Positions 1-64,000 of a stretch of 64,000 nucleotides of DNA are shown here, one piece after another; the stretch's first letter is position 1, and every line of letters starts with the position of its first letter. The translations under genes were made by a program, and so were the position numbers. The DNA comes from Amphiscolops sp. MND2022. Lineage: Eukaryota. The stretch is from contig OZ076415.1 in NCBI GenBank assembly GCA_964187785.1, positions 64,976,001-65,040,000 of the forward strand, in the 5' to 3' direction. The notes beneath the pieces are model-generated. The model ran no database searches. It saw only the letters and a list, made by a program, of their open reading frames with translations, and was not told the DNA's origin.

Positions 1-633
1 CCTTTGACCACAATATGTAGCAAGCTTCGAATCAAATAAAGTTTTAAAATTGAAAAAATCATTCTTGCATATATTTTTTGCAATTTTTTTCCAAAATAGT
101 TCAGTTTTCTCCCTAAATGCATTTGTGTCGAAATGTTTGTTACTGTTGGTCACTGACCAGAGCAGAGAATCTTGCAAGGAATCACAGTTATGATAACGTA
201 GTCAAATGCTCCACTAATTGTCGAAAATGTTCATTTTTCACTGGTTTCTGTCCGGTTTTATCTATGTTTGTTCGGCCCAATTTCAATTTCAAAGTCTTCA
301 TCGTGTACAAAATAAAAGAGGGTTATTTGTTTTTCAATGTACATCGATCCTGTGATCCAAATGTGGGTTCTTTTATACAAAGAATAGGGTTTCAGCCGCG
401 TTACAAAAATCACGATTCTAGAGATATATTTTTTCCAAAGTTTGCATTTTCGGGTTCTCCACATTTAAGAAGTAAAACTCGCTATCTATCTAGCTGTCTC
501 TATTAAGTCAAACATTAAATTGACAAAAATGAGACAAAAACTAAGGCAAGATTTCTATTTATTAACGTCCTATTCAAAAAATTTGAATGAAAAAGGATGA
601 ATAGAATAGTTAACTCAATTGGGTAGATCAATA

Positions 634-1180
634 GTGGGCACAAACTACGATCTAAGGAATAACATCGAAACGCACTTCTGTAACTAAGATCTAAAGAACT
701 AAGATCTAAATGTCATTTTTCGTAACTAAGATCTAGAGAATGCCAGCTCCCGAATCGTACCGAAAGTCTAAATTTTAGACGTTATTCCCGTTTTAATTTC
801 CGTTATTCCCATTTTTTAGATGTTACGGGTAAAGTATAAAATGCTTTAAAGTATAAAACGTGCCTCAGATATGTCCCCATTTCCTCTAGTGCCCGGCGGC
901 CCCTTGGGGCCGCTTATGTTCCCACCTTGCTAAGCGAGGTCAAACAGGAGCAAAGACCTAGCGGGAACGGAGATCGCGAAGCGATCGTAGTGGGAGCTGG
1001 TCTTTGCGACGGTGAGGGCGAGCGTGCATACACCGTATATGACTCCACATTATTCCTTAGACGTTATTCTAATTCAATTTAGACCTTAGTTACGGTGCAT
1101 GCTTTTTAGATCTTAGTTCTTCAGATCTTAGTTACGAAATTTCTTTATATCTTATTCCTTAGACCTTAGTTGCGGTCCCC
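634..1180. mobile_element. Mutator/foldback-like non-autonomous element
   Basis: 9-bp TSD AGATCAATA (625-633, 1181-1189); imperfect ~75-bp TIRs built of TAACTAAGATCT subrepeats. Confidence 0.75.
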
Positions 1181-1210
1181 AGATCAATACATAGTTGCAA
1201 TATTAAACTT

Positions 1211-1414
1211 ATCTTTCTCTGTTAATTGCCCCCACCAATTTAATTCCTAATCCCCCAGTTAAGCTGTCAAGTGTAATTTTCATTGAATTAATTGTAACAA
1301 CCAATCAAATTGCAGTATTTCATAATTCTAACTGCAACTGAAACTCCCCAATAGTGGTGGGGAATTAAAATTTCCGCGCTTACTGTGGGGGTAATGAATT
1401 AACAGAAAAGATCC
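1211..1414. mobile_element. Small MITE-like element
   Basis: Imperfect TIR ATCTTT(C/T)TCTGTTAATT..CCCCCA; TTAAACTT at 1203-1210 and 1415-1422. Confidence 0.4.
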
Positions 1415-1542
1415 TTAAACTTAAATTTGGATTAAAACCCAACTAGGATGGGAAATGAGCATAAATGTTCTTCTAGTTCCCACCCTTATGTACATGTTCA
1501 TCGATGTAAATGTATATTATATTATAATTATAATTAGCTAAC

Positions 1543-1720
1543 GGGGTTATAGGTGAAGATGGCGAGAATGCTGAACGTGAAGAGAGAAATGGCTAGGGAG
1601 AAGGTGGCTATGAAGATGCCCCCCAGAGGAATGCGCTCTTGACACCCAAAAATGGTCATGCACACACAGATAACCAGTGTAGCCACCATAGCCTGTACTA
1701 CTACCATGGTATCAAATAGG
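1543..1720 (-). CDS. Lifeguard-like coding exon 6 (LFDTMVVVQAM...TYNP)
   Basis: cctgtttcag| ... CCC|gttagc, 178 nt, phase 2->0; two TM-like segments. Confidence 0.8.
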
Positions 1721-4700
1721 CTGAAACAGGTGTCAAATTTGACATGACCTAAAACAGCTGTATGTCGAAAAAATCTGTCGAATATAGAGACCACTATGTA
1801 GTTACAATGGTCGGCTACTGAAAAACACTTACTAAGTTCTCACAACGCGAGCGTTACATTTTAGAAAAGCTTTTGGGGATAAAATTACCGCCTATTTTCA
1901 AACAATGGATAATAATTGCGATACGTTTCTAACGTTGAGAATGTAGGTCAACGCAAAAAAAAACGATTATACTGGGAGAAATTATCGCTAAAGAATCTAC
2001 ATATATCTTTGCTTTTCTAAAATGAAATTTGAGTGAGTATTTTTCGGTAGCGGAATGGTTGCGTGTATAATCATTATGAGTGCCCGGGTCGACCCTCCAT
2101 GGATATCTTAGTAAGATCTTGGCAAGATCTTGCCAAGATCTTGGAAAATTCTTAGCTAAGATCGTGACAAGATATTGCCAAGAATTGCAAGATGCCATGG
2201 TAAGATCTTATCAAGAGAGCCATGTTTCCAAGAAAAATCTTACTAAGAAGCCCAATATGGCAAGAAAAATCTAACTAAGAAGCCGAATATGGCAAGAAAA
2301 AAAATGCTACGAACTGCTCGATATCGAGAAAAAGTAAAATCAGAAAACCATTAAATTAAGAGTTATGCAAAAATAATCTAGACATCACTCTCATTGAACA
2401 AAATTACTGAATGATTTTTACAACCATTTCGATATCGATTTTTTTTTCAATTGCAAAACTGCCGCCAACAACGGCGTCAGATAAGCCTTGAGCTGTCATT
2501 ACCCTAAATAGAGCAATGACCGCCGTTTCTAGCAGTAATAAGGCTGCTAAACAGGCTCAAAGAAAGCTGGAAATATGATTATTACAAAAATTTCAGGAAT
2601 TTAAGGTCTTTCCTCTGTAACTTTCCGATAGTGGATCTGGACGTTTGAGAGCATATTTCTCCGTTCTGGAATCGACAGGAATGATAAATTACAAGTTTTG
2701 AAAAGCCCTCGAAATTACCTTTCATTTGGTACATTCGGCATTTTTCAGTCTTGAACAGGTGAGGAATTATTAGGATTCTCGTCAGAATTTCTGAAGTCAG
2801 ACTACGTTATCGTAATTTTTCACGCATTTTTGCATGCAAAATTTTTTCAGCAGGTTTAAGCATTTTGATTATGAAAACGAGTAGAAATAGTCGTTGTTGG
2901 GTGAAATGAGCCTTTAGATTGAGTCTCGGCTGCTTGTACCGAAGGTATAGTGTTTTTTAATAATCTTAAAATTTTGTCCATCGTGATAAGATACGATCTT
3001 GGAATAAGTATTATCTTAGTAAGATCTTAATAAGAATCTTGCCATGGGATCCATGGTTGCCAAGATGTAGTAAGAATTTGGCAAGATCTTGCCAAGACAG
3101 CCAAGATGCTAGTAAGAGGGTCAACCCGGGTGTACAAGGTACCAAAGATATGAAGTGACTAAGTAACTTGCAGTTCTACTGATACAGATTACTTTTCTTA
3201 TCTTGAAAAATGTAAAAATGTTTAAAGGGGCGATGTTAAAAGCGTGCAAAAGATTTAAGCAAGATAAGATAGTAAATACATCCTTGAACAACGCTAACTT
3301 ACCTTACCGCATTTTGTAAACAAAATTTCTGAACAATTCAACCCGGATCCAACGCAACATGGAATTCCATGCGATTCCGTGCATGTAATCATATGATTCC
3401 ATAGGATAATGTCATGCCGTTTCCATGCATGGAATTGTATGGAAATATATGGGCGAAACCCTTCGAAAAAGTTCACAGACCGCGTAAAAGTTAAGTTTCA
3501 GCATAATAAAAATGAAACACAAAAGAATGAAAATAGAAAACATTCGTTGAAGATTTCGGTTGTTATTAAACCACCACGTGTAATCAACACGTTTACAAAA
3601 AGAAACGTGATCTAGTGTAATACTCGATAATAGTTGCAGCTATTATCGAGTATTACACTAGATCACGTTTCTTTTTGTGAAAGTGTTGATTTCAAGTTTC
3701 TGAGGGATCGACTGACTACAGTAAGCCAAACAAACATAATCTCACAAAAATAGTCTAGAAATTTCTAAAACTACTAAGAAAACTACGGCGGCCAATTTGC
3801 CAAGTTTTTCCTAAATGTTTTACCTTTACAAAGCGCGTTTTTGAGCATAATGTCGGCTCTTCGCAAACCTTTTCGCAACCTCTTTGCATAATGTCGGCTC
3901 TGTGCAACTTTTTTTAATTGAAAACTTTTCGAAAAAAAAATAAAATTGGGTTTTTGTGATATTTCCAGTTTGACAGAAGTATCTTGTTTACCCCTTGGAA
4001 ATTATCTGCATGGAAACTTTCTATTGTATCAGTATACGAAGAGCATCGCAGTGCCACTGCCCCTCTTGTTCACAAATAATTAATCTTCGTCAGTTTCAAA
4101 AAATCCACCTTTACCAGGTGCCATAGCAAAAAAGTTATCCATGCAAGTTCGTTCATTCAAGAAACGGTAAAATATTCTAGTTGGAACAATAGAGTTCAAT
4201 GTTTAAAATTGCACGAAACTATAACACGATGTATCCACAGATGTGATTCTTATGAAAGCAAGGTTAACTAACTGTCAACCGCACCGATCACATCAACAAA
4301 AACGTAATTTAGACGATGCCCTGATGCTCACTTCAGCTGAAAAATGATTCTCCTGTAAAAAATGCTTAAACTATAAATAAGGCGAAGACGCGACAACACA
4401 AACGTTAAATTTTAGACAATTCTCTTCCCTGGTGCAAGAAGTGCAGCTTTTTGAAAACGAAACAAGACGCAGCGAAAGCAAAGAAGTTCATGAAAATGCA
4501 AGTTCAAGTTTGCATGAAAATGCAAAGAAGTTCGAAGAAAAAAGTTTTGACTCATCTTAGCCCATTTTAAAAGAAAACACCTACTCTATGAACAAGCTAA
4601 GTGCCTAATTGTTCTATTGTTGAGCTATGTCGATACCTGCACCCAACATAACAAATATTTATATTTTTGCATGTAACATTATAGAAAACGTCCAAAATTG

Positions 4701-7700
4701 GAAAATTTTCATATTTTCGACAACTTTGGGGTCAAGTTGAAAAACTTTTAGAACAACAAACAGATTTGAAGAACAACAAACTGCTTATGCCTCTTCTAAA
4801 AGCCCGCTGGATACAGAGTTTAGTCGTTGGTGAATGCTTACACCGTTCTAAACCATGAAATAGCTCGAACATATTACAAAACATTGTGTAAGACGACACA
4901 ATCTTTTCAATTTTCGTGTCATTATGACGTTTCCGCCCTACGTAGAAAATTGCAAAAAATATTTTCCTTTGGAAGGCGTCCGGCATAGCTAGTGATATTC
5001 CTTGCAGCATTTCAAAAATTATACATTTGACAGATTAGGTTCGAACAAGCCGGGAACGACACAAGTCGGCGTCATATCTAAGGCTCGATGATATTCTAGG
5101 AAAAACTCAGCCTATTGTGAAATTTTTCATTTCTCACACAGTGCCAAAAATTCCGAAAGGGTTTTCCCCGAAACTCGAAAGCAGTTTTTTTCTGCACTGG
5201 AAACATCAGAAAAAAAACTAATTTGCCCTTGGGAAAAAATAAATTTTTGCATATTCAAAGTATTTGGTAAAAAAGTCGCATAATGCCGAAAAACCCAAAA
5301 AAGACCCTTTAGGCTCATAAAACGTTTTTTTTACAAACCAACAACTTCAAAAAATTGAAAGGTTCTCTTTGATAGAATTCAAAAATTTTCGGAAAAAAAG
5401 TTGCATAGTGCTGAAAACAACCCACGCTCTCCTGCTTCTGAAAGTCTGAAATTTAGTTGGCAAAGGAGTTGACCAAATGAACAAGAAAAAAGTGGACCGA
5501 TCGCGTTGAACTGAGAAAAAAACTAGCCACTGTAAGAGTCGCGCATTTTCTTCGAAAACGCAGGACTAAAAAGAGTTTTGCGGTTTCAAGTAAAGTTTCA
5601 TAAGAACTTTCGAGAATAAATGTGTCCGATTTTTTTTAAAACACAACTACTGGTACTACTAGAAACTGATGTTGCGTTCAAAAACGCCAACTGGATTCCG
5701 GGAGGTCAATGGAAGTTCTATTCTACAAAACGGTTAGTGGATATTGAACAAAACTTGGGGTTAATTTATCAAGTAACGCGCGTTTTTGTCATATTTTGTT
5801 GTTTCTTTTTGGGTCCTTTTAGGCCAATTCTAACAAGAAAGAGCTGTTATTTCTTCAAAAACGCCTACTGGATACCGGGATTAGCCAGTGCAAGTTTTTA
5901 AAAGCAATATTTGCAAAAAAATGCTGAAAAATCAAACAAAAAACTGCATTGAAACAGTCCATAATTTAGAAATTTTGAGTTTTTTGCCTTTTTTGAATCT
6001 TTTGTAGGTATTTTCATATGATGCGGAAAATTTTACAATTTTCACTTGGAGTCATTTTGTAGTGTTTTTGAGGTGAAATGCTGCATACGTTTTGCATTGC
6101 TAGTTCTTTCAGTTTCGAACATTTTCGAACTTTCAATCCATGAAATCTCTCAAAAATTCTACAGAAAATGTATGCAAACGACACAAACTTGACAATATTC
6201 GGTTCTTCGAAGTTTTTGAATCACTTTGAGGCATTTTTCTATTACGAACCTTATTTATCTCTTGACGAAAGCTACTGGACCAAAATTTTTCCCTTGTTCA
6301 AACGTTTTCAAACCAAAAACAATTCCACCTCGTTATCGAGACAATCACGTTGTTCTTACTTTCTGGCGTCTCAAATGTGTCTCAGAAGAAATCGCTGCTT
6401 CTCAAAAACACGCTAAGTTGTTTGCAGTTTTAACGTGACTGACTTCACTGACGAGATGGCGGCAAACTTGATGACGTCTCCGCTGCAAAAAATAGAAGTA
6501 AGGAACGCGAACGCCTATAAAATGCCACGGTAACAAAAATCCGCCAAAACTTGAATAAATCTTCGAGACAGTTTCATAAAAATCAATCACAACTGTGAAA
6601 TTTTATTGCATGGAGATATCCTTAGGAAAGTTAGAAAACTACACATGACGTTGTTGCAGTATTCACAAACATGTATGTAGTTCAAGCAATACAATCCAGG
6701 GTTAGCTGAGGTGACTGAGTAGATGTCAGCAACTCGCCAAATGTCCGAGTCGGCAGTAGAAGTTGTCTCTCCAAGTGTGATCTTATTAAAACGACCATAA
6801 ACTGACTGACAGTCTCAATGATAGGACATTTAAAGTACCTACCCGGCGTTTCGAAGTTACTCCCAGTCGATAAATACGGTGTAAAGATTTGGAAATGAAC
6901 TGTTAAAAACTGTTTTTTTACAATTATTTTTTTCAGAAAAGAATCTTTGGAGAACCAAATTTACCAACACATTCGACACAAATTGTACCCGCCTTTTGAC
7001 TACGTCATCGTTATCATTATATCGCCGCTACATTAGACCGATATGGTTCCACAGAAACGCTGTTTCATCACGAAAGATCAAATAGTTCCGTACGAAAACC
7101 CTATTGGTTCCATGTATGCAAATCAGTGAATTAGGTTTTCCCAAAAAACGCGCTTATCGCTTATCGCGCTTATGACTGGCACGCTTACGCTTAAGCGGCG
7201 CTTTTTGGAAGAAAACGCTGGCTCAGCGAATTATGGTTCTCAAAAGCTGCAATTTTTTGAAAAACATTGCGAACTTTTGAAAATTTCCATCGGTTACTTT
7301 CTTATCTCAACAAACTACCACCACCAGAGACAAATTTTTCTATTGTACTAGTGTCGGGTGAAATTCTCAGTACAAAAAAACCTACCACTGTTAGAGTTGG
7401 GCACTTTGTGTAACCAAAATAGCTATAATTTCTGACCAATTAGATAAGCGCAAATTTCAGTCGTCGCTTTCGCTGTCGGCGCTTATCCGGATATTACGTC
7501 GCTTTCGCTTTTTTTGCGCTTTCGCTACAAGCGACCTAATTCACTGATGCAAATGCATGGAAAGATTGTCATAGAATTACAGATGAATTCTAATGGAACA
7601 GCGTTCATCATAAACCTCCATCTATGGAATGGCATTAACCTCTCGTGAATCCGAATCCGGGTTTTACCATTTCATGCTCGGAAGAATCGATGAACATTTG

Positions 7701-10700
7701 ATGACCGACATTCAATTAAGCCGCCATTAAAACCGTTTAATTGAACAATTGACTACTTTATCTGAAACTAAATGTAAGAAAAAACTCAGTATGAAAGGAT
7801 TCGACTTGAAATGTCTGTGAATCATGGCCCACTTTTTGAACCATAGCACTGAAGTTCTGATTCCTGAACAAAACTTCTAGATTTTGAAACCAATCTAGTT
7901 GCAGCTGTAAAACTCTATGACCTACGATCCCCAATTCACCTGTCGGTGATCTAAAAGCAGCAGGTCGCAATTTGCTATTTTCAACCAATTGGAGAAGAGT
8001 AATCACGTGACTCACCTGGCCACAGCTCCCAGCATGTACCCTGTGGCAAGTGACTGAAACAAAAATACAAAATTTGTACCATGTTAAAGTTGCAAGAATC
8101 AGGAACTATGCTACTCTCTCGGGAAAAAATTATATAATCGAGCGTTCCAAATTGACAAGCGTTCCATGTATCATGAGTAGCCATGATCTTGACAAGGGTA
8201 CCATGGTTAGCCATGATTTAGCAAGATTAACCATGTTCATGACAAGCGTTCCGTGGCTTCAAACACCGAGTCATTGCTTCTCTTGCTATTTCTATGTGCA
8301 TCCAAAATACACGTGTGTGCCTATCTGTATATTCAAGTCTATATTAGTCAATCTAACCTTGAAGGTTATAAGAAATCAGTTTTATATCAGTTCATATCAG
8401 TTTTAAAATATCAGATATAAAAAAGTTTTCTATAACTGTCTTCCTCAGGCACTAAATTATCCTACTCATTTGTCTTGCATTCTATGGAAATAACAAATCA
8501 CGGTAGAAATTTTGATCACTTTTCCATTTAAGTGATTCACGAAGTTCAAAAAATCGAAGTGATTTGATCGCGGAAAAGTGTTTCTCGCATTTTGCGAAGT
8601 GACAAAATGAAACGCTGGTTTTTAGCGGCCACTTTATGTACTATACGTCCTTTGAAAGATTAAGTGTTAGGGATTCATATGAAGATTTTTTCTTGTTGAA
8701 AAAGCTTCAAGTTGATTCTGGAATTAAGCACTTTCAACATTTTATATTTTTTAGATTACTTTTTGAAGCTATCTTAAAGATGTTTTTAATATTCAGAAGC
8801 TGTATTTTAAAACAATGTAAAATTCAATAATCTTATGGAGATTGAAAAAGGTGCGAAACTTACGAAGATTAGGAGAAAGATGTAGTTGTAGGGTACTTTC
8901 CTCCGAGCAGACGTTGAACATACGATGATTAAATACACCAAGAAGTACACACATCTGAAACATGTTGAAATTTTGAGTGTCAATTCGAACCCATCTGAAC
9001 GCCAGATATTGCAGATGAAACATTCAGGTTTCAAAGTCGCTTTATAATATTGAAAAAGGAAGATGTTCTGTTGATACAATTTCGAAAAATTCAAATTCGG
9101 TATTTTGCATCAAATTAAAGTATTGAAAACTTCGGGTCCTTTCTTCCTCTCAAGGACATTCCACGAACTTGTTTCTGGTAGAGTATTTTCCGAAACTTCG
9201 GATCGCCACTGTATAGAAGGGACAAAATATCAACTCACGTCAAAACCGGGTGAACATGTTAAATGCATATGAAAGATTTGCCTATAGGATACTGCATATT
9301 CAATGCCTTTTGAATGAAATTTACAAAAACTTCCCTGCATCATGAAAGTTTAGTATGATTCTTACAGCGCGACAATGAGAAGAATCCACCATGTGTCTGA
9401 GTCCTCGTACTTGCCAGTGCCACTCACAAAATGTTTGACGTCATTGATGAATGAGAAGACAGTGACAATGCCGAAAGTGATCAGCAGTTGCAAGAACAAC
9501 AGAGCATACACCTGGGTATAGAAAAAAAACATGGGTCATTTTATTCAACTGTGGAAACCACATTCCAGAAAAAGTTCTCAAATGATATCGACATCCCCGA
9601 ATACAGCGAAAAGTGTTGGAATGGTCTCCTCTTTTACATAATATTTGTTTGATTGTTCAGTGTATATGATTCTGATTGCAGTATTTTTCTAAACAACTAT
9701 ACACTGCTTTGGTTTTTAGAACAAAACTATTGTTTTAATAAATAACCAAGATTAATTCAGTGTTTCTTACATTTCGAAATTATTCGATTAAGTTTGGTAA
9801 ATGAAAAGGTTTTTCTGATAATTACATTCCATAGTGGCACAATTCTAAAAAAAAACATGGCTCACATGCAAGGTGTCATGGTTTGGCGTTGGCATGGTTA
9901 TGAAAGGCTTACGATCATAGTTTGCGCAGTATTCAGGGTCAACTCATTATAGATAGAAAGTTAATCTTTCTTCCATATTGTGCGATTTGGAAGAGGCTAC
10001 ATGTAAAAGTTTACCTTACAGATAAACCCTGCTCTCAATGAAGCATCGGTGCAGTCGGAAATCTTCAGATACATCGAATTATAGTTATCCACTGATTCAT
10101 GGTCCCGATCCGATGGCTGTCCTAGAGAACGAACACATGAAAATCTGAACCTTCAAACTAAACATCGATAAAACTTCATTTTTTTCGGATTTCTTTTAAT
10201 ATCTTGGTAGATTATTTTGAGAGTTTTTTATGAAAAGACTTGAGTGCTTTCATTAAAAACTATCAGAATGATGTGACAAGATTTTGAAATGTATCCGAAA
10301 AAAAATGAAGTTTCGTCAATTTTTATTTTCTACTTTTTAAAATTTTTATAAATTGTGAATATTTCGAGATTCTCACCTTTCTCACAAACTGTTACGCACC
10401 CTAGTCGCGATTGCTTGAACTTTTTACATGCTGCATGGAAACATGCATGAGGCTAATTTTTTCAAAACATGGAAAATTCCGGGAGCCTGCATGGGAATAT
10501 TTTGTAGGATTACCATGCAGCCTCCGCTATTTGAATTAAAACTGAAAACATTTTCACTTGTTCACCTGGCTTGGGGTCAGCATCTGCGCAGTAAGGGGGA
10601 GGGGCGTAGTCTGTTGTTGTTCCGTAAGCTGATCCAGGGGCCACAAACCCAAGGGGCGGGGGCGGGGGCTGGTCGGCGTAAGAAGTCCCTTCACCGGGCA

Positions 10701-10737
10701 CTCCTTTCTTGTCTACTGTGGATTCCTCCGAAGCCAT
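1543..10737 (-). CDS. Lifeguard / TMBIM (Bax inhibitor-1 family, GRINA/FAIM2-like) membrane protein, 5' part, 6 coding exons; 3' end outside window
   Basis: join(10737-10566,10121-10015,9511-9366,8954-8864,8053-8016,1720-1543); all introns GT-AG and phase-consistent. Product has a Pro-rich PPPY-type N-terminus, then LRAGFICK|VYALLFLQLLITFG (family motif F-I-R-K-V-Y), SARRKVPYNYIFLLIF|SLATGYMLGAVAS and hydrophobic TM segments. Ortholog not resolvable. Confidence 0.9.
2083..3130. mobile_element. CMC/EnSpm (CACTA)-like non-autonomous element
   Basis: TIR CCCGGGT(C/T)GACCCT, 2-bp TSD TG, subterminal tandem CTTGGCAAGAT-type repeats at both ends. Confidence 0.75.
3595..3678. repeat. Perfect inverted repeat, 39-bp arms with 6-nt spacer
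   Basis: ACAAAAAGAAACGTGATCTAGTGTAATACTCGATAATAG-ttgcag-exact reverse complement. Confidence 0.95.
5044..5572 (-). mobile_element. Helentron/DINE-1-like (HINE) family A copy
   Basis: AACAAG(A/C)CGGGAACG terminus, subTIR AGTCGGCG, far-end hairpin ending GACTAAAAA; homologous to other copies in the window. Confidence 0.7.
7124..7546. mobile_element. hAT-like MITE
   Basis: 13-bp TIR CAGTGAATTAGGT, 8-bp TSD ATGCAAAT (7116-7123, 7547-7554), GCGCTT/TCGCTT subterminal repeats. Confidence 0.85.
8016..8053 (-). CDS. Lifeguard-like coding exon 5, 38 nt (SLATGYMLGAVAS)
   Basis: tttttgtttcag| ... CCAG|gtgagt, phase 0->2; supplies the family TLAxSYMLG-like segment. Confidence 0.85.
8864..8954 (-). CDS. 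Lifeguard-like coding exon 4 (CVYFLVY...RRKVPYNYIFLLIF)
   Basis: tgtttcag| ... TTC|gtaagt, 91 nt, phase 2->0. Confidence 0.9.
9366..9511 (-). CDS. Lifeguard-like coding exon 3 (VYALLFLQLL...LLIVAL)
   Basis: tatacccag| ... CT|gtaag, 146 nt, phase 0->2. Confidence 0.9.
10015..10121 (-). CDS. Lifeguard-like coding exon 2 (GQPSDRD...AGFICK)
   Basis: ttctctag| ... AAG|gtaaac, 107 nt, phase 1->0. Confidence 0.85.
10399..10565. mobile_element. Truncated CMC-like MITE (one TIR) abutting the Lifeguard exon 1 donor
   Basis: CCCTAGTCG(C/A)GATTGCTTGAACTTTTTACATG...AAAACTGAAAACA matches the reverse complement of the right end of 17405-17953. Confidence 0.75.
10566..10737 (-). CDS. Lifeguard-like coding exon 1 (MASEE...PKP)
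   Basis: ATG at 10737, upstream acceptor ttgttacag| (exon starts 10761), donor CCAG|gtgaac, phase 1. Confidence 0.8.
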
Positions 10738-12735
10738 TCCACAACTTTCTCAATTTAGTACCTGTAACAATTTTATTTTGGGTCTCAGCGGTTTTTGACT
10801 ATGCATTATTTTTCGTTTTTTTTTAAAAAATCGGTTAAAAATCTTAGTTTTTGAGCGAATATTTTTTGGAATATGTTTCCTGCATTTTTCAGTTGAAACT
10901 ACGGGAGATAGTCGTTAATTATTTCCTATTCGGCCTAGGGGTTAGACTATATTCATGTTTGTAAATACACTACACAAATTGTTGAAAAAAGTGTGGAAAA
11001 TGTTAACAAGGATGACGGGGATCACTGGGTTCGATTCCCGCGCTGGACAATTTTTTTCCAAACCATTCCCTAGGGTAGGAGATTGCATCCGACAAATCTC
11101 TATCATTTCAAACTGTATTATGCAAAACCGTTTTCTGATTTGAAAAAAAAATAAAATCTTCGATAAAAATGCGCTATATCCGAATTATTGACAAAATTTT
11201 CAAAGATCTGTCCATGAAGGAGACCAGATTTCGCACGTAGTCATTACAGAACTTTCGTATCATTTTAAATTGCAGTATGATATAGTTTGATGACGCAGTG
11301 AATGGCGTTTTCTGATATAACGTATATAGCGATTAAAAATGCCTTATATCCGAATTATTCACGTTATTTCGAGTTCAGATCAAGTCTTACAATAAAAAAC
11401 GCCGTGAAAAGACTCATGTTTAAATGATCATCCTGGAGCCCTGATGCATATCTGCTTGAACTGGATTTCAAATCTGTTTTATTTGAAACTATTCGGTTAC
11501 TTAGTTTTTTAAAACAATTGAGATTTGCTCACTTTTTTCTACTAACGTCTTGTAACAATTTACGAAAAATATTGCAGTGCAACTGCGCCTCTGGTTATTA
11601 TTACATCGTTCATTTCAGGAATTCCAATTTTAACCGCGATCATGAAAAATTCTTTATACGAAATGTTTTCACACATGTTGTGAGCAAATGACTCTAATAC
11701 TTACTCAAATGCAAATGAATCAAATCAACATGTAACAACACCAATTGAGATGATTTCAAATCAGTTTCGTCGGTCCCTGAACTAAAATGAAAAATAGAGT
11801 AACCATAACTTTAGACTGTTTTCTTACCTTCAAAATTGGACAAACTGCAACTAAAGTGGTCAACTTTGAACAAATGTTAATGCGGCGACCTGATGATCAA
11901 TGCAAGTTCAATTGCGATTGGTCAGATTAATTTTGGCTTCTCAATGGGTCTCGTGAATCACACGGGTACTTTTAAACGAGTAAACGAAATGACGACATTT
12001 GGATTTGAATCAAAGCAAACATCTGAGAAACAGCCCAAATTTGACTGTGACGTTTCAGGATGTATTTGTTTACAACACCAAACTTTCAATATTACTCAAC
12101 AAACGAAATATCGGAAAAACTCAATTATATAGTCAGTAACTCCTTGCATGGATGGTTCGGAGGGGAGAAATAAGACACAAGTTCAAAAACCATTATTTCG
12201 ACATTGTTTGCGTTGAAATTTTGGTTCAATAAAATATTTGATGTCGACATATTCCTACCATTACATTGACTGTCCGTTGAAATAATAACTCATTAGATTT
12301 TATCACGGAGAAATATGGGTCTTATATACTATTTTATCTAGTTCCAAGCGTGAATTTTTTACTATTTTGGACAATAATATCAAACAATAGAGTAAATTTT
12401 TTGCCTGAAGTGTCAAAACAACTGTAGAGACAATCCTCCAAGTATTCACATTCATATAATATTCTCAGAAGAGTGAAATATTTTTATTCAAGAACAAAAT
12501 GTGCTTTCGTGTTGGGGGAAAATTCGCAATAAGGTGTACCTGGGGGAAAATTGAACACATGATTTGATGGTTCTGATGATAATTCATGTGTTCAAAAACG
12601 ATTCTGAGCCGTGAATTCTAGTCAATGATGTCTGAATGTCGACACAATCCTGTCTATCATACTTCTTGATTAAAATTGCCTAAGAAGTCAAATTGTATTT
12701 CGAGAAAACCTACCATCCGAGCTTGGCCTTCATTA

Positions 12736-13306
12736 CCCAGGTTTTCAACTTTTGCAAATCTGTGCAGATCTGCAAGATTCTGCAAAGATCGTTGCCCTGA
12801 ATCTTGTGAAGAACCATACAGATCTGCAAAATCTTTACAGAAGTGTGCAGATTTTCTTGAAAGATTTTTGCAGAAACATGAATCTTTCTAAGGAATATTA
12901 TGAAAGAATATGAAAATCAAAAATATGAATTTTTCTAAGGAAATAATATACCGCATTTTTGGACTTCTTCAACTACTTTATCAAGTTTTTTAGCTGACCA
13001 AGGTTCAGTTGAAACTCTCCATCACTCAATCTTCTCGAGAAAGGAAAATTGTCCACATCACAGTAGTTTTGGTGTATTGAGAATGTGCAGTCTGTACAGA
13101 TTGCTGCAGAAAATTTTTCACCATTTTGACATAAATGAGAATTCCCTCCAGTTTGAAACATTTTTATTATTCGTTTGACATCGCTGTGGGGTTTTATTGT
13201 GTTTGTGAGTAGATCTATTTTTCGAATCTGCACATATCTGCAAAGTTCTGCAAAACTCCTGCAGATCTGCATAGATTCGCAAAGATCGAAAACATGGAAA
13301 CATGGG
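12736..13306. mobile_element. CMC-like MITE with GCAGATCTGCA subrepeats
   Basis: CCCA...TGGG termini, inverted subterminal repeat blocks; flanks TA/CA imperfect. Confidence 0.55.
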
Positions 13307-13404
13307 CATTTCAACAATGTGGACATTTTGAGGAGTCCTTAGATCAGATATCAGGTATTTCATTTGCAATAAGTTGCAAAAATAAACTATTAAAAACTAT
13401 AAAT

Positions 13405-13602
13405 AACAAGACGCCCACTGAGGACCGGGTTTTTTCTGCTACAAAATAGTCAAGTAACTATATAAAATAGTCAAGTAGTGGGAGATTGTTGGCAGTCATG
13501 GAGATGAGCAACATGGAGATCGAGGCGATTTGGCAGAATTTGGAAAAAAAACGCAACACAGATCATCATTTTCCTCCCCCATTATATGTGGGCGGAAAAT
13601 AA
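13405..13602 (+). mobile_element. HINE family B copy (opposite orientation to 33016-33224)
   Basis: AACAAGACGCCC...AAAATAGTCAAGTAACTA repeats...GGGCGGAAAATAA; reverse complement of the 33016-33224 structure. Confidence 0.65.
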
Positions 13603-16600
13603 TAAAAATAAACACGGATGTTTTAGCAAATGTTTGTAAAGTTTAGTTGAAGAAACATGTTAAAATGGAACCGAAAATTAATTCACGTTGATTGGAAAAT
13701 TTTATTCAGAGAAATAGTTTTCTTTATCCGAGTTATAAAAAAAATTTATTCAAGTTGTAGAATTAGAGCTCATTGCTTCAAGCAGAAATCACTTGTAGAG
13801 AACGGGTTGCCACTCTACAGCAATTAACAGGTGGTATTTTCAACGGTGGAAACATTGTCGGATTCTAATCCACGAATTTCTCAAGAACACCAACGCCAGT
13901 GGTTATCACTAACGAAATTTTTTCTTTAAACTCAAACAAAAAGATTTTGTCGACTGTCACGTTTGAGAAAAAAATTAATTGGGTGGATTTCAATAATAAC
14001 CCAGTAGCCTTTTCAAATAAAAAGACGATTTATACTCGAGTTAACCCTCCTTTCTTCCTTCTAACCCAGCATGTTGAATGTAGAAATATACAGTACTGTG
14101 ATAAAGAAAACGTCCCCGGGCGATTTTAGGCTCGATTTTCTCGAAATCTGTTGAGAGTTTTGAAAAACATCGGAATTAAAGTTTCTAAGAATTCCATCTA
14201 GTTTATATTAGTGTTTTTAATTTTTTGGGACAAAAATTGAGAAGTTACATATAGCTGATTTAGAGCAAATTTGGGACATTTTTCCAATTTTTAACTGTTT
14301 TATCCACAGTTTTTTTGGCAAGTTTTATGCTCAAATAACCCGCAAAAGTCTTCTGAATCTATGGATATTTTTGATTTCAAAAATTATTAACCGTTTTCAA
14401 AATATCAGGCTCGAGATGTAAAATTTCCTCAATTTACATGTATTAAGATAGGAAATGAACGTTTCACGGCGAAAAACTGCAATTATTTGTTCATTTAGAA
14501 TGTTTTTCAAACAAAAAATAAATCATTGAACTCTATACAATCTGCAGAATTCATTGAATTTAAAATTTTCAGAAAAATATATAAAAAACTTCCAAAACTG
14601 GGAAAATCGCAGAATTGTTCTTTCTGCGCCGGAGATTTCACTTGATGCGCAAATCAGCCTTGAAAGTGAGAGCCAAAAAGCAATTCTAATTGGTTGATAA
14701 CGACGCTCAGCGCATTGGAGGACTATTTTTTAATCACAGTACTGTAGTTCAGTTGTCGTAATATTGTCGAAACTTCAGCCACGATAGTGCCAAGTGTGAT
14801 TGGACGATATATCATATTACAGAAAACAACATGCCACCTTGGAATCAAATCGGGCAGAACGGAACAAAAGCACAGTTATCACTACTATTACTTGAGTATT
14901 TCTCAAACAAATCATTTTCATAGTTTGGATCCAGTTAGATCAATCTGAAGTTAGTTTTCTTCCCAAGGGGCCAATACTACAGAGGTCAATTGAGAAATTG
15001 GAGATAAATGTTATGTTAAACGCTGTAACGGCAAGCATTGGTAATCGCTTGACGCGTTACCTGAGGTGGAAGAACCTGCAGAATGAGTTTATCGCCTGGG
15101 ACAGGTGCCCATCGCCAGAAGTCTATTTTGTCTCCCGAAGGCAGGGGGAGGTCCACTTTCAGCAGAATACTTACCAATCGGTCCTGGTCTTTCTTTGCTA
15201 AGAGTAACGGGCATATTTCTGACATTCTAAGGACCACCGGACAAATAGCTTCTAAAAACTGAGCCAATTATAAGGTAAAAGTCCACGGTGACAGGTAGCC
15301 TAAGATATAAAATGCTAAAAGTCGCCCTCGAGCTAGAAAAGGCAGATACAAACAATGATAATCCATACACTCAGACATCGAAACTGCAAACAACGCAGCT
15401 ACAAGCTAGGGCTCTAAGTACCTAAACAAAGATGTCCAGACAAAAAGTCTCATTCAACTATAGGTAGCATTTTGCTGAAATACATCAAAACCGTAGGTTT
15501 AACACATGTAAAAAGAGTCGTTTAGAGCTTTTTCCAGTTCTCAGCTTCTTTCAGTCTCTCTGTCTCCCGCTATTGCTCGGTCTGCTTTCGTCTTTGTTAT
15601 ACATGCCAAATGGCGGAAACAGCAAAAAGAGCAATCAAATGCCCAATGCCACGTCAAACGTCGGATTAGAATTTTTCAAAAGGTTTCTGCAAAATATTCC
15701 AATCGCATCATTGACTGTATATTAGATGGTAACGTTACAGTGTGGCAAGGTTGCAGAGCTAATATACTGATTTGTATTCAATATTTTGATTTGTATTCAT
15801 TTTTAAAATTTCACACAGGTAGTCTACTGATGCCCACCCGTTTCTCACAGCAAAAAATACGATTTCTGCAACGCTGGTCCAACAGTGGGTCCTAAGTGGA
15901 CGATCGATGGCCACTGATGGATTCAGTTGGTTTCTCAAGCCAGTTGTAATTGGGTTTTGATTACGTCATGCTAAAATGCTGCAAACTCGTTTAAAACAAT
16001 ATTGTCTTAGAGATGTTTTGAAAAACTATCAAAAACAAGTTTTGAATTCAGAAATGACCTGCATTCCATAAACAGCTACTTTGAGACGGCATGCGTCCTG
16101 TTTTGATTGTCACCAAATGCGTCTTGATTCTAACACGTTATGTCTCGGGTAAGTTGAAATTGTCTCGGAACCCCTTAGAAGCTTCATGTGTGAACTTTCG
16201 TGAGTGGAAAACTCTCTCAATTATAATTGCAATCATGTAAAAAGCTGCAGTGTAATTCTACAAGATTTACCACCGGAAGTTCATTGAAGTTTCTAATTTT
16301 CATGGAAAATTATCATGCAAGCAGGCCTGCAGCATGGAGAAATTCCAGAAATCTCGACTATGGATTTCAAACTTTGCATGTTAACAAGTCTTGCGAAAAC
16401 CAAATGGAGTTGGAACATTACCGTATGAGCTTTTCAATCTTGATCTAAAATTAATCAGTTTTTTTAAAAAATAATACTATTCTATGGTATAACCATGAAA
16501 ATAGCGGTTAAATCGTAACATTAACTTTTTGCATCAAAGGTCTTGTCCAATGGAAATCATTTCCTAATTTGAATGACTATTGAGGAACAACCCCCATCTG

Positions 16601-17404
16601 CTAATATTCAGATCTGCAGAGACATTTTAGCTAAGATTATACAGTGACTTTTATCGAACAATCCGAGTTTAAATGCGATAGTGTTTTTGCTAAAAGCGTT
16701 TTCTGTCAGTATACAAAAAACTATGGTGCACCGATGCATCTTTAAAGAAGTTTATCAATAACTCAACAATATAGTGGAAACAAAATAGGGTAATGCTTGA
16801 GCAATTAGGGTATTGGACAATTGTTCGATACTTTAATGGCTCACGCATTCACGTCAGTTTGGTTCTAAAGTTAGGCTGATGGCCATTCAAGGCATTGTAT
16901 CATAATTTAGAGCTTGCTTGAGCCAGTTTTGAAAAACTGGTTAAAAGTTTGTAAGAATTTTTATTACGCAATGTTTTGACAGCATCAACAAGTTGCGTTG
17001 TTTCATTTCATGATTCTACTGATTATTTAAATCAGTTTCACTTTTTCCGAGAAGGGTCAAACTTCTCGGATTATATTTTGGACTTCAGGATTATATAATT
17101 CTGAGACTTCACTCACTTCTAAAGCAAAGTTTGTATTGCAAATACTCGGTGGACACTCAAGAAAAAACAAAAAGGTGTATTTTTCTAGGATTTTTTGGGA
17201 AATGATGACGTTCCTTATTTATCAGAAAACAATTTACTTTTTTCTCCATAAGCGGCAAACGTTATCACTTCCCGAAAGTACAATAAAGGCTTCCTTTAGC
17301 ATAAAAAGAATTATTAAATGAAAATACCTCCGATCATGTTGTCAACCTAAGTAATCTCTCCTTGAAACAGCAGGAACTTTTTACTAGTTTTCGTACATTG
17401 CTAT

Positions 17405-17953
17405 CCCTGGTTGGAACTGCTTGAACTTTTTACATGTTTTTGTAGGTTACCAAGCTAATTTTCCATGAATTTATAAAATTCTCAAAGAAATGTCCATGCA
17501 TTAAATCTTCATTGATTCGATTTAATTTTATCAAGCTGCCTATAAAATGCATCTTAAATTTGGCGGCAAATCTGCGCGGCGACGTTTTGCAGATTTCATA
17601 AAGACGCCGTTCTAATTTTCTAAGCAGCTGAGACCTTATTCAACTTTACTGCGCTTTCAAAGCAAACAAATTTCAGTCACATTATAAGTTTCAAAGTAGC
17701 GTCATATTCAGCGTGATATTTGGATAACGGTGATTACATAAGGTACTTACATGAGAAACTCACGCGTGAAAACAAAGTGATCGCTGCGGCGAAGAAGTGG
17801 AATTGTTTTCAGTTTTAATTCAAATAGTGAAGGCTGCATTGTAATCCTACAAAATGTTTCCATGCACGGTCCCGGACTTTTCCATGTTTTATAAAAAATT
17901 AGCCTGCACGTTTCCATGCAGCATGTAAAAAGTTCAAGCAATCTCGACTAGGG
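17405..17953. mobile_element. CMC/EnSpm-like MITE
   Basis: TIR CCCT(G/A)GT....TGCTTGAACTTTTTACATG, 2-bp TSD AT. Confidence 0.8.
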
Positions 17954-18662
17954 ATGCTAGTTTATTTTCATTTTACAGAACTCTCACGTCACGTCCAAGA
18001 ATTGAAATTTCACTGCAATAAATAACTTTTATCAACCTGCCTCAAAGATGCATCCTGATTTTTGGCGGCAAATCGGAGCCATGAAGTTTTAGACGTGATA
18101 TGCATTAATTCTTTTTTTAAAATGCAGCTGAGACTTTATCAATTTGACATCCACTTTAATGCAAATCAACTTTTAGAGTCTTTTTATAGATATCAAATCG
18201 AATTTTTCATGTTTTGTAAAAAAAATACCCTTGTATCATGCTGCATGAACGCAACAAGAAAAGCTTCCCATCAGATTGAAAATGAAGGCACGGCAGCTCC
18301 TTTGTGAAAATTGGGTTGTTCATTTCTCTGATTCAGATCGAAGTGAAACGTTCAACTTTAAGCGGCGTTCACTCTAATCGTATAGCAATAATCCACACAT
18401 ACACGTCATTTCGTCCAATTTAACTTAAAATTGGACAAACTTACCGGCTATTTCAACCGATTGATATTTCGACTTACTGTAAATCCGAATGATAACTGCA
18501 GTTATGATTTAAAAAATTGGCATTTTAAAAATTGGCAGTTTTAAAATTGGCATATTTGGTTATCGAAAAGTCTGATGATGGAAACAAGCGAAAAATTACA
18601 TAACAAGGCAGTCCACTGAAAATTGTTTAGCCAAGACTAAACAATTTTCAGTGGACTGCCTT

Positions 18663-19455
18663 CCCAGCGATTGAAGACACGCTACGCTTGCCAAGATCAT
18701 GGTTAATCTTGCTAAATCATGGTTAACCATGGTAACCTTGTCAAGACCATGGCTAATCATGATACATGGAACGCTTGTCAAGATCATGGCAAGGTCTTGG
18801 CAAGATAACCATGGTAACACATGTGAGCTGTATAATTGTATAATTTATTCTTTTAAAAAATTTCTTGTCCTCTCCAATTTCTGAACAAGCCGTTGTGATA
18901 ACTTCGGACATAACCTTTATTTATCGAAAAAAGTTTTTTAAACTGAAAAGTATACAACACTTCTCAAAAATTTGCTGCACCTATTGACCGAGTTTTGTTA
19001 AATGAGAGCACGGCATCGTTACTACTATCATAAATTATCATACAAAGCAAATTTCGAATCAAGTTATTGCAACTTGCGGGTTTGCGATAACGATGTGAAA
19101 AGCGACTTTTCTAGCTATGATTTGTTAATCTTGCTAATCCCTCACCTATTGAGGTAACGTGTTGAAATTACTGAAGTTCGAGAATGCAATAGAAACCGGT
19201 GCAATAAAAATAAATAGAATTAGAAAATAAGAGTTACCAAAAAAACGGATTTGCTACCATGGAACCCTTGTCAAGAACATGATTAATCTTGGCATCCTTG
19301 CCAAGATCATGGTAAAACATGGTACGCTTGGCACGATCTTGCATAATCATGGTATCCTTGGCAAGATCTTGGTAAGATCATGGTAAGATCTTGGCAAGGC
19401 TAGCTAGCGATTCACCATGGTTCTTGGCAAGCGTACCATGTCTTCGATCGCTGGG
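18663..19455. mobile_element. CMC/EnSpm-like non-autonomous element
   Basis: TIR CCCAGCGAT(T/C)GAAGACA, 2-bp TSD TT, CTTGCCAAGATCATGG subrepeats; related fragments at ~8150-8270, ~38580-38680 and ~56420-56560. Confidence 0.8.
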
Positions 19456-20367
19456 TTGTTATGTAATTTTTCGAAATTTGTTGTTTCCATCATCAGACTT
19501 TTCGAAAACCAAATATGCCAATTTTAAAACTGATTTCGTCTTTTTATCGTTAGATTCACGCAATTAGTTGGGTTTGGGTCAGTAATAACTATTTTTAAAG
19601 AAAATATACTATTTGTTGTGAGAAATGCGAAAAATGCGAAACGTAGGAGGTGTGAGCAGTTGAAATGACAACATCTGAAACTGCATAAGCTGAAGTTGCT
19701 AAGGACAAGTTGTCCCAACCAACCAACTTACCCCTGCCAACCACCAGTATTGGTTTTGTTAGTTTTCAAGGAGTTCTTCCGAATCGTTCAAAAAAGATCT
19801 TTTGATTTGTTAGGTTTGCGAAAAAAAAGGAGTTTTGTATTTATAAGTTCAACTTTAACTTGCATCACGTGGTAAAGTTTCAGCCAGATAAAATCTTGAG
19901 GGAAAAATTCGAAAAAAATCACCACATTCACAAGGAATGTGCCTGATCCGTTCAAGAGTGATTCATATTAATTCGGAATGCCATTATTTCGACAGTTACT
20001 GATTTGTAAAGGAATGGAAATAGTTGCCTTGCCACTGTGGTACTTGCAAAATAGCCTAAACTAGGTTAAGATGCAACTTAATCACAGTGTGTCCTTGATT
20101 CGAGCGTATTTTAACGACCTTTAACTAACACCAAATCACATGAACTAGGCTATGCTCAAAAAACATTGATTGAAGACAAACTTCAAATATAGACACGGAG
20201 CAATTTCAACATTTTAATGCAGAATTGCATCCTTCTTGTAAATTTTTTAATTACTAATATTCTTTACACATGTTTTTATCTCATTCAGAAGTGGATTTTA
20301 AGTGTTTTGAGTTGATTGCCTCAAAGGTTTGTGAGTATTTGACCTCAGTTTGACCTGGGTCATCAGG

Positions 20368-20521
20368 TCAGTCATCCAGTTGACACAAGAGGGCGACCCC
20401 TCTGTTGACCCAATGGTTGGGGTCTCTTTTAGAGGGCAGGTCAATCATTAGCAGGTAGTTGGTGGAATGACCCGTAGTAGACAGGACTCCCCTTCTTTCT
20501 GTGGTTTTGTACAGGGGGCAG
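20368..20521 (-). CDS. DNAH12: Dynein HC terminal exon (CPLYKT...[11 protein letters not shown])
   Basis: gactcatag| acceptor, phase 2, TGA stop at 20370-20368. Confidence 0.92.
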
Positions 20522-23500
20522 CTATGAGTCACCGACGGGGATGAAAGGTCAAAGGTCAAATTTTCTGCTACCAGGATTACGGATTGACATCGTTTTTGTT
20601 TTATACAAGTAAAATTTAATTCCAAAAAACCAAAAAAAATCATGAGCGTGTGTTTGATTTGAGGTAAAGAAAATTGAACAAAAAGAAGAAAGTTTAGTAT
20701 ATTAATATTCTATAACATTTTATTCTATTTTCTTTTCAAATCAAGCATTTATGTAACCGTGAGCTCCAAAAAGCAATATAATCAAACCCATCGGACAAAA
20801 ACTTGTTAAAATTGCAATTTATTCACCGATTCTTTGTTCGCTGAACTCCGTAAAGAAAAAATTAACTCTGGGATATACTTCAAATAATGAAAAAAACGTC
20901 GTTTTTTATTTCAAAACAACAAATCTTTCGACACATTATATTTCAACATCGTTTCCATCCCTGTACTCCATCTGGTGGGTATTTCCAGAAACTTGTTCAC
21001 GCGGCTCGCCCACTGCGGACTCTTCTTTCTCTGGCGCTGCTCTCACTGGTTTGAGAATGATAGCCGGCATCTTCTGGAACAACACACGGGGAGGAGACTG
21101 GATCAAGGTGCGGCTGAAAAAAAATCGGTGTCAAAGTTCGTGAAGAAATTGACATGTGATACTTTGCTAGAAGCTTATATATACCCGCAGGTTCTTATGA
21201 GTCATCAGTATACCGTAGTCATTATTTTCCTCATTCGACCAGCCATCAAAACATCCAAACTACGGGAAAAGTAGCCTAGCGCCAAAATACTCAAAAGGAG
21301 ACCATTCAAGTTTGCAGAAGAATGTTTAAAAAACATTTTCGAAAATTCAAAAAAAATCTCTAAAACGTTTTGTTGGAAAGAGCTTCAGAAAAAAAAGTCG
21401 CATAGGGGAACCTTTGGTCTTTCTTCCACCTTATTCCATTTAAATTTAATATTCCATTCAAAATTTATAAGAGTGGACGTTTCACAGTGACTGAAGAAAA
21501 AAAGAAGAACCTGTCACTATATGAGTCGTGCACTTTTTTTCGAAAAACTCCGACTAAAAAGACCAGGATAAAAATTTACTCTATGAAAGATGGGGAAAAT
21601 TGTGAAAAACCGCAACGTTAACCCTAAACGACCCAGGCGTTTTTGCAATTTTTTTCAAAAAATTGGATTAAAAAATTTAAATCAATATCTCCACAACTAC
21701 GCGTACCAGAGAAACGAACTATAGCGCGTTTGAAAGGTCTGGTATGGGGCTTTCATTTTGGTCAGGTGAGCCCCTGTCGCCGCGCGCCCCCTCTTTCAGA
21801 ATTTTAGTTTCTTTTTCCGGTACCGCCGCTGCGCGGGGGCTTGTAGTAACAACATAATATTATTGGGATTTGTTGCGTAAGAACTTGATGTGCAAGTGCA
21901 TGGGGTTGGTTTTTGCTAAGGGACAAGATTTTTGAGAAAACTGGATTTCGCCAAAAAGTGAAATTTAGTAAAAAAAAATAACAATTTTCCGTGCAGAAAA
22001 GCTCATTTTTCTCAGTTTTGGAGATATTTTCACTTTTCCTAATGCTTGTGCCATTCAAACCAATCTAGGTACCAAGGAATTGTTGGAAAAAACTGTGCTA
22101 GAGAATATGGGCTACTGGCAAAACGGATTAGAAATTGAAACAATAGGTATCTGACTTTAAAGCACCGGTGGGTCGTTTCGGGTTAACATGGATGTGTTAA
22201 CATACCCATTGTGAACATGACAATCATCGATGTGATGAAATCATAGCTTTTTGATAAGACTAACGCTTTATAGTCCCATGCGCATCCTTCAAGGAACAAG
22301 CCATTGACGTACACAGATCCATTCGACAAAGCTGTGTCGAAACATTCCTGTCCGGTTACTTCAAACTCGAACTGCAACTCGTCGATTGGCAGCTTTTGTT
22401 TGCGTGAAAAGTTCTGCAGACATGCAGTCAGAAAAGCCTGCGTGAAGAAGAAACCCGGAAGCCAGAAAGTGGGCGGAGCTCCTTTCTCCAACCAGTTCTA
22501 GGAAAGATGGCGGACAGTTTTGGACAGGTTGAAAACATTGAAAGGGCAAACATTGAAAGATGGTTGATATTTTTAGTGTTCAAAGTTACGGCGGTTGATA
22601 TCTTGAAAAAGTTGGTTCCATAAAACATTTGAGACTGGCCAAATTTGAACCTTTCCATATTGAGCTAAAATTTGGGTTTCGATAAAAAAAAACGTTTTTA
22701 CAGAGGATCGAACCCGATACTTACAGGTCTACAAGATGCATGAAATTACCTCTTAGACTTCATTCGAAAACTGAAATTGTCATTTATATGTGACATCGAT
22801 AAATAGTAAATGAAATAATCTTTGAGAATCTTTTCGGGAACAATTTCTTGCTTTCAAGGGCTTAACTTCGTCAATACCATTGGTTGATTTTTTTTCGGTT
22901 CCTATAAGTGTACCTGGAAAAAGGTAAGCCTATGTCGCAGATCCAATACATAGCTGGAGAGAGGCTTGAGGGAGAGATATGATTGGCTGTTCCACAGAGA
23001 AGGCACCTTGTTGCTTTTCAAAGAAGTCGAGAGGTCCTCCAGCTCAGAAGTTAGAATGATCAGGCCCCTGGATGCTTTGATCACGTTTTCCAGGCTTCCT
23101 CTGATCAGGGCATTCAAACTAAGAAAGGTACGCTATTGCGGTAATCCAAAAGGCGGCGAATGATGTGAATATTTTTTGAGAAAAGTTTTTTTCATGATTT
23201 CAGACAGTTAAAGTTGAAGTTTCGATTCTTCAAGAAATTTATTTTAATTCTATTGAAGTTTTCAAGCATGAAACGTGCAATATATCCTTGATCAATATTG
23301 CTGTTAAGAAACTAAATCTAGGTTAAAACAAATCGGCTATAGTAGTTTCTATGCAACTGTTTCGCAGTTTCTATCGTAACAAAAAATATCTTGTATCCAA
23401 AGTATAACAACAACTAAGTATCATAGTATAACATGAATAGAGCATTCATTGATTCAAGCGTTTGAGAGTTTGTTTGTCAACAACTCTATTGATGCTCTCT

Positions 23501-26500
23501 TTGTGTTCTTTGTAGAGTGACCTTTGCATGTCACATACCCCCCCTCCATGTGGGTTTGTAGTTGTGGGGTAGTTTGATGTTGGTTCCGTATAATACGGTG
23601 AATTTATGGCTTGTTGTTGGTGTTTAACCGTATATTACGGTCCTCCTCCTCTTCATTGTTTTCCTGTGGTCTGGTCCGGTTTTCCTGTAACAAATCAAGG
23701 TTAGATTTAATTCTTTTTCTATTATTATTTGTTTGATATGGGATACCGCCTAATTTTTTGGTTTGTTTTGCAAAAGGGAGTCTTCTCGATCTTCTAATGG
23801 GTGTTTTCGGTTTAGTTGTTATATGGTCGTGGTTTATACCTGTTTCCGGCGTAAGTCTTGTTTCTTTGGAGTGGATCTGTAGTTCGTCGTTGACGTTAGT
23901 ATGGATGGGTTCGCCGTCACTGTTGGTATAACAGTTGAACTCGTCGTCGGAGACGATGCCTAAATTTTGATCCGTCATGATGCCGGCGTTTTTCTGTGGC
24001 GAGGTGAAATGCCCTTTCTCGTTTCTGGGCTGTTCGTTTCTCCGGAGCCAGTCCTCGCTACTCTCGTGGTTGCATGGTTTTGACGGTTCCTTCCTTCTGC
24101 ACATACAAGTTGTGGAAGAGTCCGTTGTTTTCGAGCAGGACGGCTGTTCCATGGTCGCTTGTCGGGTACTTATCCGCTTCGTCGGTGTTGTCGCGTCCTG
24201 CAACGGTAATGGATTTGATATCAGTTTTCTATGTATTGCCTTATTTTTTTCGGTTGTAACTGTGTGTTTTGTACCCGAGAGGGCTGTTTGTATCTGGTTT
24301 TTGAATTTTCTGCCAAGGGTGTTTTTTGTAAGCTTTTTTATAGAAGGAGAAGGGATAATTGTTCGTACTAACCGAGTTTAGCGGTTTTCTTGTCTGTGAG
24401 AAAGTCATTCCTCGTCTGTACTTCGGTTCGTTGACCTTCTTTTTGGACATTACCAAGTGGTCGATAATATCGACCGTAGAACTCCGGGTTATTTATACGG
24501 ACAAGTCTTTTGAGTCGGCTGAAATAGCATTTTTTAGATTAGTAAGTTTCGTTCTGGATTTTCATCCAAAATGAAGCTCGAAGTGTGTTTTTTGTATTTC
24601 TGAAAGGATGGTAAATCTGAGCACATGTAGTGCTTTATCCAGGCTATCGCGGAGAATCATTCCGTCTTCCAAATTTGCTTTTAGTAGATTCTTTAAGGAT
24701 TGGATGGTTCTCTCAGCCAATCTTGTGCCGGTAGGCAGATTTGCTGTACCGTTTTTACGGATAATGTTATTCTCGTTACAGTATTTGCTAAATTCTTTTG
24801 ATATGAATGCACTGCCTCTATCGGTTTTGATTGACTTTGGGACTCCGTTAATATTTGTGTATTCTTGTAAAAATGTTGTTACGGTTTCGTGGTTAGTATT
24901 TTTACAAATTTTTGCAACCGTTTTAATGTGCGAGACACGGTTGGGAAGATAGTTCTCCCTTGATATTATTGAAGTCGGGGTTTCGCTCTTCTGTCTATTC
25001 CCATTTGGTTCCTTTTTTCAGTAATTGTCTCAAGTTTTCTGTTTTCTCGGATAGGTTCGGTATAAATTTTGCCAAACATTGGATTGCCCCCAGGAGAGAT
25101 TTTAGAGATTTTGTGTTTGTAGGGGGGTTTAATTTTGTTTATTGCTTCCGTTTTTTCTTTGTTTGGTCTAATTCCATCTTGGGCGATGATGTGTCCTAGC
25201 CATACTGTTTCTTTTAGATAGAACTTTGATATTTTCTTACTTGCTTTGTAGCCTTCGTTTTCTAATTTTGTGAGTACCGATTCCAATCTTTCGGTGTGTT
25301 CTTCTTTTGTGCCACGTGTGACAATTATGATGTCGTCTATCCATACAGGTGTTTCGTGTCCGAGTGTACGGTCTATTTTCTCTTGAAATATTGTGGGTAT
25401 GTCTGCCGGGCAGTAAAATCCATTTCGGAATCGGTACTATCCGTTAATCTTCTCCCCTTAGTTGCAAAGTTGCAATGTTTGCTTGTTTCAGGTGCCAATT
25501 TCATTTGACCGTATGCGTAGTCTAGGTCTACTACGGACATCCAGATTGGATCGGTGTCGTTTTTTGATAATTCCGCGGATATTTGGTTGAGTAGTTCGTC
25601 AATGTTCGGCATGTGCGGTCTTTTTTTATACAGCTTTCATTTAGTTTTCTGGCGTCTGGTGCGATTTCGACGGATTTGTCCTTTTTTACCCTAATTACCA
25701 CGGCTAACACGAAACAATCTTCTTCGATAGTTTCTAATCTCTCCAGATGTCCGGCTTCTAATAATCTGTTCAATTCGTATTTTACGTCTTCTTGTAGGTG
25801 GTAGGGTATTGGTAGTGCTTTTTGTTGTATGGGATAGCAACAGGGTTTTACTTGTATTTTGACTTCGGCGTTCTTTATTGTGTGGTTGGTGGTGAAGAGT
25901 TTGTTATACTTCTTGTATAAGTTTTCTGATTGGTTGGTGCTGCTGTCCACTGAGATTTTTTTTACTGTTATTGGCAGTTGTTTTTACGAGTTTATTCCCA
26001 GTAACGGTGTGATATCGTCTCTTTTGGTGATCAGCATTGCTAATTTGGTTGATGTTTTGCTGTATTCTACGGTTACTCATGTTTTTCTCATGAATTTGAC
26101 TTCATTTTTGTTCACATCTTGGTATCTTTCTTTCATTGGTTTGGTTTCTTTAATGTCGTGTATCCTCTGGTCGTATGGCATGATGGTAACCGGAAACCGG
26201 TATCGATGATGAAGTTTTGTTTTTCCCCGTTTATTTTTATTTCGACACCGTAATGGTTTTTGTTGTCGGGTAATATCTTGTTTATTTGTCTTATTTGGCG
26301 GATTTCTTCGGGTTCACTTTCTTCTTCCTCGGAGCTCGCATCCACGTAGTTGATTCTTCTTTGATCAATTTTGTTTCGTTTGCTGCGGCATACTCGTGCG
26401 AAGTGGCCTAGTTTCTGACAATTATTGCATTTCGCAGTTTTTGCCGGGCATATATGTTGAGGGCTCTAATTTTGTTGTCCGCAGAGTCCGCAGTTTTTTT

Positions 26501-29500
26501 TTTGGTGTTGTGTTGCCGTATTTATCGGTTTTGTATTTCGGTTGTATTTTCTGGATTGTTTCTTCTTTTATTTTTTTGTCCATTGCAAGTGCGGGTGGTA
26601 TAGCTGATTGTTAATGTCGGCTGTCGTAGCTGTTTTGTGTGATGAGTTTTATGGTGGTTTTCAGGTTGAGGGTCTTTTCACGGATAAGTTTTTCTCGGAG
26701 TTTCTTGTCGGTTATGCTTGTGATAAATTTCGATATGAGTAGGTCTTTCTGTTTGATTTCTTTGAATTCACAGTCCTTCTCCAGCGTTATTAACTTTTTC
26801 CAATGTTCTTCTGGTGTCTCGTTTTCTTCTTGTTTGGCCCAGAAGAAATCTCCACGGCTGTGGTTTGTGTTTCTCTTTGGCATGTATTATTCTCTGATTA
26901 GTTGTATTAATTTATCGGTTTTGATTTTTTGATTGTGTCGGGGTCCGTGTTAAATTCGCCTTTTGTGATAATCTCGATTGCCGACGGTCCGGCGCCTCAG
27001 ATGAAGTCTTGTTTGATTTCTGGTTCTTTTGTATCCCACGGGTCACCGGTTGGTACTGTATCATCCGTTAGTATTTGTTTGATGTCGATATTGTGGATTC
27101 TTTTTATGTAGTGCCGAAATTTTTCGGTCCATTTTTTGGGTGTATATAGTTTCTTCCGTCAGGTCCGGTGTCTTCTAGATATGGTAGTTGTGTTTTTGTT
27201 GCCACGGCCGTTTTGTACTAAACGTAGGTTGATAAAATGTTTTGCGTCCGTGGAAGGAAGATTTGGTAAAATCTTGCTTACTGCGCCATGTTAAGAATGA
27301 TAAATCTAGGTTAAAACAAATCGACTATAGTAGTTTCTATTCAACTATTTCGTAGTTTCTATCGTAACAAAATGTATCTTGTATCCAAAGTATAACAACA
27401 ACTATCATAGTATAACATAAATAGAGCATTCGTTGATTCAAGCGTTTGAGAGTTTGTTTGTCAACAACTCTATTGATGTTCTTTTTGTGTTCTTTGTAGT
27501 GTGGCCTTTGCATGTCACAATTGCTTCGCAAAAATGGACTTTTACGGAAATCAAAAATAAAATTGAAAGAGATGAATAAAAATAAGGAAAAGTCTTTCAT
27601 TTGGAGCCCGCTTTGCATTAAGAATAAAAAATATTTTCGCATTCATTTTTCAATATCTTCCAGCATCTTTGTGAAAAAAGAAAGAAAAAAGTTTATTTCA
27701 TCAATTTCTTGGTTATCACTGGCAGTTCGGCAGCTCTTGAAATTTTCTTAGTACGGGTTGCGCGGAATGCAGATGCAATTAAATGAATAAAAGTTTTATA
27801 GATGTGATTTTGCTTCCAATCATTTGATTCCTCGAGAAGTTAATGATCTTAATCCATGATCTTGTATACGAATAAGCCTACTATTTCGCTTTGTGAGATC
27901 TCTGATGATCGTTTTTAGTTGTGTTCACTAATGAAACATGTGAAGTATTAGTTTCCTACTTGTTGAATCGCTCCAACTCCTGGACCAGCACCGTGTTGAG
28001 ACTGTCCGAGTAGCTCACCGGGTATTTCAGACACGCCTCTTTGATGTCAAACAGGGGCAGCAGCTGCAATAGGTAGGCAGTTACAGAAGCGTTTGTAGAA
28101 TTCGAGTTTTTTTAAATATTTGAGAGGCATCCTCAAGAGATTTTGGAGCAAATGGTTGACTGAAATTTGTCAAAAATAATTTTTAAACTTTGTGAAAACC
28201 AATAAAAAGTGCGAATTTGATTGTAAAAATTTCTCAAAATTTACAATTTCTAACTTTTGTAATTTTCATTGTAGAAAATTCAAATAAATATTTTTGAAAA
28301 CTACATATAATTCTAAGAAACATTCTTAGCTGGCAATTTTTCCTATTCCTGGCAGTTTTCAAAGTATTTGGATTTGAAATTTGCAATTCTAAAGCAAAGG
28401 AGTTGCGATATTTTAGAATGCTACTGCAGGCGGAATTATTCGATATGCTTTTGAATTGTGTTTTTACATTAAAGTTTTGGCAGAAAATTAAAATTGGGCA
28501 ATACTTCCTCTACAAAACAAGACCTCTGCAATTTATTCTCAAAAAGTCTTTTATGTGTTTGGAGTAAAGTGCAATATGGCACAAGACTTGGTGAAGAATA
28601 ACGCAAAGTCACACGTTTTTAATGTTTTCTCACTATTTTCAACTTGTTAGTTTTTGAAGTTTGAATTTTGAGTTTTCTATTGAGTCCTAGTTGAAATTGC
28701 TTTTCCTGATAACCAGCTTTACCTTCTCCGCACTATCACGTAGCAAGAGCGCATGTATCATAGACCACATTCTACGAATTCGTTTTACAAATCTTACTCC
28801 CAATGCATGTTGTCTATGATCTATTTTACAGTAGATAACAAAAAGTGGGCTCTGTGTATGTTGTTTAATTTCGTCATTTAATTAAATTTTTCCAGGCTGC
28901 CTCTGATTTTGTACAAAACGTTCAACAGCGTTTTGTTCTGTAGAAAGTTACCATAGTACCTTCCGGCATAAAATTCATTAACCATAAATCATTTTATTCG
29001 CTTGATATCGTCCATAAATGATGACATCTGATTTTTCAAAATGAAAAATTGATTCTTAAAAGTACTGCAATACCACTTTCCATGAGAGTTTGTTTCATTT
29101 TAGAGTACGGAACACCTATGACCCAGATGTTACTCATACTTGGAGGTTTTGAGTTCATCTCGTTTGATTCATTGTACAGTGGCAAATCGGATCAGCTCTT
29201 GTCTCGTTGATAGATAGTATCACGTGTCGTGTACTATCTTTACAAGCAACATTTCAAATTGTAGTATCACGTGTCGTGTACTACTGAGCTCCGTTTTTTC
29301 CCCAAGAGACTTTATCAAGAAAATTAGTTTCGACTTTCTGCCACCAATCCTGGATTCTATGTAAACGATGTTGATGATCAGGACTCTTACGCCATTCCAT
29401 GGCGATTTTGAGTTGGGGAGGGATCCCTTCAGGTCAACCGATATCGAATTATGATGATGAGTTATGCGTGGTTTAGTATTATTTATTGTTGTATGGCATA

Positions 29501-32500
29501 TATTTTACATCATCAGTTGCCTGTAAATCCATGATAATAATAATAATAATAATAACAATTTCCTCAGTTTCAATGCGACGAGGGTCAAAAATTTTGTGAC
29601 TGATCAAAGTTGATCTTTTTTTTACTTTTTTAACGCAAAATACATTATTTTTTACCTGTGACCATATACCTAAACGAGGGATGAAGGACTTGCTCAAGGC
29701 CCAACGATGGTGAGTTGAGAGGGATTTGAACCTGGTACCGCCTCAGTACCGGCGGAATTCTCTATTCACTGCTTCACTACACCACGTTCCTCTAAACCAG
29801 TGTAGCATGCACCCCTTAATGAGTTAGCAAAGTGATAGATTCGACTGGAGGATTCATTTTCTAGGTTTGAAAACCAGCTTTTCTATTTGATTTGTTATTT
29901 TCCGCCCATATTTCATATGGGAAAGGAAAGCATTGAAATCAAAAGGTGTTTTTTACAAAATTTGCCAAGAATTATTGTATACGTTGTATCAACAGGTACA
30001 TTCACAGAATCCACTTGACATAAATTTAGTTCCATGCGATATGTATTTGTAAAGAATTTTGGACTTTTTTGGGTGACCCCAAATGACCCCAAAACACAAA
30101 AATTGCAAGCTTTTTTGCAATTTTTGTAGTTTTTGAACATTTACAGCTGATAACATACCTGAACAGATCAAAGGCAAAAAAAAGCTATTGAATTAAGAAA
30201 AACCAACTTGCTCAAAATTGATGAAAGGAATAAAGAAAAACCTTAATGGTCGAAATTTGTAACAGCAGTAATTGTTTGAGGCCGTCTTAATTGTCAATTT
30301 TTGCCAAGATAAGTATTCAAAAGCAATGAGGAACAAGACGGGAACGTCTCAAGTCGGCGCTATATCTAAAGCTCAAAAAGCGCAAAACATTTTTTTTTGG
30401 AAAAAAAACAGAAATTTTTGAAAAAAAATTCTTTCGGAAAATGTCGCACAGTGCCGAAAAATGTAAAAGGGGGACCCTTTTTGATTTATAAACACGCATT
30501 CTGTAGCAAAATAACAAAAAACTCAAAGGGGGGACCCTTTGGGGACATTAAAAAAATTTCGAGAAAAAGTCTCACAGCGCCGAAAAAAAATCGAAAGGGG
30601 GGAACTTTAGTCCCGTCCGGGCTTGTATATTGTAACGTTTAAAAAGTAAATGAATGCGCTCCCCGTTTGCCTTTAGCGGTCCAGTAGTTTAGTACTTATT
30701 TAGTAGTTGAACGTTAATTTTAACGTTCGTCGCTTCGAGTCTGTCTTAAATAAAAAAAAAGAAAAAAAACGAGTGACTGTAATAGTCGGGCTCTTTTCTT
30801 AAGAAAAGCGCCGACTAAAAACAGGTTTTAGCTCTGGCGTTTTTCTGAAGATGCATCTATTTAAAACGAGTGACTGTAATAGTCGGGCTCTTTTCTTAAG
30901 AAAAGCGCCGACTAAAAACAGGTTTTAGCTCTGGCGTTTTTCTGAAGATGCATCTATTTAAATATGCTTAAAGACTTTGAAGGATCGGACGTTAACTTCC
31001 ATTGCCACCAGCAATGAGCTTCTTTTATTGAGCCAAACTAACAATGAGTCCGTCTAAAATATTCACTTTCGATCTTTGGCTAAAATGTCGTTTTTACAAT
31101 TCAAATGTAAAAAGGTCGTCACACAGTGCTACTAAGTTTTCTGATTAGACTGTGGACTTAAAACGATTTTGTTGCTCAAATGATTTGGGGCGGAAAATAT
31201 CCCGCTGGTCCGCGGGCGTCTTGTTTACAAATCGTTCAGCAACTTTGTAAAGTAGTGGTTTCAACAAGACTTAAATTTGCAGTGATTCTTTCGAGTTGCT
31301 GGTATGCGTTGAGGACATGGTATACAACTAACTCAATCCTACGTTTCGTACTATGATCTTGCCATAGAGCATCACACAATCAGTGTACAAATTGTGGCAC
31401 CATTACAGGAAATACTTTGTCGTGAGGGTGGCGCGATCATTCTACGAGAGTACTGAGACTTGCATGGAGGGTCAACCTGCGTATATAAGCCGTAGATTAA
31501 AAAGGCCTGCTTTTTGTCACCAGAGTGACACTGAATAGACTTTCAGATGAACGTAAAGAACAGCAAAAAAGAACCGCCATCTAAAAAAACTGAGCCGCGC
31601 GTGTAATATTCGTCGAAACGTTTGATGGAAACTTCGAAGTCAAATTCCCACTGGCATTTTGTTCTCACCCCTGACAATCTTATAAATCACTTTGAAATGC
31701 AATAAAATCATGAACATTTTTTTTGTTTTTGGATTGTTTTTCGTGATGCTAGTTGCACCTCAAGACACTTTGTGTAGATCTTGTCTTAGAATTGTGCTTT
31801 CCAGATTTCCTTCTTCGCTGATGAATCAGCTCCAGTCTGAAGACGAAAAATAAGGTTTTCAACCGATGACGCAATCACTGTCGAGGTTATTCAAAGAATT
31901 CAAGCTTCAGAAAACATCCAAACGCCAAAGAAAAAGCTGTTTTTGGAATAAATCTGATACCCACTTACTTGGTAAAACCACAAGGAGTTTTTTCTATCAT
32001 GAAAAAAAATACAAAAACAACTTTGGCCACTTTTCATACACTTCATCCCAAACTTTTTATACCCCAAATATTGAAAATGCATGGGTTCATATGGTTTGTC
32101 AAATAGGAGTCATTTAACAGCATGGAAAGTTCAAATTCATGTCCATACCTTGCTGATGATGTTGTTAGCTATTTCGATGGTGGGCTCTTCTGAGAATGCA
32201 GACATCTGGGTGTCATCAATGTGGGGCTCCTTTGTCTTGTCTGGATCCTCGGGTGCGGATTGTTGTTGTTGTTTGGGTATGCTGGCACTGGTGCCATAGA
32301 CCAACAACATGTTGTCCAGAAATGACCTCTGCTCCTTCAACTCTCTCGTTAGGTCAGCGTTCTCTTGTAACTCCAACATGGTAGCTACTTGGTTGTCTGG
32401 CATGGTCTGTAATGAAGAAGAAAGAAGAAAGTTATCTTTCCCAATTCCGCTGGAAGTTCAAGTTGACACCGAATAAGCAGTTCATTTTTCTAAATCGACG

Positions 32501-35500
32501 CCTTTACGGATACTATCTCTGCTATGCAATGTTAATCGATCACTTTGTCATAATTAAACAATTTAGCCTCTAAGAGCTTTAAACTCCTAAAATCCGAAAA
32601 GTATCTGAAAGAATTCAATCAAAACCTATTAGATTCTCTTCTGAATAAACCGAGTTAACCAATCAAAAGATCGAAATCTTTTTGATTAAACATTACTCCT
32701 TTAGGTACTTTTCCACATAATCCGCCCCCCCCCCTCAGTGTTCACGTTCACCTTGAGAGCGTTCATGTACTCGGAGTGGGAGCCCTTGGAAGAGGGAGAC
32801 GTGGGCAGGTGGAGGGTGTTGGCGAAGAGGAACTTGGAGTGCAGCACCCTGGGGGAGAGGTAGATGTGCAGGAGGGAGAGGAGACAGCGCTGGTCCCTCT
32901 GGTCCGTCACCTTGCCCCCGTAGTTGCACTCGCCCACCATGTACTGCAGGGCCTCGTAAGGCACACGGTTGTACTCACACATGAACTCCTGAACGTCAAA
33001 CACGATTAAAATTCATTATTTTCCGCCCACATAAATGGGCGCCCACATTTTTTTCCAAATTCTGCCAAATCTCCCAGTTGCACCTCAGAGTTACTTGACT
33101 ATTTTAGTTACTTGACTATTCTAGTTACGTATTACTGCATACTGGCAGACTCGAGGTCGTGGGTTCGAACGCGGGCTGATGCGTTACAGCGGAAAATATC
33201 CCGGTGCTTAGCGGGCGTCTTGTTGTATATTTTGTGTGGTTCTTTTTCCGAGATTTTTTAAAATTTTTTGGTTGGCTTGATACGGAATATGTCCAAAATC
33301 TATTTAGTATGAAAATACAAAAAAAACAGGTGTTCCGAAAGTTTGCCGCTCAAAATTTTGTTGTCGGGAGTCACGTTCTATAAATATTTAGATTGAGTAT
33401 TAAAAAAATCGTATGTGATACAATTCTTTTTGAGCCTACTTATCACAATAATTGTCATTAATTGTGCGAGGAGTGCTATCATTGTGCTAATAATATTGAT
33501 TTTGAGTAAAAAAAAGAAGTTTCGAAAACTTAATTCTAAATGTTTACAGAAAATCATCTATTATAATAGATTTTTCTACACGTTTCTTCTCCAAAACGAA
33601 CATTTTTTCAAGTTTCGAACAAATTTTCGAAAGTATGTAGCCAAGATAGCTCAGGTCGGAAAACATCCAGTTGCTCAATAGGCGTCTTGTTGAGTTGATT
33701 GAATGCCATCCACTTTTTGATAACCATCGTTGGTGTTAATGCATGAGATCTCAATTCAATAACTAGTACTTCAGTAATTGAATTGGTAGTAGACGCTGAT
33801 AATACGAACAAACGACGAAATTTCTCACGACAAAATTTTTAACAGTGAATTTCCGGCCAGGAAATTCCCACCCCCGTGACCTTGTATACAAATTCAATTC
33901 GTCAAATACGCGGGCAAATCTTTTAGAGAGGCAAAAAGGGAATGAAAAATCCCGCGTGGCAATCGGTAAAAAATGTATAATTAGGAAAGATTGACACGCA
34001 TTACCAAAAGATACCAAAAAGGTTTGCTTTATTGATGAACTAATGATAAAATGCTTACTCTCAATTGATGGATTGAAATGCGCAAATCTGATTGGTTGAA
34101 ACTGTAGGGAATGTTCCAGCCAATAGCACCGTAGCTTTTCCGCTCGGAAACGACGGCGTGGAAAAAACACAAACTGATCAGGAGTCTTTCCCAGTGCTGA
34201 AATGAGTAATTAGTTGACGATAGATACTCTTAAAACAACAAGCCGGGAACGGCATAAATAGGCGCGATATCTAACGCTCAAAAATAGCAAAAGGACTTCA
34301 ACAAAGTGTCAAGTAATCTTTTATAGTACCCGAAAACCCAAGAATGGGACCGAATTGGCGCGCTAAAAGGGGACCCTTTCGGATTTTGAAACATCCGTTG
34401 TTGCAAAACATCAAAAAAGTGAAAAGGGGACCCTTTCGTCTCGCCCGGTATTGTATATTACGCGGAAAAAACGGAAAAACATTTTTGGTTCAGTTCGCTA
34501 GGCCAAATGGTTCAATTTGACGCCATAAAATTTTGTAGAACTATGTAGAACTATTTTGGTCAGTTCGTGTGGATTGAAAAAAGAGTCACTATAATATTCG
34601 CGTTTCACTTAATGAAGCGCCGACTAAAAATTTGAGTGGTAAAAACCTGCGGGTACAAATTATTGAGACTTATTCGACTGCGAAATTAAAACTAATGAGT
34701 TTCTGGCTTGAGTTAAATTGATTTTAGTTCCGTACCTATTCGAAAAAAGTCAAGGCAATCTTGTTTCAATCAAGACGACTTTTATTGGTGGATATTTATT
34801 TTTATTTAGGCGGCTTTTATTTCTTTTTTCTCCGATTACCCCAAGAAGCAATTGCGAAAATCGGTATCTGAAATAGCTCGGAAAAGTTTTAAGCGAGACA
34901 GCTCCGAATTAAACTTGCGAAAGCTAACAGTTTAGAAATTAATGTAGTTCAAATTTCAGAATATTAGGGGCTTTTTTGATAGAAATTTCTGTTAAAAGGT
35001 CTTTCTCCGGGGAACAAGGGAATGTTGATTTAGGAAGAAAGGTACACACTTTATCCGAGGGCGACTTTTAATGAGATTACTGAAAAATGCGGCTATTATT
35101 CAGGGTGACTTACAATTTTTCGAAGTTCACTATTGTGAATGTAACTAATGGTAGAAAAAACGTTGGAATAATTGACCGGCTGTAGTGTTGCTTTGTCTTC
35201 GCAGTCGATTTCGAAGAAAGTAGGTTCGGATATGAATTCGTCTGAATAAGACTGCATCAGGTTGTTTTTGAGACCTGTCGCCAACTCAACTGTGAGTTTG
35301 ACACTGTCTTGCAAAATAGTCACTGGCAGATGCTCCGTCGGGTAACTAGTCAGCCACAGCCTGAGAAAACACATTTTAGAGAAAGCATGGATGTATTTGA
35401 ATGCTCATCGATGTAACAAAGATGAAACATAGATGTAACATCGATGTAACATTAATAAAACATCGCTGATCTTGACATATCTGTCAGTGTCCAAATATGG

Positions 35501-38500
35501 CCTGAAAGTGAACTGTTTCGAGTACTTTTCCTTTCCTCTACAAGCCTGAACAATGTTAACGTTTAAATCACCCAGATTATTCAAAGCTATTCAAAACTTT
35601 GAACAGCAAATTATGGATCTTTTCTGTTTAATTCACACAAAAATAAAAAAAAAATTCGAGATGAAATATTGACTTTTTTAATTGGCTTGAATAAAAGTGA
35701 AATCACATGAATATATTTTCTATTTGAATAGTTCTTCAGTTGAAAAAAACTTTTTCACACTATTTAGTTATGATTATGATCGAACTGATTCGTTGAGCGT
35801 TTTTTGTGACTCAAAAATTTGAATGTCGATTTCCTAATCAAGAATGAGTACATTATAACAGGAAATAGCGTGAACAGAGTTTATATCTATATCCTACACT
35901 GTCACCTTGAAATTAAATTTGAAAATGAAGGTTTCTAGTTTGGTCTTTTTGTCCTAATATTTTCACTAAATTTCCAAAAAAATTGGAGATGGACGGGAAA
36001 CCGAAAAGAACCCAATTCGTGATCTTAAGTTTTTCACACTGGATTGTTCAAGTCCTTTGATGATTTTCACTGACATGAATGCAACATCTAAAATGATGGA
36101 TGATTTGTCTGCACCTAAACTCCTTGTTAGTGGTAGTGGGAGTGAGACTGTCTACAATCTTTTCCAGTTTCGGGATCCAGGATAGGGCTAAGTGGCAGTT
36201 CTGTAACACTACCCACATTCCCCTTTCCCGGCCCCTGTGGATAACGGACTCAGCGTGGGCTCCCTGGCCTTGTCCCAGGGATATACAGCTGAACATACTC
36301 CCTATGAAGTTGTTGTCATCCGCAAATTTGGTCAGCGCTGCATTGTACGCATACAAAATGATGACTCAATTTTTCAAACCTAGAGAGTAATTCGTCAACG
36401 AGAAAGGCTTTTAAAATTTTGAACCTGATTTTTAGTCGGCGTTTTCGAAGAAAATCCCGACTCTTACAGTGGCTGTTTTTTTTCGTCAGTTCAACGCGTA
36501 ACGTCCACTTTTTGTGCACTAATGCAATTAATGCACATTTACCAACTTTTACCATATGTACTTAGTACTTCATTTTCAACGCATCCAAAGCGTCTAACAT
36601 GAGATCAAAAGCGTCCCCCCTTTTACATTTTTCGGCACTATGCGAATTACAGGAAACTTCGAAAAAAAAATTCAAAAAAAATTCGGAATTTTTTTTCAAT
36701 TTTTAGTTTTTTGAGAGCTTTTGTTGTGTCCAGTTGTAGAAAAAGTGGTTTTCGAGTCTTTTTGAGCCTTAGATATGGCGCCGACTTGGGCAGTTCCCGG
36801 CTTGTTATTTCTGAAGTAAGCTCTCTATGCACTAGACCGATTAAACGGTTGTCGGTGTGAATGTTCCCCTGGCGTCGACTGCACACCTGTCTTAAGCTCA
36901 GAAGAGAAAAAATGTTTTGTTCAGGCTTCGTTGATGAAAACTTTGTCCTTTGAGCCAAATAGTTTTTGAACCGAAGTGAACCGAAAATATTGCAGTGTCT
37001 CTGCGCTTCTTGTTCAGGGAAATAAGTTCAATAAGTACCTGTCATGGGGTCTGCCCCTGGGGACAAAATGAAGAGGACGGGCTTCGAACTGGAGGACTCT
37101 TCGTACACCCTCTGCAGGTCGAGGGGCGGAGTCACCACAAAATTCCTGCCTAGCTTCTCACTCACGAACTTGCGCACTTGCATCAGCAGCTGTTTAAACA
37201 AAAAAGAGATATTTAGTGTACCAAAATACCATGTACCTGTAATTAGTCTTTTGAAAGCCACTTGATAATCAAGTTACAATGCTCGGGTTTCAATAAACTT
37301 TGGAATTATTCTCACAAACAATTAGACAAGTGACAAATTCATAGGCAAAATAATTTTAGTATCCTAATACTTCAGCCTCCTAATTGATCGGTTTTCTCGA
37401 AAACTACAGAAAGATTGGGATTTGGAGGAAATTTTGTATTCCAGTCTCTGAATAGTATAAATAATAAGTGAAAAATAAATGAAAAAACAATTTTTTTCAA
37501 CTAATAATTTCTCAACTATCATTTTATGAAAACCGTTTTTTGAAATCTCCTAAATGAATTTCAAGTTTATTGACGTTCCGAGTTATAGAATGAAAAAAAA
37601 ATGTTATCACAAATTTCGAATGCGCAACATTTGAAAATTTCAAATTAAAATAGAATAAAAAACGGTTTCAAATGTTTATGGAAATTCAAATGGCCAAAAT
37701 AAATCTGTAGTTTCTAGAACCTGGTCGGGTCTAATGACTTTGAAGAGAAGCAACTGCTGGAATTGAGAAATGCATTGCTGCCAGGGCTCTGGAAAATCCA
37801 GTGCTTCCAACTCACGTCTGTAGAAGAACGTCTTCCAAGCTTCCAAATTATTCGTGAAACTGGACCTGCGAAGCAAATAAATTAATTTGACAGATTAATT
37901 TCTTGAACATTTTTTTCTCTAGCTCCACTGAAGCGCAATAATTGATTTTGAGTTGAATTTTAAAGCAAAAAATCATCAAATTGTCGCTATCAGTTTCAAT
38001 ACTTCTCTATAATGATGACACTAATACAGTTTCGAAACTCTTGGAATATTCAAAGAAGTGTTCTTTTTAAAAGGCTCGACAAAGATTGCTATCCAATGAG
38101 TCATCTCTTGTACATCTCAAATATTTTGCATCGAATCCGTCAATAAAAACGCAATACCGGCAATTAGTTCAAGGTGAAAAGAGGAGGATTTCATATTGGA
38201 CTTTTACTCAATGGGGACGTACAAGAACCAAAATCTCACTTGAAATCTTTGAAAACTTCGAACAAGGACGAAATTTGAATAATTTCTTCCCAGGACTTAG
38301 CAGGGAGCCACCCAGCGGCCGGATTGGGTTCTGCATTCTCATTGGTTGGTGAGCTGGTGTTGATTAGAAATGCAAATTCTTCCTTGTCTATTTCGTTTCG
38401 GGAACTGAAAAAAGAATCAATAAACAGGAAATATACGGAAACTTGACTTATAGCGTGCAGTAACTTCTATCGTTAGTTGAAAACCTTTTCATTTACAAAA

Positions 38501-41500
38501 TTGAAGGTATGTGATGAATTACAAAAAATAGAGGCTGAAACGTTGAAGTGCTATGTTCAACACAAAATCTTCAAAACCTTCCCCAGATCTTAACAAGATC
38601 TTGAAAGATCTCAACAAAACTCTGGTTGGAGTTCGAGTGGTGGGATCCCATAAGATCAAAATCATGGAAAGATTTTCAAACTTTTCGTTTTTTTCCTATG
38701 AGCCAGTCAAACACTTTTAAAAAGATCATCAAACTGTTTTTTTCATAAACTTCCGAAAATCCCGGAATGTTAAAATAAAGGGTGTCCTATAGCTGCTATA
38801 TGTCGTGCTTCATTTGAAATTATCAAAAATCAAAGCGGTGACCTTTTGGTGAAATAATGTCCTTTTGAGAGATAATGAAAAGCTTTAGATCTTTTAAAAA
38901 GATGAAGACCCCCCCCCAATGTCTCCTCTCTTGTCACTCACAGTAGAACGTTGATGCAGAGGCTGAGTGAGAAGACGAGTCGGTGGCTGTCGAACAGAGA
39001 GCGAGACACGTTGACGTAGAGAGTGTGAGTGAAGTAGTCTGACAGGTAGCGAAGTCTCTTCTCCAGGATCTTGCTCTTGTTGCTGTCCAGAATAGACTGT
39101 ACGAAAAGCGAGATGAACCACGACAGGCTGAACTAGTAACACAAAACATAGAAGAGTCAAACAATGTTATAGAAAAGTCAGATGAGATGAACGAAAACAT
39201 AACAATCGCAAGCAAAAAAAAAGAGAACGAAATAGAGAAGCCACAGAAAAAAAAACCGGAAAAACAAGTAGAGAATTTTAAGAAACTCGGTTTTTGTGTA
39301 CGGTGTTACCTTCTTTTCGAACACATTACGATAAGAATCTGTAATAAAAAAGACACAGCATGATTTCAGGTTAAATATATATTGAACCTATATGCTTATA
39401 ACTACAAAATGGCCAAAGACTTGACCTGATAAGCATAATGTAGTCAAATAACGCGAACAATGGTGAATTTTTAAAGCTATTTTATAACCAATAAACGCAT
39501 TTTGACCACAGCCATGGACACAATATTAAACGTACCATTTATTGAGATAGTTTGATGTAATATATACATATTTGATAGCGAATGAATTATAAATGTCCTC
39601 GGAAAAAATCCCCTATTTTTTCACGGGGTTTGGACCTTCAACATGTTTAGCGGGCGCTTCAAGAAAAAAAAACGAGACCTATATAGCGGTTTTTTCGTAA
39701 GCCTTCCTTTCGCTGCAATCCGGTTGCAGTGACCATAAAGGATCCAGGAAAATATCTAGCTCATTTTGAGCATTGGGCAGGGGCATAAAAGTTCGTTATA
39801 CCGAACTGATCAGCTGATCATTGTACGGGCCAAATAGAGAACCCGGTGATAACTATCTTTACTGGGTTTCAATAAAAGTTGACTTGATAATAACTAAAAA
39901 ACATTGATAAAAAATATCGAGAAAAGCCAATTCCGAATGCTTTTTTGCCGACACCTAAGTCACGGCAATCTTTGCCTGGGAAAAAGCACCCAGCTGCTTT
40001 GATGGAGCTCCAAAAAATCTGGATCAAGAGTTTAAATGTGGTTTTCGGGTTAATGAACCAAGTTTGGATGCTTTGAACTACTCAATGGTAACCTCATCAT
40101 CCTTCGAGCTTTTTCGATGATGATTAACTGTCATGTGAGGTATCATTTCATATACCTTCGAAAAATTATTGAACACGCCATAGTAATAGCACATATCATA
40201 GCAATGGCTGGAGTAGAACATTTTAAAAGCTATGATGATCCAGGTACAGTTATCCGTGATTTTCGATGTTGCTGTTACTAGCGTGTAGATTCATTATACA
40301 TGATACAACATTCACTGGGGTGTGGAATTTTCAGACCGTGGCCCGAAACCCGTGGTGCCAAACCGTAACCCGTAAACCGTAGTTGTGAAAAATGCGAACC
40401 GTGCACATTTCTGAAAAATACGATCGAATTGTTTTATACATTTACCGATTTAATTTTAAAAATTTTTGGAGCAAATTCCAACCAGTGCAGCGGCAGTCGA
40501 GCGAGTTTTCAGTCGCCATAAACTTGCTCAGTCTCAAATACGAGCGTCCTTACGGGATGATATGGTTAAAAACATTACATTTTTACGCTGATTACATTTT
40601 AATTTTAATTACATTTTAATTTGCAGAGGGCGTTCCCTCATTTGGCATTTTGGGGCAAGGAAGATATTGATAGGCATTGATAACAAAAATTTTTGATGAA
40701 GAAATTTAATTATTTCTGAAGTAAACGTGTTTTTTTTTCAAACCGTACCTTGAAACCGTAAACCGTAGACGATAACCCGTAAACCGTAATTTCAATTCAA
40801 CCCGTACGGTTCCACACCCCAGAACATTCATGATACAACATTCATTATGTTGGATCCATATCAAAACAAGACGAACACGTTGCAATTGCTTTCTTGCATG
40901 ATTGTTCATGACGGTGACGGCAGATTTCACCGTGACGTCACATACCTGGTACACTTGGTTAACGTTTGGTAGGTCCTCTATGGCGAAGTAGAGGATGCTT
41001 GCATGAGAAGAAATGCTCTGGTAACCCATTCGGGCCTCTTCTATTTTCACTTGCGTTTCCTCTGCAGTCTGAAACAGAACCACGATTACCAGAAATTTCG
41101 TCGTCAGAAATTTCGTCGTCAGAAATTTCGTCGTCAGAAATTTCGTCGCCAGAAATTTCGTCGTCGGAAATTTCGTCGTCAGAAAATTCGTCGTCAGAAA
41201 TTTCGTCGTCGGTGATTACGTTCTATAAACCGTCGCATTTTCTCTAATCTTTTAGGAATCGTTTTACCATTGAGTCCTAATAATTATCGAGTCTTGTTAA
41301 TTATCTTGATAATTATCGATAATTGTGCAATTAATGCTATCATTGACTACTTTTAGTTATGGTTTTGTGAGAAACAGTTTCTGACCATGTTCTTTATACC
41401 CCCAGATACACCTTGTTTCTTAACCCCCCAACACGAATTTGTTTCGACACTTAAAGCAAACATTACCATGATTTTTAAAATAATTTTTTGATTAAAACAA

Positions 41501-44500
41501 CAAAAATTCACCCTTGTAACAAGCCTAAATTGTATTGTAAAGCCCCGGTGAGTAGTTTCACCGGTAGGACTGAAAATAGGTATACCATTGCTCAATAAGC
41601 TTCTTGATGAGTTGCAATTAACTTTTTGATCCAATTTTGGTGTCAAACTGAAACTTGTTCTTAAGCTCTAACTTAATAACTTAATAATTGAATAATTAAA
41701 ATGATGTCTTTTCGTTACCCTAGTTGAAGCTGCAGGAACTTTTTACATGCTGCAGGCATGCATGCAGGGTAATTTTTTATAAAACCTAGAAAATTCAGTG
41801 AACTTCAGTTGGTAAATCATGTACAATTACACTGCATTTTCCACTATTGTAATTAAAATTTGAAATAAATTACACTAGATTACCGACACGATCACTTTGC
41901 ATTCACACTTTGTTTCTCAACTACTCATCTGATGTGACCACCGCTTCTCAAATAGCACGCTAGACATGACGCTAACTTGCAGTTTATTATGAGACTGAAG
42001 ATATTTTGCATTGATTTAGCGGTAAAATTGATAGCGCCTTATTTGCTTTCAAAATTACAACTGCTGCTTAATGAAACCTGCAAAACTTCAAGGCTTAAAA
42101 TTGCCGCCAAAACTTTGATGAATCTTTCAAGCAGCTTGATAAAAGTTAATTATAACAGGCACAAATTTTCGCATGAAAGTTTCCGTAAGAGTTTTAGAAA
42201 ATCATAATAAAAGTTGCTGGCAACATTAAAGTACATGCAAAAAGTTCAAGCAGTTTCAACAAGGGTAACGCTGTTAATTCTAATCAGTACGACGAAATTT
42301 CCGACGACAAAATTTCTGACGACGAAATTTCTGGATTTGCTAATACGACGAAATTTCCTACGACGAAATTTCTGACGACGAAAGTTCTGGCGACGAAATT
42401 TCCGCCTCCCAGAACCACACTCTCAACTGAGCCAAAAAGTGAAGCCATTGATAAAGTATGTATTTCAAAAAATGATTCCTGCAAGGACCTCAAAGTCCTC
42501 CAAAGTACTCAAAAGGACCCAATTAGATGATGCGTCTCGTTACGTTGATGTTTAATAATTAATTTTCTATGAACACACTTTAAACGGTGATTTATATAAC
42601 ATCAAGTTCTGTGTCACTCGAACGTTTTTAAATTGAACCAGTTCTTAACTATCCACGAATCTAATTTTCTGGAAGGATATTAAAACTAAAGTTCAACAAA
42701 CCTTCGAACAAACTCACAGCGGTATTAAAACTGTGGCAAATCAATTCACAGTGAAAGCTTGGTTTGAAAAAAAAACATTCGATGTAGCTATGAAGTTTCA
42801 CATTCAAAGTTTCACAAAACTTGTTTAGCTACAGTTATTGCCTTGTCTCAGCCTTTTGATTTCTTTACCTGTTGTTTCTTTGAGATATCATTGGCCAATA
42901 TCTTCGAGGAATCCAGCACTTGAACAGCTGTTTCGTCCTCCAAAATGTTTCCCTTAGAAACTGAGAGCGTCTCTAAAATTTTGTCCTCGATTTCTTTCAA
43001 CTGCTTCTTGTTCTCGGCTGACTGGATCAGAAGTGATTGTCTTGATTCTTCCAAGTCCGGTCTTTCCTGTGAACCGAAAGACAGAGAAAAGTTACTTGTT
43101 TTTTGTCTTGATCCAATAATTCCAGGCAAGAACTGATTAGTAGAAAGGAAAATTAGTACTTCGTTGCCACGTTTTTATTCGGAGCTAGCTTTTTGGAGAA
43201 AAAGTGTTCGACTCTTACAATGGCAAGTTTTTCTGTAAACACTTTTACCCTAAGAGTTACATGCATTCCAAGGGTCACTCTTTTAGTCATCTGAGTGTTT
43301 TTAGTCGGCGCTTTTCTAGGGAAAAGTGCCCGATTCTTATAATGGGTAGTTTTTTTTCCTTTTTTTTCGTCAGACCACAGACCTCATCGCGTATGTACCA
43401 CTTTTTACAGACTTCACTCTCGCTCACATGTACTCGTCAGTTTTCGGTTTACGGTGAACCCAGCGGTCACGGGTACGAGTCCTTGCTTTAGCCAGAAACT
43501 TTTTCGAGCGATTTTTTTCGGCACTGTGCGACTCTTTCAATTTTTTTCGGCACTGTGCGACTTTGTTTCGAATTTTTTTTTGTCGTCAAAGGGCCCCCCT
43601 TCAAGTTTTTTGATATTTTGCCCCAAGTTTCAAAAAGCCCAAAGGGTCCCCCTTTCTAGTTTTTCGGCACTATGAGACTGTTTCAAAAATCTCAATTTTC
43701 GTTTTTTTTTCGAAAATTTTTCCAAAAAAAAAATTATATTTTTTAAATGTCTCCAAAGGGTCCCCCCTCAACTTTTTTGATATTTTGCAACAGACTGGAT
43801 TTTCAAAAAGTCGAAAGAAAATTGTCGAACCCTTAAACAAATTTTAAAAAATTGCGCTTTTTTGAGCCTTAGATATAGCGCCGACTTTAGACGTTCCCGT
43901 CTTGTTAGCCTTTAAAAAAACTAGAAGAGACAAATAAGAACTTTGGGGGTTTTGAAGCTGCGAGAACTTTTCGAATTTTTGTGACTCTTTGGATTTGCTT
44001 GACCTTTGGTTTTTTATGGGAGCCTTTTAAATAGTCACACAGTTCCGAAAAAAAAACCTGCTAGGGCTCGACAAAACGTATTCAATCCGAATTAGTATTA
44101 GACAAAAGGAGAACCTACAAACCTTCAAAGCTTCGAATTGTCGTCAAATTTGCCTCGTTGAAGCAACTTAAAAAAGTCAAATACAGTAGCGAAGACTAAC
44201 ACATGAAATTTTTTGTGAGAGTTTCAGAAGATCATAGCAAAAGTTGTTGGCTTTTTTCAACAATATGTAAAACGTTCAAGCAGTTTGAACAACAAGGACA
44301 GAAAATATTTGTAATTCTCGACAAAGGTCAGTTACCTTGGCAACAGTGATGCCGAGCAGTTGGTCCTTGAGACCTTCGGGGGTGATCATGAAGTTGATCA
44401 GACAGACCCTGACTGAGATCCGAGGCAGGTAGTGGGGATTGCGCAACTTGCTGGTCATGTACAGTCTGAAGTCAGGGTGATACTCAATGATGTTGTCACC

Positions 44501-47500
44501 CACTTTTGTGCACTCCAGACCACCTTATAAGGAAATGAAAACAAGTCAGATTCACATTCAAACTTTCGAAAGAACGACTTATCCTCGACAGTACGCTGAG
44601 AAAGTGAAACATTGACTGAAAATTAGCAAATTTTTTTCAAAGCTTCATTTCTTCACAAATAATAGCCGCAGCACAAATCGGTTTTGTGATCCTGAAAGCC
44701 CTTTACCTAATCTTTCAAATTCACATTAATTAGGCTGGGAGTTGCCAGGCCTTTCCAATGCCGGTCGAACTCTTAGCTGAAGCTTCACTGAAAAAACTTG
44801 CAATTGCGTTTTCAATGGTAGCCTAATGTGTTACTAGAGAGGGACAGTAACTTAGCAAACAATTGTTCAGTTATTGAGAAAAGTCAAAGTTTTGAAAAGT
44901 ATTTTTCTGCAAATTTTCACCTTTTTTCTACTTACTTTTTGTCATAATGATACAAGTAACAACTCACCCCAGTTAGTCCAATAGATTGTCGATCCAAAGA
45001 CAATTTTTCGTTTTCCTATATGTTTTTTTGTGTTTCGTAATTTTTTATTGATTGCGAAAAAAAATCGGTGTCTTCATTTGAGGATGAAATCACTGTCGAG
45101 GTTGATGTTGTGTTCGGCGCCCAGACAAAAGGGCCACAGACAAAAAGGCTTCCAGACAAAAGGGCCAAAAAAAACAGACAAAAGGGCCACAGACAAAAAA
45201 GGCAAAAAAGCCGACAAAAGGGCCAATATGCATGGAAGTGGATTTATTTGAAGAGGTTAGCATATTTGTTGCATTTAGATTCCTTGTGAACATATTTCAT
45301 GTGGTATTTTAAGCAAAATTATTTTGGCCCTTTTGTCTGCTTTTTTGGCCTTTTGTCTGTAAACCCTTTTGTCTGTAAGCCTTTTTGTCCGGACATGATT
45401 CTGTCCAGTTAGTGAACGTGATCAACTCACTGTGCTTGAAGAGTTGTTTGCCTAACAGGAAGTCCAGAGAGGCGTCTATGTCCTCTCCTATGTTTTCCAG
45501 GAGGGCTGGGTGCCCGTTCCGGATGGCAGTCTCCAGCTGCAGGTTGAAATCCTTGTCACCCAACTTGAGGATGGTCAACTTGTTCTCCTGCTCCAGACTC
45601 CGGATCCACTGGTTGGCCTGTGACTGTGGGTCTATCATCAAGGGCCTGGAACCAGGGATGTTGATTGGTCAAAAAAAATAAACCAAACTGTCTTCGAAAA
45701 AGTCGTACAAAAACGAAACGTTTTCAAGGGTGGGGTGAACCTTTTGGGGTAAAATGACTTTCTTGACTGAAACAATCAAGAAAACTCTCAACAAATGTTT
45801 TATTGAGAAGAACACTACCGAAAATTCCTAAAGGCGATTTTATAACTGGAAACTTCAAAAAAAACGAAACAGCGAACCTCTACTGAAAAGGGAAAAAAAG
45901 TAAAAAGTCGCACCACAGTGCCGAAAAAAAACAATATAAGAATTTTTTAGACTCTCCTCTACGATCATCAAGCCTTAAAATTTTGGTCCAGTGCGGGACT
46001 TGAACCCACGGACTCATGCTTCCCAGGCACAGTCACCCCAGCGCTTCTATTCGCTATTAGCACAAATTGGAGAAAAAGATTTTTAAAATTTGAAATGCTA
46101 GGACTGATACATTTCGTTATTTTTTCAGAAAACAAACAAAAAATGGTAACCTGATTCGTCAAAAAATCAATCAACCTGATTGGCTGATGAATAAACATTA
46201 TCCCCGAAAGCAAAATTGTTCTGCAACTCAAAACAATAAAGGTAAAGAAGGAATGAAAACCTGCCTGCCGAGAACTCAACAGCCTCTTACTTGAAAGAAA
46301 CAACATTTTTTCTTTAAATTGACCGAGATGTCCGAAAAACCGTTGACCTCGAATTATAAATAAGTTGCGCCGAAGATCGTAACCTCTATCATAAGCAGAG
46401 GGTTGGGAGTTCGATTCTCGATACCGGCAATATATTTTTTCCATAAAAAAACAATGATGCAACTGTTTCATCAATAACCAGAGGGTTGAGAGTTCGATCC
46501 TCGATATCAGCAGTATTTTTTTTTCAACTGGACCAACCATCTGCGACTGTTGTGGACCATGACCCCGTTCTGCACAGAGAAGTGGTCGGTGGGCAGTCCG
46601 TGGATGTTCCACTCCCTGATGGTGATGGGGTCCCCCAAGGTGTCCTTCATGTCGTACTCGGTGGTGCAGGGAAGTGCGTGGCCTCTGCACTCCAGCTGCC
46701 ACGTCTGCACCGTCTCCTCCCGGTACCCGGCCGTGAACGGGCCCAGGTAGGTGATGATGCCCGCACTCAGCAGGATGTCTCCGTGCAGGTTGATGAAGAT
46801 ACCGTGGAACTTCCTGGCAGCTTTGGTCCATCTGGGAGAAAAAAAATAGGAAGATGAACTCTTCCCTTGTCCAAACTGATTGAACTTTTCACATGTTTTT
46901 GAAGGTTGTCAACAACTTTTACCGTGATTATCTAAAATTCTCACGGAAATTTTCATGTGGAATTATTTCTATGTTGCATGAAACTTTTGTCAAACTCTTT
47001 TTAAAGAAGTATTCTAAATTTGAAAAATTTGCAGGGTTCAATATGCATCAGTTGTATTTTTACATGCAACTGAGACGTCAACATGAGTATTCACCGCTGA
47101 ATATCAATAGTGAAAAAAGTCTGAGCTCTCTTTTCAGCTTTTTTCAGTTTCCATGTCACAGCAAAAAAAATGATGTAATTCAAAAAAGGGAATCTTTTGA
47201 TATTTTTTTTCACATCAGAAAATTACGCACACAGAAAAGGATATCATTTTTAAAATACAGCGAAGAAAACTAGAGGTGGAGAAAACCTCGCATAGTAGGT
47301 GAGTCGCGCTCGTTAATTTGTCGGTTCGGTTAAAGAGAAATCATGTTAAAACTGTCACTTTGTGATGTAAAATCACGAAATGAGAGATGGCTCAGTGAAG
47401 AAACTGTTCAAGTTCAGGGCGTCATCATATCGAAAATATCACAATTAATTCTTGAGTTTCGCAAGCTTGGCAATCATCGGAAGAATGTCTATCAAAGTTC

Positions 47501-50500
47501 GAGTTTTTTCTTCCTTAATTAATTCTATGAAAAAATGCATCGGCTCATTTTATTGTCACATTTAAGGTTGCTTAACATCACTAGAAGGGGCTTATCTTAA
47601 GTTGTGAAGCAATTTGAAGTCACTTGAAAAACCTGAACTTTATTTAAGTACCTGTCTTTTTCTCCACCCAGTCCAGATATGAGTTTATCGGCCCTGCTGA
47701 GTTTCTTGGCACAGAGGTCCACTTCCTTTTCCAGCCCGTTCTTTCGCTCCTCTGTGACCTTGAGCTGGTCTTGCAAGGCGGTGAGTTTGTCTTGCACCAG
47801 CTTCAGTTCGTTCCTCTTGGCGTTGAGGGAAGCCATACAGGCAGCCAGATCCCCCTCTGCTTGGGCCAGTTTGGCCTTCTTGGGGGCGACTACTTTTGAG
47901 ATACGTTCGTACATCTCGATTGCCAACACCTAAGGACACATTCTGCAAAATGGATAGAAGAGCTGCATACTTTTGCAAAGTATTTGGCGAGTTTCCACTT
48001 TGCAAAAGTATGCTGCTCTTCTATCCATTTCAAGATAGAAGACTATATAATCTTATAATCTTATATAATCTCTTATAAAATTAAGATTCTCTTATTGCCA
48101 GACAATAACTTTGCTTTAACGAGTTTTCACCCCAAATCTTCCTCAAAATTTTTCCATAGTCCATAGTAAAAAATGATTTTTGTTAGTGAGAACCTTTTCT
48201 ATTACTATCAACTGATATCCATGTACATCAGTTGATACTTATAGAAAAGATTCTTACCAACAAAATCAACACGAAGCCAGTTTATGTTTAGGCTATAGCT
48301 GTGGTCTCGGACATCACTTAGAGGAACAGAAACATGCCAAGGTGTTGACAAACAGTAGAATTTTAACATATCTGAAGCCTAAACATAAACTGACTTCGTG
48401 TTGATTTTGTTGGTAAGAATCATTTCTATAAGTATCAGCTGATGTACATGGATATCAGTTGATCGTAATAGAATAGGTCCTCACTAACAAAAATAATTTT
48501 TTACTATGGACTATGGAAAAATTTTGAGGAAGATTTGGGGTGAGAACTTGTTAAAGCAAAGTTATTGTCTGGCAATAAGAGAATCTTTCATTAACCCTAA
48601 AGAGCCCAGTGGTGCTTTAAAGCAGCCTACCTTTTTTTCCAAATTCTGATTCCTTTTGCCAGTGGCCCATTTTCTCTAAGACAGTTTTTTTCAACAAGTA
48701 ATTGGTACATAGATTGATTTGAATGGCACAAGCATTAGGAAAAGGGAATATGTCTCCAAAGCTGAGAAAAATGCTTTTTTTTGCACAAAAAATAGTTATA
48801 TTTTCTCAAAATTCAGTTTTTGACGAAATCGCGTTTTCTCAAAAGTCTTTGATTAGTAGAAAAAACCAACCAAATATCGTGCCACAGCAAGCCCTGGTGC
48901 AACAAACCCCTATAATATTCTGTTGTTACTACAAGCCCCCGCGCAGCGGGCCGCACGAAGTGCTGAACTGCCGCGAAGCGGCGGTACCGGAAAAAGAAAC
49001 TAAAACTCTGGAGAAGCGGCGACAGGGGCTCACCTGAGCAAAATGAAAGCCCAATACCAGACCTTTCAAACGCGCTATAGTTAGTTTCTCTGGTACGCGT
49101 AGTTGTGGAGATGATGATTTGAAATTTTTCATAAAATTTTTGTGAAAACTTTTAAAAACGCCCGGGTCAATTGGGGTTTAAGAAGTTAATGATAGCTTAT
49201 TCGGCAAAAAACATTTTGGGATGTTTTTCCATCCATTCCCAACAAAAACAGCATATTCATATTCAGTAGCTTAAGTTGTCAAGCGATTTTGGGATAAAAA
49301 TAATTATGGTAGTTTTAGATAATAAAAATCCGTAGATTTTTAAACCTTACAAACAACGTAATGATACAACTGAAACATGAAAGTGGTAAAAACCACATTT
49401 GTTCTAATATTCTAAACCACATTTGAGGTTTTATCAGAAACTTTGTCGTTAGGGGCGACTACATTTCGTGGGGGTAGTTTTCGTAGAAGAAAATCAGTGT
49501 TTGTAAAATCTTCAGTTGAATTGATTCAAATCTACAATACCAGCAAATTTAGCTAAGTATTGAATTTCCCACAAAATTAAGCAAAAGGTTTCACTAACCA
49601 TGCTGACTTTCTCGTAAATCGTTGACTCAAAAGTGAAATTACATAACCTACGTTAATTGTTAATCATCACAACATCGATTGTTTCATTGAAAAGTCATTC
49701 ATGAGTTTCTTGAATGACACACTCCGAGCGGGGTTACCAGGGTTACATCCTTACTGTTCATCCTTGGGCACAATAAGGACTAATTTTTGTATTGGCCGAG
49801 ACAAAAGTGTCTTGGATCCGTCTTTACTCACAACTTCAACTTCCACATCTCTCACAAGATTATCACGTCCAGGGTAGACGTTTTTTACAATGCCAATCTT
49901 CCAAATACCTCGAATTGCAATTTGATCCTCTAACAAAACTACATCGCCGGCTTGAACGTTCTTCCGTTATTTTTTCCAGGTTTTGTAGTAGGCCATTTGA
50001 GGCAAGAAAGACTGCTGCCTTTTCTTCCAGAACGAATTCATAATAGTCTCAACTAGCTTATGTCGAGCCATCTTTTCTGTTTTGACATGGATGAAAGGCA
50101 CCGATTGATTCATTGTTCGGCCAAGTAGAAGACTATTGGGAGACAAATAAAAACCATCTTCGGGTTGAGTAGGGTGTCTGCCAATAGGACGGTCATTGAG
50201 CAAATTAGCTGTCTCAAATAGCACTGTCTGGAATTCGATAAGGGATAAAACTTGACTACCAATTGCGAAGAACAAACATTTTTTCACAGAAGCGATCAAT
50301 GATTCTGCACATGCTTGACGCCAAGGTGCACAGCTTGGTGCAAACTCCCATCTAACTCCTTTGAAAAGCAGTTCTTTTGACAAAATATCAGGATCGAGAA
50401 CTCGATAAACACTTTGGAGTTGCCTGTTTGCACCAACCAATTGTGTGCCAGAATCTGAATGAATCACTTCGGGGTAACCTCTTATAGTAACAAATCTTCG

Positions 50501-53500
50501 GAATGTTTGCAAAAATTCTTCTGTTGAGTAGCTCAAAACAATGTCCAAGTAAACTGCTCTGGAAAACAAACATGTAAAAATAGCCGCATACACTTTCCTT
50601 ACAGTTGATTTTCTGAAGCAATCCTTAACTTCATACGGTCCAAAAAGATCAACGCATATGCTTAAGAAAGGATATGAAAGTTGAGTTCTTTCATCAGTAT
50701 GTGCTCCCATTAACTGAACAGCACTGGTTTTGTTGAAAATTTTGCAACCGGTGCATTTCTTCAGGATATATTTTACTAGTTTCAACAAATGAAAAACCCA
50801 AACTTTTGTTCTGACTTTGCTGGCTGTGTGTAAAACTCCACCATGTCCCATTTCGTGAGCATCTTTGATCAAGAGTTCAACTGATTGCGACTTTGGAATT
50901 AAAGGCACTGTCTGGTGAATCCTCCGCCCCACATGAATAATTCCATTCGGGTCTAAAAAAGCACCCAATGAATCAAATTTCCCAGCTTCAAAATCTGTCA
51001 TAATCTTGTTTTGTTCAGACCTCACTATAAATTCCCAGGCTTCTTTCACTTTTTCGGCATTTGGCATATCTTTCACTTTCCTGAACGATCTTGAAGAACA
51101 AACTGACAACACTCGGGCAACAGTTCGAACAAGTGAGTTAACATTCGAAAATCTAGTAGTGTCAAATTCCACAAATGGAGTTGATTTTCTTTGATTAACT
51201 AGAAAACTTTTGCAGGGAATAACTTCAGGCAGTAGCTCTATCGCATACATTTTTTGTTCAAGGGGCCATTCAAACACAGGATTTTTGAGAAATGAAGGTC
51301 CTGTTTGCCATTGGCTATCAACTCTGAGTTCTTTCGGAGAAGAACCTCTAGAAATTAAATCAGCTACATTGACTTCACCTGAGACCCAATAGAAAGCGTT
51401 CCGGTTTTCAGTTTCCTGAATTTCGCCCAGTCTCACTCCAGTGAAAGAGTTGAAACCATAGGAGTCCTTTTGTATCATTGCTCTTACAACTTCAGAATCA
51501 CAAAGGAACTTCACATCTTTAAAATTGAGTCTGGAATGTTTGAAAAGAAACTTTTTTAATCTGACAGCAACTAAAACACCACACAATTCCAGTCGTACAA
51601 TAGATATTTGCTTCTTCGGGGCTAGTCTGCTTTTAGCAACAATTAACCTAGCTTCATTAGTCCCGTTTGAGAGAGTCCATACCGCGTAGGCAACTGCCCC
51701 ATATGCATCTTTGGAGGAATCACTGAATATGACAAGTATTGGATCACCAACGCCAATGTCATACGGTCTGATTCAACGCACAAACTCAATTTCAGTCATT
51801 TCAAAAAGTTCTCGAAACAACAAAATCCATTCAGTAGTGAGTTCATCCGACAAGGCATCATCCCAATCAGAAGCTTCCTCTGAATTCCTTGTTTTTCGCA
51901 TCAGTTTTTTAGCTTTTACAATGAATGGTGTTGCTAATCCTAAGGGGTCGTAAGTGGAATTGACTTGACTCAAAGCTTGTCGTCTTGTTAAATTGTCAAT
52001 ACCATCTTTTTTGAGATCCTCTGCAGCATGGTACGATTTGATGGGTTCTTTTCCCGATTTTGGCTTGATGACAATTTTCGACTTGAATACAAAAACAACT
52101 TTCTGCAAATTCCAGTAAAGTCCCAAAACTTTTTCATGAGCTGCGAGACCTACTATATCAGATGGCGGCTCCTTATGACCGGAATAAATCCAGTTTTTGA
52201 TTTTAAAAGATCCTTCAGCTAACATTTCATCAATTCTTTTAGTTCGTTTGGTGGCTACGTCATGATCATGGACGCTGTCGACAATGTCATCCATATAAGT
52301 TGAACTTAGAACAACCTTTTTTTCTTCCAAGTACTCGTCATTTGCCATTTCCGTTGTTTTCCTTAAGGCGAGCTAAGCAATTGTTGCTGCGGGTCTGTCA
52401 CCAAAAGAAACTACTTGCATCATATAATGGTCTGGTTTATCATCTTGTCGGTAATCTCTCCACAAAAAACGATGTGTCTGTTGATCTTCAGGATCTAGTC
52501 GCACTGTATGATACATTTGTTTCACATCGCCGATATAGCCCACAAAATGTTCTCTAAATTTTACTAGAATACCCAAAAGATTGCCCAGTAGATCGGGTCC
52601 TTTAGCCCAATACTCATTTAAAACGTGACTTTTGTAATTTGCAGAAGCGTTGAAAACTATTCGACAAGGAGTAGAAGCTGAATCTTGCTTTAGTACTTCA
52701 TGATGGCTGATATAATGCACTGGACCGTCATAATCTAAATCTTCTTTTGACATCTTCTTCGCGACTCCTCGTTCAATCATGTCGTCGATTTGACTTTGGT
52801 ACGTTTTCGCATGAATAGGATCCTTCATGAGCCTCCTTTCAGTAGTGAATAACATCTTCTCTGCAACGTGAAAGTTATTCGGCAATTGCTTTGAACTTTT
52901 TATCCAAGGGTACTTTGCAGTCCAAACTTTATCACAAATAGTCAAACCCTTTTCAATTATTTCTAACTCCTTTTGTTCCTTGATTGAAAACTCAGAGGAA
53001 CCAAGAGGACAACTACCACATTGGCAGTTGCCACATTTGGGGTTACAAGCAATTCCTAAGTTTTCAACGTTGTAGAACTCTTCCATAGTGATAGCTGTCT
53101 GCACGAAGTTAACCTTGGTGAAGGTATAGCCAGACGAGTGGCAGCTACTACCACCAACACATTTACCAAAAGTATTTTCAAACAAGACAAAGTTATTCTT
53201 TCTTTTCACAGGCACAGGATGATACTGAACCACGTTCAAACCTAAGAGTAAGCCAATATGAGCTTTCTGACTATCTTGACAAGCAAAATCTTCCGGAAAC
53301 AGTTTTTTCTGCAGTTCTGTATTGTACATATTTCTAGAAATTTCGTCAACGCCGTAAGCTTCAATTTGCACTAGGTTGTGTTTCCGGTCCTTGATTTCCA
53401 TAACAAAGAGATTCGTTTGTTTTTTGACAACTCTGCCCAATGTTTCCATGGTAATCGACACAGGTTTTCCTTTCAACTTCAAGTTATTTGCTACATTATT

Positions 53501-56500
53501 GAGAATTAAAGAAACTGTAGACCCAGAATCCCATAGGGCTATTACTTCTTGTTTGTTTGAGCCAGAGTTGACTTCAATAGGCATAACCTGCGGTAAACTT
53601 TTTTCCTGATTGTTTGAAACATCACATTTCGCAGAAAAACCGTTTGTTTCATTTCTGTTGCTCAAAAAATTATCATCGTGTAAAAGAAGATGATGATTTT
53701 TACCGCATTCAGCTCTGCTGCAAACTTTTCTAGTGCGACAAGTTCTGGATGTGTGCCCGGCGACGAGACAATTGAAACAAGCACGATTAGCTTTAACAAT
53801 ATCAGCTCTTTGCTTCGCATTTTTGTCCAGGAACAATCGACAGTCTTCAGTTTTATGAGTTCCACTCGGATGAAGAAGACACTTGTTTTTCGAAAAATCA
53901 GCTTCTTCACTTTTAGAAATGGTCATTTTCACATTTCCTTTGATATCATCTCTGGTACGTTTCGTCAAATTGATCTCATATTCAATCACCATTTTTCTTT
54001 CGAGTAAAAACTTCAAGAATCCGGGAAACTTATCCCTTTTATCAATTGTACTCTCTTTGTCATAAATTCGTTCTATCCATTTTCTTCTCAATTCGTCTGG
54101 TAGCTTTTCTTCAAAGATTGAAATGATTGTACTATTTTTGATTTCTGATTCACGTCCCAAGTACTTCAGTTCTAGATCAGCTTTTTAAATAATATCAATA
54201 AAATTCAACAGACGACGTCCTTCATTTTCTCGCACAGGCTTGTAGTGTTTTATGTCGTTCAACACAATTTCAACAATTTTACCTTCATCACCATACCGTT
54301 CTTCTAAACGTCGCCACATTTCTTTTAAATCATCACTCATATTCCTCACTAAACTTTTTATGTTATCTGGTAAAGCGTTTCTCAGAGCGTATGACACAGT
54401 AGCTTCATCCTTTATCACATTTTCAACTTGCTTTTCAAAATCCTTTCTGAATTGAGGCCAGTCTCGGCAATTTCCGCTGAACTTCGGAAACTTGAGCTTT
54501 TCCATGTGTGTAAACGATTTTCTGTCTTGCAAAACATCACCGCCGCCGTTTTCCGACTGAAAAGGTTCTGAACTGGAGGCGGAATACATCATATCAAAAA
54601 ACTTCGTTGAAATTTCCTTGAGTTCGTTGTTTTCCTTTTCGAAAGTTGTCTCCTGGTTTACTAATTCAGATAGAGAATCAATGACAATCTTCACTTCTTT
54701 GAATTGGTTATCGAAGTCGTATTTGACGTTTTTCAAAACTCGTTCTGTAACTTTTGGAAGGTTTTCAAACGATTGACAAATGTTGTGTAATCGATTAACT
54801 TCAACCCTGTACTTTTCTTTCAATTTTCTAACTGTCTCATTTATTTCATCTTGACGTTTCAAATCATCTGATTCCGCAAGCTCTATAGTTTTCTTTTCTA
54901 GTTCCTCTTTTTTCCCTTTTCATTTTCTCCTCTTTCAGCAAAATGTCGAGTTGGCACTTTTTTGATCTTAGTTCATGAAATCGGTTTTCAGGCTCGTCAA
55001 TCCAAGAAATTTCATTATCGTACATTTCTTGGTCTAAATTGAGCAAATACTCATTTTGCTTTTCTTGAAGAAGATTCCATGTATTCACAATGTCGTCAAA
55101 ACACAACTGGTTTTCTTCGGCAGATTTTTCAACTTCAGATAGAAAAGTCTCATACCTGTTACATGCTTTGGTAAAGTTTCTTAAAGACAAACTTCTAGCC
55201 CTCTGTTCCACTTGGACTTGAGAAGGGGTTGTCATGATTTGAATTTGCCGTTAGGGGCGACTACACTTCGTGGGGTAGTTTTCGTAGAAGAAAATCAGTG
55301 TTTGTAAAATCTTCAGTTGAATTGATTCAAATCTACAATACCAGCAAATTTAGCTAAGTATTCAATTTCCCACAAAATTAAGCAAAAGGTTTCACTAACC
55401 ATGCTGACTTTCTCGTAAATCGTTGACTCAAAAGTGAAATTACATAACCTACGTTAATTGTTAATCATCACAACATCGATTGTTTCATTGAAAAGTCATT
55501 CATGAGTTTCTTGAATGACACAGAAACTGACAGAAACATTTAAGATAATCAACCAAATCATCGTTTTCGGAACATTTTGCGAAGGTCTAAGCGAGCGATT
55601 TATAAGCGAACATTTCCTCGTTCTAAGTCTATAAAAGGTATACCCAAGCTACTACGAGAGAACATTTTGTAGAAAATAATCGGGTCGAAAAAAATATCCA
55701 TTTGAGTTTTGATAATGTTTCAGCGTACAGAGAAAAATTGGAAATATGGTGAAAAATTCAAGGATGTAAAAATCATGTAAATTTTGCATGCATCTGAGAA
55801 AAACCTGGCAGCAAAATTAGAGAGAAATGCAATCTCACCCATCGGCAGAGTCCTTGTGCGGCTGAAGAGGCCTTGGCGACCACGTCAGGGGAGAAGTCAG
55901 GATTGGTCATGAACTCCCTTCTGATCCTGTCCATAGAGGCCTACACCAGCGCGATGACGTCAGCGATGACGTCAGAGATTATCACAAGACCGGATTCAAA
56001 CTCTTCTACTGTGGGAAAAAAGTTTCAAATTTCTGAAAATTGTAATTTTTATTGCCTTTATATTCAGTTTTCCGAGACATGATTTACTGTGAAGTGACTT
56101 TTTGCTCAGTTCAATAAAAAAATTCAAAAGATACCAATTTTGCGTCTCTTGTTGATATAAAAAAATCGGATAACTGATACTTTTATATTCTGAAAGGGGT
56201 CTACAAACTTTAACAGTTGCTATAGATGTCACTAGGGGAGCAAATAACGTTTAGGGAATAACGTCTAAGAAATTCGGGAATAAAATCTAAAGGAATAAAG
56301 GAATCTAAAATTCAATGTTTTAAGATAGGGAATGATCATGACTTGGTTTTAGACTAAACAATGTTCTTACTCTGAGGTGGAGGCTCTCTGCTGATGTGGA
56401 TTTATATAACACACGTGACAGGACTCAAGATATTCAAGATTCCAAGACAAAATCCAAGATCTAGCCAAGATATTCAAGATCCAAGATCTTTCCAAGATAT

Positions 56501-59500
56501 TCAAAATTTCAAGATTTCCCTAAGATCTTGGCAAGATATTCAAGATGTCAAACGCTGGGCGTTATTCCCGTTTTGCATTTAGATGTTACTCCTTAGACGT
56601 TATTCCCGCTCGCCAGATGTCACGACATGGAGTGTTAAACAAAATTGATTGACTAGATCGGATTACTGATTCCTGTTTGAAATATATTTCTATTCATATT
56701 GATATTCGTATCTGGTTGAAGTAATCCCTGGTTGATGTTGTCCTTGTCGAAAGTCTTGAGGGTGTTGAGGAAGTTCATGTCTCCCAGCAGCTTCTTCGAG
56801 GGGCCCCAATAGCTGTTGACCTTGGCAGTGCCCCCGTCGGGGTCAGCCACTTTCTCAGGGGGGATGTCTTTCAACACACAAATGGCCTCCATCACCAATT
56901 TGACCCCTGAACAAACAGTTTCTTCAAATGCTAATTTTCCTTGAAAATCAATCAGGTATGGTTCCGATGAATTCAATAATTAGACAGCTTTTTTGACAAG
57001 GATTGGAACAATTTTGCGTGTAAATGTGTTTCTGAACAAAAATTAAGTTCATAACTATGATTTGAAAATGCTGAATAATCATTCCAAAGAAACCATTGAA
57101 AAATTCCACTTTTTTTAAATTTAAAAAATGCGCAAAAGTTGTTGAACAAGCTTTTGCACAAAAAAAACGTTTTTTCTTGAGTATAAAAATTCAAGCTACT
57201 GAAGTCAGCTACTAGCAACTAATGGATCCTAAGTGAAACTTTAAAGCACTCTTTAACCCAAACGTTTGTTTCAAAATCATATCTATTGCCGAAAGTGAAG
57301 AGTTTGAAGAAACTGAACCTATTGGAGGGTTTTTCATGCTCTTGATGATCGTAATGTCCGAAGGCTTCAAAATGTCCAAACAACGAGTCGCCTCCTCCAA
57401 AATTGGAACTGCTTCTGCTAAGTCGTTCTCGCACTCGGTTTTCAGCTCTTGTGCAGCATCTGCGTATTCATTGGCTACCGACTCCTCTCGTGTAACGTTT
57501 TCTCGTTTCGTTTGAACTCGGTTGCTCTCCTGGAGCGTCGTCATTAATTCTCCCACGTTAAAAATCGGAATTTCAGTCAAATTTTTTGTCTTGATTAAAC
57601 CTATCATTTCTCTAGATCTTATTTATTATGCAAATGAAACGAAATTTACGAACACGAGGATACATACTGCAGTTTTAAGTGCCATGGCTTTCATAGATGA
57701 AATTGTGAGGAATCTAGCAGAATCATGTAGTTTTGTGTACTGCATCATATTACTCCACGTACGAGATCAAATGGCTTTACTTACAGGAAAATATAAAAGG
57801 AAGGGCCTTAAAACATATGTAAACGTGTTAGATTCAAGTCCAGTATTGTTTTAGAATCAGTTCTAATCATTCCAAAACAAGACGGGAACGTCTAAAGTCG
57901 GCGCTATATCTAAGGCTCAAAAAGCGCAAAAAATTTTTTTTTTAAATTGAAATTTTTGAATTTTTTTCTTTCAGAAAATGTCGCATAGTGCCGAAAAATG
58001 TAAAAGGGGGGACCCTTTGGGCTTTATTAACATATATTCTGTTGCAAAATATCAAAAAACTCGAAAGGGGGACTCTTTTGATACATTAAAAAAATTTTTA
58101 AAAAAAGTCGCACAATGCAGAAAAAAAATCAAAAGGGGGGACCCTTTAGTCTCGTCCGGTTTTGTAGGCTACGGTAAAATAGTAAAAAATGAAAGGGGGG
58201 GACCCTTTTGCACTAATTTCCGCTGACCGGACTTGGCCTAATGGTAGTAGTTTTAGTAGTTTCGATTGTAGGAAAAGTGGCCCAATCAGAGTGAGATTGT
58301 AGTCTGACAAAAAAAAACTAGCCACAGTAAGTGTCGGGCACTTTTCACTAGAAAAGCGCCGACTAAAAAACAGGATTAGACGTAGCCTAGTAACAACTCA
58401 ACTTGGTTCCATGTTTGGCTTTGCATGCTTGGAATTGCGTTGATCTTATGGTTCCGTGTTTTATAATATTTGGGTTTGTTGTTTCATCGGCATAATATAA
58501 CACTCATGCTTTAGTGAGACGTTTTAGTCCTTTTAAAATATAAAATATCTCAAAATGACATTTTTAAACTTGATGAGACTTGGGTAGTCACCTGAAATTC
58601 CTCCAACTTTAGTTGATTTTTCCTATGTTGAACATTTGTTTCCCTATAAAGTGTGCCATTTTTCCCTTCAATGAAAAAACATTGCAGTGCCACATTTAGA
58701 AGTTTACATAAAATAAAATTCGTGGAGACAGATTTTGACTTATTTAATCAACCAACTCTGACCATTTTCATCAGGTTTTTCATCTTTTTTTTTGTCCTGC
58801 TCCGGTGAAAAATATTGAACAGAGGTTTTCGAGACGTTGTTGGAATTTTTTAAATAAAAATTTTCATAACTGGACTTTGATTTATTCGCAAAACCGACGG
58901 TTGTAACAACGCCCCTTGACTGTGTGTTCGGCCATTTTGACAGCTTCTCGCGTCGTTTCCATCAACTTCGGCTGCAATTCTTTCAAGTTTTTCTCCATTT
59001 CGGCAACTTGGGAAGATGCGAACGCCAGTTTTTCTAATCCCACCTCGTATCGTCTCTTAGCCTTCGAGACTTCTTCTCGTTTCTTGGCCATCAGTTCTTT
59101 GAAGGTCAAAATGAGTTCTCGGAAAGAAGTCGGAGTTACGTAATTGTATCTGTTTTGTTCAGCTAGCAATCTAAAACGTGCAACTATTACGACATGCCTT
59201 ACTGAAGGCAAGTTACCGAAGAGATGAAAGATGTGATAATCCTGAAATTGGTTCCCAGAAACGAATGGAGCCATCATTGTAATACTGTGAGAGAGTGACC
59301 TTGACTCTCGAACTGACCACTGTAAAAGAACATAAATTGGAGCAAGTTGTAAATAAATGATAATATACATAATGAATATTATTTACAAACAGAACTGTAT
59401 AAAATAACAGAAGAGATTCAGCCATTCACCACATGGTCTTTATCAAATACAGTATTGCTCTACATTCAACCTTCTTTAATTTAGTCGTTGCACGTCGTTA

Positions 59501-62500
59501 ACAAAAACCATGGATCCATGTCCAGAAGAAACGATAAGGAACTACTCATTAGGACAAAAAGCACATAGGAAAACACGCCCAAAACGGAATAACATCAATA
59601 GAAAATTAGGATAACGTAATCAGTTAGGTTCACATACCACTAGTGCCCCAAATGCACAAGCGAAGCGAAGTGGAGCGACGTGCCACTACTGGTCCAACGG
59701 CTGATTTCGACGGAAGCCGACCGGGAGTGCGCGAAGCGCCCAGTAAAGAGGAAGACCAAGTTCTTCCTCTAAAGTTAAGAAGCTGAGTCATACAACCAAT
59801 ATAAAAACTGTGAGTGTTATAAAAATTAGTTCTTCTACCAAAATCTCTTATGGGATGTTCCTCCTTTTTCAATGGGGTGTTTTTTTCCTTTGGGTTTTTT
59901 GTGGGCGTTTTTCCTTGTGTGTTTTTTTCTATAACTGATGGATCATAACTTCCAGGCAGACTATTACTAATCAGTTGGATTGTGAATTAAAGAAGGTTGT
60001 CTAAATCATTCAATTCAGCTTTATCACTTCAGTTACTACTGAGTTTTTCATATCATTTTGATAAACGCGGAGATTCATGTGAAAAAGCTTTAATGCAACT
60101 TCTCACCTCACAAACTGTTTAAACTCCTCCGCTCTTGAAAAATTAAGGTCCTGATGATTTTACAAAAATTACTCGAATCGACCAAAGGTATTTCGAAAAA
60201 ATCCGTCAAGATGGCGATTTTGCTATTGTCGAATTGGCTGGCGAATTATGAATCAACCTTAATGTCAAAACCTTAATCTTGATGCTAGTTTTTAGAGTTT
60301 TTGCATAAAAATTCGATGTCTTCTAACCCAGGAAACTTAAATCATGGCGCTAACCTGCTAGATAGGACCACGGCTGATTCATGGAAAGTGAGACTAAGAC
60401 TGGTAATGGTAGACCGGTACATGTCATCTATGTTGGCATCACTCAGTATTTTGGAAGCCACCTTTTCCAACGCTTCTTGGGGCCACTCCTGAAATTCATT
60501 GTCACTTTAACTTTCTACTGTCACCTTGAACGACTGTGATTACTCGGCGAGCGGGAATAACGTATAAGCAATAAATAAAGTCTAAATGCAAAACGTCTGA
60601 AATAATGTCTGAAGCCAAGTCATGCTCATTCCCTATCTTGAAATGTTGCTTTTTAGACCTTATTCCCGAAACAACTAACCCTAATTACCATCGTGGTACG
60701 TATTTTCACCATTCAAGATCTGCAAACTTCTAAAGGCACCAGCTGACCGTATGGTAAAGAAAACTCTTGAATAAGATTTTCATACATTATTACATAGCTT
60801 TGCACGCATTTGCACGGATTGTTGACTTGATCTCTCCAAAATCAATAAGACGGGACCAAAAAATCAAAAAAGGAGCGCAAAATTTCCGTTTTTCCTGTTT
60901 TGTTGTGTGGCCACTTTATACCACTGAGGACAAGATTGGATCAAAGCGGCCCTAGCATGTTTTGAAACAAGCTGAAATGCACCCAGAGACACGACGCGTG
61001 CAAAGTTGTTTTGGTGCAAAGTCCGGAGCCAGTGCGGCGCTAGCGGGCCCCCAGCCCAGCCGTCTGAGCCGTTTGAAAATCAAAATGAAAGCCCTGATTG
61101 TCTTCTTTCGAACGCGCTAAAAATTGTTTATCGGACTTTTTTGGATGAATCCCGAAAATTCATACTTCATTCCGGGTTAAGGTGTTATTCCTTAGACGTT
61201 ATTCGCGCCTCTATGATAAGTCCTATTCCGTGTATTTCCTCACTTTTAGGAAGATCAGATTAAACTTTGAAAATCCGATGACAAACAGTTATTTCGGGCC
61301 ATTATGTTAAGGATATTAACAAGCCTGAAGCCTAACGTTCAGTAAAACAGATATTCATGCCATGGTTAAACCTTAGTTCTGATCGACAAAGTCCTTGAAT
61401 CGAACAGTTGGTAAAACTCAGAGAATTGATGGTAACCGCTACGAGAAAAAGCAATAAAAACGTTATTTTTTTCTTCAACCCACGTATAACGGGATGGGGG
61501 ACGAAAATCATAATCTGTGTTGGTTGCGTTTTTTTACAAATTCTGCCAACTCCACGATCTCCACCCACTTCACTTAGTTACTTGACTATTTTAGTTACTT
61601 GACTATTTTAGTTACTTGTATTTAATAATGCGTTTTACTAAGGAGGAGACAGAGGTTCGAAAACAAGCGCTCCCATTTGTCCCAGCACGCAATATCCGAA
61701 CTTTTGACGTTATATTCGAAGTTAATTCTGTTTTACTACAGAGGAAGCTGAGATTCCAAAAATTGCGCCATATCCGAATTTTGATTTTATATCCGAAATA
61801 AATTGCGTTTTACCAAGGAGGAGGTAAAATTTTGATTAAGTGTCTATTGTTAGCCAATTGAAAGCGGAAGGTATCCTGGTGCATAGCGGGCGTCTTGTAT
61901 ATCTTGAAATGTGAAATGTCCCCATTGAAAAGTTTTTCAGGGAACACAAACCAGTTTTTAAACAGCGCTTTTGGTACACAAACGTGCCCGACTTCTATAA
62001 TGGCAAGTTTTTTCTTCCTTTTTGTCAAATGACAATTTCCCATGCAAAAGCGTTTTTCCTTTGATTTTTTCGGTAATATGAGACTTTCCCCCGGGGGCCC
62101 TTTTTTGCGGCTTTGTGAGACGTTTTTTTTGAGGTATCCAAAGTGTCCCCTCTTCAATTTTTTTGATATTTTGCAACAAACTGGATTTTCAGAAAGTCCA
62201 AAGGGTCCCCCTTCTACAATTTCAAAAACTGCGCGTTTTTAGCCTTGGATATAGCGCCGACTTTAGACGTTCCCGTCTTGTTGCTTTTTTGTCAGACCAC
62301 AGAGCTCACCATGTATGTACCACTTTATAGTACAGACTTTAATCGGTTTAGGGGGCACCCAGCGGTCGCCGGAATTTGTTTCGTGCATTTGCAAAACCGG
62401 ACGAAACTGAAGAGTTCTGGACCCCTTTTACATTTTTCGGCACTGTGAGACTGTTTCAAAATTCTCATTTTCGTCTGAAATTAGGTTTTCTCAATATAGA

Positions 62501-63282
62501 ACTACAAAAATATATTTTTCAAAACTATCCGAAATTTTGACGTAATATCCGGATTAAAGCGCAATAACCGAATTTTTGACGTTACTATCGAGCTATATTG
62601 CGTTTTACTGAGGAGGAGGCGGAGGTTCGAAAACAGGATTTTTCCATGAAAACCTCCTACGCATATTTCAGAAATTGCGTTTTTGAGCCTTAGATATAGC
62701 GCCGACTTTATACGTTCCCACCTTCGCGCCACTTTCACAAGTAGCACAACATGGTGCTGAATATTCTTCCTTGCTTACGAGTTTCTTCTTTTCAATCATT
62801 TTCGGAGGGTCTTGTTGAACAAAGCTAACCAATCAAGTTGTAATAGCTTAGTGTTTTATAACTAATACCAAGTCTTGTTGTATTTAACCACTAAGCAACC
62901 AACTAATAATGATTAATACTCTTACCTTGAACCATATGATGGTACAACACGACACGAGAGAGGGAAACTTGCGTAATCGGTTTCTGAAAGACTGTCCGAT
63001 TGGACTGAACCCAATCAACACGTGAAGATTCGTTTTCACCCGAGAGATGAAGAAGTTGAACAACTCGTTGGCTGTGAAATCGGCATTTTTCACTCCGTCT
63101 TGAGCGTCTTCGCGTACGAGTTCAATAATCTCGTGTCGTTCGTCGGCTGGAAACACGTTCGGCACTTCACCGATGTTGATTAACGACTCGATGTCTTCCA
63201 TGAAGCTGTCGTCGGTGATTTGCGTGTCGGTGACCAATAGCATTGAAGGTTCGTTCAGAGCTCCGGCCGACTTCATCGCAAC
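20368..63282 (-). CDS. DNAH12: Axonemal dynein heavy chain, single-headed inner-arm class, DNAH12-like; 3' part, 26 exons; 5' part outside window
   Basis: Phase-consistent exon chain with dynein motifs: [156 protein letters not shown] and terminal QLDD resemble DNAH12 as recalled; DNAH3/DNAH7 not formally excluded. Dynein heavy chain identity is near-certain; the confidence reflects the paralog call. Confidence 0.8.
20961..21113 (-). CDS. DNAH12: Dynein HC exon ([12 protein letters not shown]...MEY)
   Basis: tttttttcag| acceptor; best donor TACAG|ggatgg (GG); GT alternative would end the exon at 20967. Confidence 0.82.
21622..22182. mobile_element. piggyBac-like MITE
   Basis: TTAA on both sides, TIR CCC(T/G)AAACGACCCA; inverted homolog at 48595-49176. 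Confidence 0.85.
22265..22497 (-). CDS. DNAH12: Dynein HC exon (NWLEKG...FFFTQAF...[12 protein letters not shown])
   Basis: ctttcctag| ... AGC|gttagt, 233 nt, phase 0->2. Confidence 0.9.
22914..23118 (-). CDS. DNAH12: Dynein HC exon (LNALIRGSL...SLKPLSSY...FFQ)
   Basis: ctttcttag| ... CAG|gtacac, 205 nt, phase 2->0. Confidence 0.9.
23302..27519 (-). mobile_element. Ty3/Gypsy LTR retrotransposon, decayed and internally deleted, in a dynein intron
   Basis: LTRs 23302-23535 and 27289-27519 (TG...CA, about 93% identical by eye); 5-bp TSD ATTGC (23297-23301, 27520-27524); PBS TGGCGCAGTAAGCAAGATT next to the 5' LTR (tRNA-Ser-like); PPT GGAGGGGGGGTA; gag CCHC knuckle [14 protein letters not shown], protease FIIDTG, RT ([20 protein letters not shown]), integrase KTDRGSAF; order PR-RT-IN; frameshifts and stops. 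Confidence 0.95.
27960..28063 (-). CDS. DNAH12: Dynein HC exon (LLPLFDI...[12 protein letters not shown])
   Basis: ctattgcag| ... CAA|gtagga, 104 nt, phase 0->2. Confidence 0.9.
29534..29790 (-). mobile_element. tRNA-derived SINE
   Basis: A-box-like TGGTGTAGTG, B-box GGTTCAAATCC, core GGGCCTTGAGCAAGTCC, (TTA)n tail at 29534-29555. Confidence 0.6.
29895..31225 (+). mobile_element. HINE family B copy carrying a nested family A copy
   Basis: 5' TTATTTTCCGCCCA at 29895; 3' GGGCGGAAAA-hairpin CCCGCTGGTCCGCGGG-CGTCTTGTT ending at 31225. Confidence 0.55.
30332..30821 (-). mobile_element. HINE family A copy
   Basis: AACAAGACGGGAACGTCTCAAGTCGGCGCT...AGTCGGGCTCTTTTCTTAAGAAAAGCGCCGACTAAAAA. Confidence 0.75.
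32149..32406 (-). CDS. DNAH12: Dynein HC exon (TMPDNQ...LQENADLT...IISK)
   Basis: cattacag| ... AAG|gtatgg, 258 nt, phase 0-0. Confidence 0.88.
32752..32988 (-). CDS. DNAH12: Dynein HC exon (EFMCEY...CNYGGKVTD...MNALK)
   Basis: gacgttcag| ... AAG|gtgaac, 237 nt, phase 0-0. Confidence 0.9.
33016..33224 (+). mobile_element. HINE family B copy
   Basis: subTIRs TTTTCCGC/GCGGAAAA, internal TAGTTACTTGACTATT tandem units, 3' hairpin then CGTCTTGTT; embedded B-box-like GGTTCGAAC. Confidence 0.7.
34059..34196 (-). CDS. DNAH12: Dynein HC exon ([13 protein letters not shown]...GWNIPY...IHQLR)
   Basis: catttcag| ... AGA|gtaagc, 138 nt, phase 0-0; not in the ORF track frame. Confidence 0.9.
34237..34630 (-). 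mobile_element. HINE family A copy
   Basis: AACAAGCCGGGAACG ... GAAGCGCCGACTAAAAA. Confidence 0.7.
35192..35360 (-). CDS. DNAH12: Dynein HC exon (LWLTSYPT...FFEIDCEDK); 3' boundary uncertain
   Basis: ttttctcag| acceptor; donor either AAA|gcaaca (end 35192) or CCG|gtcaat (end 35177), both phase 0. Confidence 0.8.
36115..36337 (-). CDS. DNAH12: Dynein HC exon (ALTKF...SLGQGQG...LQNCHLA...KEFR)
   Basis: caatgcag| ... TAG|gtgcag, 223 nt, phase 1->2. Confidence 0.9.
36610..36806 (+). mobile_element. HINE family A partial copy
   Basis: TTTTGAGCCTTAGATATGGCGCCGACTT...TTCCCGGCTTGTT terminus. Confidence 0.65.
37039..37189 (-). CDS. DNAH12: Dynein HC exon (AAA6: LLMQVRK...SPGADPMT)
   Basis: tttaaacag| ... 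CAG|gtactt, 151 nt, phase 0->1. Confidence 0.9.
37721..37865 (-). CDS. DNAH12: Dynein HC exon ([10 protein letters not shown]...IRPDQ)
   Basis: cttcgcag| ... CAG|gttcta, 145 nt, phase 2->0. Confidence 0.88.
38240..38404 (-). CDS. DNAH12: Dynein HC exon (SRNEIDKEE...KSWEEI...KDFK)
   Basis: cttttttcag| ... CAA|gtgaga, 165 nt, phase 2-2. Confidence 0.88.
38942..39132 (-). CDS. DNAH12: Dynein HC exon (FSLSWF...CINVLL)
   Basis: gttactag| ... ACT|gtgagt, 191 nt, phase 0->2; missed by the ORF track frame. Confidence 0.88.
40315..40822. mobile_element. hAT-like MITE
   Basis: TIR CTGGGGTGTGGAA, 8-bp TSD AACATTCA (40307-40314, 40823-40830), AAACCGT subrepeats. Confidence 0.85.
40946..41068 (-). CDS. 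DNAH12: Dynein HC exon (TAEETQ...QVYQ)
   Basis: ctgtttcag| ... CAG|gtatgt, 123 nt, phase 0-0. Confidence 0.9.
41084..42409. mobile_element. Mutator/foldback-like element with 15-bp tandem subterminal repeats
   Basis: 9-bp TSD CAGAACCAC (41075-41083, 42410-42418); (AGAAATTTCGTCGTC)x8 at left and inverted copies at 42288-42402. Confidence 0.8.
41718..42265. mobile_element. CMC-like MITE nested in the foldback element
   Basis: CCCT(A/T)GTTGAA termini, 2-bp TSD TA; same family as 17405-17953. Confidence 0.75.
42869..43066 (-). CDS. DNAH12: Dynein HC exon (ERPDLEE...SKKQQ)
   Basis: ttcacag| ... CAG|gtaaag, 198 nt, phase 0-0. Confidence 0.9.
43298..43906 (+). mobile_element. HINE family A copy
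   Basis: TTTTTAGTCGGCGCTTTTC...AGCGCCGACTTTAGACGTTCCCGTCTTGTT. Confidence 0.75.
44336..44523 (-). CDS. DNAH12: Dynein HC exon ([10 protein letters not shown]...GITVAK)
   Basis: ccttataag| ... AAG|gtaact, 188 nt, phase 1->0. Confidence 0.9.
45121..45392. mobile_element. Foldback MITE with AGACAAAAGGGCC subrepeats
   Basis: Tandem units at 45121-45225 and inverted units at 45325-45392; no clear TSD. Confidence 0.6.
45431..45645 (-). CDS. DNAH12: Dynein HC exon (AAA5: PLMIDPQ...QLFKH)
   Basis: ggttccag| ... ACA|gtgagt, 215 nt, phase 2->1. Confidence 0.9.
46538..46831 (-). CDS. DNAH12: Dynein HC exon (WTKAARK...NSRRW)
   Basis: ttctcccag| ... ATG|gttggt, 294 nt, phase 2-2. Confidence 0.9.
47652..47929 (-). 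CDS. DNAH12: Dynein HC exon (stalk CC2: VLAIEMYER...GLGGEKDR)
   Basis: tccttag| ... CAG|gtactt, 278 nt, phase 0->2. Confidence 0.9.
48083..48587. repeat. Long foldback, ~210-bp inverted arms with ~80-bp spacer (probable MITE)
   Basis: 48083-48295 is the near-exact reverse complement of 48377-48587. Confidence 0.85.
48595..49176. mobile_element. piggyBac-like MITE (inverted homolog of 21622-22182)
   Basis: TTAA|CCCTAAA left end, GGG|TTTAA right end, shared interior (CGGTACCGGAAAAAGAAAC, CCTTTCAAACGCGCTATAG). Confidence 0.75.
49443..55522 (-). mobile_element. BEL/Pao LTR retrotransposon, near full length, recently inserted, coding region disrupted
   Basis: Direct repeats 49443-49721 and 55245-55522 (3 substitutions plus 1 indel by eye), flanked by GAAACT (49437-49442, 55523-55528). 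Single gag-pol frame 55235-49751: knuckles [14 protein letters not shown], protease LWDSGS, RT YMDD, RNase [15 protein letters not shown], integrase [22 protein letters not shown]-terminal [18 protein letters not shown]. Confidence 0.96.
49751..55235 (-). pseudogene. BEL/Pao gag-pol polyprotein, disrupted
   Basis: One frameshift at an A-run near 54910 and four in-frame stops (54185, 52373, 51773, 49967); the ORF-track pieces ending 54862, 54160, 52348, 51586 and 49936 share one frame. Confidence 0.9.
55839..55940 (-). CDS. DNAH12: Dynein HC exon ([10 protein letters not shown]...GLCRW)
   Basis: ggtgtag| ... TGG|gtgaga, 102 nt, phase 0-0. Confidence 0.88.
56235..56614. mobile_element. Mutator/foldback-like element related to 634-1180, with nested CMC fragment
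   Basis: Direct repeat AGATGTCAC (56224-56232, 56615-56623); GGAATAACGTCTAA/TTAGACGTTATTCC subrepeats; related pieces at ~60546-60690 and ~61180-61230. Confidence 0.65.
56728..56906 (-). CDS. DNAH12: Dynein HC exon (MTBD: VKLVMEAIC...DKDNINQ)
   Basis: tgtttgttcag| acceptor; donor CAG|ggatta (GG), 179 nt, phase 1->0. Confidence 0.88.
57319..57529 (-). CDS. DNAH12: Dynein HC exon (ESNRVQ...KSMKNPPI)
   Basis: gctccag| ... ATAG|gttcag, 211 nt, phase 0->1. Confidence 0.9.
57876..58370 (-). mobile_element. HINE family A copy
   Basis: AACAAGACGGGAACGTCTAAAGTCGGCGCT...GAAAAGCGCCGACTAAAAAA. Confidence 0.75.
58915..59170 (-). CDS. DNAH12: Dynein HC exon ([16 protein letters not shown]...EHTVK), stalk CC1
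   Basis: cgttttag| acceptor; best-register donor is AAG|gggcgt (GG); GT alternative would end the exon at 58921. Confidence 0.85.
59552..59931. mobile_element. Foldback-like element with GC-rich GCGAAGC core
   Basis: Imperfect TIR (G/A)GA(C/A)AAAAA.CACA.AGGAAAA.ACGCCC; core begins CTAGTGCCC as in 634-1180; no TSD seen. Confidence 0.5.
60355..60488 (-). CDS. DNAH12: Dynein HC exon ([11 protein letters not shown]...LSSR)
   Basis: aatttcag| ... CAG|gttagc, 134 nt, phase 0->2. Confidence 0.9.
61484..61898 (+). mobile_element. HINE family B copy, 5' end missing
   Basis: TTAGTTACTTGACTATTT tandem units and 3' GCGGAA...GCGGGCGTCTTGT. Confidence 0.6.
61950..62720 (+). mobile_element. Two tandem HINE family A copies (61950-62282 and ~62420-62720)
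   Basis: AGCGCCGACTTTAGACGTTCCCGTCTTGTT at 62253-62282 and a degenerate version ending near 62720. Confidence 0.65.
62926..63282 (-). CDS. DNAH12: Dynein HC exon (AAA4: VAMKS...CCTIIWFK)
   Basis: ctctttaag| ... AAG|gtaaga, 357 nt, phase 0-0. Confidence 0.9.
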
Positions 63283-64000
63283 CTTAAAGAGAATATCTTT
63301 CAATCAATGAACGATGCTAGCTCTGACAGTTGTAACTGCCCATGCTTGCACTCCACCGCAAATGACCGATGACCACCAGTGGATCACCAGTGACCACCGG
63401 TGGAGGCAACTTTGGACCAGTGGTCACTTTTGTCCACCGGTGCTCCACCAGTTGAGACAACTGGAATTTTTGTTTTAGAAAAAAAAACGATGACTTTCGG
63501 GAAATTAATGAAAATGTAATCTTTGAGTAGCATCGTTTCAATATTGAGTCCGAGGGGTTACGTTAACAACATTTGTAGCATTTTAAGGAGTTTTCGCCAC
63601 CGCGTGTCTCGAAGCCGCGACGTAGCCAATGCTGCAGATGAAATGAAGGTCAGGCAAAACAAACAAAATTTAGGAGCTGATAGCGGAAAGGTAAAATGCT
63701 GGACTGTAAACAAATAGATTACAGGTTGGCGTCACAATTCTTGCACAAATTTTTTGGACCATCAGTTACCACGGAAACAGCGGCAGATACCATCTCAGTG
63801 GTCCAAAAGTGGTACTTGGTGGGATCATCGGTGACCACCGGTGAACTGTAGTTGATCGCCAACCCGAGTTTGTCTCAGTTGGTCAAAGCAGACTATAAAA
63901 ATATATTTTTTGAGGTTTTGTTTCTCAATATGCTGTGTCTTATGTGAACTGATTTTTTTTATTCAAGACAACCTTCTTATCACTATGAATACCATAAAGT

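Follow-up and report, generated by a model that had tools for sequence, protein, structure and literature searches.

Three putative AG/GG 5' splice sites in an axonemal dynein heavy chain gene suggest a tolerance of G at the second intron base

Few signals of eukaryotic gene expression are as conserved as the GU with which introns begin. To our knowledge, donors that read GA or GG reach the per-cent level in only two animal lineages, and how they do so is unsolved. The 64,000-nt stretch of DNA analyzed here (the window) carries a dynein gene in which three introns appear to start with GG, which raises the question of whether another lineage has relaxed this signal. If so, the spliceosome change behind it could be sought by comparison, for example in U1 variants, snRNA modification, or Prp8, U5, or U6. 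With its conservative proteins, long introns, and GG-biased spectrum, such a lineage would be especially useful for that comparison.

Gene model and donor sites

The gene encodes an inner-arm axonemal dynein heavy chain of the DNAH7/12/3 type (Table 1). Its PDB matches are to DNAH7, DNAH12, and DNAH3, which are also its best matches, and the stalk, microtubule-binding domain, AAA5-6, and Dynein_C follow one another in order, placing it in the DNAH7/12/3 group. The Pfam profiles found on the model (Dynein_C, AAA_lid_11, and Dynein_heavy) are matched at contiguous profile positions. The gene runs on past position 64000, beyond the window, and its upper end in Table 1 is approximate; exon 1 of the model starts at the codon for the V of VAMKSAG, after the acceptor TTTAAG (read from upstream contig L004). 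An independent model gave 26 exons and 25 introns within the window and a single frame of 1698 codons ending in QLDD-stop. The exons are about 70 to 75% identical to human ones, which suggests a slowly evolving lineage, and the introns, 0.35 to 8 kb long, are full of transposons.

Table 1. Features of the dynein locus (a slash marks an exon-intron boundary; minus-strand sequences are given in the coding sense)
Feature	Coordinates	Strand	Description
Inner-arm axonemal dynein heavy chain, C-terminal ~1690 codons (AAA4 to C-terminus)	20371..63279	-	26 exons in window
J1 (intron 3), GG-AG, 1385 nt, phase 0	57530..58914	-	GTCAAG/GGGCGTTG ... CGCTCCAG/GAGAGC
J2 (intron 5), GG-AG, 787 nt, phase 0	55941..56727	-	AACCAG/GGATTACT ... 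GGTGTAG/GCCTCT
J3 (intron 25), GG-AG, 439 nt, phase 2	20522..20960	-	GTACAG/GGATGGAA ... ACTCATAG/CTGCCC
Alternative in-frame GT donor, 6 nt upstream of J1	58919..58920	-	ACA/GTCAAG
Alternative in-frame GT donor, 6 nt upstream of J3	20965..20966	-	GGA/GTACAG
BEL/Pao-type LTR retrotransposon in intron 6	49442..55521	-	Long ORFs; Pfam PF05380, PF17921, PF18701 on homologues
High-copy repeat of ~500 bp in the J1 intron	57888..58393	.	Word depth ~10^6 vs ~80 for single-copy sequence

Among the 25 introns of the window, 22 donors are GT and three are GG; two further introns just upstream (contig L004) are GT-AG, so that GG accounts for 3 of 27 donors. A preliminary description of this DNA had placed AG/GG at three points of the gene, and this is borne out on the minus strand: the last exon bases lie at 58915 (J1), 56728 (J2), and 20961 (J3), and the junctions read AAG/GGGCGT, CAG/GGATTA, and CAG/GGATGG, respectively. 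All three introns have the form GG...AG, and moving the boundaries yields no other intron that ends in AG. The same description had called the remaining donors GT with one possibly GC; the GT part holds, but the gene needs no GC donor. At introns 18 and 24, a GC or GG donor is excluded by canonical GT-AG solutions that fit the Pfam profile: intron 18 begins with GT whichever of two options is taken, and the intron 24 donor reads AAAGC/GTTAGT. An ORF at 45971-46888 lies in the wrong frame and is spurious.

An exonic AG precedes each GG donor (AAG/, CAG/, and CAG/), and the third intron base is A at J2 and J3 and G at J1. The AG at all three sites is insignificant by itself, since 14 of the 22 GT donors share it (0.64^3 = 0.26). 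Where a GT donor follows an exonic AG, its intronic core is often weak (GTTCAG, GTACTT, and GTTCTA, for example).

We consider it likely that the three are ordinary introns of the major (U2-type) spliceosome, removed precisely at AG/GG through a tolerance of the +2 mismatch, and that this would yield a full-length, functional inner-arm dynein heavy chain. Recognition of the 5' splice site would then lean on the exonic AG and the G at +1, with some help from A at +3 and G at +5, and would accept a base other than U at +2, as described for the copepod Eurytemora affinis and the appendicularian Oikopleura dioica. The spliceosome would cut at AG/GG constitutively, and the component conferring the tolerance may be a U1 variant, an snRNA modification, or a change in U5, U6, or Prp8. 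There is no snRNA gene within the 64,000-nt window, where Rfam and tRNA scans were empty.

Homology at the junctions and the GT sites upstream

J2 makes the strongest case of the three. Its spliced peptide aligns over residues 1 to 50 without a gap to DNAH12, to the microtubule-binding domain of DNAH7, and to DNAH3. Exactly four residues separate DKDNI from M..IR, a spacing shared by the five metagenomic homologues that run on here without a break. No GT or GC lies within reach of the donor, and an in-frame TAG determines the acceptor. Of eight distant metagenomic homologues, six lack an intron at this position and the other two have one 5 codons upstream. The JGI metagenome relatives of the locus are all at most 67% identical to it and therefore say nothing on the history of the donors.

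At J3, splicing at AG/GG would give HQMEYSCPLYKT, which lines up with HQDIYVCPVYKT in DNAH3 and, in other dyneins, with VYKCPCYKT and HYLCPMYKT. It fits the pattern HQ..Y.CP.YKT of DNAH3 and the shorter Y.CP.YKT of kinetoplastid and Chlamydomonas dyneins. The exons flanking J1 are exactly colinear with six of eight solved dyneins, namely DNAH12, DNAH7, DNAH3 (human and a second chain), and two Chlamydomonas inner-arm dyneins, and are one residue off in the other two. This junction sits in a poorly conserved stretch of coiled coil, and the peptide spanning it gives E = 0.3 when taken alone.

The preliminary description had also stated that sliding the boundaries produces no GT-AG intron. This is wrong for J1 and J3, where an in-frame GT lies 6 nt upstream of the GG donor. 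A rival reading is that J2 alone is a GG intron, with J1 and J3 spliced at the upstream GT either constitutively or as tandem alternatives. In its favor, the default donor is GT, A is missing at +3 of J1, and a simple estimate (1/16 per site) puts the chance of a GT at -6 for at least two of three sites at about 0.01. Yet the products argue against such splicing. Use of the upstream site at J3 would give HQMD-CPLYKT and drop the Tyr of Y.CP.YKT, which is conserved from kinetoplastids to mammals and which the genome encodes in frame at the right spacing. At J1, it would delete V-K from stalk coiled-coil 1 and leave it two residues shorter than in six of eight solved dyneins. The upstream sites also match the U1 consensus worse: 4 of 9 positions at J1, and 3 to 4 of 9 over J1 and J3 together, versus 6 to 7 of 9 for the GG sites. 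We regard this alternative as unlikely.

The upstream GT could act in another way, by recruiting U1 while the cut falls at the downstream non-GT site. The GA donor of human FGFR1-3 is reported to work in this way (Brackenridge 2003, cited in PMC5714493 and PMC7072748). As summarized in PMC7072748, the spacing of 6 nt is the same as at J1 and J3, where a non-GT donor likewise lies 6 nt downstream of a GT. In contrast, the FGFR site is described as isolated, alternatively spliced, and dependent on special neighboring sequence, and J2 has no upstream GT, so that the arrangement is absent there. Moreover, none of 36 GA or GG donors of E. affinis (counted by eye) has GT at -6, and the upstream sites here are poor U1 targets. 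A helper role of this kind seems still less probable than direct use of the upstream GT.

Integrity of the donors and other intron types

In most animals a GG donor is a great rarity, so that an assembly error at +2, or a decayed gene whose introns need no splicing, has to be weighed. Over 61 nt each, the donor regions of J1, J2, and J3 show no difference from contig ctg183114 of the alternative haplotype (ENA assembly ERZ25074608), although the introns of the two haplotypes diverge by 1 to 8% and by several transposon insertions. The only runs found with this locus are four, all from one sample; their contigs are contiguous across exon and intron, which identifies them as genomic DNA. In Logan contigs of three of these (X1-X3), J2 is covered without a difference, and in the fourth (X4) the differences listed do not touch the junction; none of the differences listed for the DNA-run contigs affects J1. 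The +2 base thus reads G in the second haplotype for J1 to J3 and in contigs of the four DNA runs for J1 and J2, and it cannot be put down to faulty assembly.

Decay is at odds with the coding sequence. The frame is intact across 1698 codons, and a comparison of 4716 coding nt between the haplotypes shows 25 synonymous and 5 nonsynonymous codon differences, with no indel and no stop. By this measure the gene is under strong purifying selection and maintained. With the same G in both haplotype contigs and in the DNA-run contigs, artefact or decay is the least probable of the readings considered here. Taken together, homology, reading frame, and haplotype conservation indicate that removal of the three introns at AG/GG is needed for a normal dynein.

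Two special classes of intron could account for the unusual donors in place of relaxed U2-type recognition: U12-type introns of the minor spliceosome and introns assisted by pairing of their ends (a "terminal clasp"). The U12-type reading is rejected on the donor sequences, as GGGCGTTG, GGATTACT, and GGATGGAA are unlike RTATCCTT. J1 to J3 lack the combination of /RTATCCTT and a TCCTTAAC branch site 10 to 20 nt from the 3' end; nothing resembling the latter occurs at a suitable distance, and there is only TTTTTAAC, in J1, about 28 nt from the end of the intron. End pairing finds some support at J1, whose donor (AGGGGCGTTGTT) can form 12 bp, G-U pairs included, with the 3' end of the intron. This duplex, at -27.3 kcal/mol, ranks within the lowest 2% when set against mismatched pairs of intron ends (z = -2.3 versus shuffles). 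J2 and J3, however, show no excess of end pairing (z = -0.95 and -0.02), and in the set of 25 introns as a whole, pairing between matched ends is no stronger than between mismatched ones (-15.1 versus -14.8 kcal/mol). The clasp is thus rejected as a general feature of the gene, with only J1 marginal, and we consider either class very unlikely to explain the three donors.

Relation to known non-canonical donors and intron content

The preliminary description had proposed that this lineage tolerates G at +2 after an exonic AG. Homology, frame, and haplotype conservation support that proposal; from them we infer the use of the splice sites itself. GG donors amount to about 0.01% in human (PMC5714493), and 3 of 27 is far above this, which points to a tolerance at the level of the lineage. 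The splicing machinery of this animal therefore probably accepts G as the second intron base.

The closest parallel is E. affinis (Robertson 2017, PMC5714493; Frey & Pucker 2020, PMC7072748). In both, the intron starts with G and a non-pyrimidine base after an exonic AG. All five published GG donors of the copepod read AG/GGA, one of them being AACCAG/ggatta (PMC5714493), and J2 and J3 here read CAG/GGAT. The non-canonical share of donors in a long multi-exon gene is also similar (about 10% here, 3 of 27, versus 10 to 12%), and in E. affinis, too, the GA and GG sites are needed for the full-length protein, as the GG sites appear to be here. The spectrum differs, with three GG and no GA donors here versus a five- to sixfold excess of GA over GG in the copepod. 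Unlike in E. affinis, where A at +3 is nearly obligate at GA and GG donors (PMC5714493; PMC7072748), J1 has G at +3, and GT occurs 6 nt upstream at two of three sites here versus 0 of 36 there. The GG introns described here are predicted from genomic sequence. No protein of this genome turned up under a name in NCBI or UniProt, where proteins of E. affinis are present, so that the animal is probably another species.

The Oikopleura genome is compact and its introns are very short. The introns of the present gene, by contrast, are long and rich in transposons. The likeness to this larvacean lies in a relaxed +2 position after an exonic AG: its G(A/C/G)-AG introns are summarized in PMC7072748 as combining a relaxed +2 with a conserved exonic AG and A at +3. 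GC-AG introns offer a more general comparison.

These are a common minor variant of U2-type introns, and as in them, a mismatch to U1 at +2 would here be offset by a good match elsewhere, especially at the exonic AG. They differ in that the base here is G rather than C. Overall, the locus is a probable further case of the relaxed-donor phenomenon of the Eurytemora and Oikopleura type. More tentatively, it may represent yet another animal lineage, distinct from Eurytemora and from the appendicularians, with apparently slowly evolving proteins, in which +2 recognition was relaxed independently and GG came to dominate, some sites perhaps being supported by the GT at -6 or by end pairing. Gene predictors and spliced aligners limited to GT, GC, and AT donors would break or truncate long genes at about one intron in ten, so that annotation of this genome calls for donor rules that require only the G.

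The BEL/Pao-type retrotransposon in intron 6 is no part of the splice phenomenon. It is missing from the alternative haplotype, which joins 55521 directly to 49442. The high-copy repeat in the J1 intron is likewise absent from that haplotype, where the alignment (L003) skips 57888-58364. The DNA runs contain an allele without it, in contigs that join 57887 to 58394. An Atlas search pointed, if vaguely, to clusters of Rotifera or Arthropoda. Homology queries with an S5-domain ORF, the BEL/Pao pol, and a dynein exon had near hits only among ENA and Logan fragments, and gave best named matches of 37 to 41%, to coral, barnacle, and shrimp transposons.

Gene model and donor census

The translated exons have their best matches among solved axonemal inner-arm dynein heavy chains (human and pig DNAH7, DNAH12 and DNAH3), with about 72-74% identity to human dynein in two exons, and Dynein_heavy, AAA_lid_11 and Dynein_C (Pfam) fall on consecutive exons with contiguous profile positions. 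The exon chain was assembled independently, using stop-free segments with high GC3 together with an enumeration of the frame-compatible junctions. Within the window, the resulting model has 26 exons and 25 introns in one 1698-codon frame ending ...CQLDD-stop. Intron 11 holds a short tandem repeat immediately 5' of exon 12 (~41090-41215, minus strand), which translates to TTKFL units in one of its frames.

Twenty-two donors of this model are GT and three are GG; the latter belong to introns 3, 5 and 25 (J1, J2 and J3). The preliminary description had reported AG/GG strings at these junctions (a slash marks the exon-intron boundary), and the minus-strand read of the window has them at exactly those positions. 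It had also counted 22 GT donors, one possibly GC; the count stands, and the model requires no GC donor. Introns 18 and 24 at first looked non-GT but have canonical solutions: at intron 24, AAAGC/GTTAGT joined to 21113 fits the Dynein_C profile, and intron 18 reads GT whichever of two options is taken. Two more introns lie upstream of the window; on a contig identical to it they read GT-AG, bringing the census to 3 GG donors in 27 introns.

Assembly error and a dead gene are both ruled out by the second haplotype, the DNA contigs and the 25:5 codon differences. The ENA assembly ERZ25074608 holds two contigs for the locus: ctg185391, 100% identical to the window, and ctg183114, a second haplotype with introns ~92-99% identical and large insertion differences. 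All three GG donors are the same in the second haplotype (61 nt compared at each). The four public runs with the locus are genomic DNA from one sample, and their contigs continue from exon into intron. These contigs list zero differences at the J1 and J2 donors, and those of three runs are identical to the window across J2. Over 4716 comparable coding nt, 30 codons differ between haplotypes, 25 synonymously and 5 nonsynonymously, with no indels or stops. The gene is under strong purifying selection, which argues that it must be expressed and correctly spliced.

Positions of the GG junctions and of mobile elements at the dynein locus
Feature	Position	Location	Sequence or occurrence
J1 donor	last exon base 58915, minus strand	intron 3	...CACACAGTCAAG/GGGCGTTG...
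J1 acceptor	downstream exon from 57529	intron 3	...CGCTCCAG/GAGAGC
J2 donor	last exon base 56728, minus strand	intron 5	...ATCAACCAG/GGATTACT...
J2 acceptor	downstream exon from 55940	intron 5	...GGTGTAG/GCCTCT
J3 donor	last exon base 20961, minus strand	intron 25	...GAGTACAG/GGATGGAA...
J3 acceptor	downstream exon from 20521	intron 25	...ACTCATAG/CTGCCC
BEL/Pao LTR retrotransposon, ~6 kb, long intact ORFs	49442-55521	intron 6	missing in second haplotype
Repeat, ~500 bp	57888-58393	J1 intron	in window's haplotype, missing in other allele
Gypsy-like element, ~8.5 kb (RVT_1, RNase H, integrase)	L008 8253-12375 / L009 4910-13482	intron 24	second haplotype only

Donor choice at the three junctions

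J2 is the clear case among the three. Spliced at CAG/GG, its peptide aligns gap-free over 50 of 50 residues to DNAH12, the DNAH7 microtubule-binding domain (6rza) and DNAH3, and the spacing from DKDNI to M..IR is exactly four residues, as in all five metagenomic homologues that read through uninterrupted. Neither GT nor GC occurs in the last 35 exon nt or the first ~50 intron nt, and the downstream exon has no earlier start, since the acceptor AG belongs to an in-frame TAG. The GG site is very likely the one used. In two distant metagenomic dyneins (L012 2433-2600 and L015 3001-3170), a GT intron follows ...EYDK, five codons 5' of where J2 lies; another six lack an intron at the J2 position.

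The preliminary description held that sliding the boundaries gives no GT-AG. This is correct for J2, and it missed the in-frame GT that precedes the GG by exactly 6 nt at J1 (GTCAAG/GG, 58915-58920) and J3 (GTACAG/GG, 20961-20966). At J3, the product of the GG site, HQMEYSCPLYKT, aligns over the junction with HQDIYVCPVYKT of DNAH3, with VYKCPCYKT and IYHCPCYKT of kinetoplastids and with HYLCPMYKT of Chlamydomonas; the GT would give HQMD-CPLYKT, losing the conserved Tyr, and use of the GG is likely. J1 falls within stalk coiled-coil 1, in a stretch of weak conservation, and the peptide across it gives no significant match by itself (E = 0.3). Aligned separately, its flanking exons keep exact colinearity with six of the eight solved dyneins; in the other two they are one residue off. 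Use of the GT would shorten the coiled coil, a structure of tightly constrained length, by two residues, and here the GG is probably the donor used.

Three scenarios may explain the upstream GT at J1 and J3: it may be an alternative tandem donor, it may be a U1 landing site aiding the downstream cut, or it may be there by chance. A simple 1/16 estimate puts its chance occurrence at two of three sites at ~1%. The same spacing is described for the GA donor of human FGFR genes, as summarised in PMC7072748, the pair there being GT/GA rather than GT/GG. In contrast, none of 36 published GA/GG donors of Eurytemora affinis has a GT at -6.

U12-type introns are ruled out, as the donors lack U12 likeness. 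The J1 donor AGGGGCGTTGTT can pair with AATGACGACGCTCC just 5' of the acceptor over 12 bp including G-U pairs (58905-58916 with 57530-57570, minus strand); this helix (-27.3 kcal/mol) falls in the lowest 2% of controls, a marginal result, and between the two haplotypes there is no covariation by which it could be tested. The same analysis gave no signal at J2 or J3, and a "terminal clasp" as a general feature of this gene is rejected, matched ends showing no better pairing than mismatched ones across 25 introns.

Comparison with known relaxed-donor genomes

The preliminary description had proposed lineage-level tolerance of G at +2. Homology and the presence of the donors in two haplotypes make it very probable that GG-AG splicing truly takes place here and that this genome is less strict at +2. 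Relaxed +2 donors are an already known phenomenon, and membership of a new lineage in this group is plausible. The high identity of two exons to human dynein may point, tentatively, to an animal that is neither copepod nor larvacean. GA/GG donors were said to be common in E. affinis and Oikopleura dioica, in agreement with the literature: they make up ~12% of donors in E. affinis (Robertson, PMC5714493), and Frey and Pucker (PMC7072748) confirmed both species as the two animal outliers. In E. affinis, exonic AG always precedes these donors and +3 is nearly always A; the introns are constitutive, sit at lineage-specific positions and coexist with canonical U1 (PMC5714493). J2 and J3 (CAG/GGAT) match the published E. 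affinis GG donors, all AG/GGA, whereas J1 (AAG/GGG) departs from them at +3. The donor spectrum also differs: E. affinis has ~10% GA and ~1.7% GG, and at such rates it would be unlikely to draw three GG donors but not one GA among 25-27 introns (probability roughly 10^-3 by our own arithmetic).

Mobile elements at the locus

The BEL/Pao insertion is recent and polymorphic, since the second haplotype lacks it. Word depth of the ~500-bp repeat is ~10^6 where single-copy DNA has ~80, implying a copy number in the tens of thousands; for a second repeat family (~56200-56565) it is roughly 1000 copies. In the second haplotype, the J2 intron carries >15 kb of extra transposon DNA (L002 1-15396 / L003 6464-20639), including integrase-bearing elements. 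This DNA also holds an ORF of 181 aa (L002 12973-13518) that carries ribosomal protein S5 domains and for which homology searches found only unnamed ENA proteins as relatives. Across the homology searches, the best named matches were transposons of coral, barnacle and shrimp (37-41%), and near-identical proteins were unnamed ENA fragments only. The gypsy-like element is inserted at window ~21713-21722. Intron 22 contains decayed gag- and pol-like retroelement ORFs (23400-27200), which are 67-75% related to this element.

Follow-up and report, generated by a model that had tools for sequence, protein, structure and literature searches.

Gene structure at the locus

The window (the whole 64,000-nt stretch of Amphiscolops sp. 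DNA analysed here) was searched by tblastn with full-length dyneins, and collinear exons were found from 63300 to 20371. They make up the following feature:

20371 to 63300, minus strand: C-terminal ~1,650 codons of a DNAH12-like inner-arm dynein heavy chain, in 26 exons

Once spliced, exons 1 to 20 amount to 3,972 nt, which is divisible by three, and give 1,324 codons with zero stops. This model is collinear with residues 2346–3667 of a 3,994-aa dynein (P0047), at 49% identity and near-equal length. Exons 22 to 26 add 282 further open codons, down to a natural stop. The Pfam domains occur in the expected order (AAA_8, MT stalk, AAA_9, Dynein_C), and collinear AAA4, stalk/MTBD, AAA5-6 and C-terminal domain, with DNAH12 as top match, place the protein in the inner-arm DNAH12/7/3 group. 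It can also be observed that the genome has a full axonemal dynein set, which argues for motile cilia or flagella in this species.

Among the 25 junctions of the gene, 20 are GT-AG, three are GG-AG (exon ends 58915, 56728 and 20961) and one is GC-AG or GT-AG (35192). Junction 21, between exons 21 and 22, falls in a non-conserved, low-complexity linker and is outside the 24 resolved junctions. The GG donor at 20961 (junction 25, tacAG/GGATGG; a slash marks the splice site) restores a conserved Y-x-CP motif, here Y-S-CP. At the GG donor at 58915 (junction 3, tcaAG/GGGCGT), a GT alternative lies 6 nt upstream and scores 30 points lower. The third, at the end of exon 5, is the subject of this report; the open frame of 1,324 codons depends on it. 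A control paralog of 140 kb on another contig (C1), treated by the same procedure, showed no non-canonical donor in ~35 resolvable junctions. GG donors are thus found at 3 of 24 junctions in the window gene versus 0 of ~35 in this one paralog. Since the closest paralog is without a GG donor, the trait varies from gene to gene.

The exon 5/exon 6 junction

The features of this junction are:

56728 to 56906, minus strand: exon 5, microtubule-binding domain, ending ...TFDKDNINQ with final bases CAG
56726 to 56727, minus strand: GG dinucleotide at intron +1/+2, predicted non-canonical 5' splice site CAG/GGATTA
55941 to 56727, minus strand: predicted intron 5, 787 nt, GG...AG
56009 to 56010, minus strand: strong-looking upstream acceptor AG, ttttttcccacag/TAGAAG, from which all readings into exon 6 cross a TAG
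55941 to 55942, minus strand: predicted acceptor AG, ggtgtAG/GCC, belonging to the in-frame TAG 55943-55941
55839 to 55940, minus strand: exon 6, ...GLCRW, with a canonical donor TGG/GTGAGA at its end

Exon 5 aligns with residues 2636-2693 of DNAH12 at E 7.6e-22 and has a canonical acceptor, tgtttgttcag/G. This phase-1 acceptor sets the exon start at 56906, one base away from the 56907 given in the original prediction. On the minus strand the 3' end of the exon reads ...gacaaggacaacatcaaccag/ggattacttc, with 56728 as the last exonic base; the final codons are GAC AAG GAC AAC ATC AAC CAG, followed by GGATTACTTC. DKDNINQ (AAC CAG) followed by ggatta had been described from the letters, and the strand reads exactly so at 56728/56727. 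Reading on past exon 5 gives 24 codons and then a TAG stop at 56655-56653. Exon 6 is preceded by ...GCGCTGGTGTAG, ending in ggtgtag, and starts in phase 0 with GCC TCT ATG GAC AGG. The earlier assignment of a phase-0 start to this exon agrees with the GCC TCT ATG read from 55940 after ...gctggtgtag. The alignment of exon 6 covers DNAH12 2698-2730 and its Pfam MT match is weak; its donor position is common to the window gene and the paralog (paralog junction A25).

The register across the junction is well defined by homology. Against human DNAH12, residues 1-58 of exon 5 correspond to 2636-2693 and residues 3-35 of exon 6 to 2698-2730, so that NQ/AS occupies 2694-2697 with zero gap. DNAH7, DNAH3 and the Chlamydomonas inner-arm dynein chain 8glv_Me give the same gap-free register. 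In three paralogs of the same genome, DKDNI, four residues and then M or I are found within one intronless exon. The four-residue spacing between I and M, shared by four solved dyneins and three paralogs, would fix the mRNA as AAC CAG/GCC TCT. Excision of 56727-55941 joins ...DKDNINQ to ASMDRIR... and restores exactly this four-residue linker of the microtubule-binding domain. A junction in the DNAH12 register was part of the original prediction, with a protein alignment proposed as a check; the alignments with DNAH12, DNAH7, DNAH3 and the Chlamydomonas dynein all bear out its four-residue spacing. From frame and homology we infer that the CAG/GCC junction is used at the mRNA level.

The acceptor is tightly constrained. 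As the in-frame TAG at 55943-55941 stands directly before exon 6, acceptors further upstream are unproductive, and the conserved M (ATG 55934-55932) rules out those downstream. The AG at 55942-55941 is the sole AG in the span permitted. The stronger acceptor at 56010-56009, 68 nt upstream of the predicted one, had already been described (as an acceptor near 56011) as leading to an in-frame TAG when joined to the only nearby GT, and it does read through TAG 55943-55941. Since the acceptor is in phase 0, the donor has to be in phase 0 as well. Phase-0 donor candidates near the right length start with CA, GG or TT, and the GG at 56727-56726 is the only G-initial one that preserves the four-residue linker. 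The interval from 56727 to 56653 lacks GC altogether and contains a single GT, at 56666-56665 (ATCA/GTAAT), whose phase is 1 (exon 5 contributes 179 nt, to which 1 nt carried over and 61 nt are added). The claim that this interval, down to the stop, holds no phase-0 GT or GC is thereby upheld. With GG at +1/+2 and no GT or GC alternative, intron 5 falls outside the canonical GT-AG and GC-AG class.

To compare joins on one scale, all stop-free donor/acceptor pairs within ~90 nt around the exon ends were enumerated and scored against three dyneins. For intron 5 the GG-AG join scored 820, versus 593 (rank 1511) for the best GT-AG or GC-AG join. By comparison, 20 of the window gene's 25 junctions have a GT-AG join (GC-AG once, at junction 18) that lies 0-19 points off the top join. 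The only joins that score at least as high as GG-AG at intron 5 are cuts without an AG acceptor and slid equivalents of the same mRNA. The latter arise because AGG is present at both intron ends, so that AG..GT, GG..TA, GG..AG and GA..GG cuts yield an identical mRNA. The former include cuts that would give NQGS or NQGL+M linkers through other non-canonical pairs (AT..GC, TT..CC, CT..CT). They score 817-823, as well as 820, and the four linker positions show no conservation. However, each of them requires a non-G or non-GT start in addition to a non-AG end, while AG acceptors are compatible with all 24 resolved junctions of the gene and with all those of the paralog, and the two other non-GT donors of the gene are also G-initial after AG. 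We consider such a pair improbable.

Base call and haplotypes

Four public short-read runs from one sample, possibly the source of the assembly itself, were used to examine the base call. They carry no RNA label and have equal depth over intron and exon, and were for this reason taken as DNA. Their contigs span 56565-57573 and 55800-56106. At 56727-56726 and at 55942-55941, no alternative letter was seen in the four runs and two haplotypes, and no variant was found in the run contigs at the second GG donor, 58914-58913. Reads with GT at 56727-56726 had been named as an observation that would overturn the prediction; only GG is present. In one run (X4) the contig is that of a second haplotype; its differences include 56672, 56984, 57087, 57224 and 57527, and the splice sites are unchanged.

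Could the GG be an error of sequencing or assembly, or a rare allele of GT? No evidence for this was found, although the runs share a single sample, from which the assembly may also derive. Contigs of the four runs at a depth of 21-86 over 56565-57573 leave the GG unchanged and the second haplotype agrees. As GG is present in the contigs of both haplotypes, a sequencing error is excluded; as the sample may be the one assembled, the reads exclude assembly error and heterozygosity and would still miss a rare population allele. Altogether an error or rare allele is extremely improbable. Equally improbable is that the 787-bp segment is eliminated from DNA between its AGG direct repeats instead of being spliced from RNA. 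A 3-bp AGG direct repeat does flank the segment, but AG/G at both ends is also the normal protosplice consensus, and the joint 56728-55940 is not among the best-supported 15 of 63 DNA joints.

The same data bear on the possibility that the gene or allele is splice-dead, a GT having mutated to GG in a young pseudogene or in a duplicate, now decaying, of contig C1's DNAH12-like gene. The window gene is indeed the more divergent copy, with 43-68% identity to P0047 per exon versus up to 86% for the paralog, and the donors of the paralog are all canonical. On the other hand, 1,606 modelled codons are without stop or frameshift and the length is kept. GG is found on both haplotypes, and in the covered stretch the only exonic difference between them is synonymous (57527, GAG>GAA), versus six intronic ones. 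Such decay would have to produce the identical T>G change at +2 three times and nothing else, which is very unlikely. We thus regard a splice-dead gene as unlikely, and the least unlikely of the alternatives to splicing at GG.

Features of intron 5

Three further features lie within the intron:

56712 to 56727, minus strand: tandem copy, the first 16 intronic nt (GGATTACTTCAACCAG), matching 13/16 to the exonic GGACAACATCAACCAG at 56743-56728
56243 to 56608, no strand assigned: MITE-like high-copy element inside intron 5, separate from the splice sites
55959 to 55975, minus strand: two CTGAC branch-point-like motifs, with A at -20 and -32, in a perfect 12-nt tandem repeat

By consensus both splice sites are weak, and the polypyrimidine tract is poor. 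The 3' end has what a U2-type intron end would need: an AG end and a branch-like motif 18-40 nt upstream, with no AG intervening. No AG occurs between the CTGAC motifs and the acceptor, and the intron ends ...CTGAC(N17)TAG/G. To judge from the yUnAy consensus, CTGAC is a putative branch point. A U12-type intron, spliced by the minor spliceosome and with unusual termini, is also conceivable, as such introns are described as accepting several terminal dinucleotides (PMC2831892). However, the 5' end, GGATTACTT, is unlike the rigid RTATCCTT box, and no TCCTTAAC-like branch box is found in the last 40 nt of intron 5. This makes the U12 type very improbable.

The tandem copy at the donor is followed by ATACGA, one base off GTACGA. 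A comparable tandem match is found at 16 of 63,968 window positions, an empirical p of ~0.005 with periods of 8-24 allowed, and no such exon-end copy is present at the other 23 donors of the window gene. In this alignment the donor GG is a duplicate of the exonic G GAC.

The MITE-like element has a perfect 16-bp terminal inverted repeat (56254-56269 and 56592-56607) and internal AAGATATTCAAGAT repeats, and its k-mer depth reaches 2e4-8e4 versus 55-85 in the flanks. We considered whether intron 5 could be an introner or another transposon-derived intron and rejected this, as only the internal element is repeated; the intron ends are single-copy and without terminal inverted repeats. A functional pairing of the intron ends was likewise rejected. 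The minimum-energy fold pairs exonic ACCAG with intronic CUGGU, with an overall z-score of -0.9. The donor-acceptor duplex, at -17.2 kcal/mol, is equalled or beaten by 18% of mismatched pairs from the same gene, and two GT introns outscore every GG intron; the pairing is no better than chance. A search of the genome for a retrocopy carrying the spliced junction, with a 33-nt pattern and up to 3 mismatches, gave no match.

Spliceosomal RNAs and a possible mechanism

The genome contains 23 U1 matches, 21 of them over the Rfam cut-off. In 14 the 5' end is canonical or differs at position 11 only, and in none of the 23 is position 7 a C, which would pair with a G at +2. U6 has a normal ACAGAGA box. 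A dedicated snRNA for GG donors was rejected on these grounds. With a canonical U1 5' end, CAG/GGA can form 5 of 9 pairs (-3 to +1, and +3). As U1 and U6 are canonical, the snRNAs reveal no basis for a tolerance at +2, as is also the case in Eurytemora; such a tolerance would presumably lie in protein components.

Taking sequence, homology and haplotypes together, we estimate at about 0.8 the probability that intron 5 is a real GG-AG intron of the U2 type, in an intact DNAH12-like axonemal dynein gene. The spliceosome of Amphiscolops sp. would most likely tolerate any base at +2 given a strong core, which at the intron 5 donor would consist of the exon-end CAG, the G at +1 and the A at +3. On the 3' side, splicing may take the first AG that follows the putative CTGAC branch point. 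Tolerance at +2 presumably resides in spliceosomal proteins.

Comparison with known non-GT donors

Donors of the G/GN kind have been described before, from a copepod and from a tunicate, and intron 5 appears from its sequence to have the features of this kind. In the copepod Eurytemora affinis, GA and GG donors account for ~10-12% of introns in large genes (Robertson 2017, PMC5714493); these introns are constitutive, an exon-end AG is obligatory and +3 is nearly always A (PMC5714493). In the window gene the exon ends in AG at all three GG donors (accAG/GG, tacAG/GG and tcaAG/GG). An A at +3 is found at intron 5 and junction 25 (GGA), while junction 3 has GGG. The intron 5 junction is also predicted to be constitutive, in that the full-length conserved protein needs it and read-through stops after 24 codons. 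The Eurytemora introns and the one described here thus share a G-initial non-GT donor, an AG acceptor, an exon-end AG, an A at +3, a full-length protein that depends on the junction and a canonical U1 5' end. Against ~10-12% of introns in large genes of the copepod, the window gene has 3 in 24 junctions. There are differences. GA outnumbers GG about 6:1 in Eurytemora, whereas all three donors here are GG. The introns concerned are lineage-specific gains in the copepod, whereas intron 5 is no more than one codon away from a canonical intron that is widespread. Finally, the junctions are supported by RNA-seq in Eurytemora, whereas those described here are known from DNA and protein homology.

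GA-AG and other G*-AG introns are also frequent in Oikopleura dioica, according to Frey and Pucker 2020 (PMC7072748), who treat GA-AG introns of E. affinis as well. The likeness with Oikopleura is that its non-GT donors have AG at the exon end and A at +3. The Oikopleura genome is compact, in contrast to the 1.07 Gb and kilobase introns of the genome studied here. Nor does the mitochondrial gene COX1 resemble that of a tunicate such as Oikopleura: it has AGR at a conserved Ser (FSLHL) and TGA for Trp, which together indicate the invertebrate and not the tunicate code. In database comparisons a COX1 piece reached at most 90% identity, and the named hits of a 535-aa outer-arm dynein exon, at 56-57%, were from insects and an annelid; Arthropoda was the commonest group in the ESM Atlas, a weak hint of arthropod affinity.

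In human, GG and GA donors are put at 0.006-0.014% of introns, mostly alternative, in the figures of Parada 2014 (PMC4176328) as quoted in PMC5714493, and functional +2T variants are reported in PMC12805630. From what these sources state, both resemble intron 5 in being U2-type splicing with a non-T at +2 and a strong remaining site. The human donors they describe are rare and mostly alternative, in contrast to three predicted constitutive cases in one gene here.

Standard gene finders and spliced aligners refuse GG donors, and a model of this dynein would come out truncated or split. As the junction lies within the microtubule-binding domain, a wrong model alters a functionally critical region. 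If the GG donors are real, Amphiscolops would be another animal with frequent G/GN donors and canonical U1 and U6, and this would strengthen the case for a protein-based tolerance at +2. Intron 5, predicted to be constitutive, single-copy and without a competing GT, would be a clean test substrate.

History of the intron

In the same genome, no intron was found at this site in the four other inner-arm dynein paralogs inspected; in one of these, a GT intron follows FDK. A DNAH12-like locus of another species (L030) has a canonical intron, CCA/GTAAGT...TAG/GTT, one codon upstream (DKDNIP/VAIM). Its phase (0), its flanking exons and its place in the linker of the microtubule-binding domain are those of intron 5; the difference is that the intron of the window gene lies 3 nt downstream and starts with GG rather than GT. 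Among 116 short genomic ORF fragments of the best homologs, 36 read through in the manner of L030, 35 are intronless and 22 have a GT after DK. On the simplest reading, intron 5 would be an old intron whose position moved by 3 nt and whose donor is now GG. Alternatively, it may have been gained independently at the AG/G site.

If intron 5 is an old, shifted intron, the 16-nt tandem copy may be the trace of the event. A tandem duplication of the exon end would have created the GG donor and moved the donor upstream, and the old donor would persist as CAG/ATACGA, one base from GTACGA. Such a duplication-driven donor shift is an attractive hypothesis for the origin of the GG. The broadest reading is that Amphiscolops represents a third independent lineage, beside Eurytemora and Oikopleura, whose major spliceosome is freed from the T at +2, and in which an ancient intron was affected and the GG arose through the 16-nt duplication; we put this forward tentatively, as rather doubtful when all its parts are taken together. 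Should it be true, a tandem duplication with a one-codon offset would be a concrete and testable route to non-canonical donors.

The GG donor and neighbouring splice sites

Features of the dynein gene in the window (gene on the minus strand)
56712-56743: 13/16 tandem repeat across the donor, one 16-nt copy at the end of exon 5 (GGACAACATCAACCAG) and the other at the start of the intron (GGATTACTTCAACCAG)
56009-56020: strong-looking acceptor ttttttcccacag|TAG; the real acceptor, a weak one, lies 68 nt further downstream
57875-58393: extremely abundant repeat in intron 3 (k-mer depth ~1e6)
56243-56608: MITE-like element; perfect terminal inverted repeat of 16 bp, AAGATATTCAAGAT repeats inside
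35170-35200: junction 18, two candidate donors
32180-32420 and 28060-28110: exon 21/22 junction, in a glutamine-rich, non-conserved linker

The GG donor may have originated from a 16-nt tandem repeat of the end of exon 5. The intronic repeat copy runs into ATACGA, which differs from a GTACGA donor at a single base. At the other end of this intron, use of the ttttttcccacag| acceptor would put a stop codon right at the exon start, and this site may be a decoy or the source of an NMD isoform.

A canonical phase-0 intron (CCA|GTAAGT...TAG|GTT) is located one codon upstream of the GG intron position in the DNAH12-like gene of another species (L030:4270-5060, ENA contig), and its signature is also present in 36 of the 116 ORF-fragment homologs. 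The organism itself has a second DNAH12-like gene (C1:88624000-88696000, loci L016-L029), which is better conserved than the window gene and comprises about 35 junctions, canonical, with one intron of 17 kb. It has no intron at its DKDNI site, which in the window gene lies near the end of exon 5. Residues 3197-3258 are matched twice, side by side, in this second gene (at 70986-71162 and at 71203-71355 in the 140-kb stretch of C1 analysed), which may correspond to duplicated or alternative exons.

For junction 18, homology does not discriminate between a GC-AG option (gacaaa|GCAACA, exact length) and a GT-AG option (cagccg|GTCAAT), located 15 nt downstream and adding five residues. Our model leaves exons 21 and 22 unjoined and may lack one small exon there.

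Repeats

A contig joining 57887 to 58394 without the intron 3 repeat was present in all four short-read runs, thus an empty-site allele is present in the same sample. This insertion is polymorphic and probably recent. The MITE-like element reaches a k-mer depth 300-1000x the single-copy level.

U1 variants and mitochondrial COX1

An unusual 5' end, ATATTTAAACCTG, is common to three U1 copies on different contigs (L014 on C13, L036 on C12 and L043 on C3), whose bodies all differ from each other while the upstream 10-mer tttaattgaa is identical. Further 5' end variants among the gene copies are ATACTTACCTT (six copies), ATACTAACCTG (three), ATACTTACTTG (one) and ATTCTTACCTG (one, L015). In COX1 (L001, mitochondrial contig C1929), 11 TGA codons are read as Trp and AGR is found at conserved Ser positions, as in the invertebrate code. 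The COX1 protein is rather divergent, its closest public fragments being 87-90% identical.
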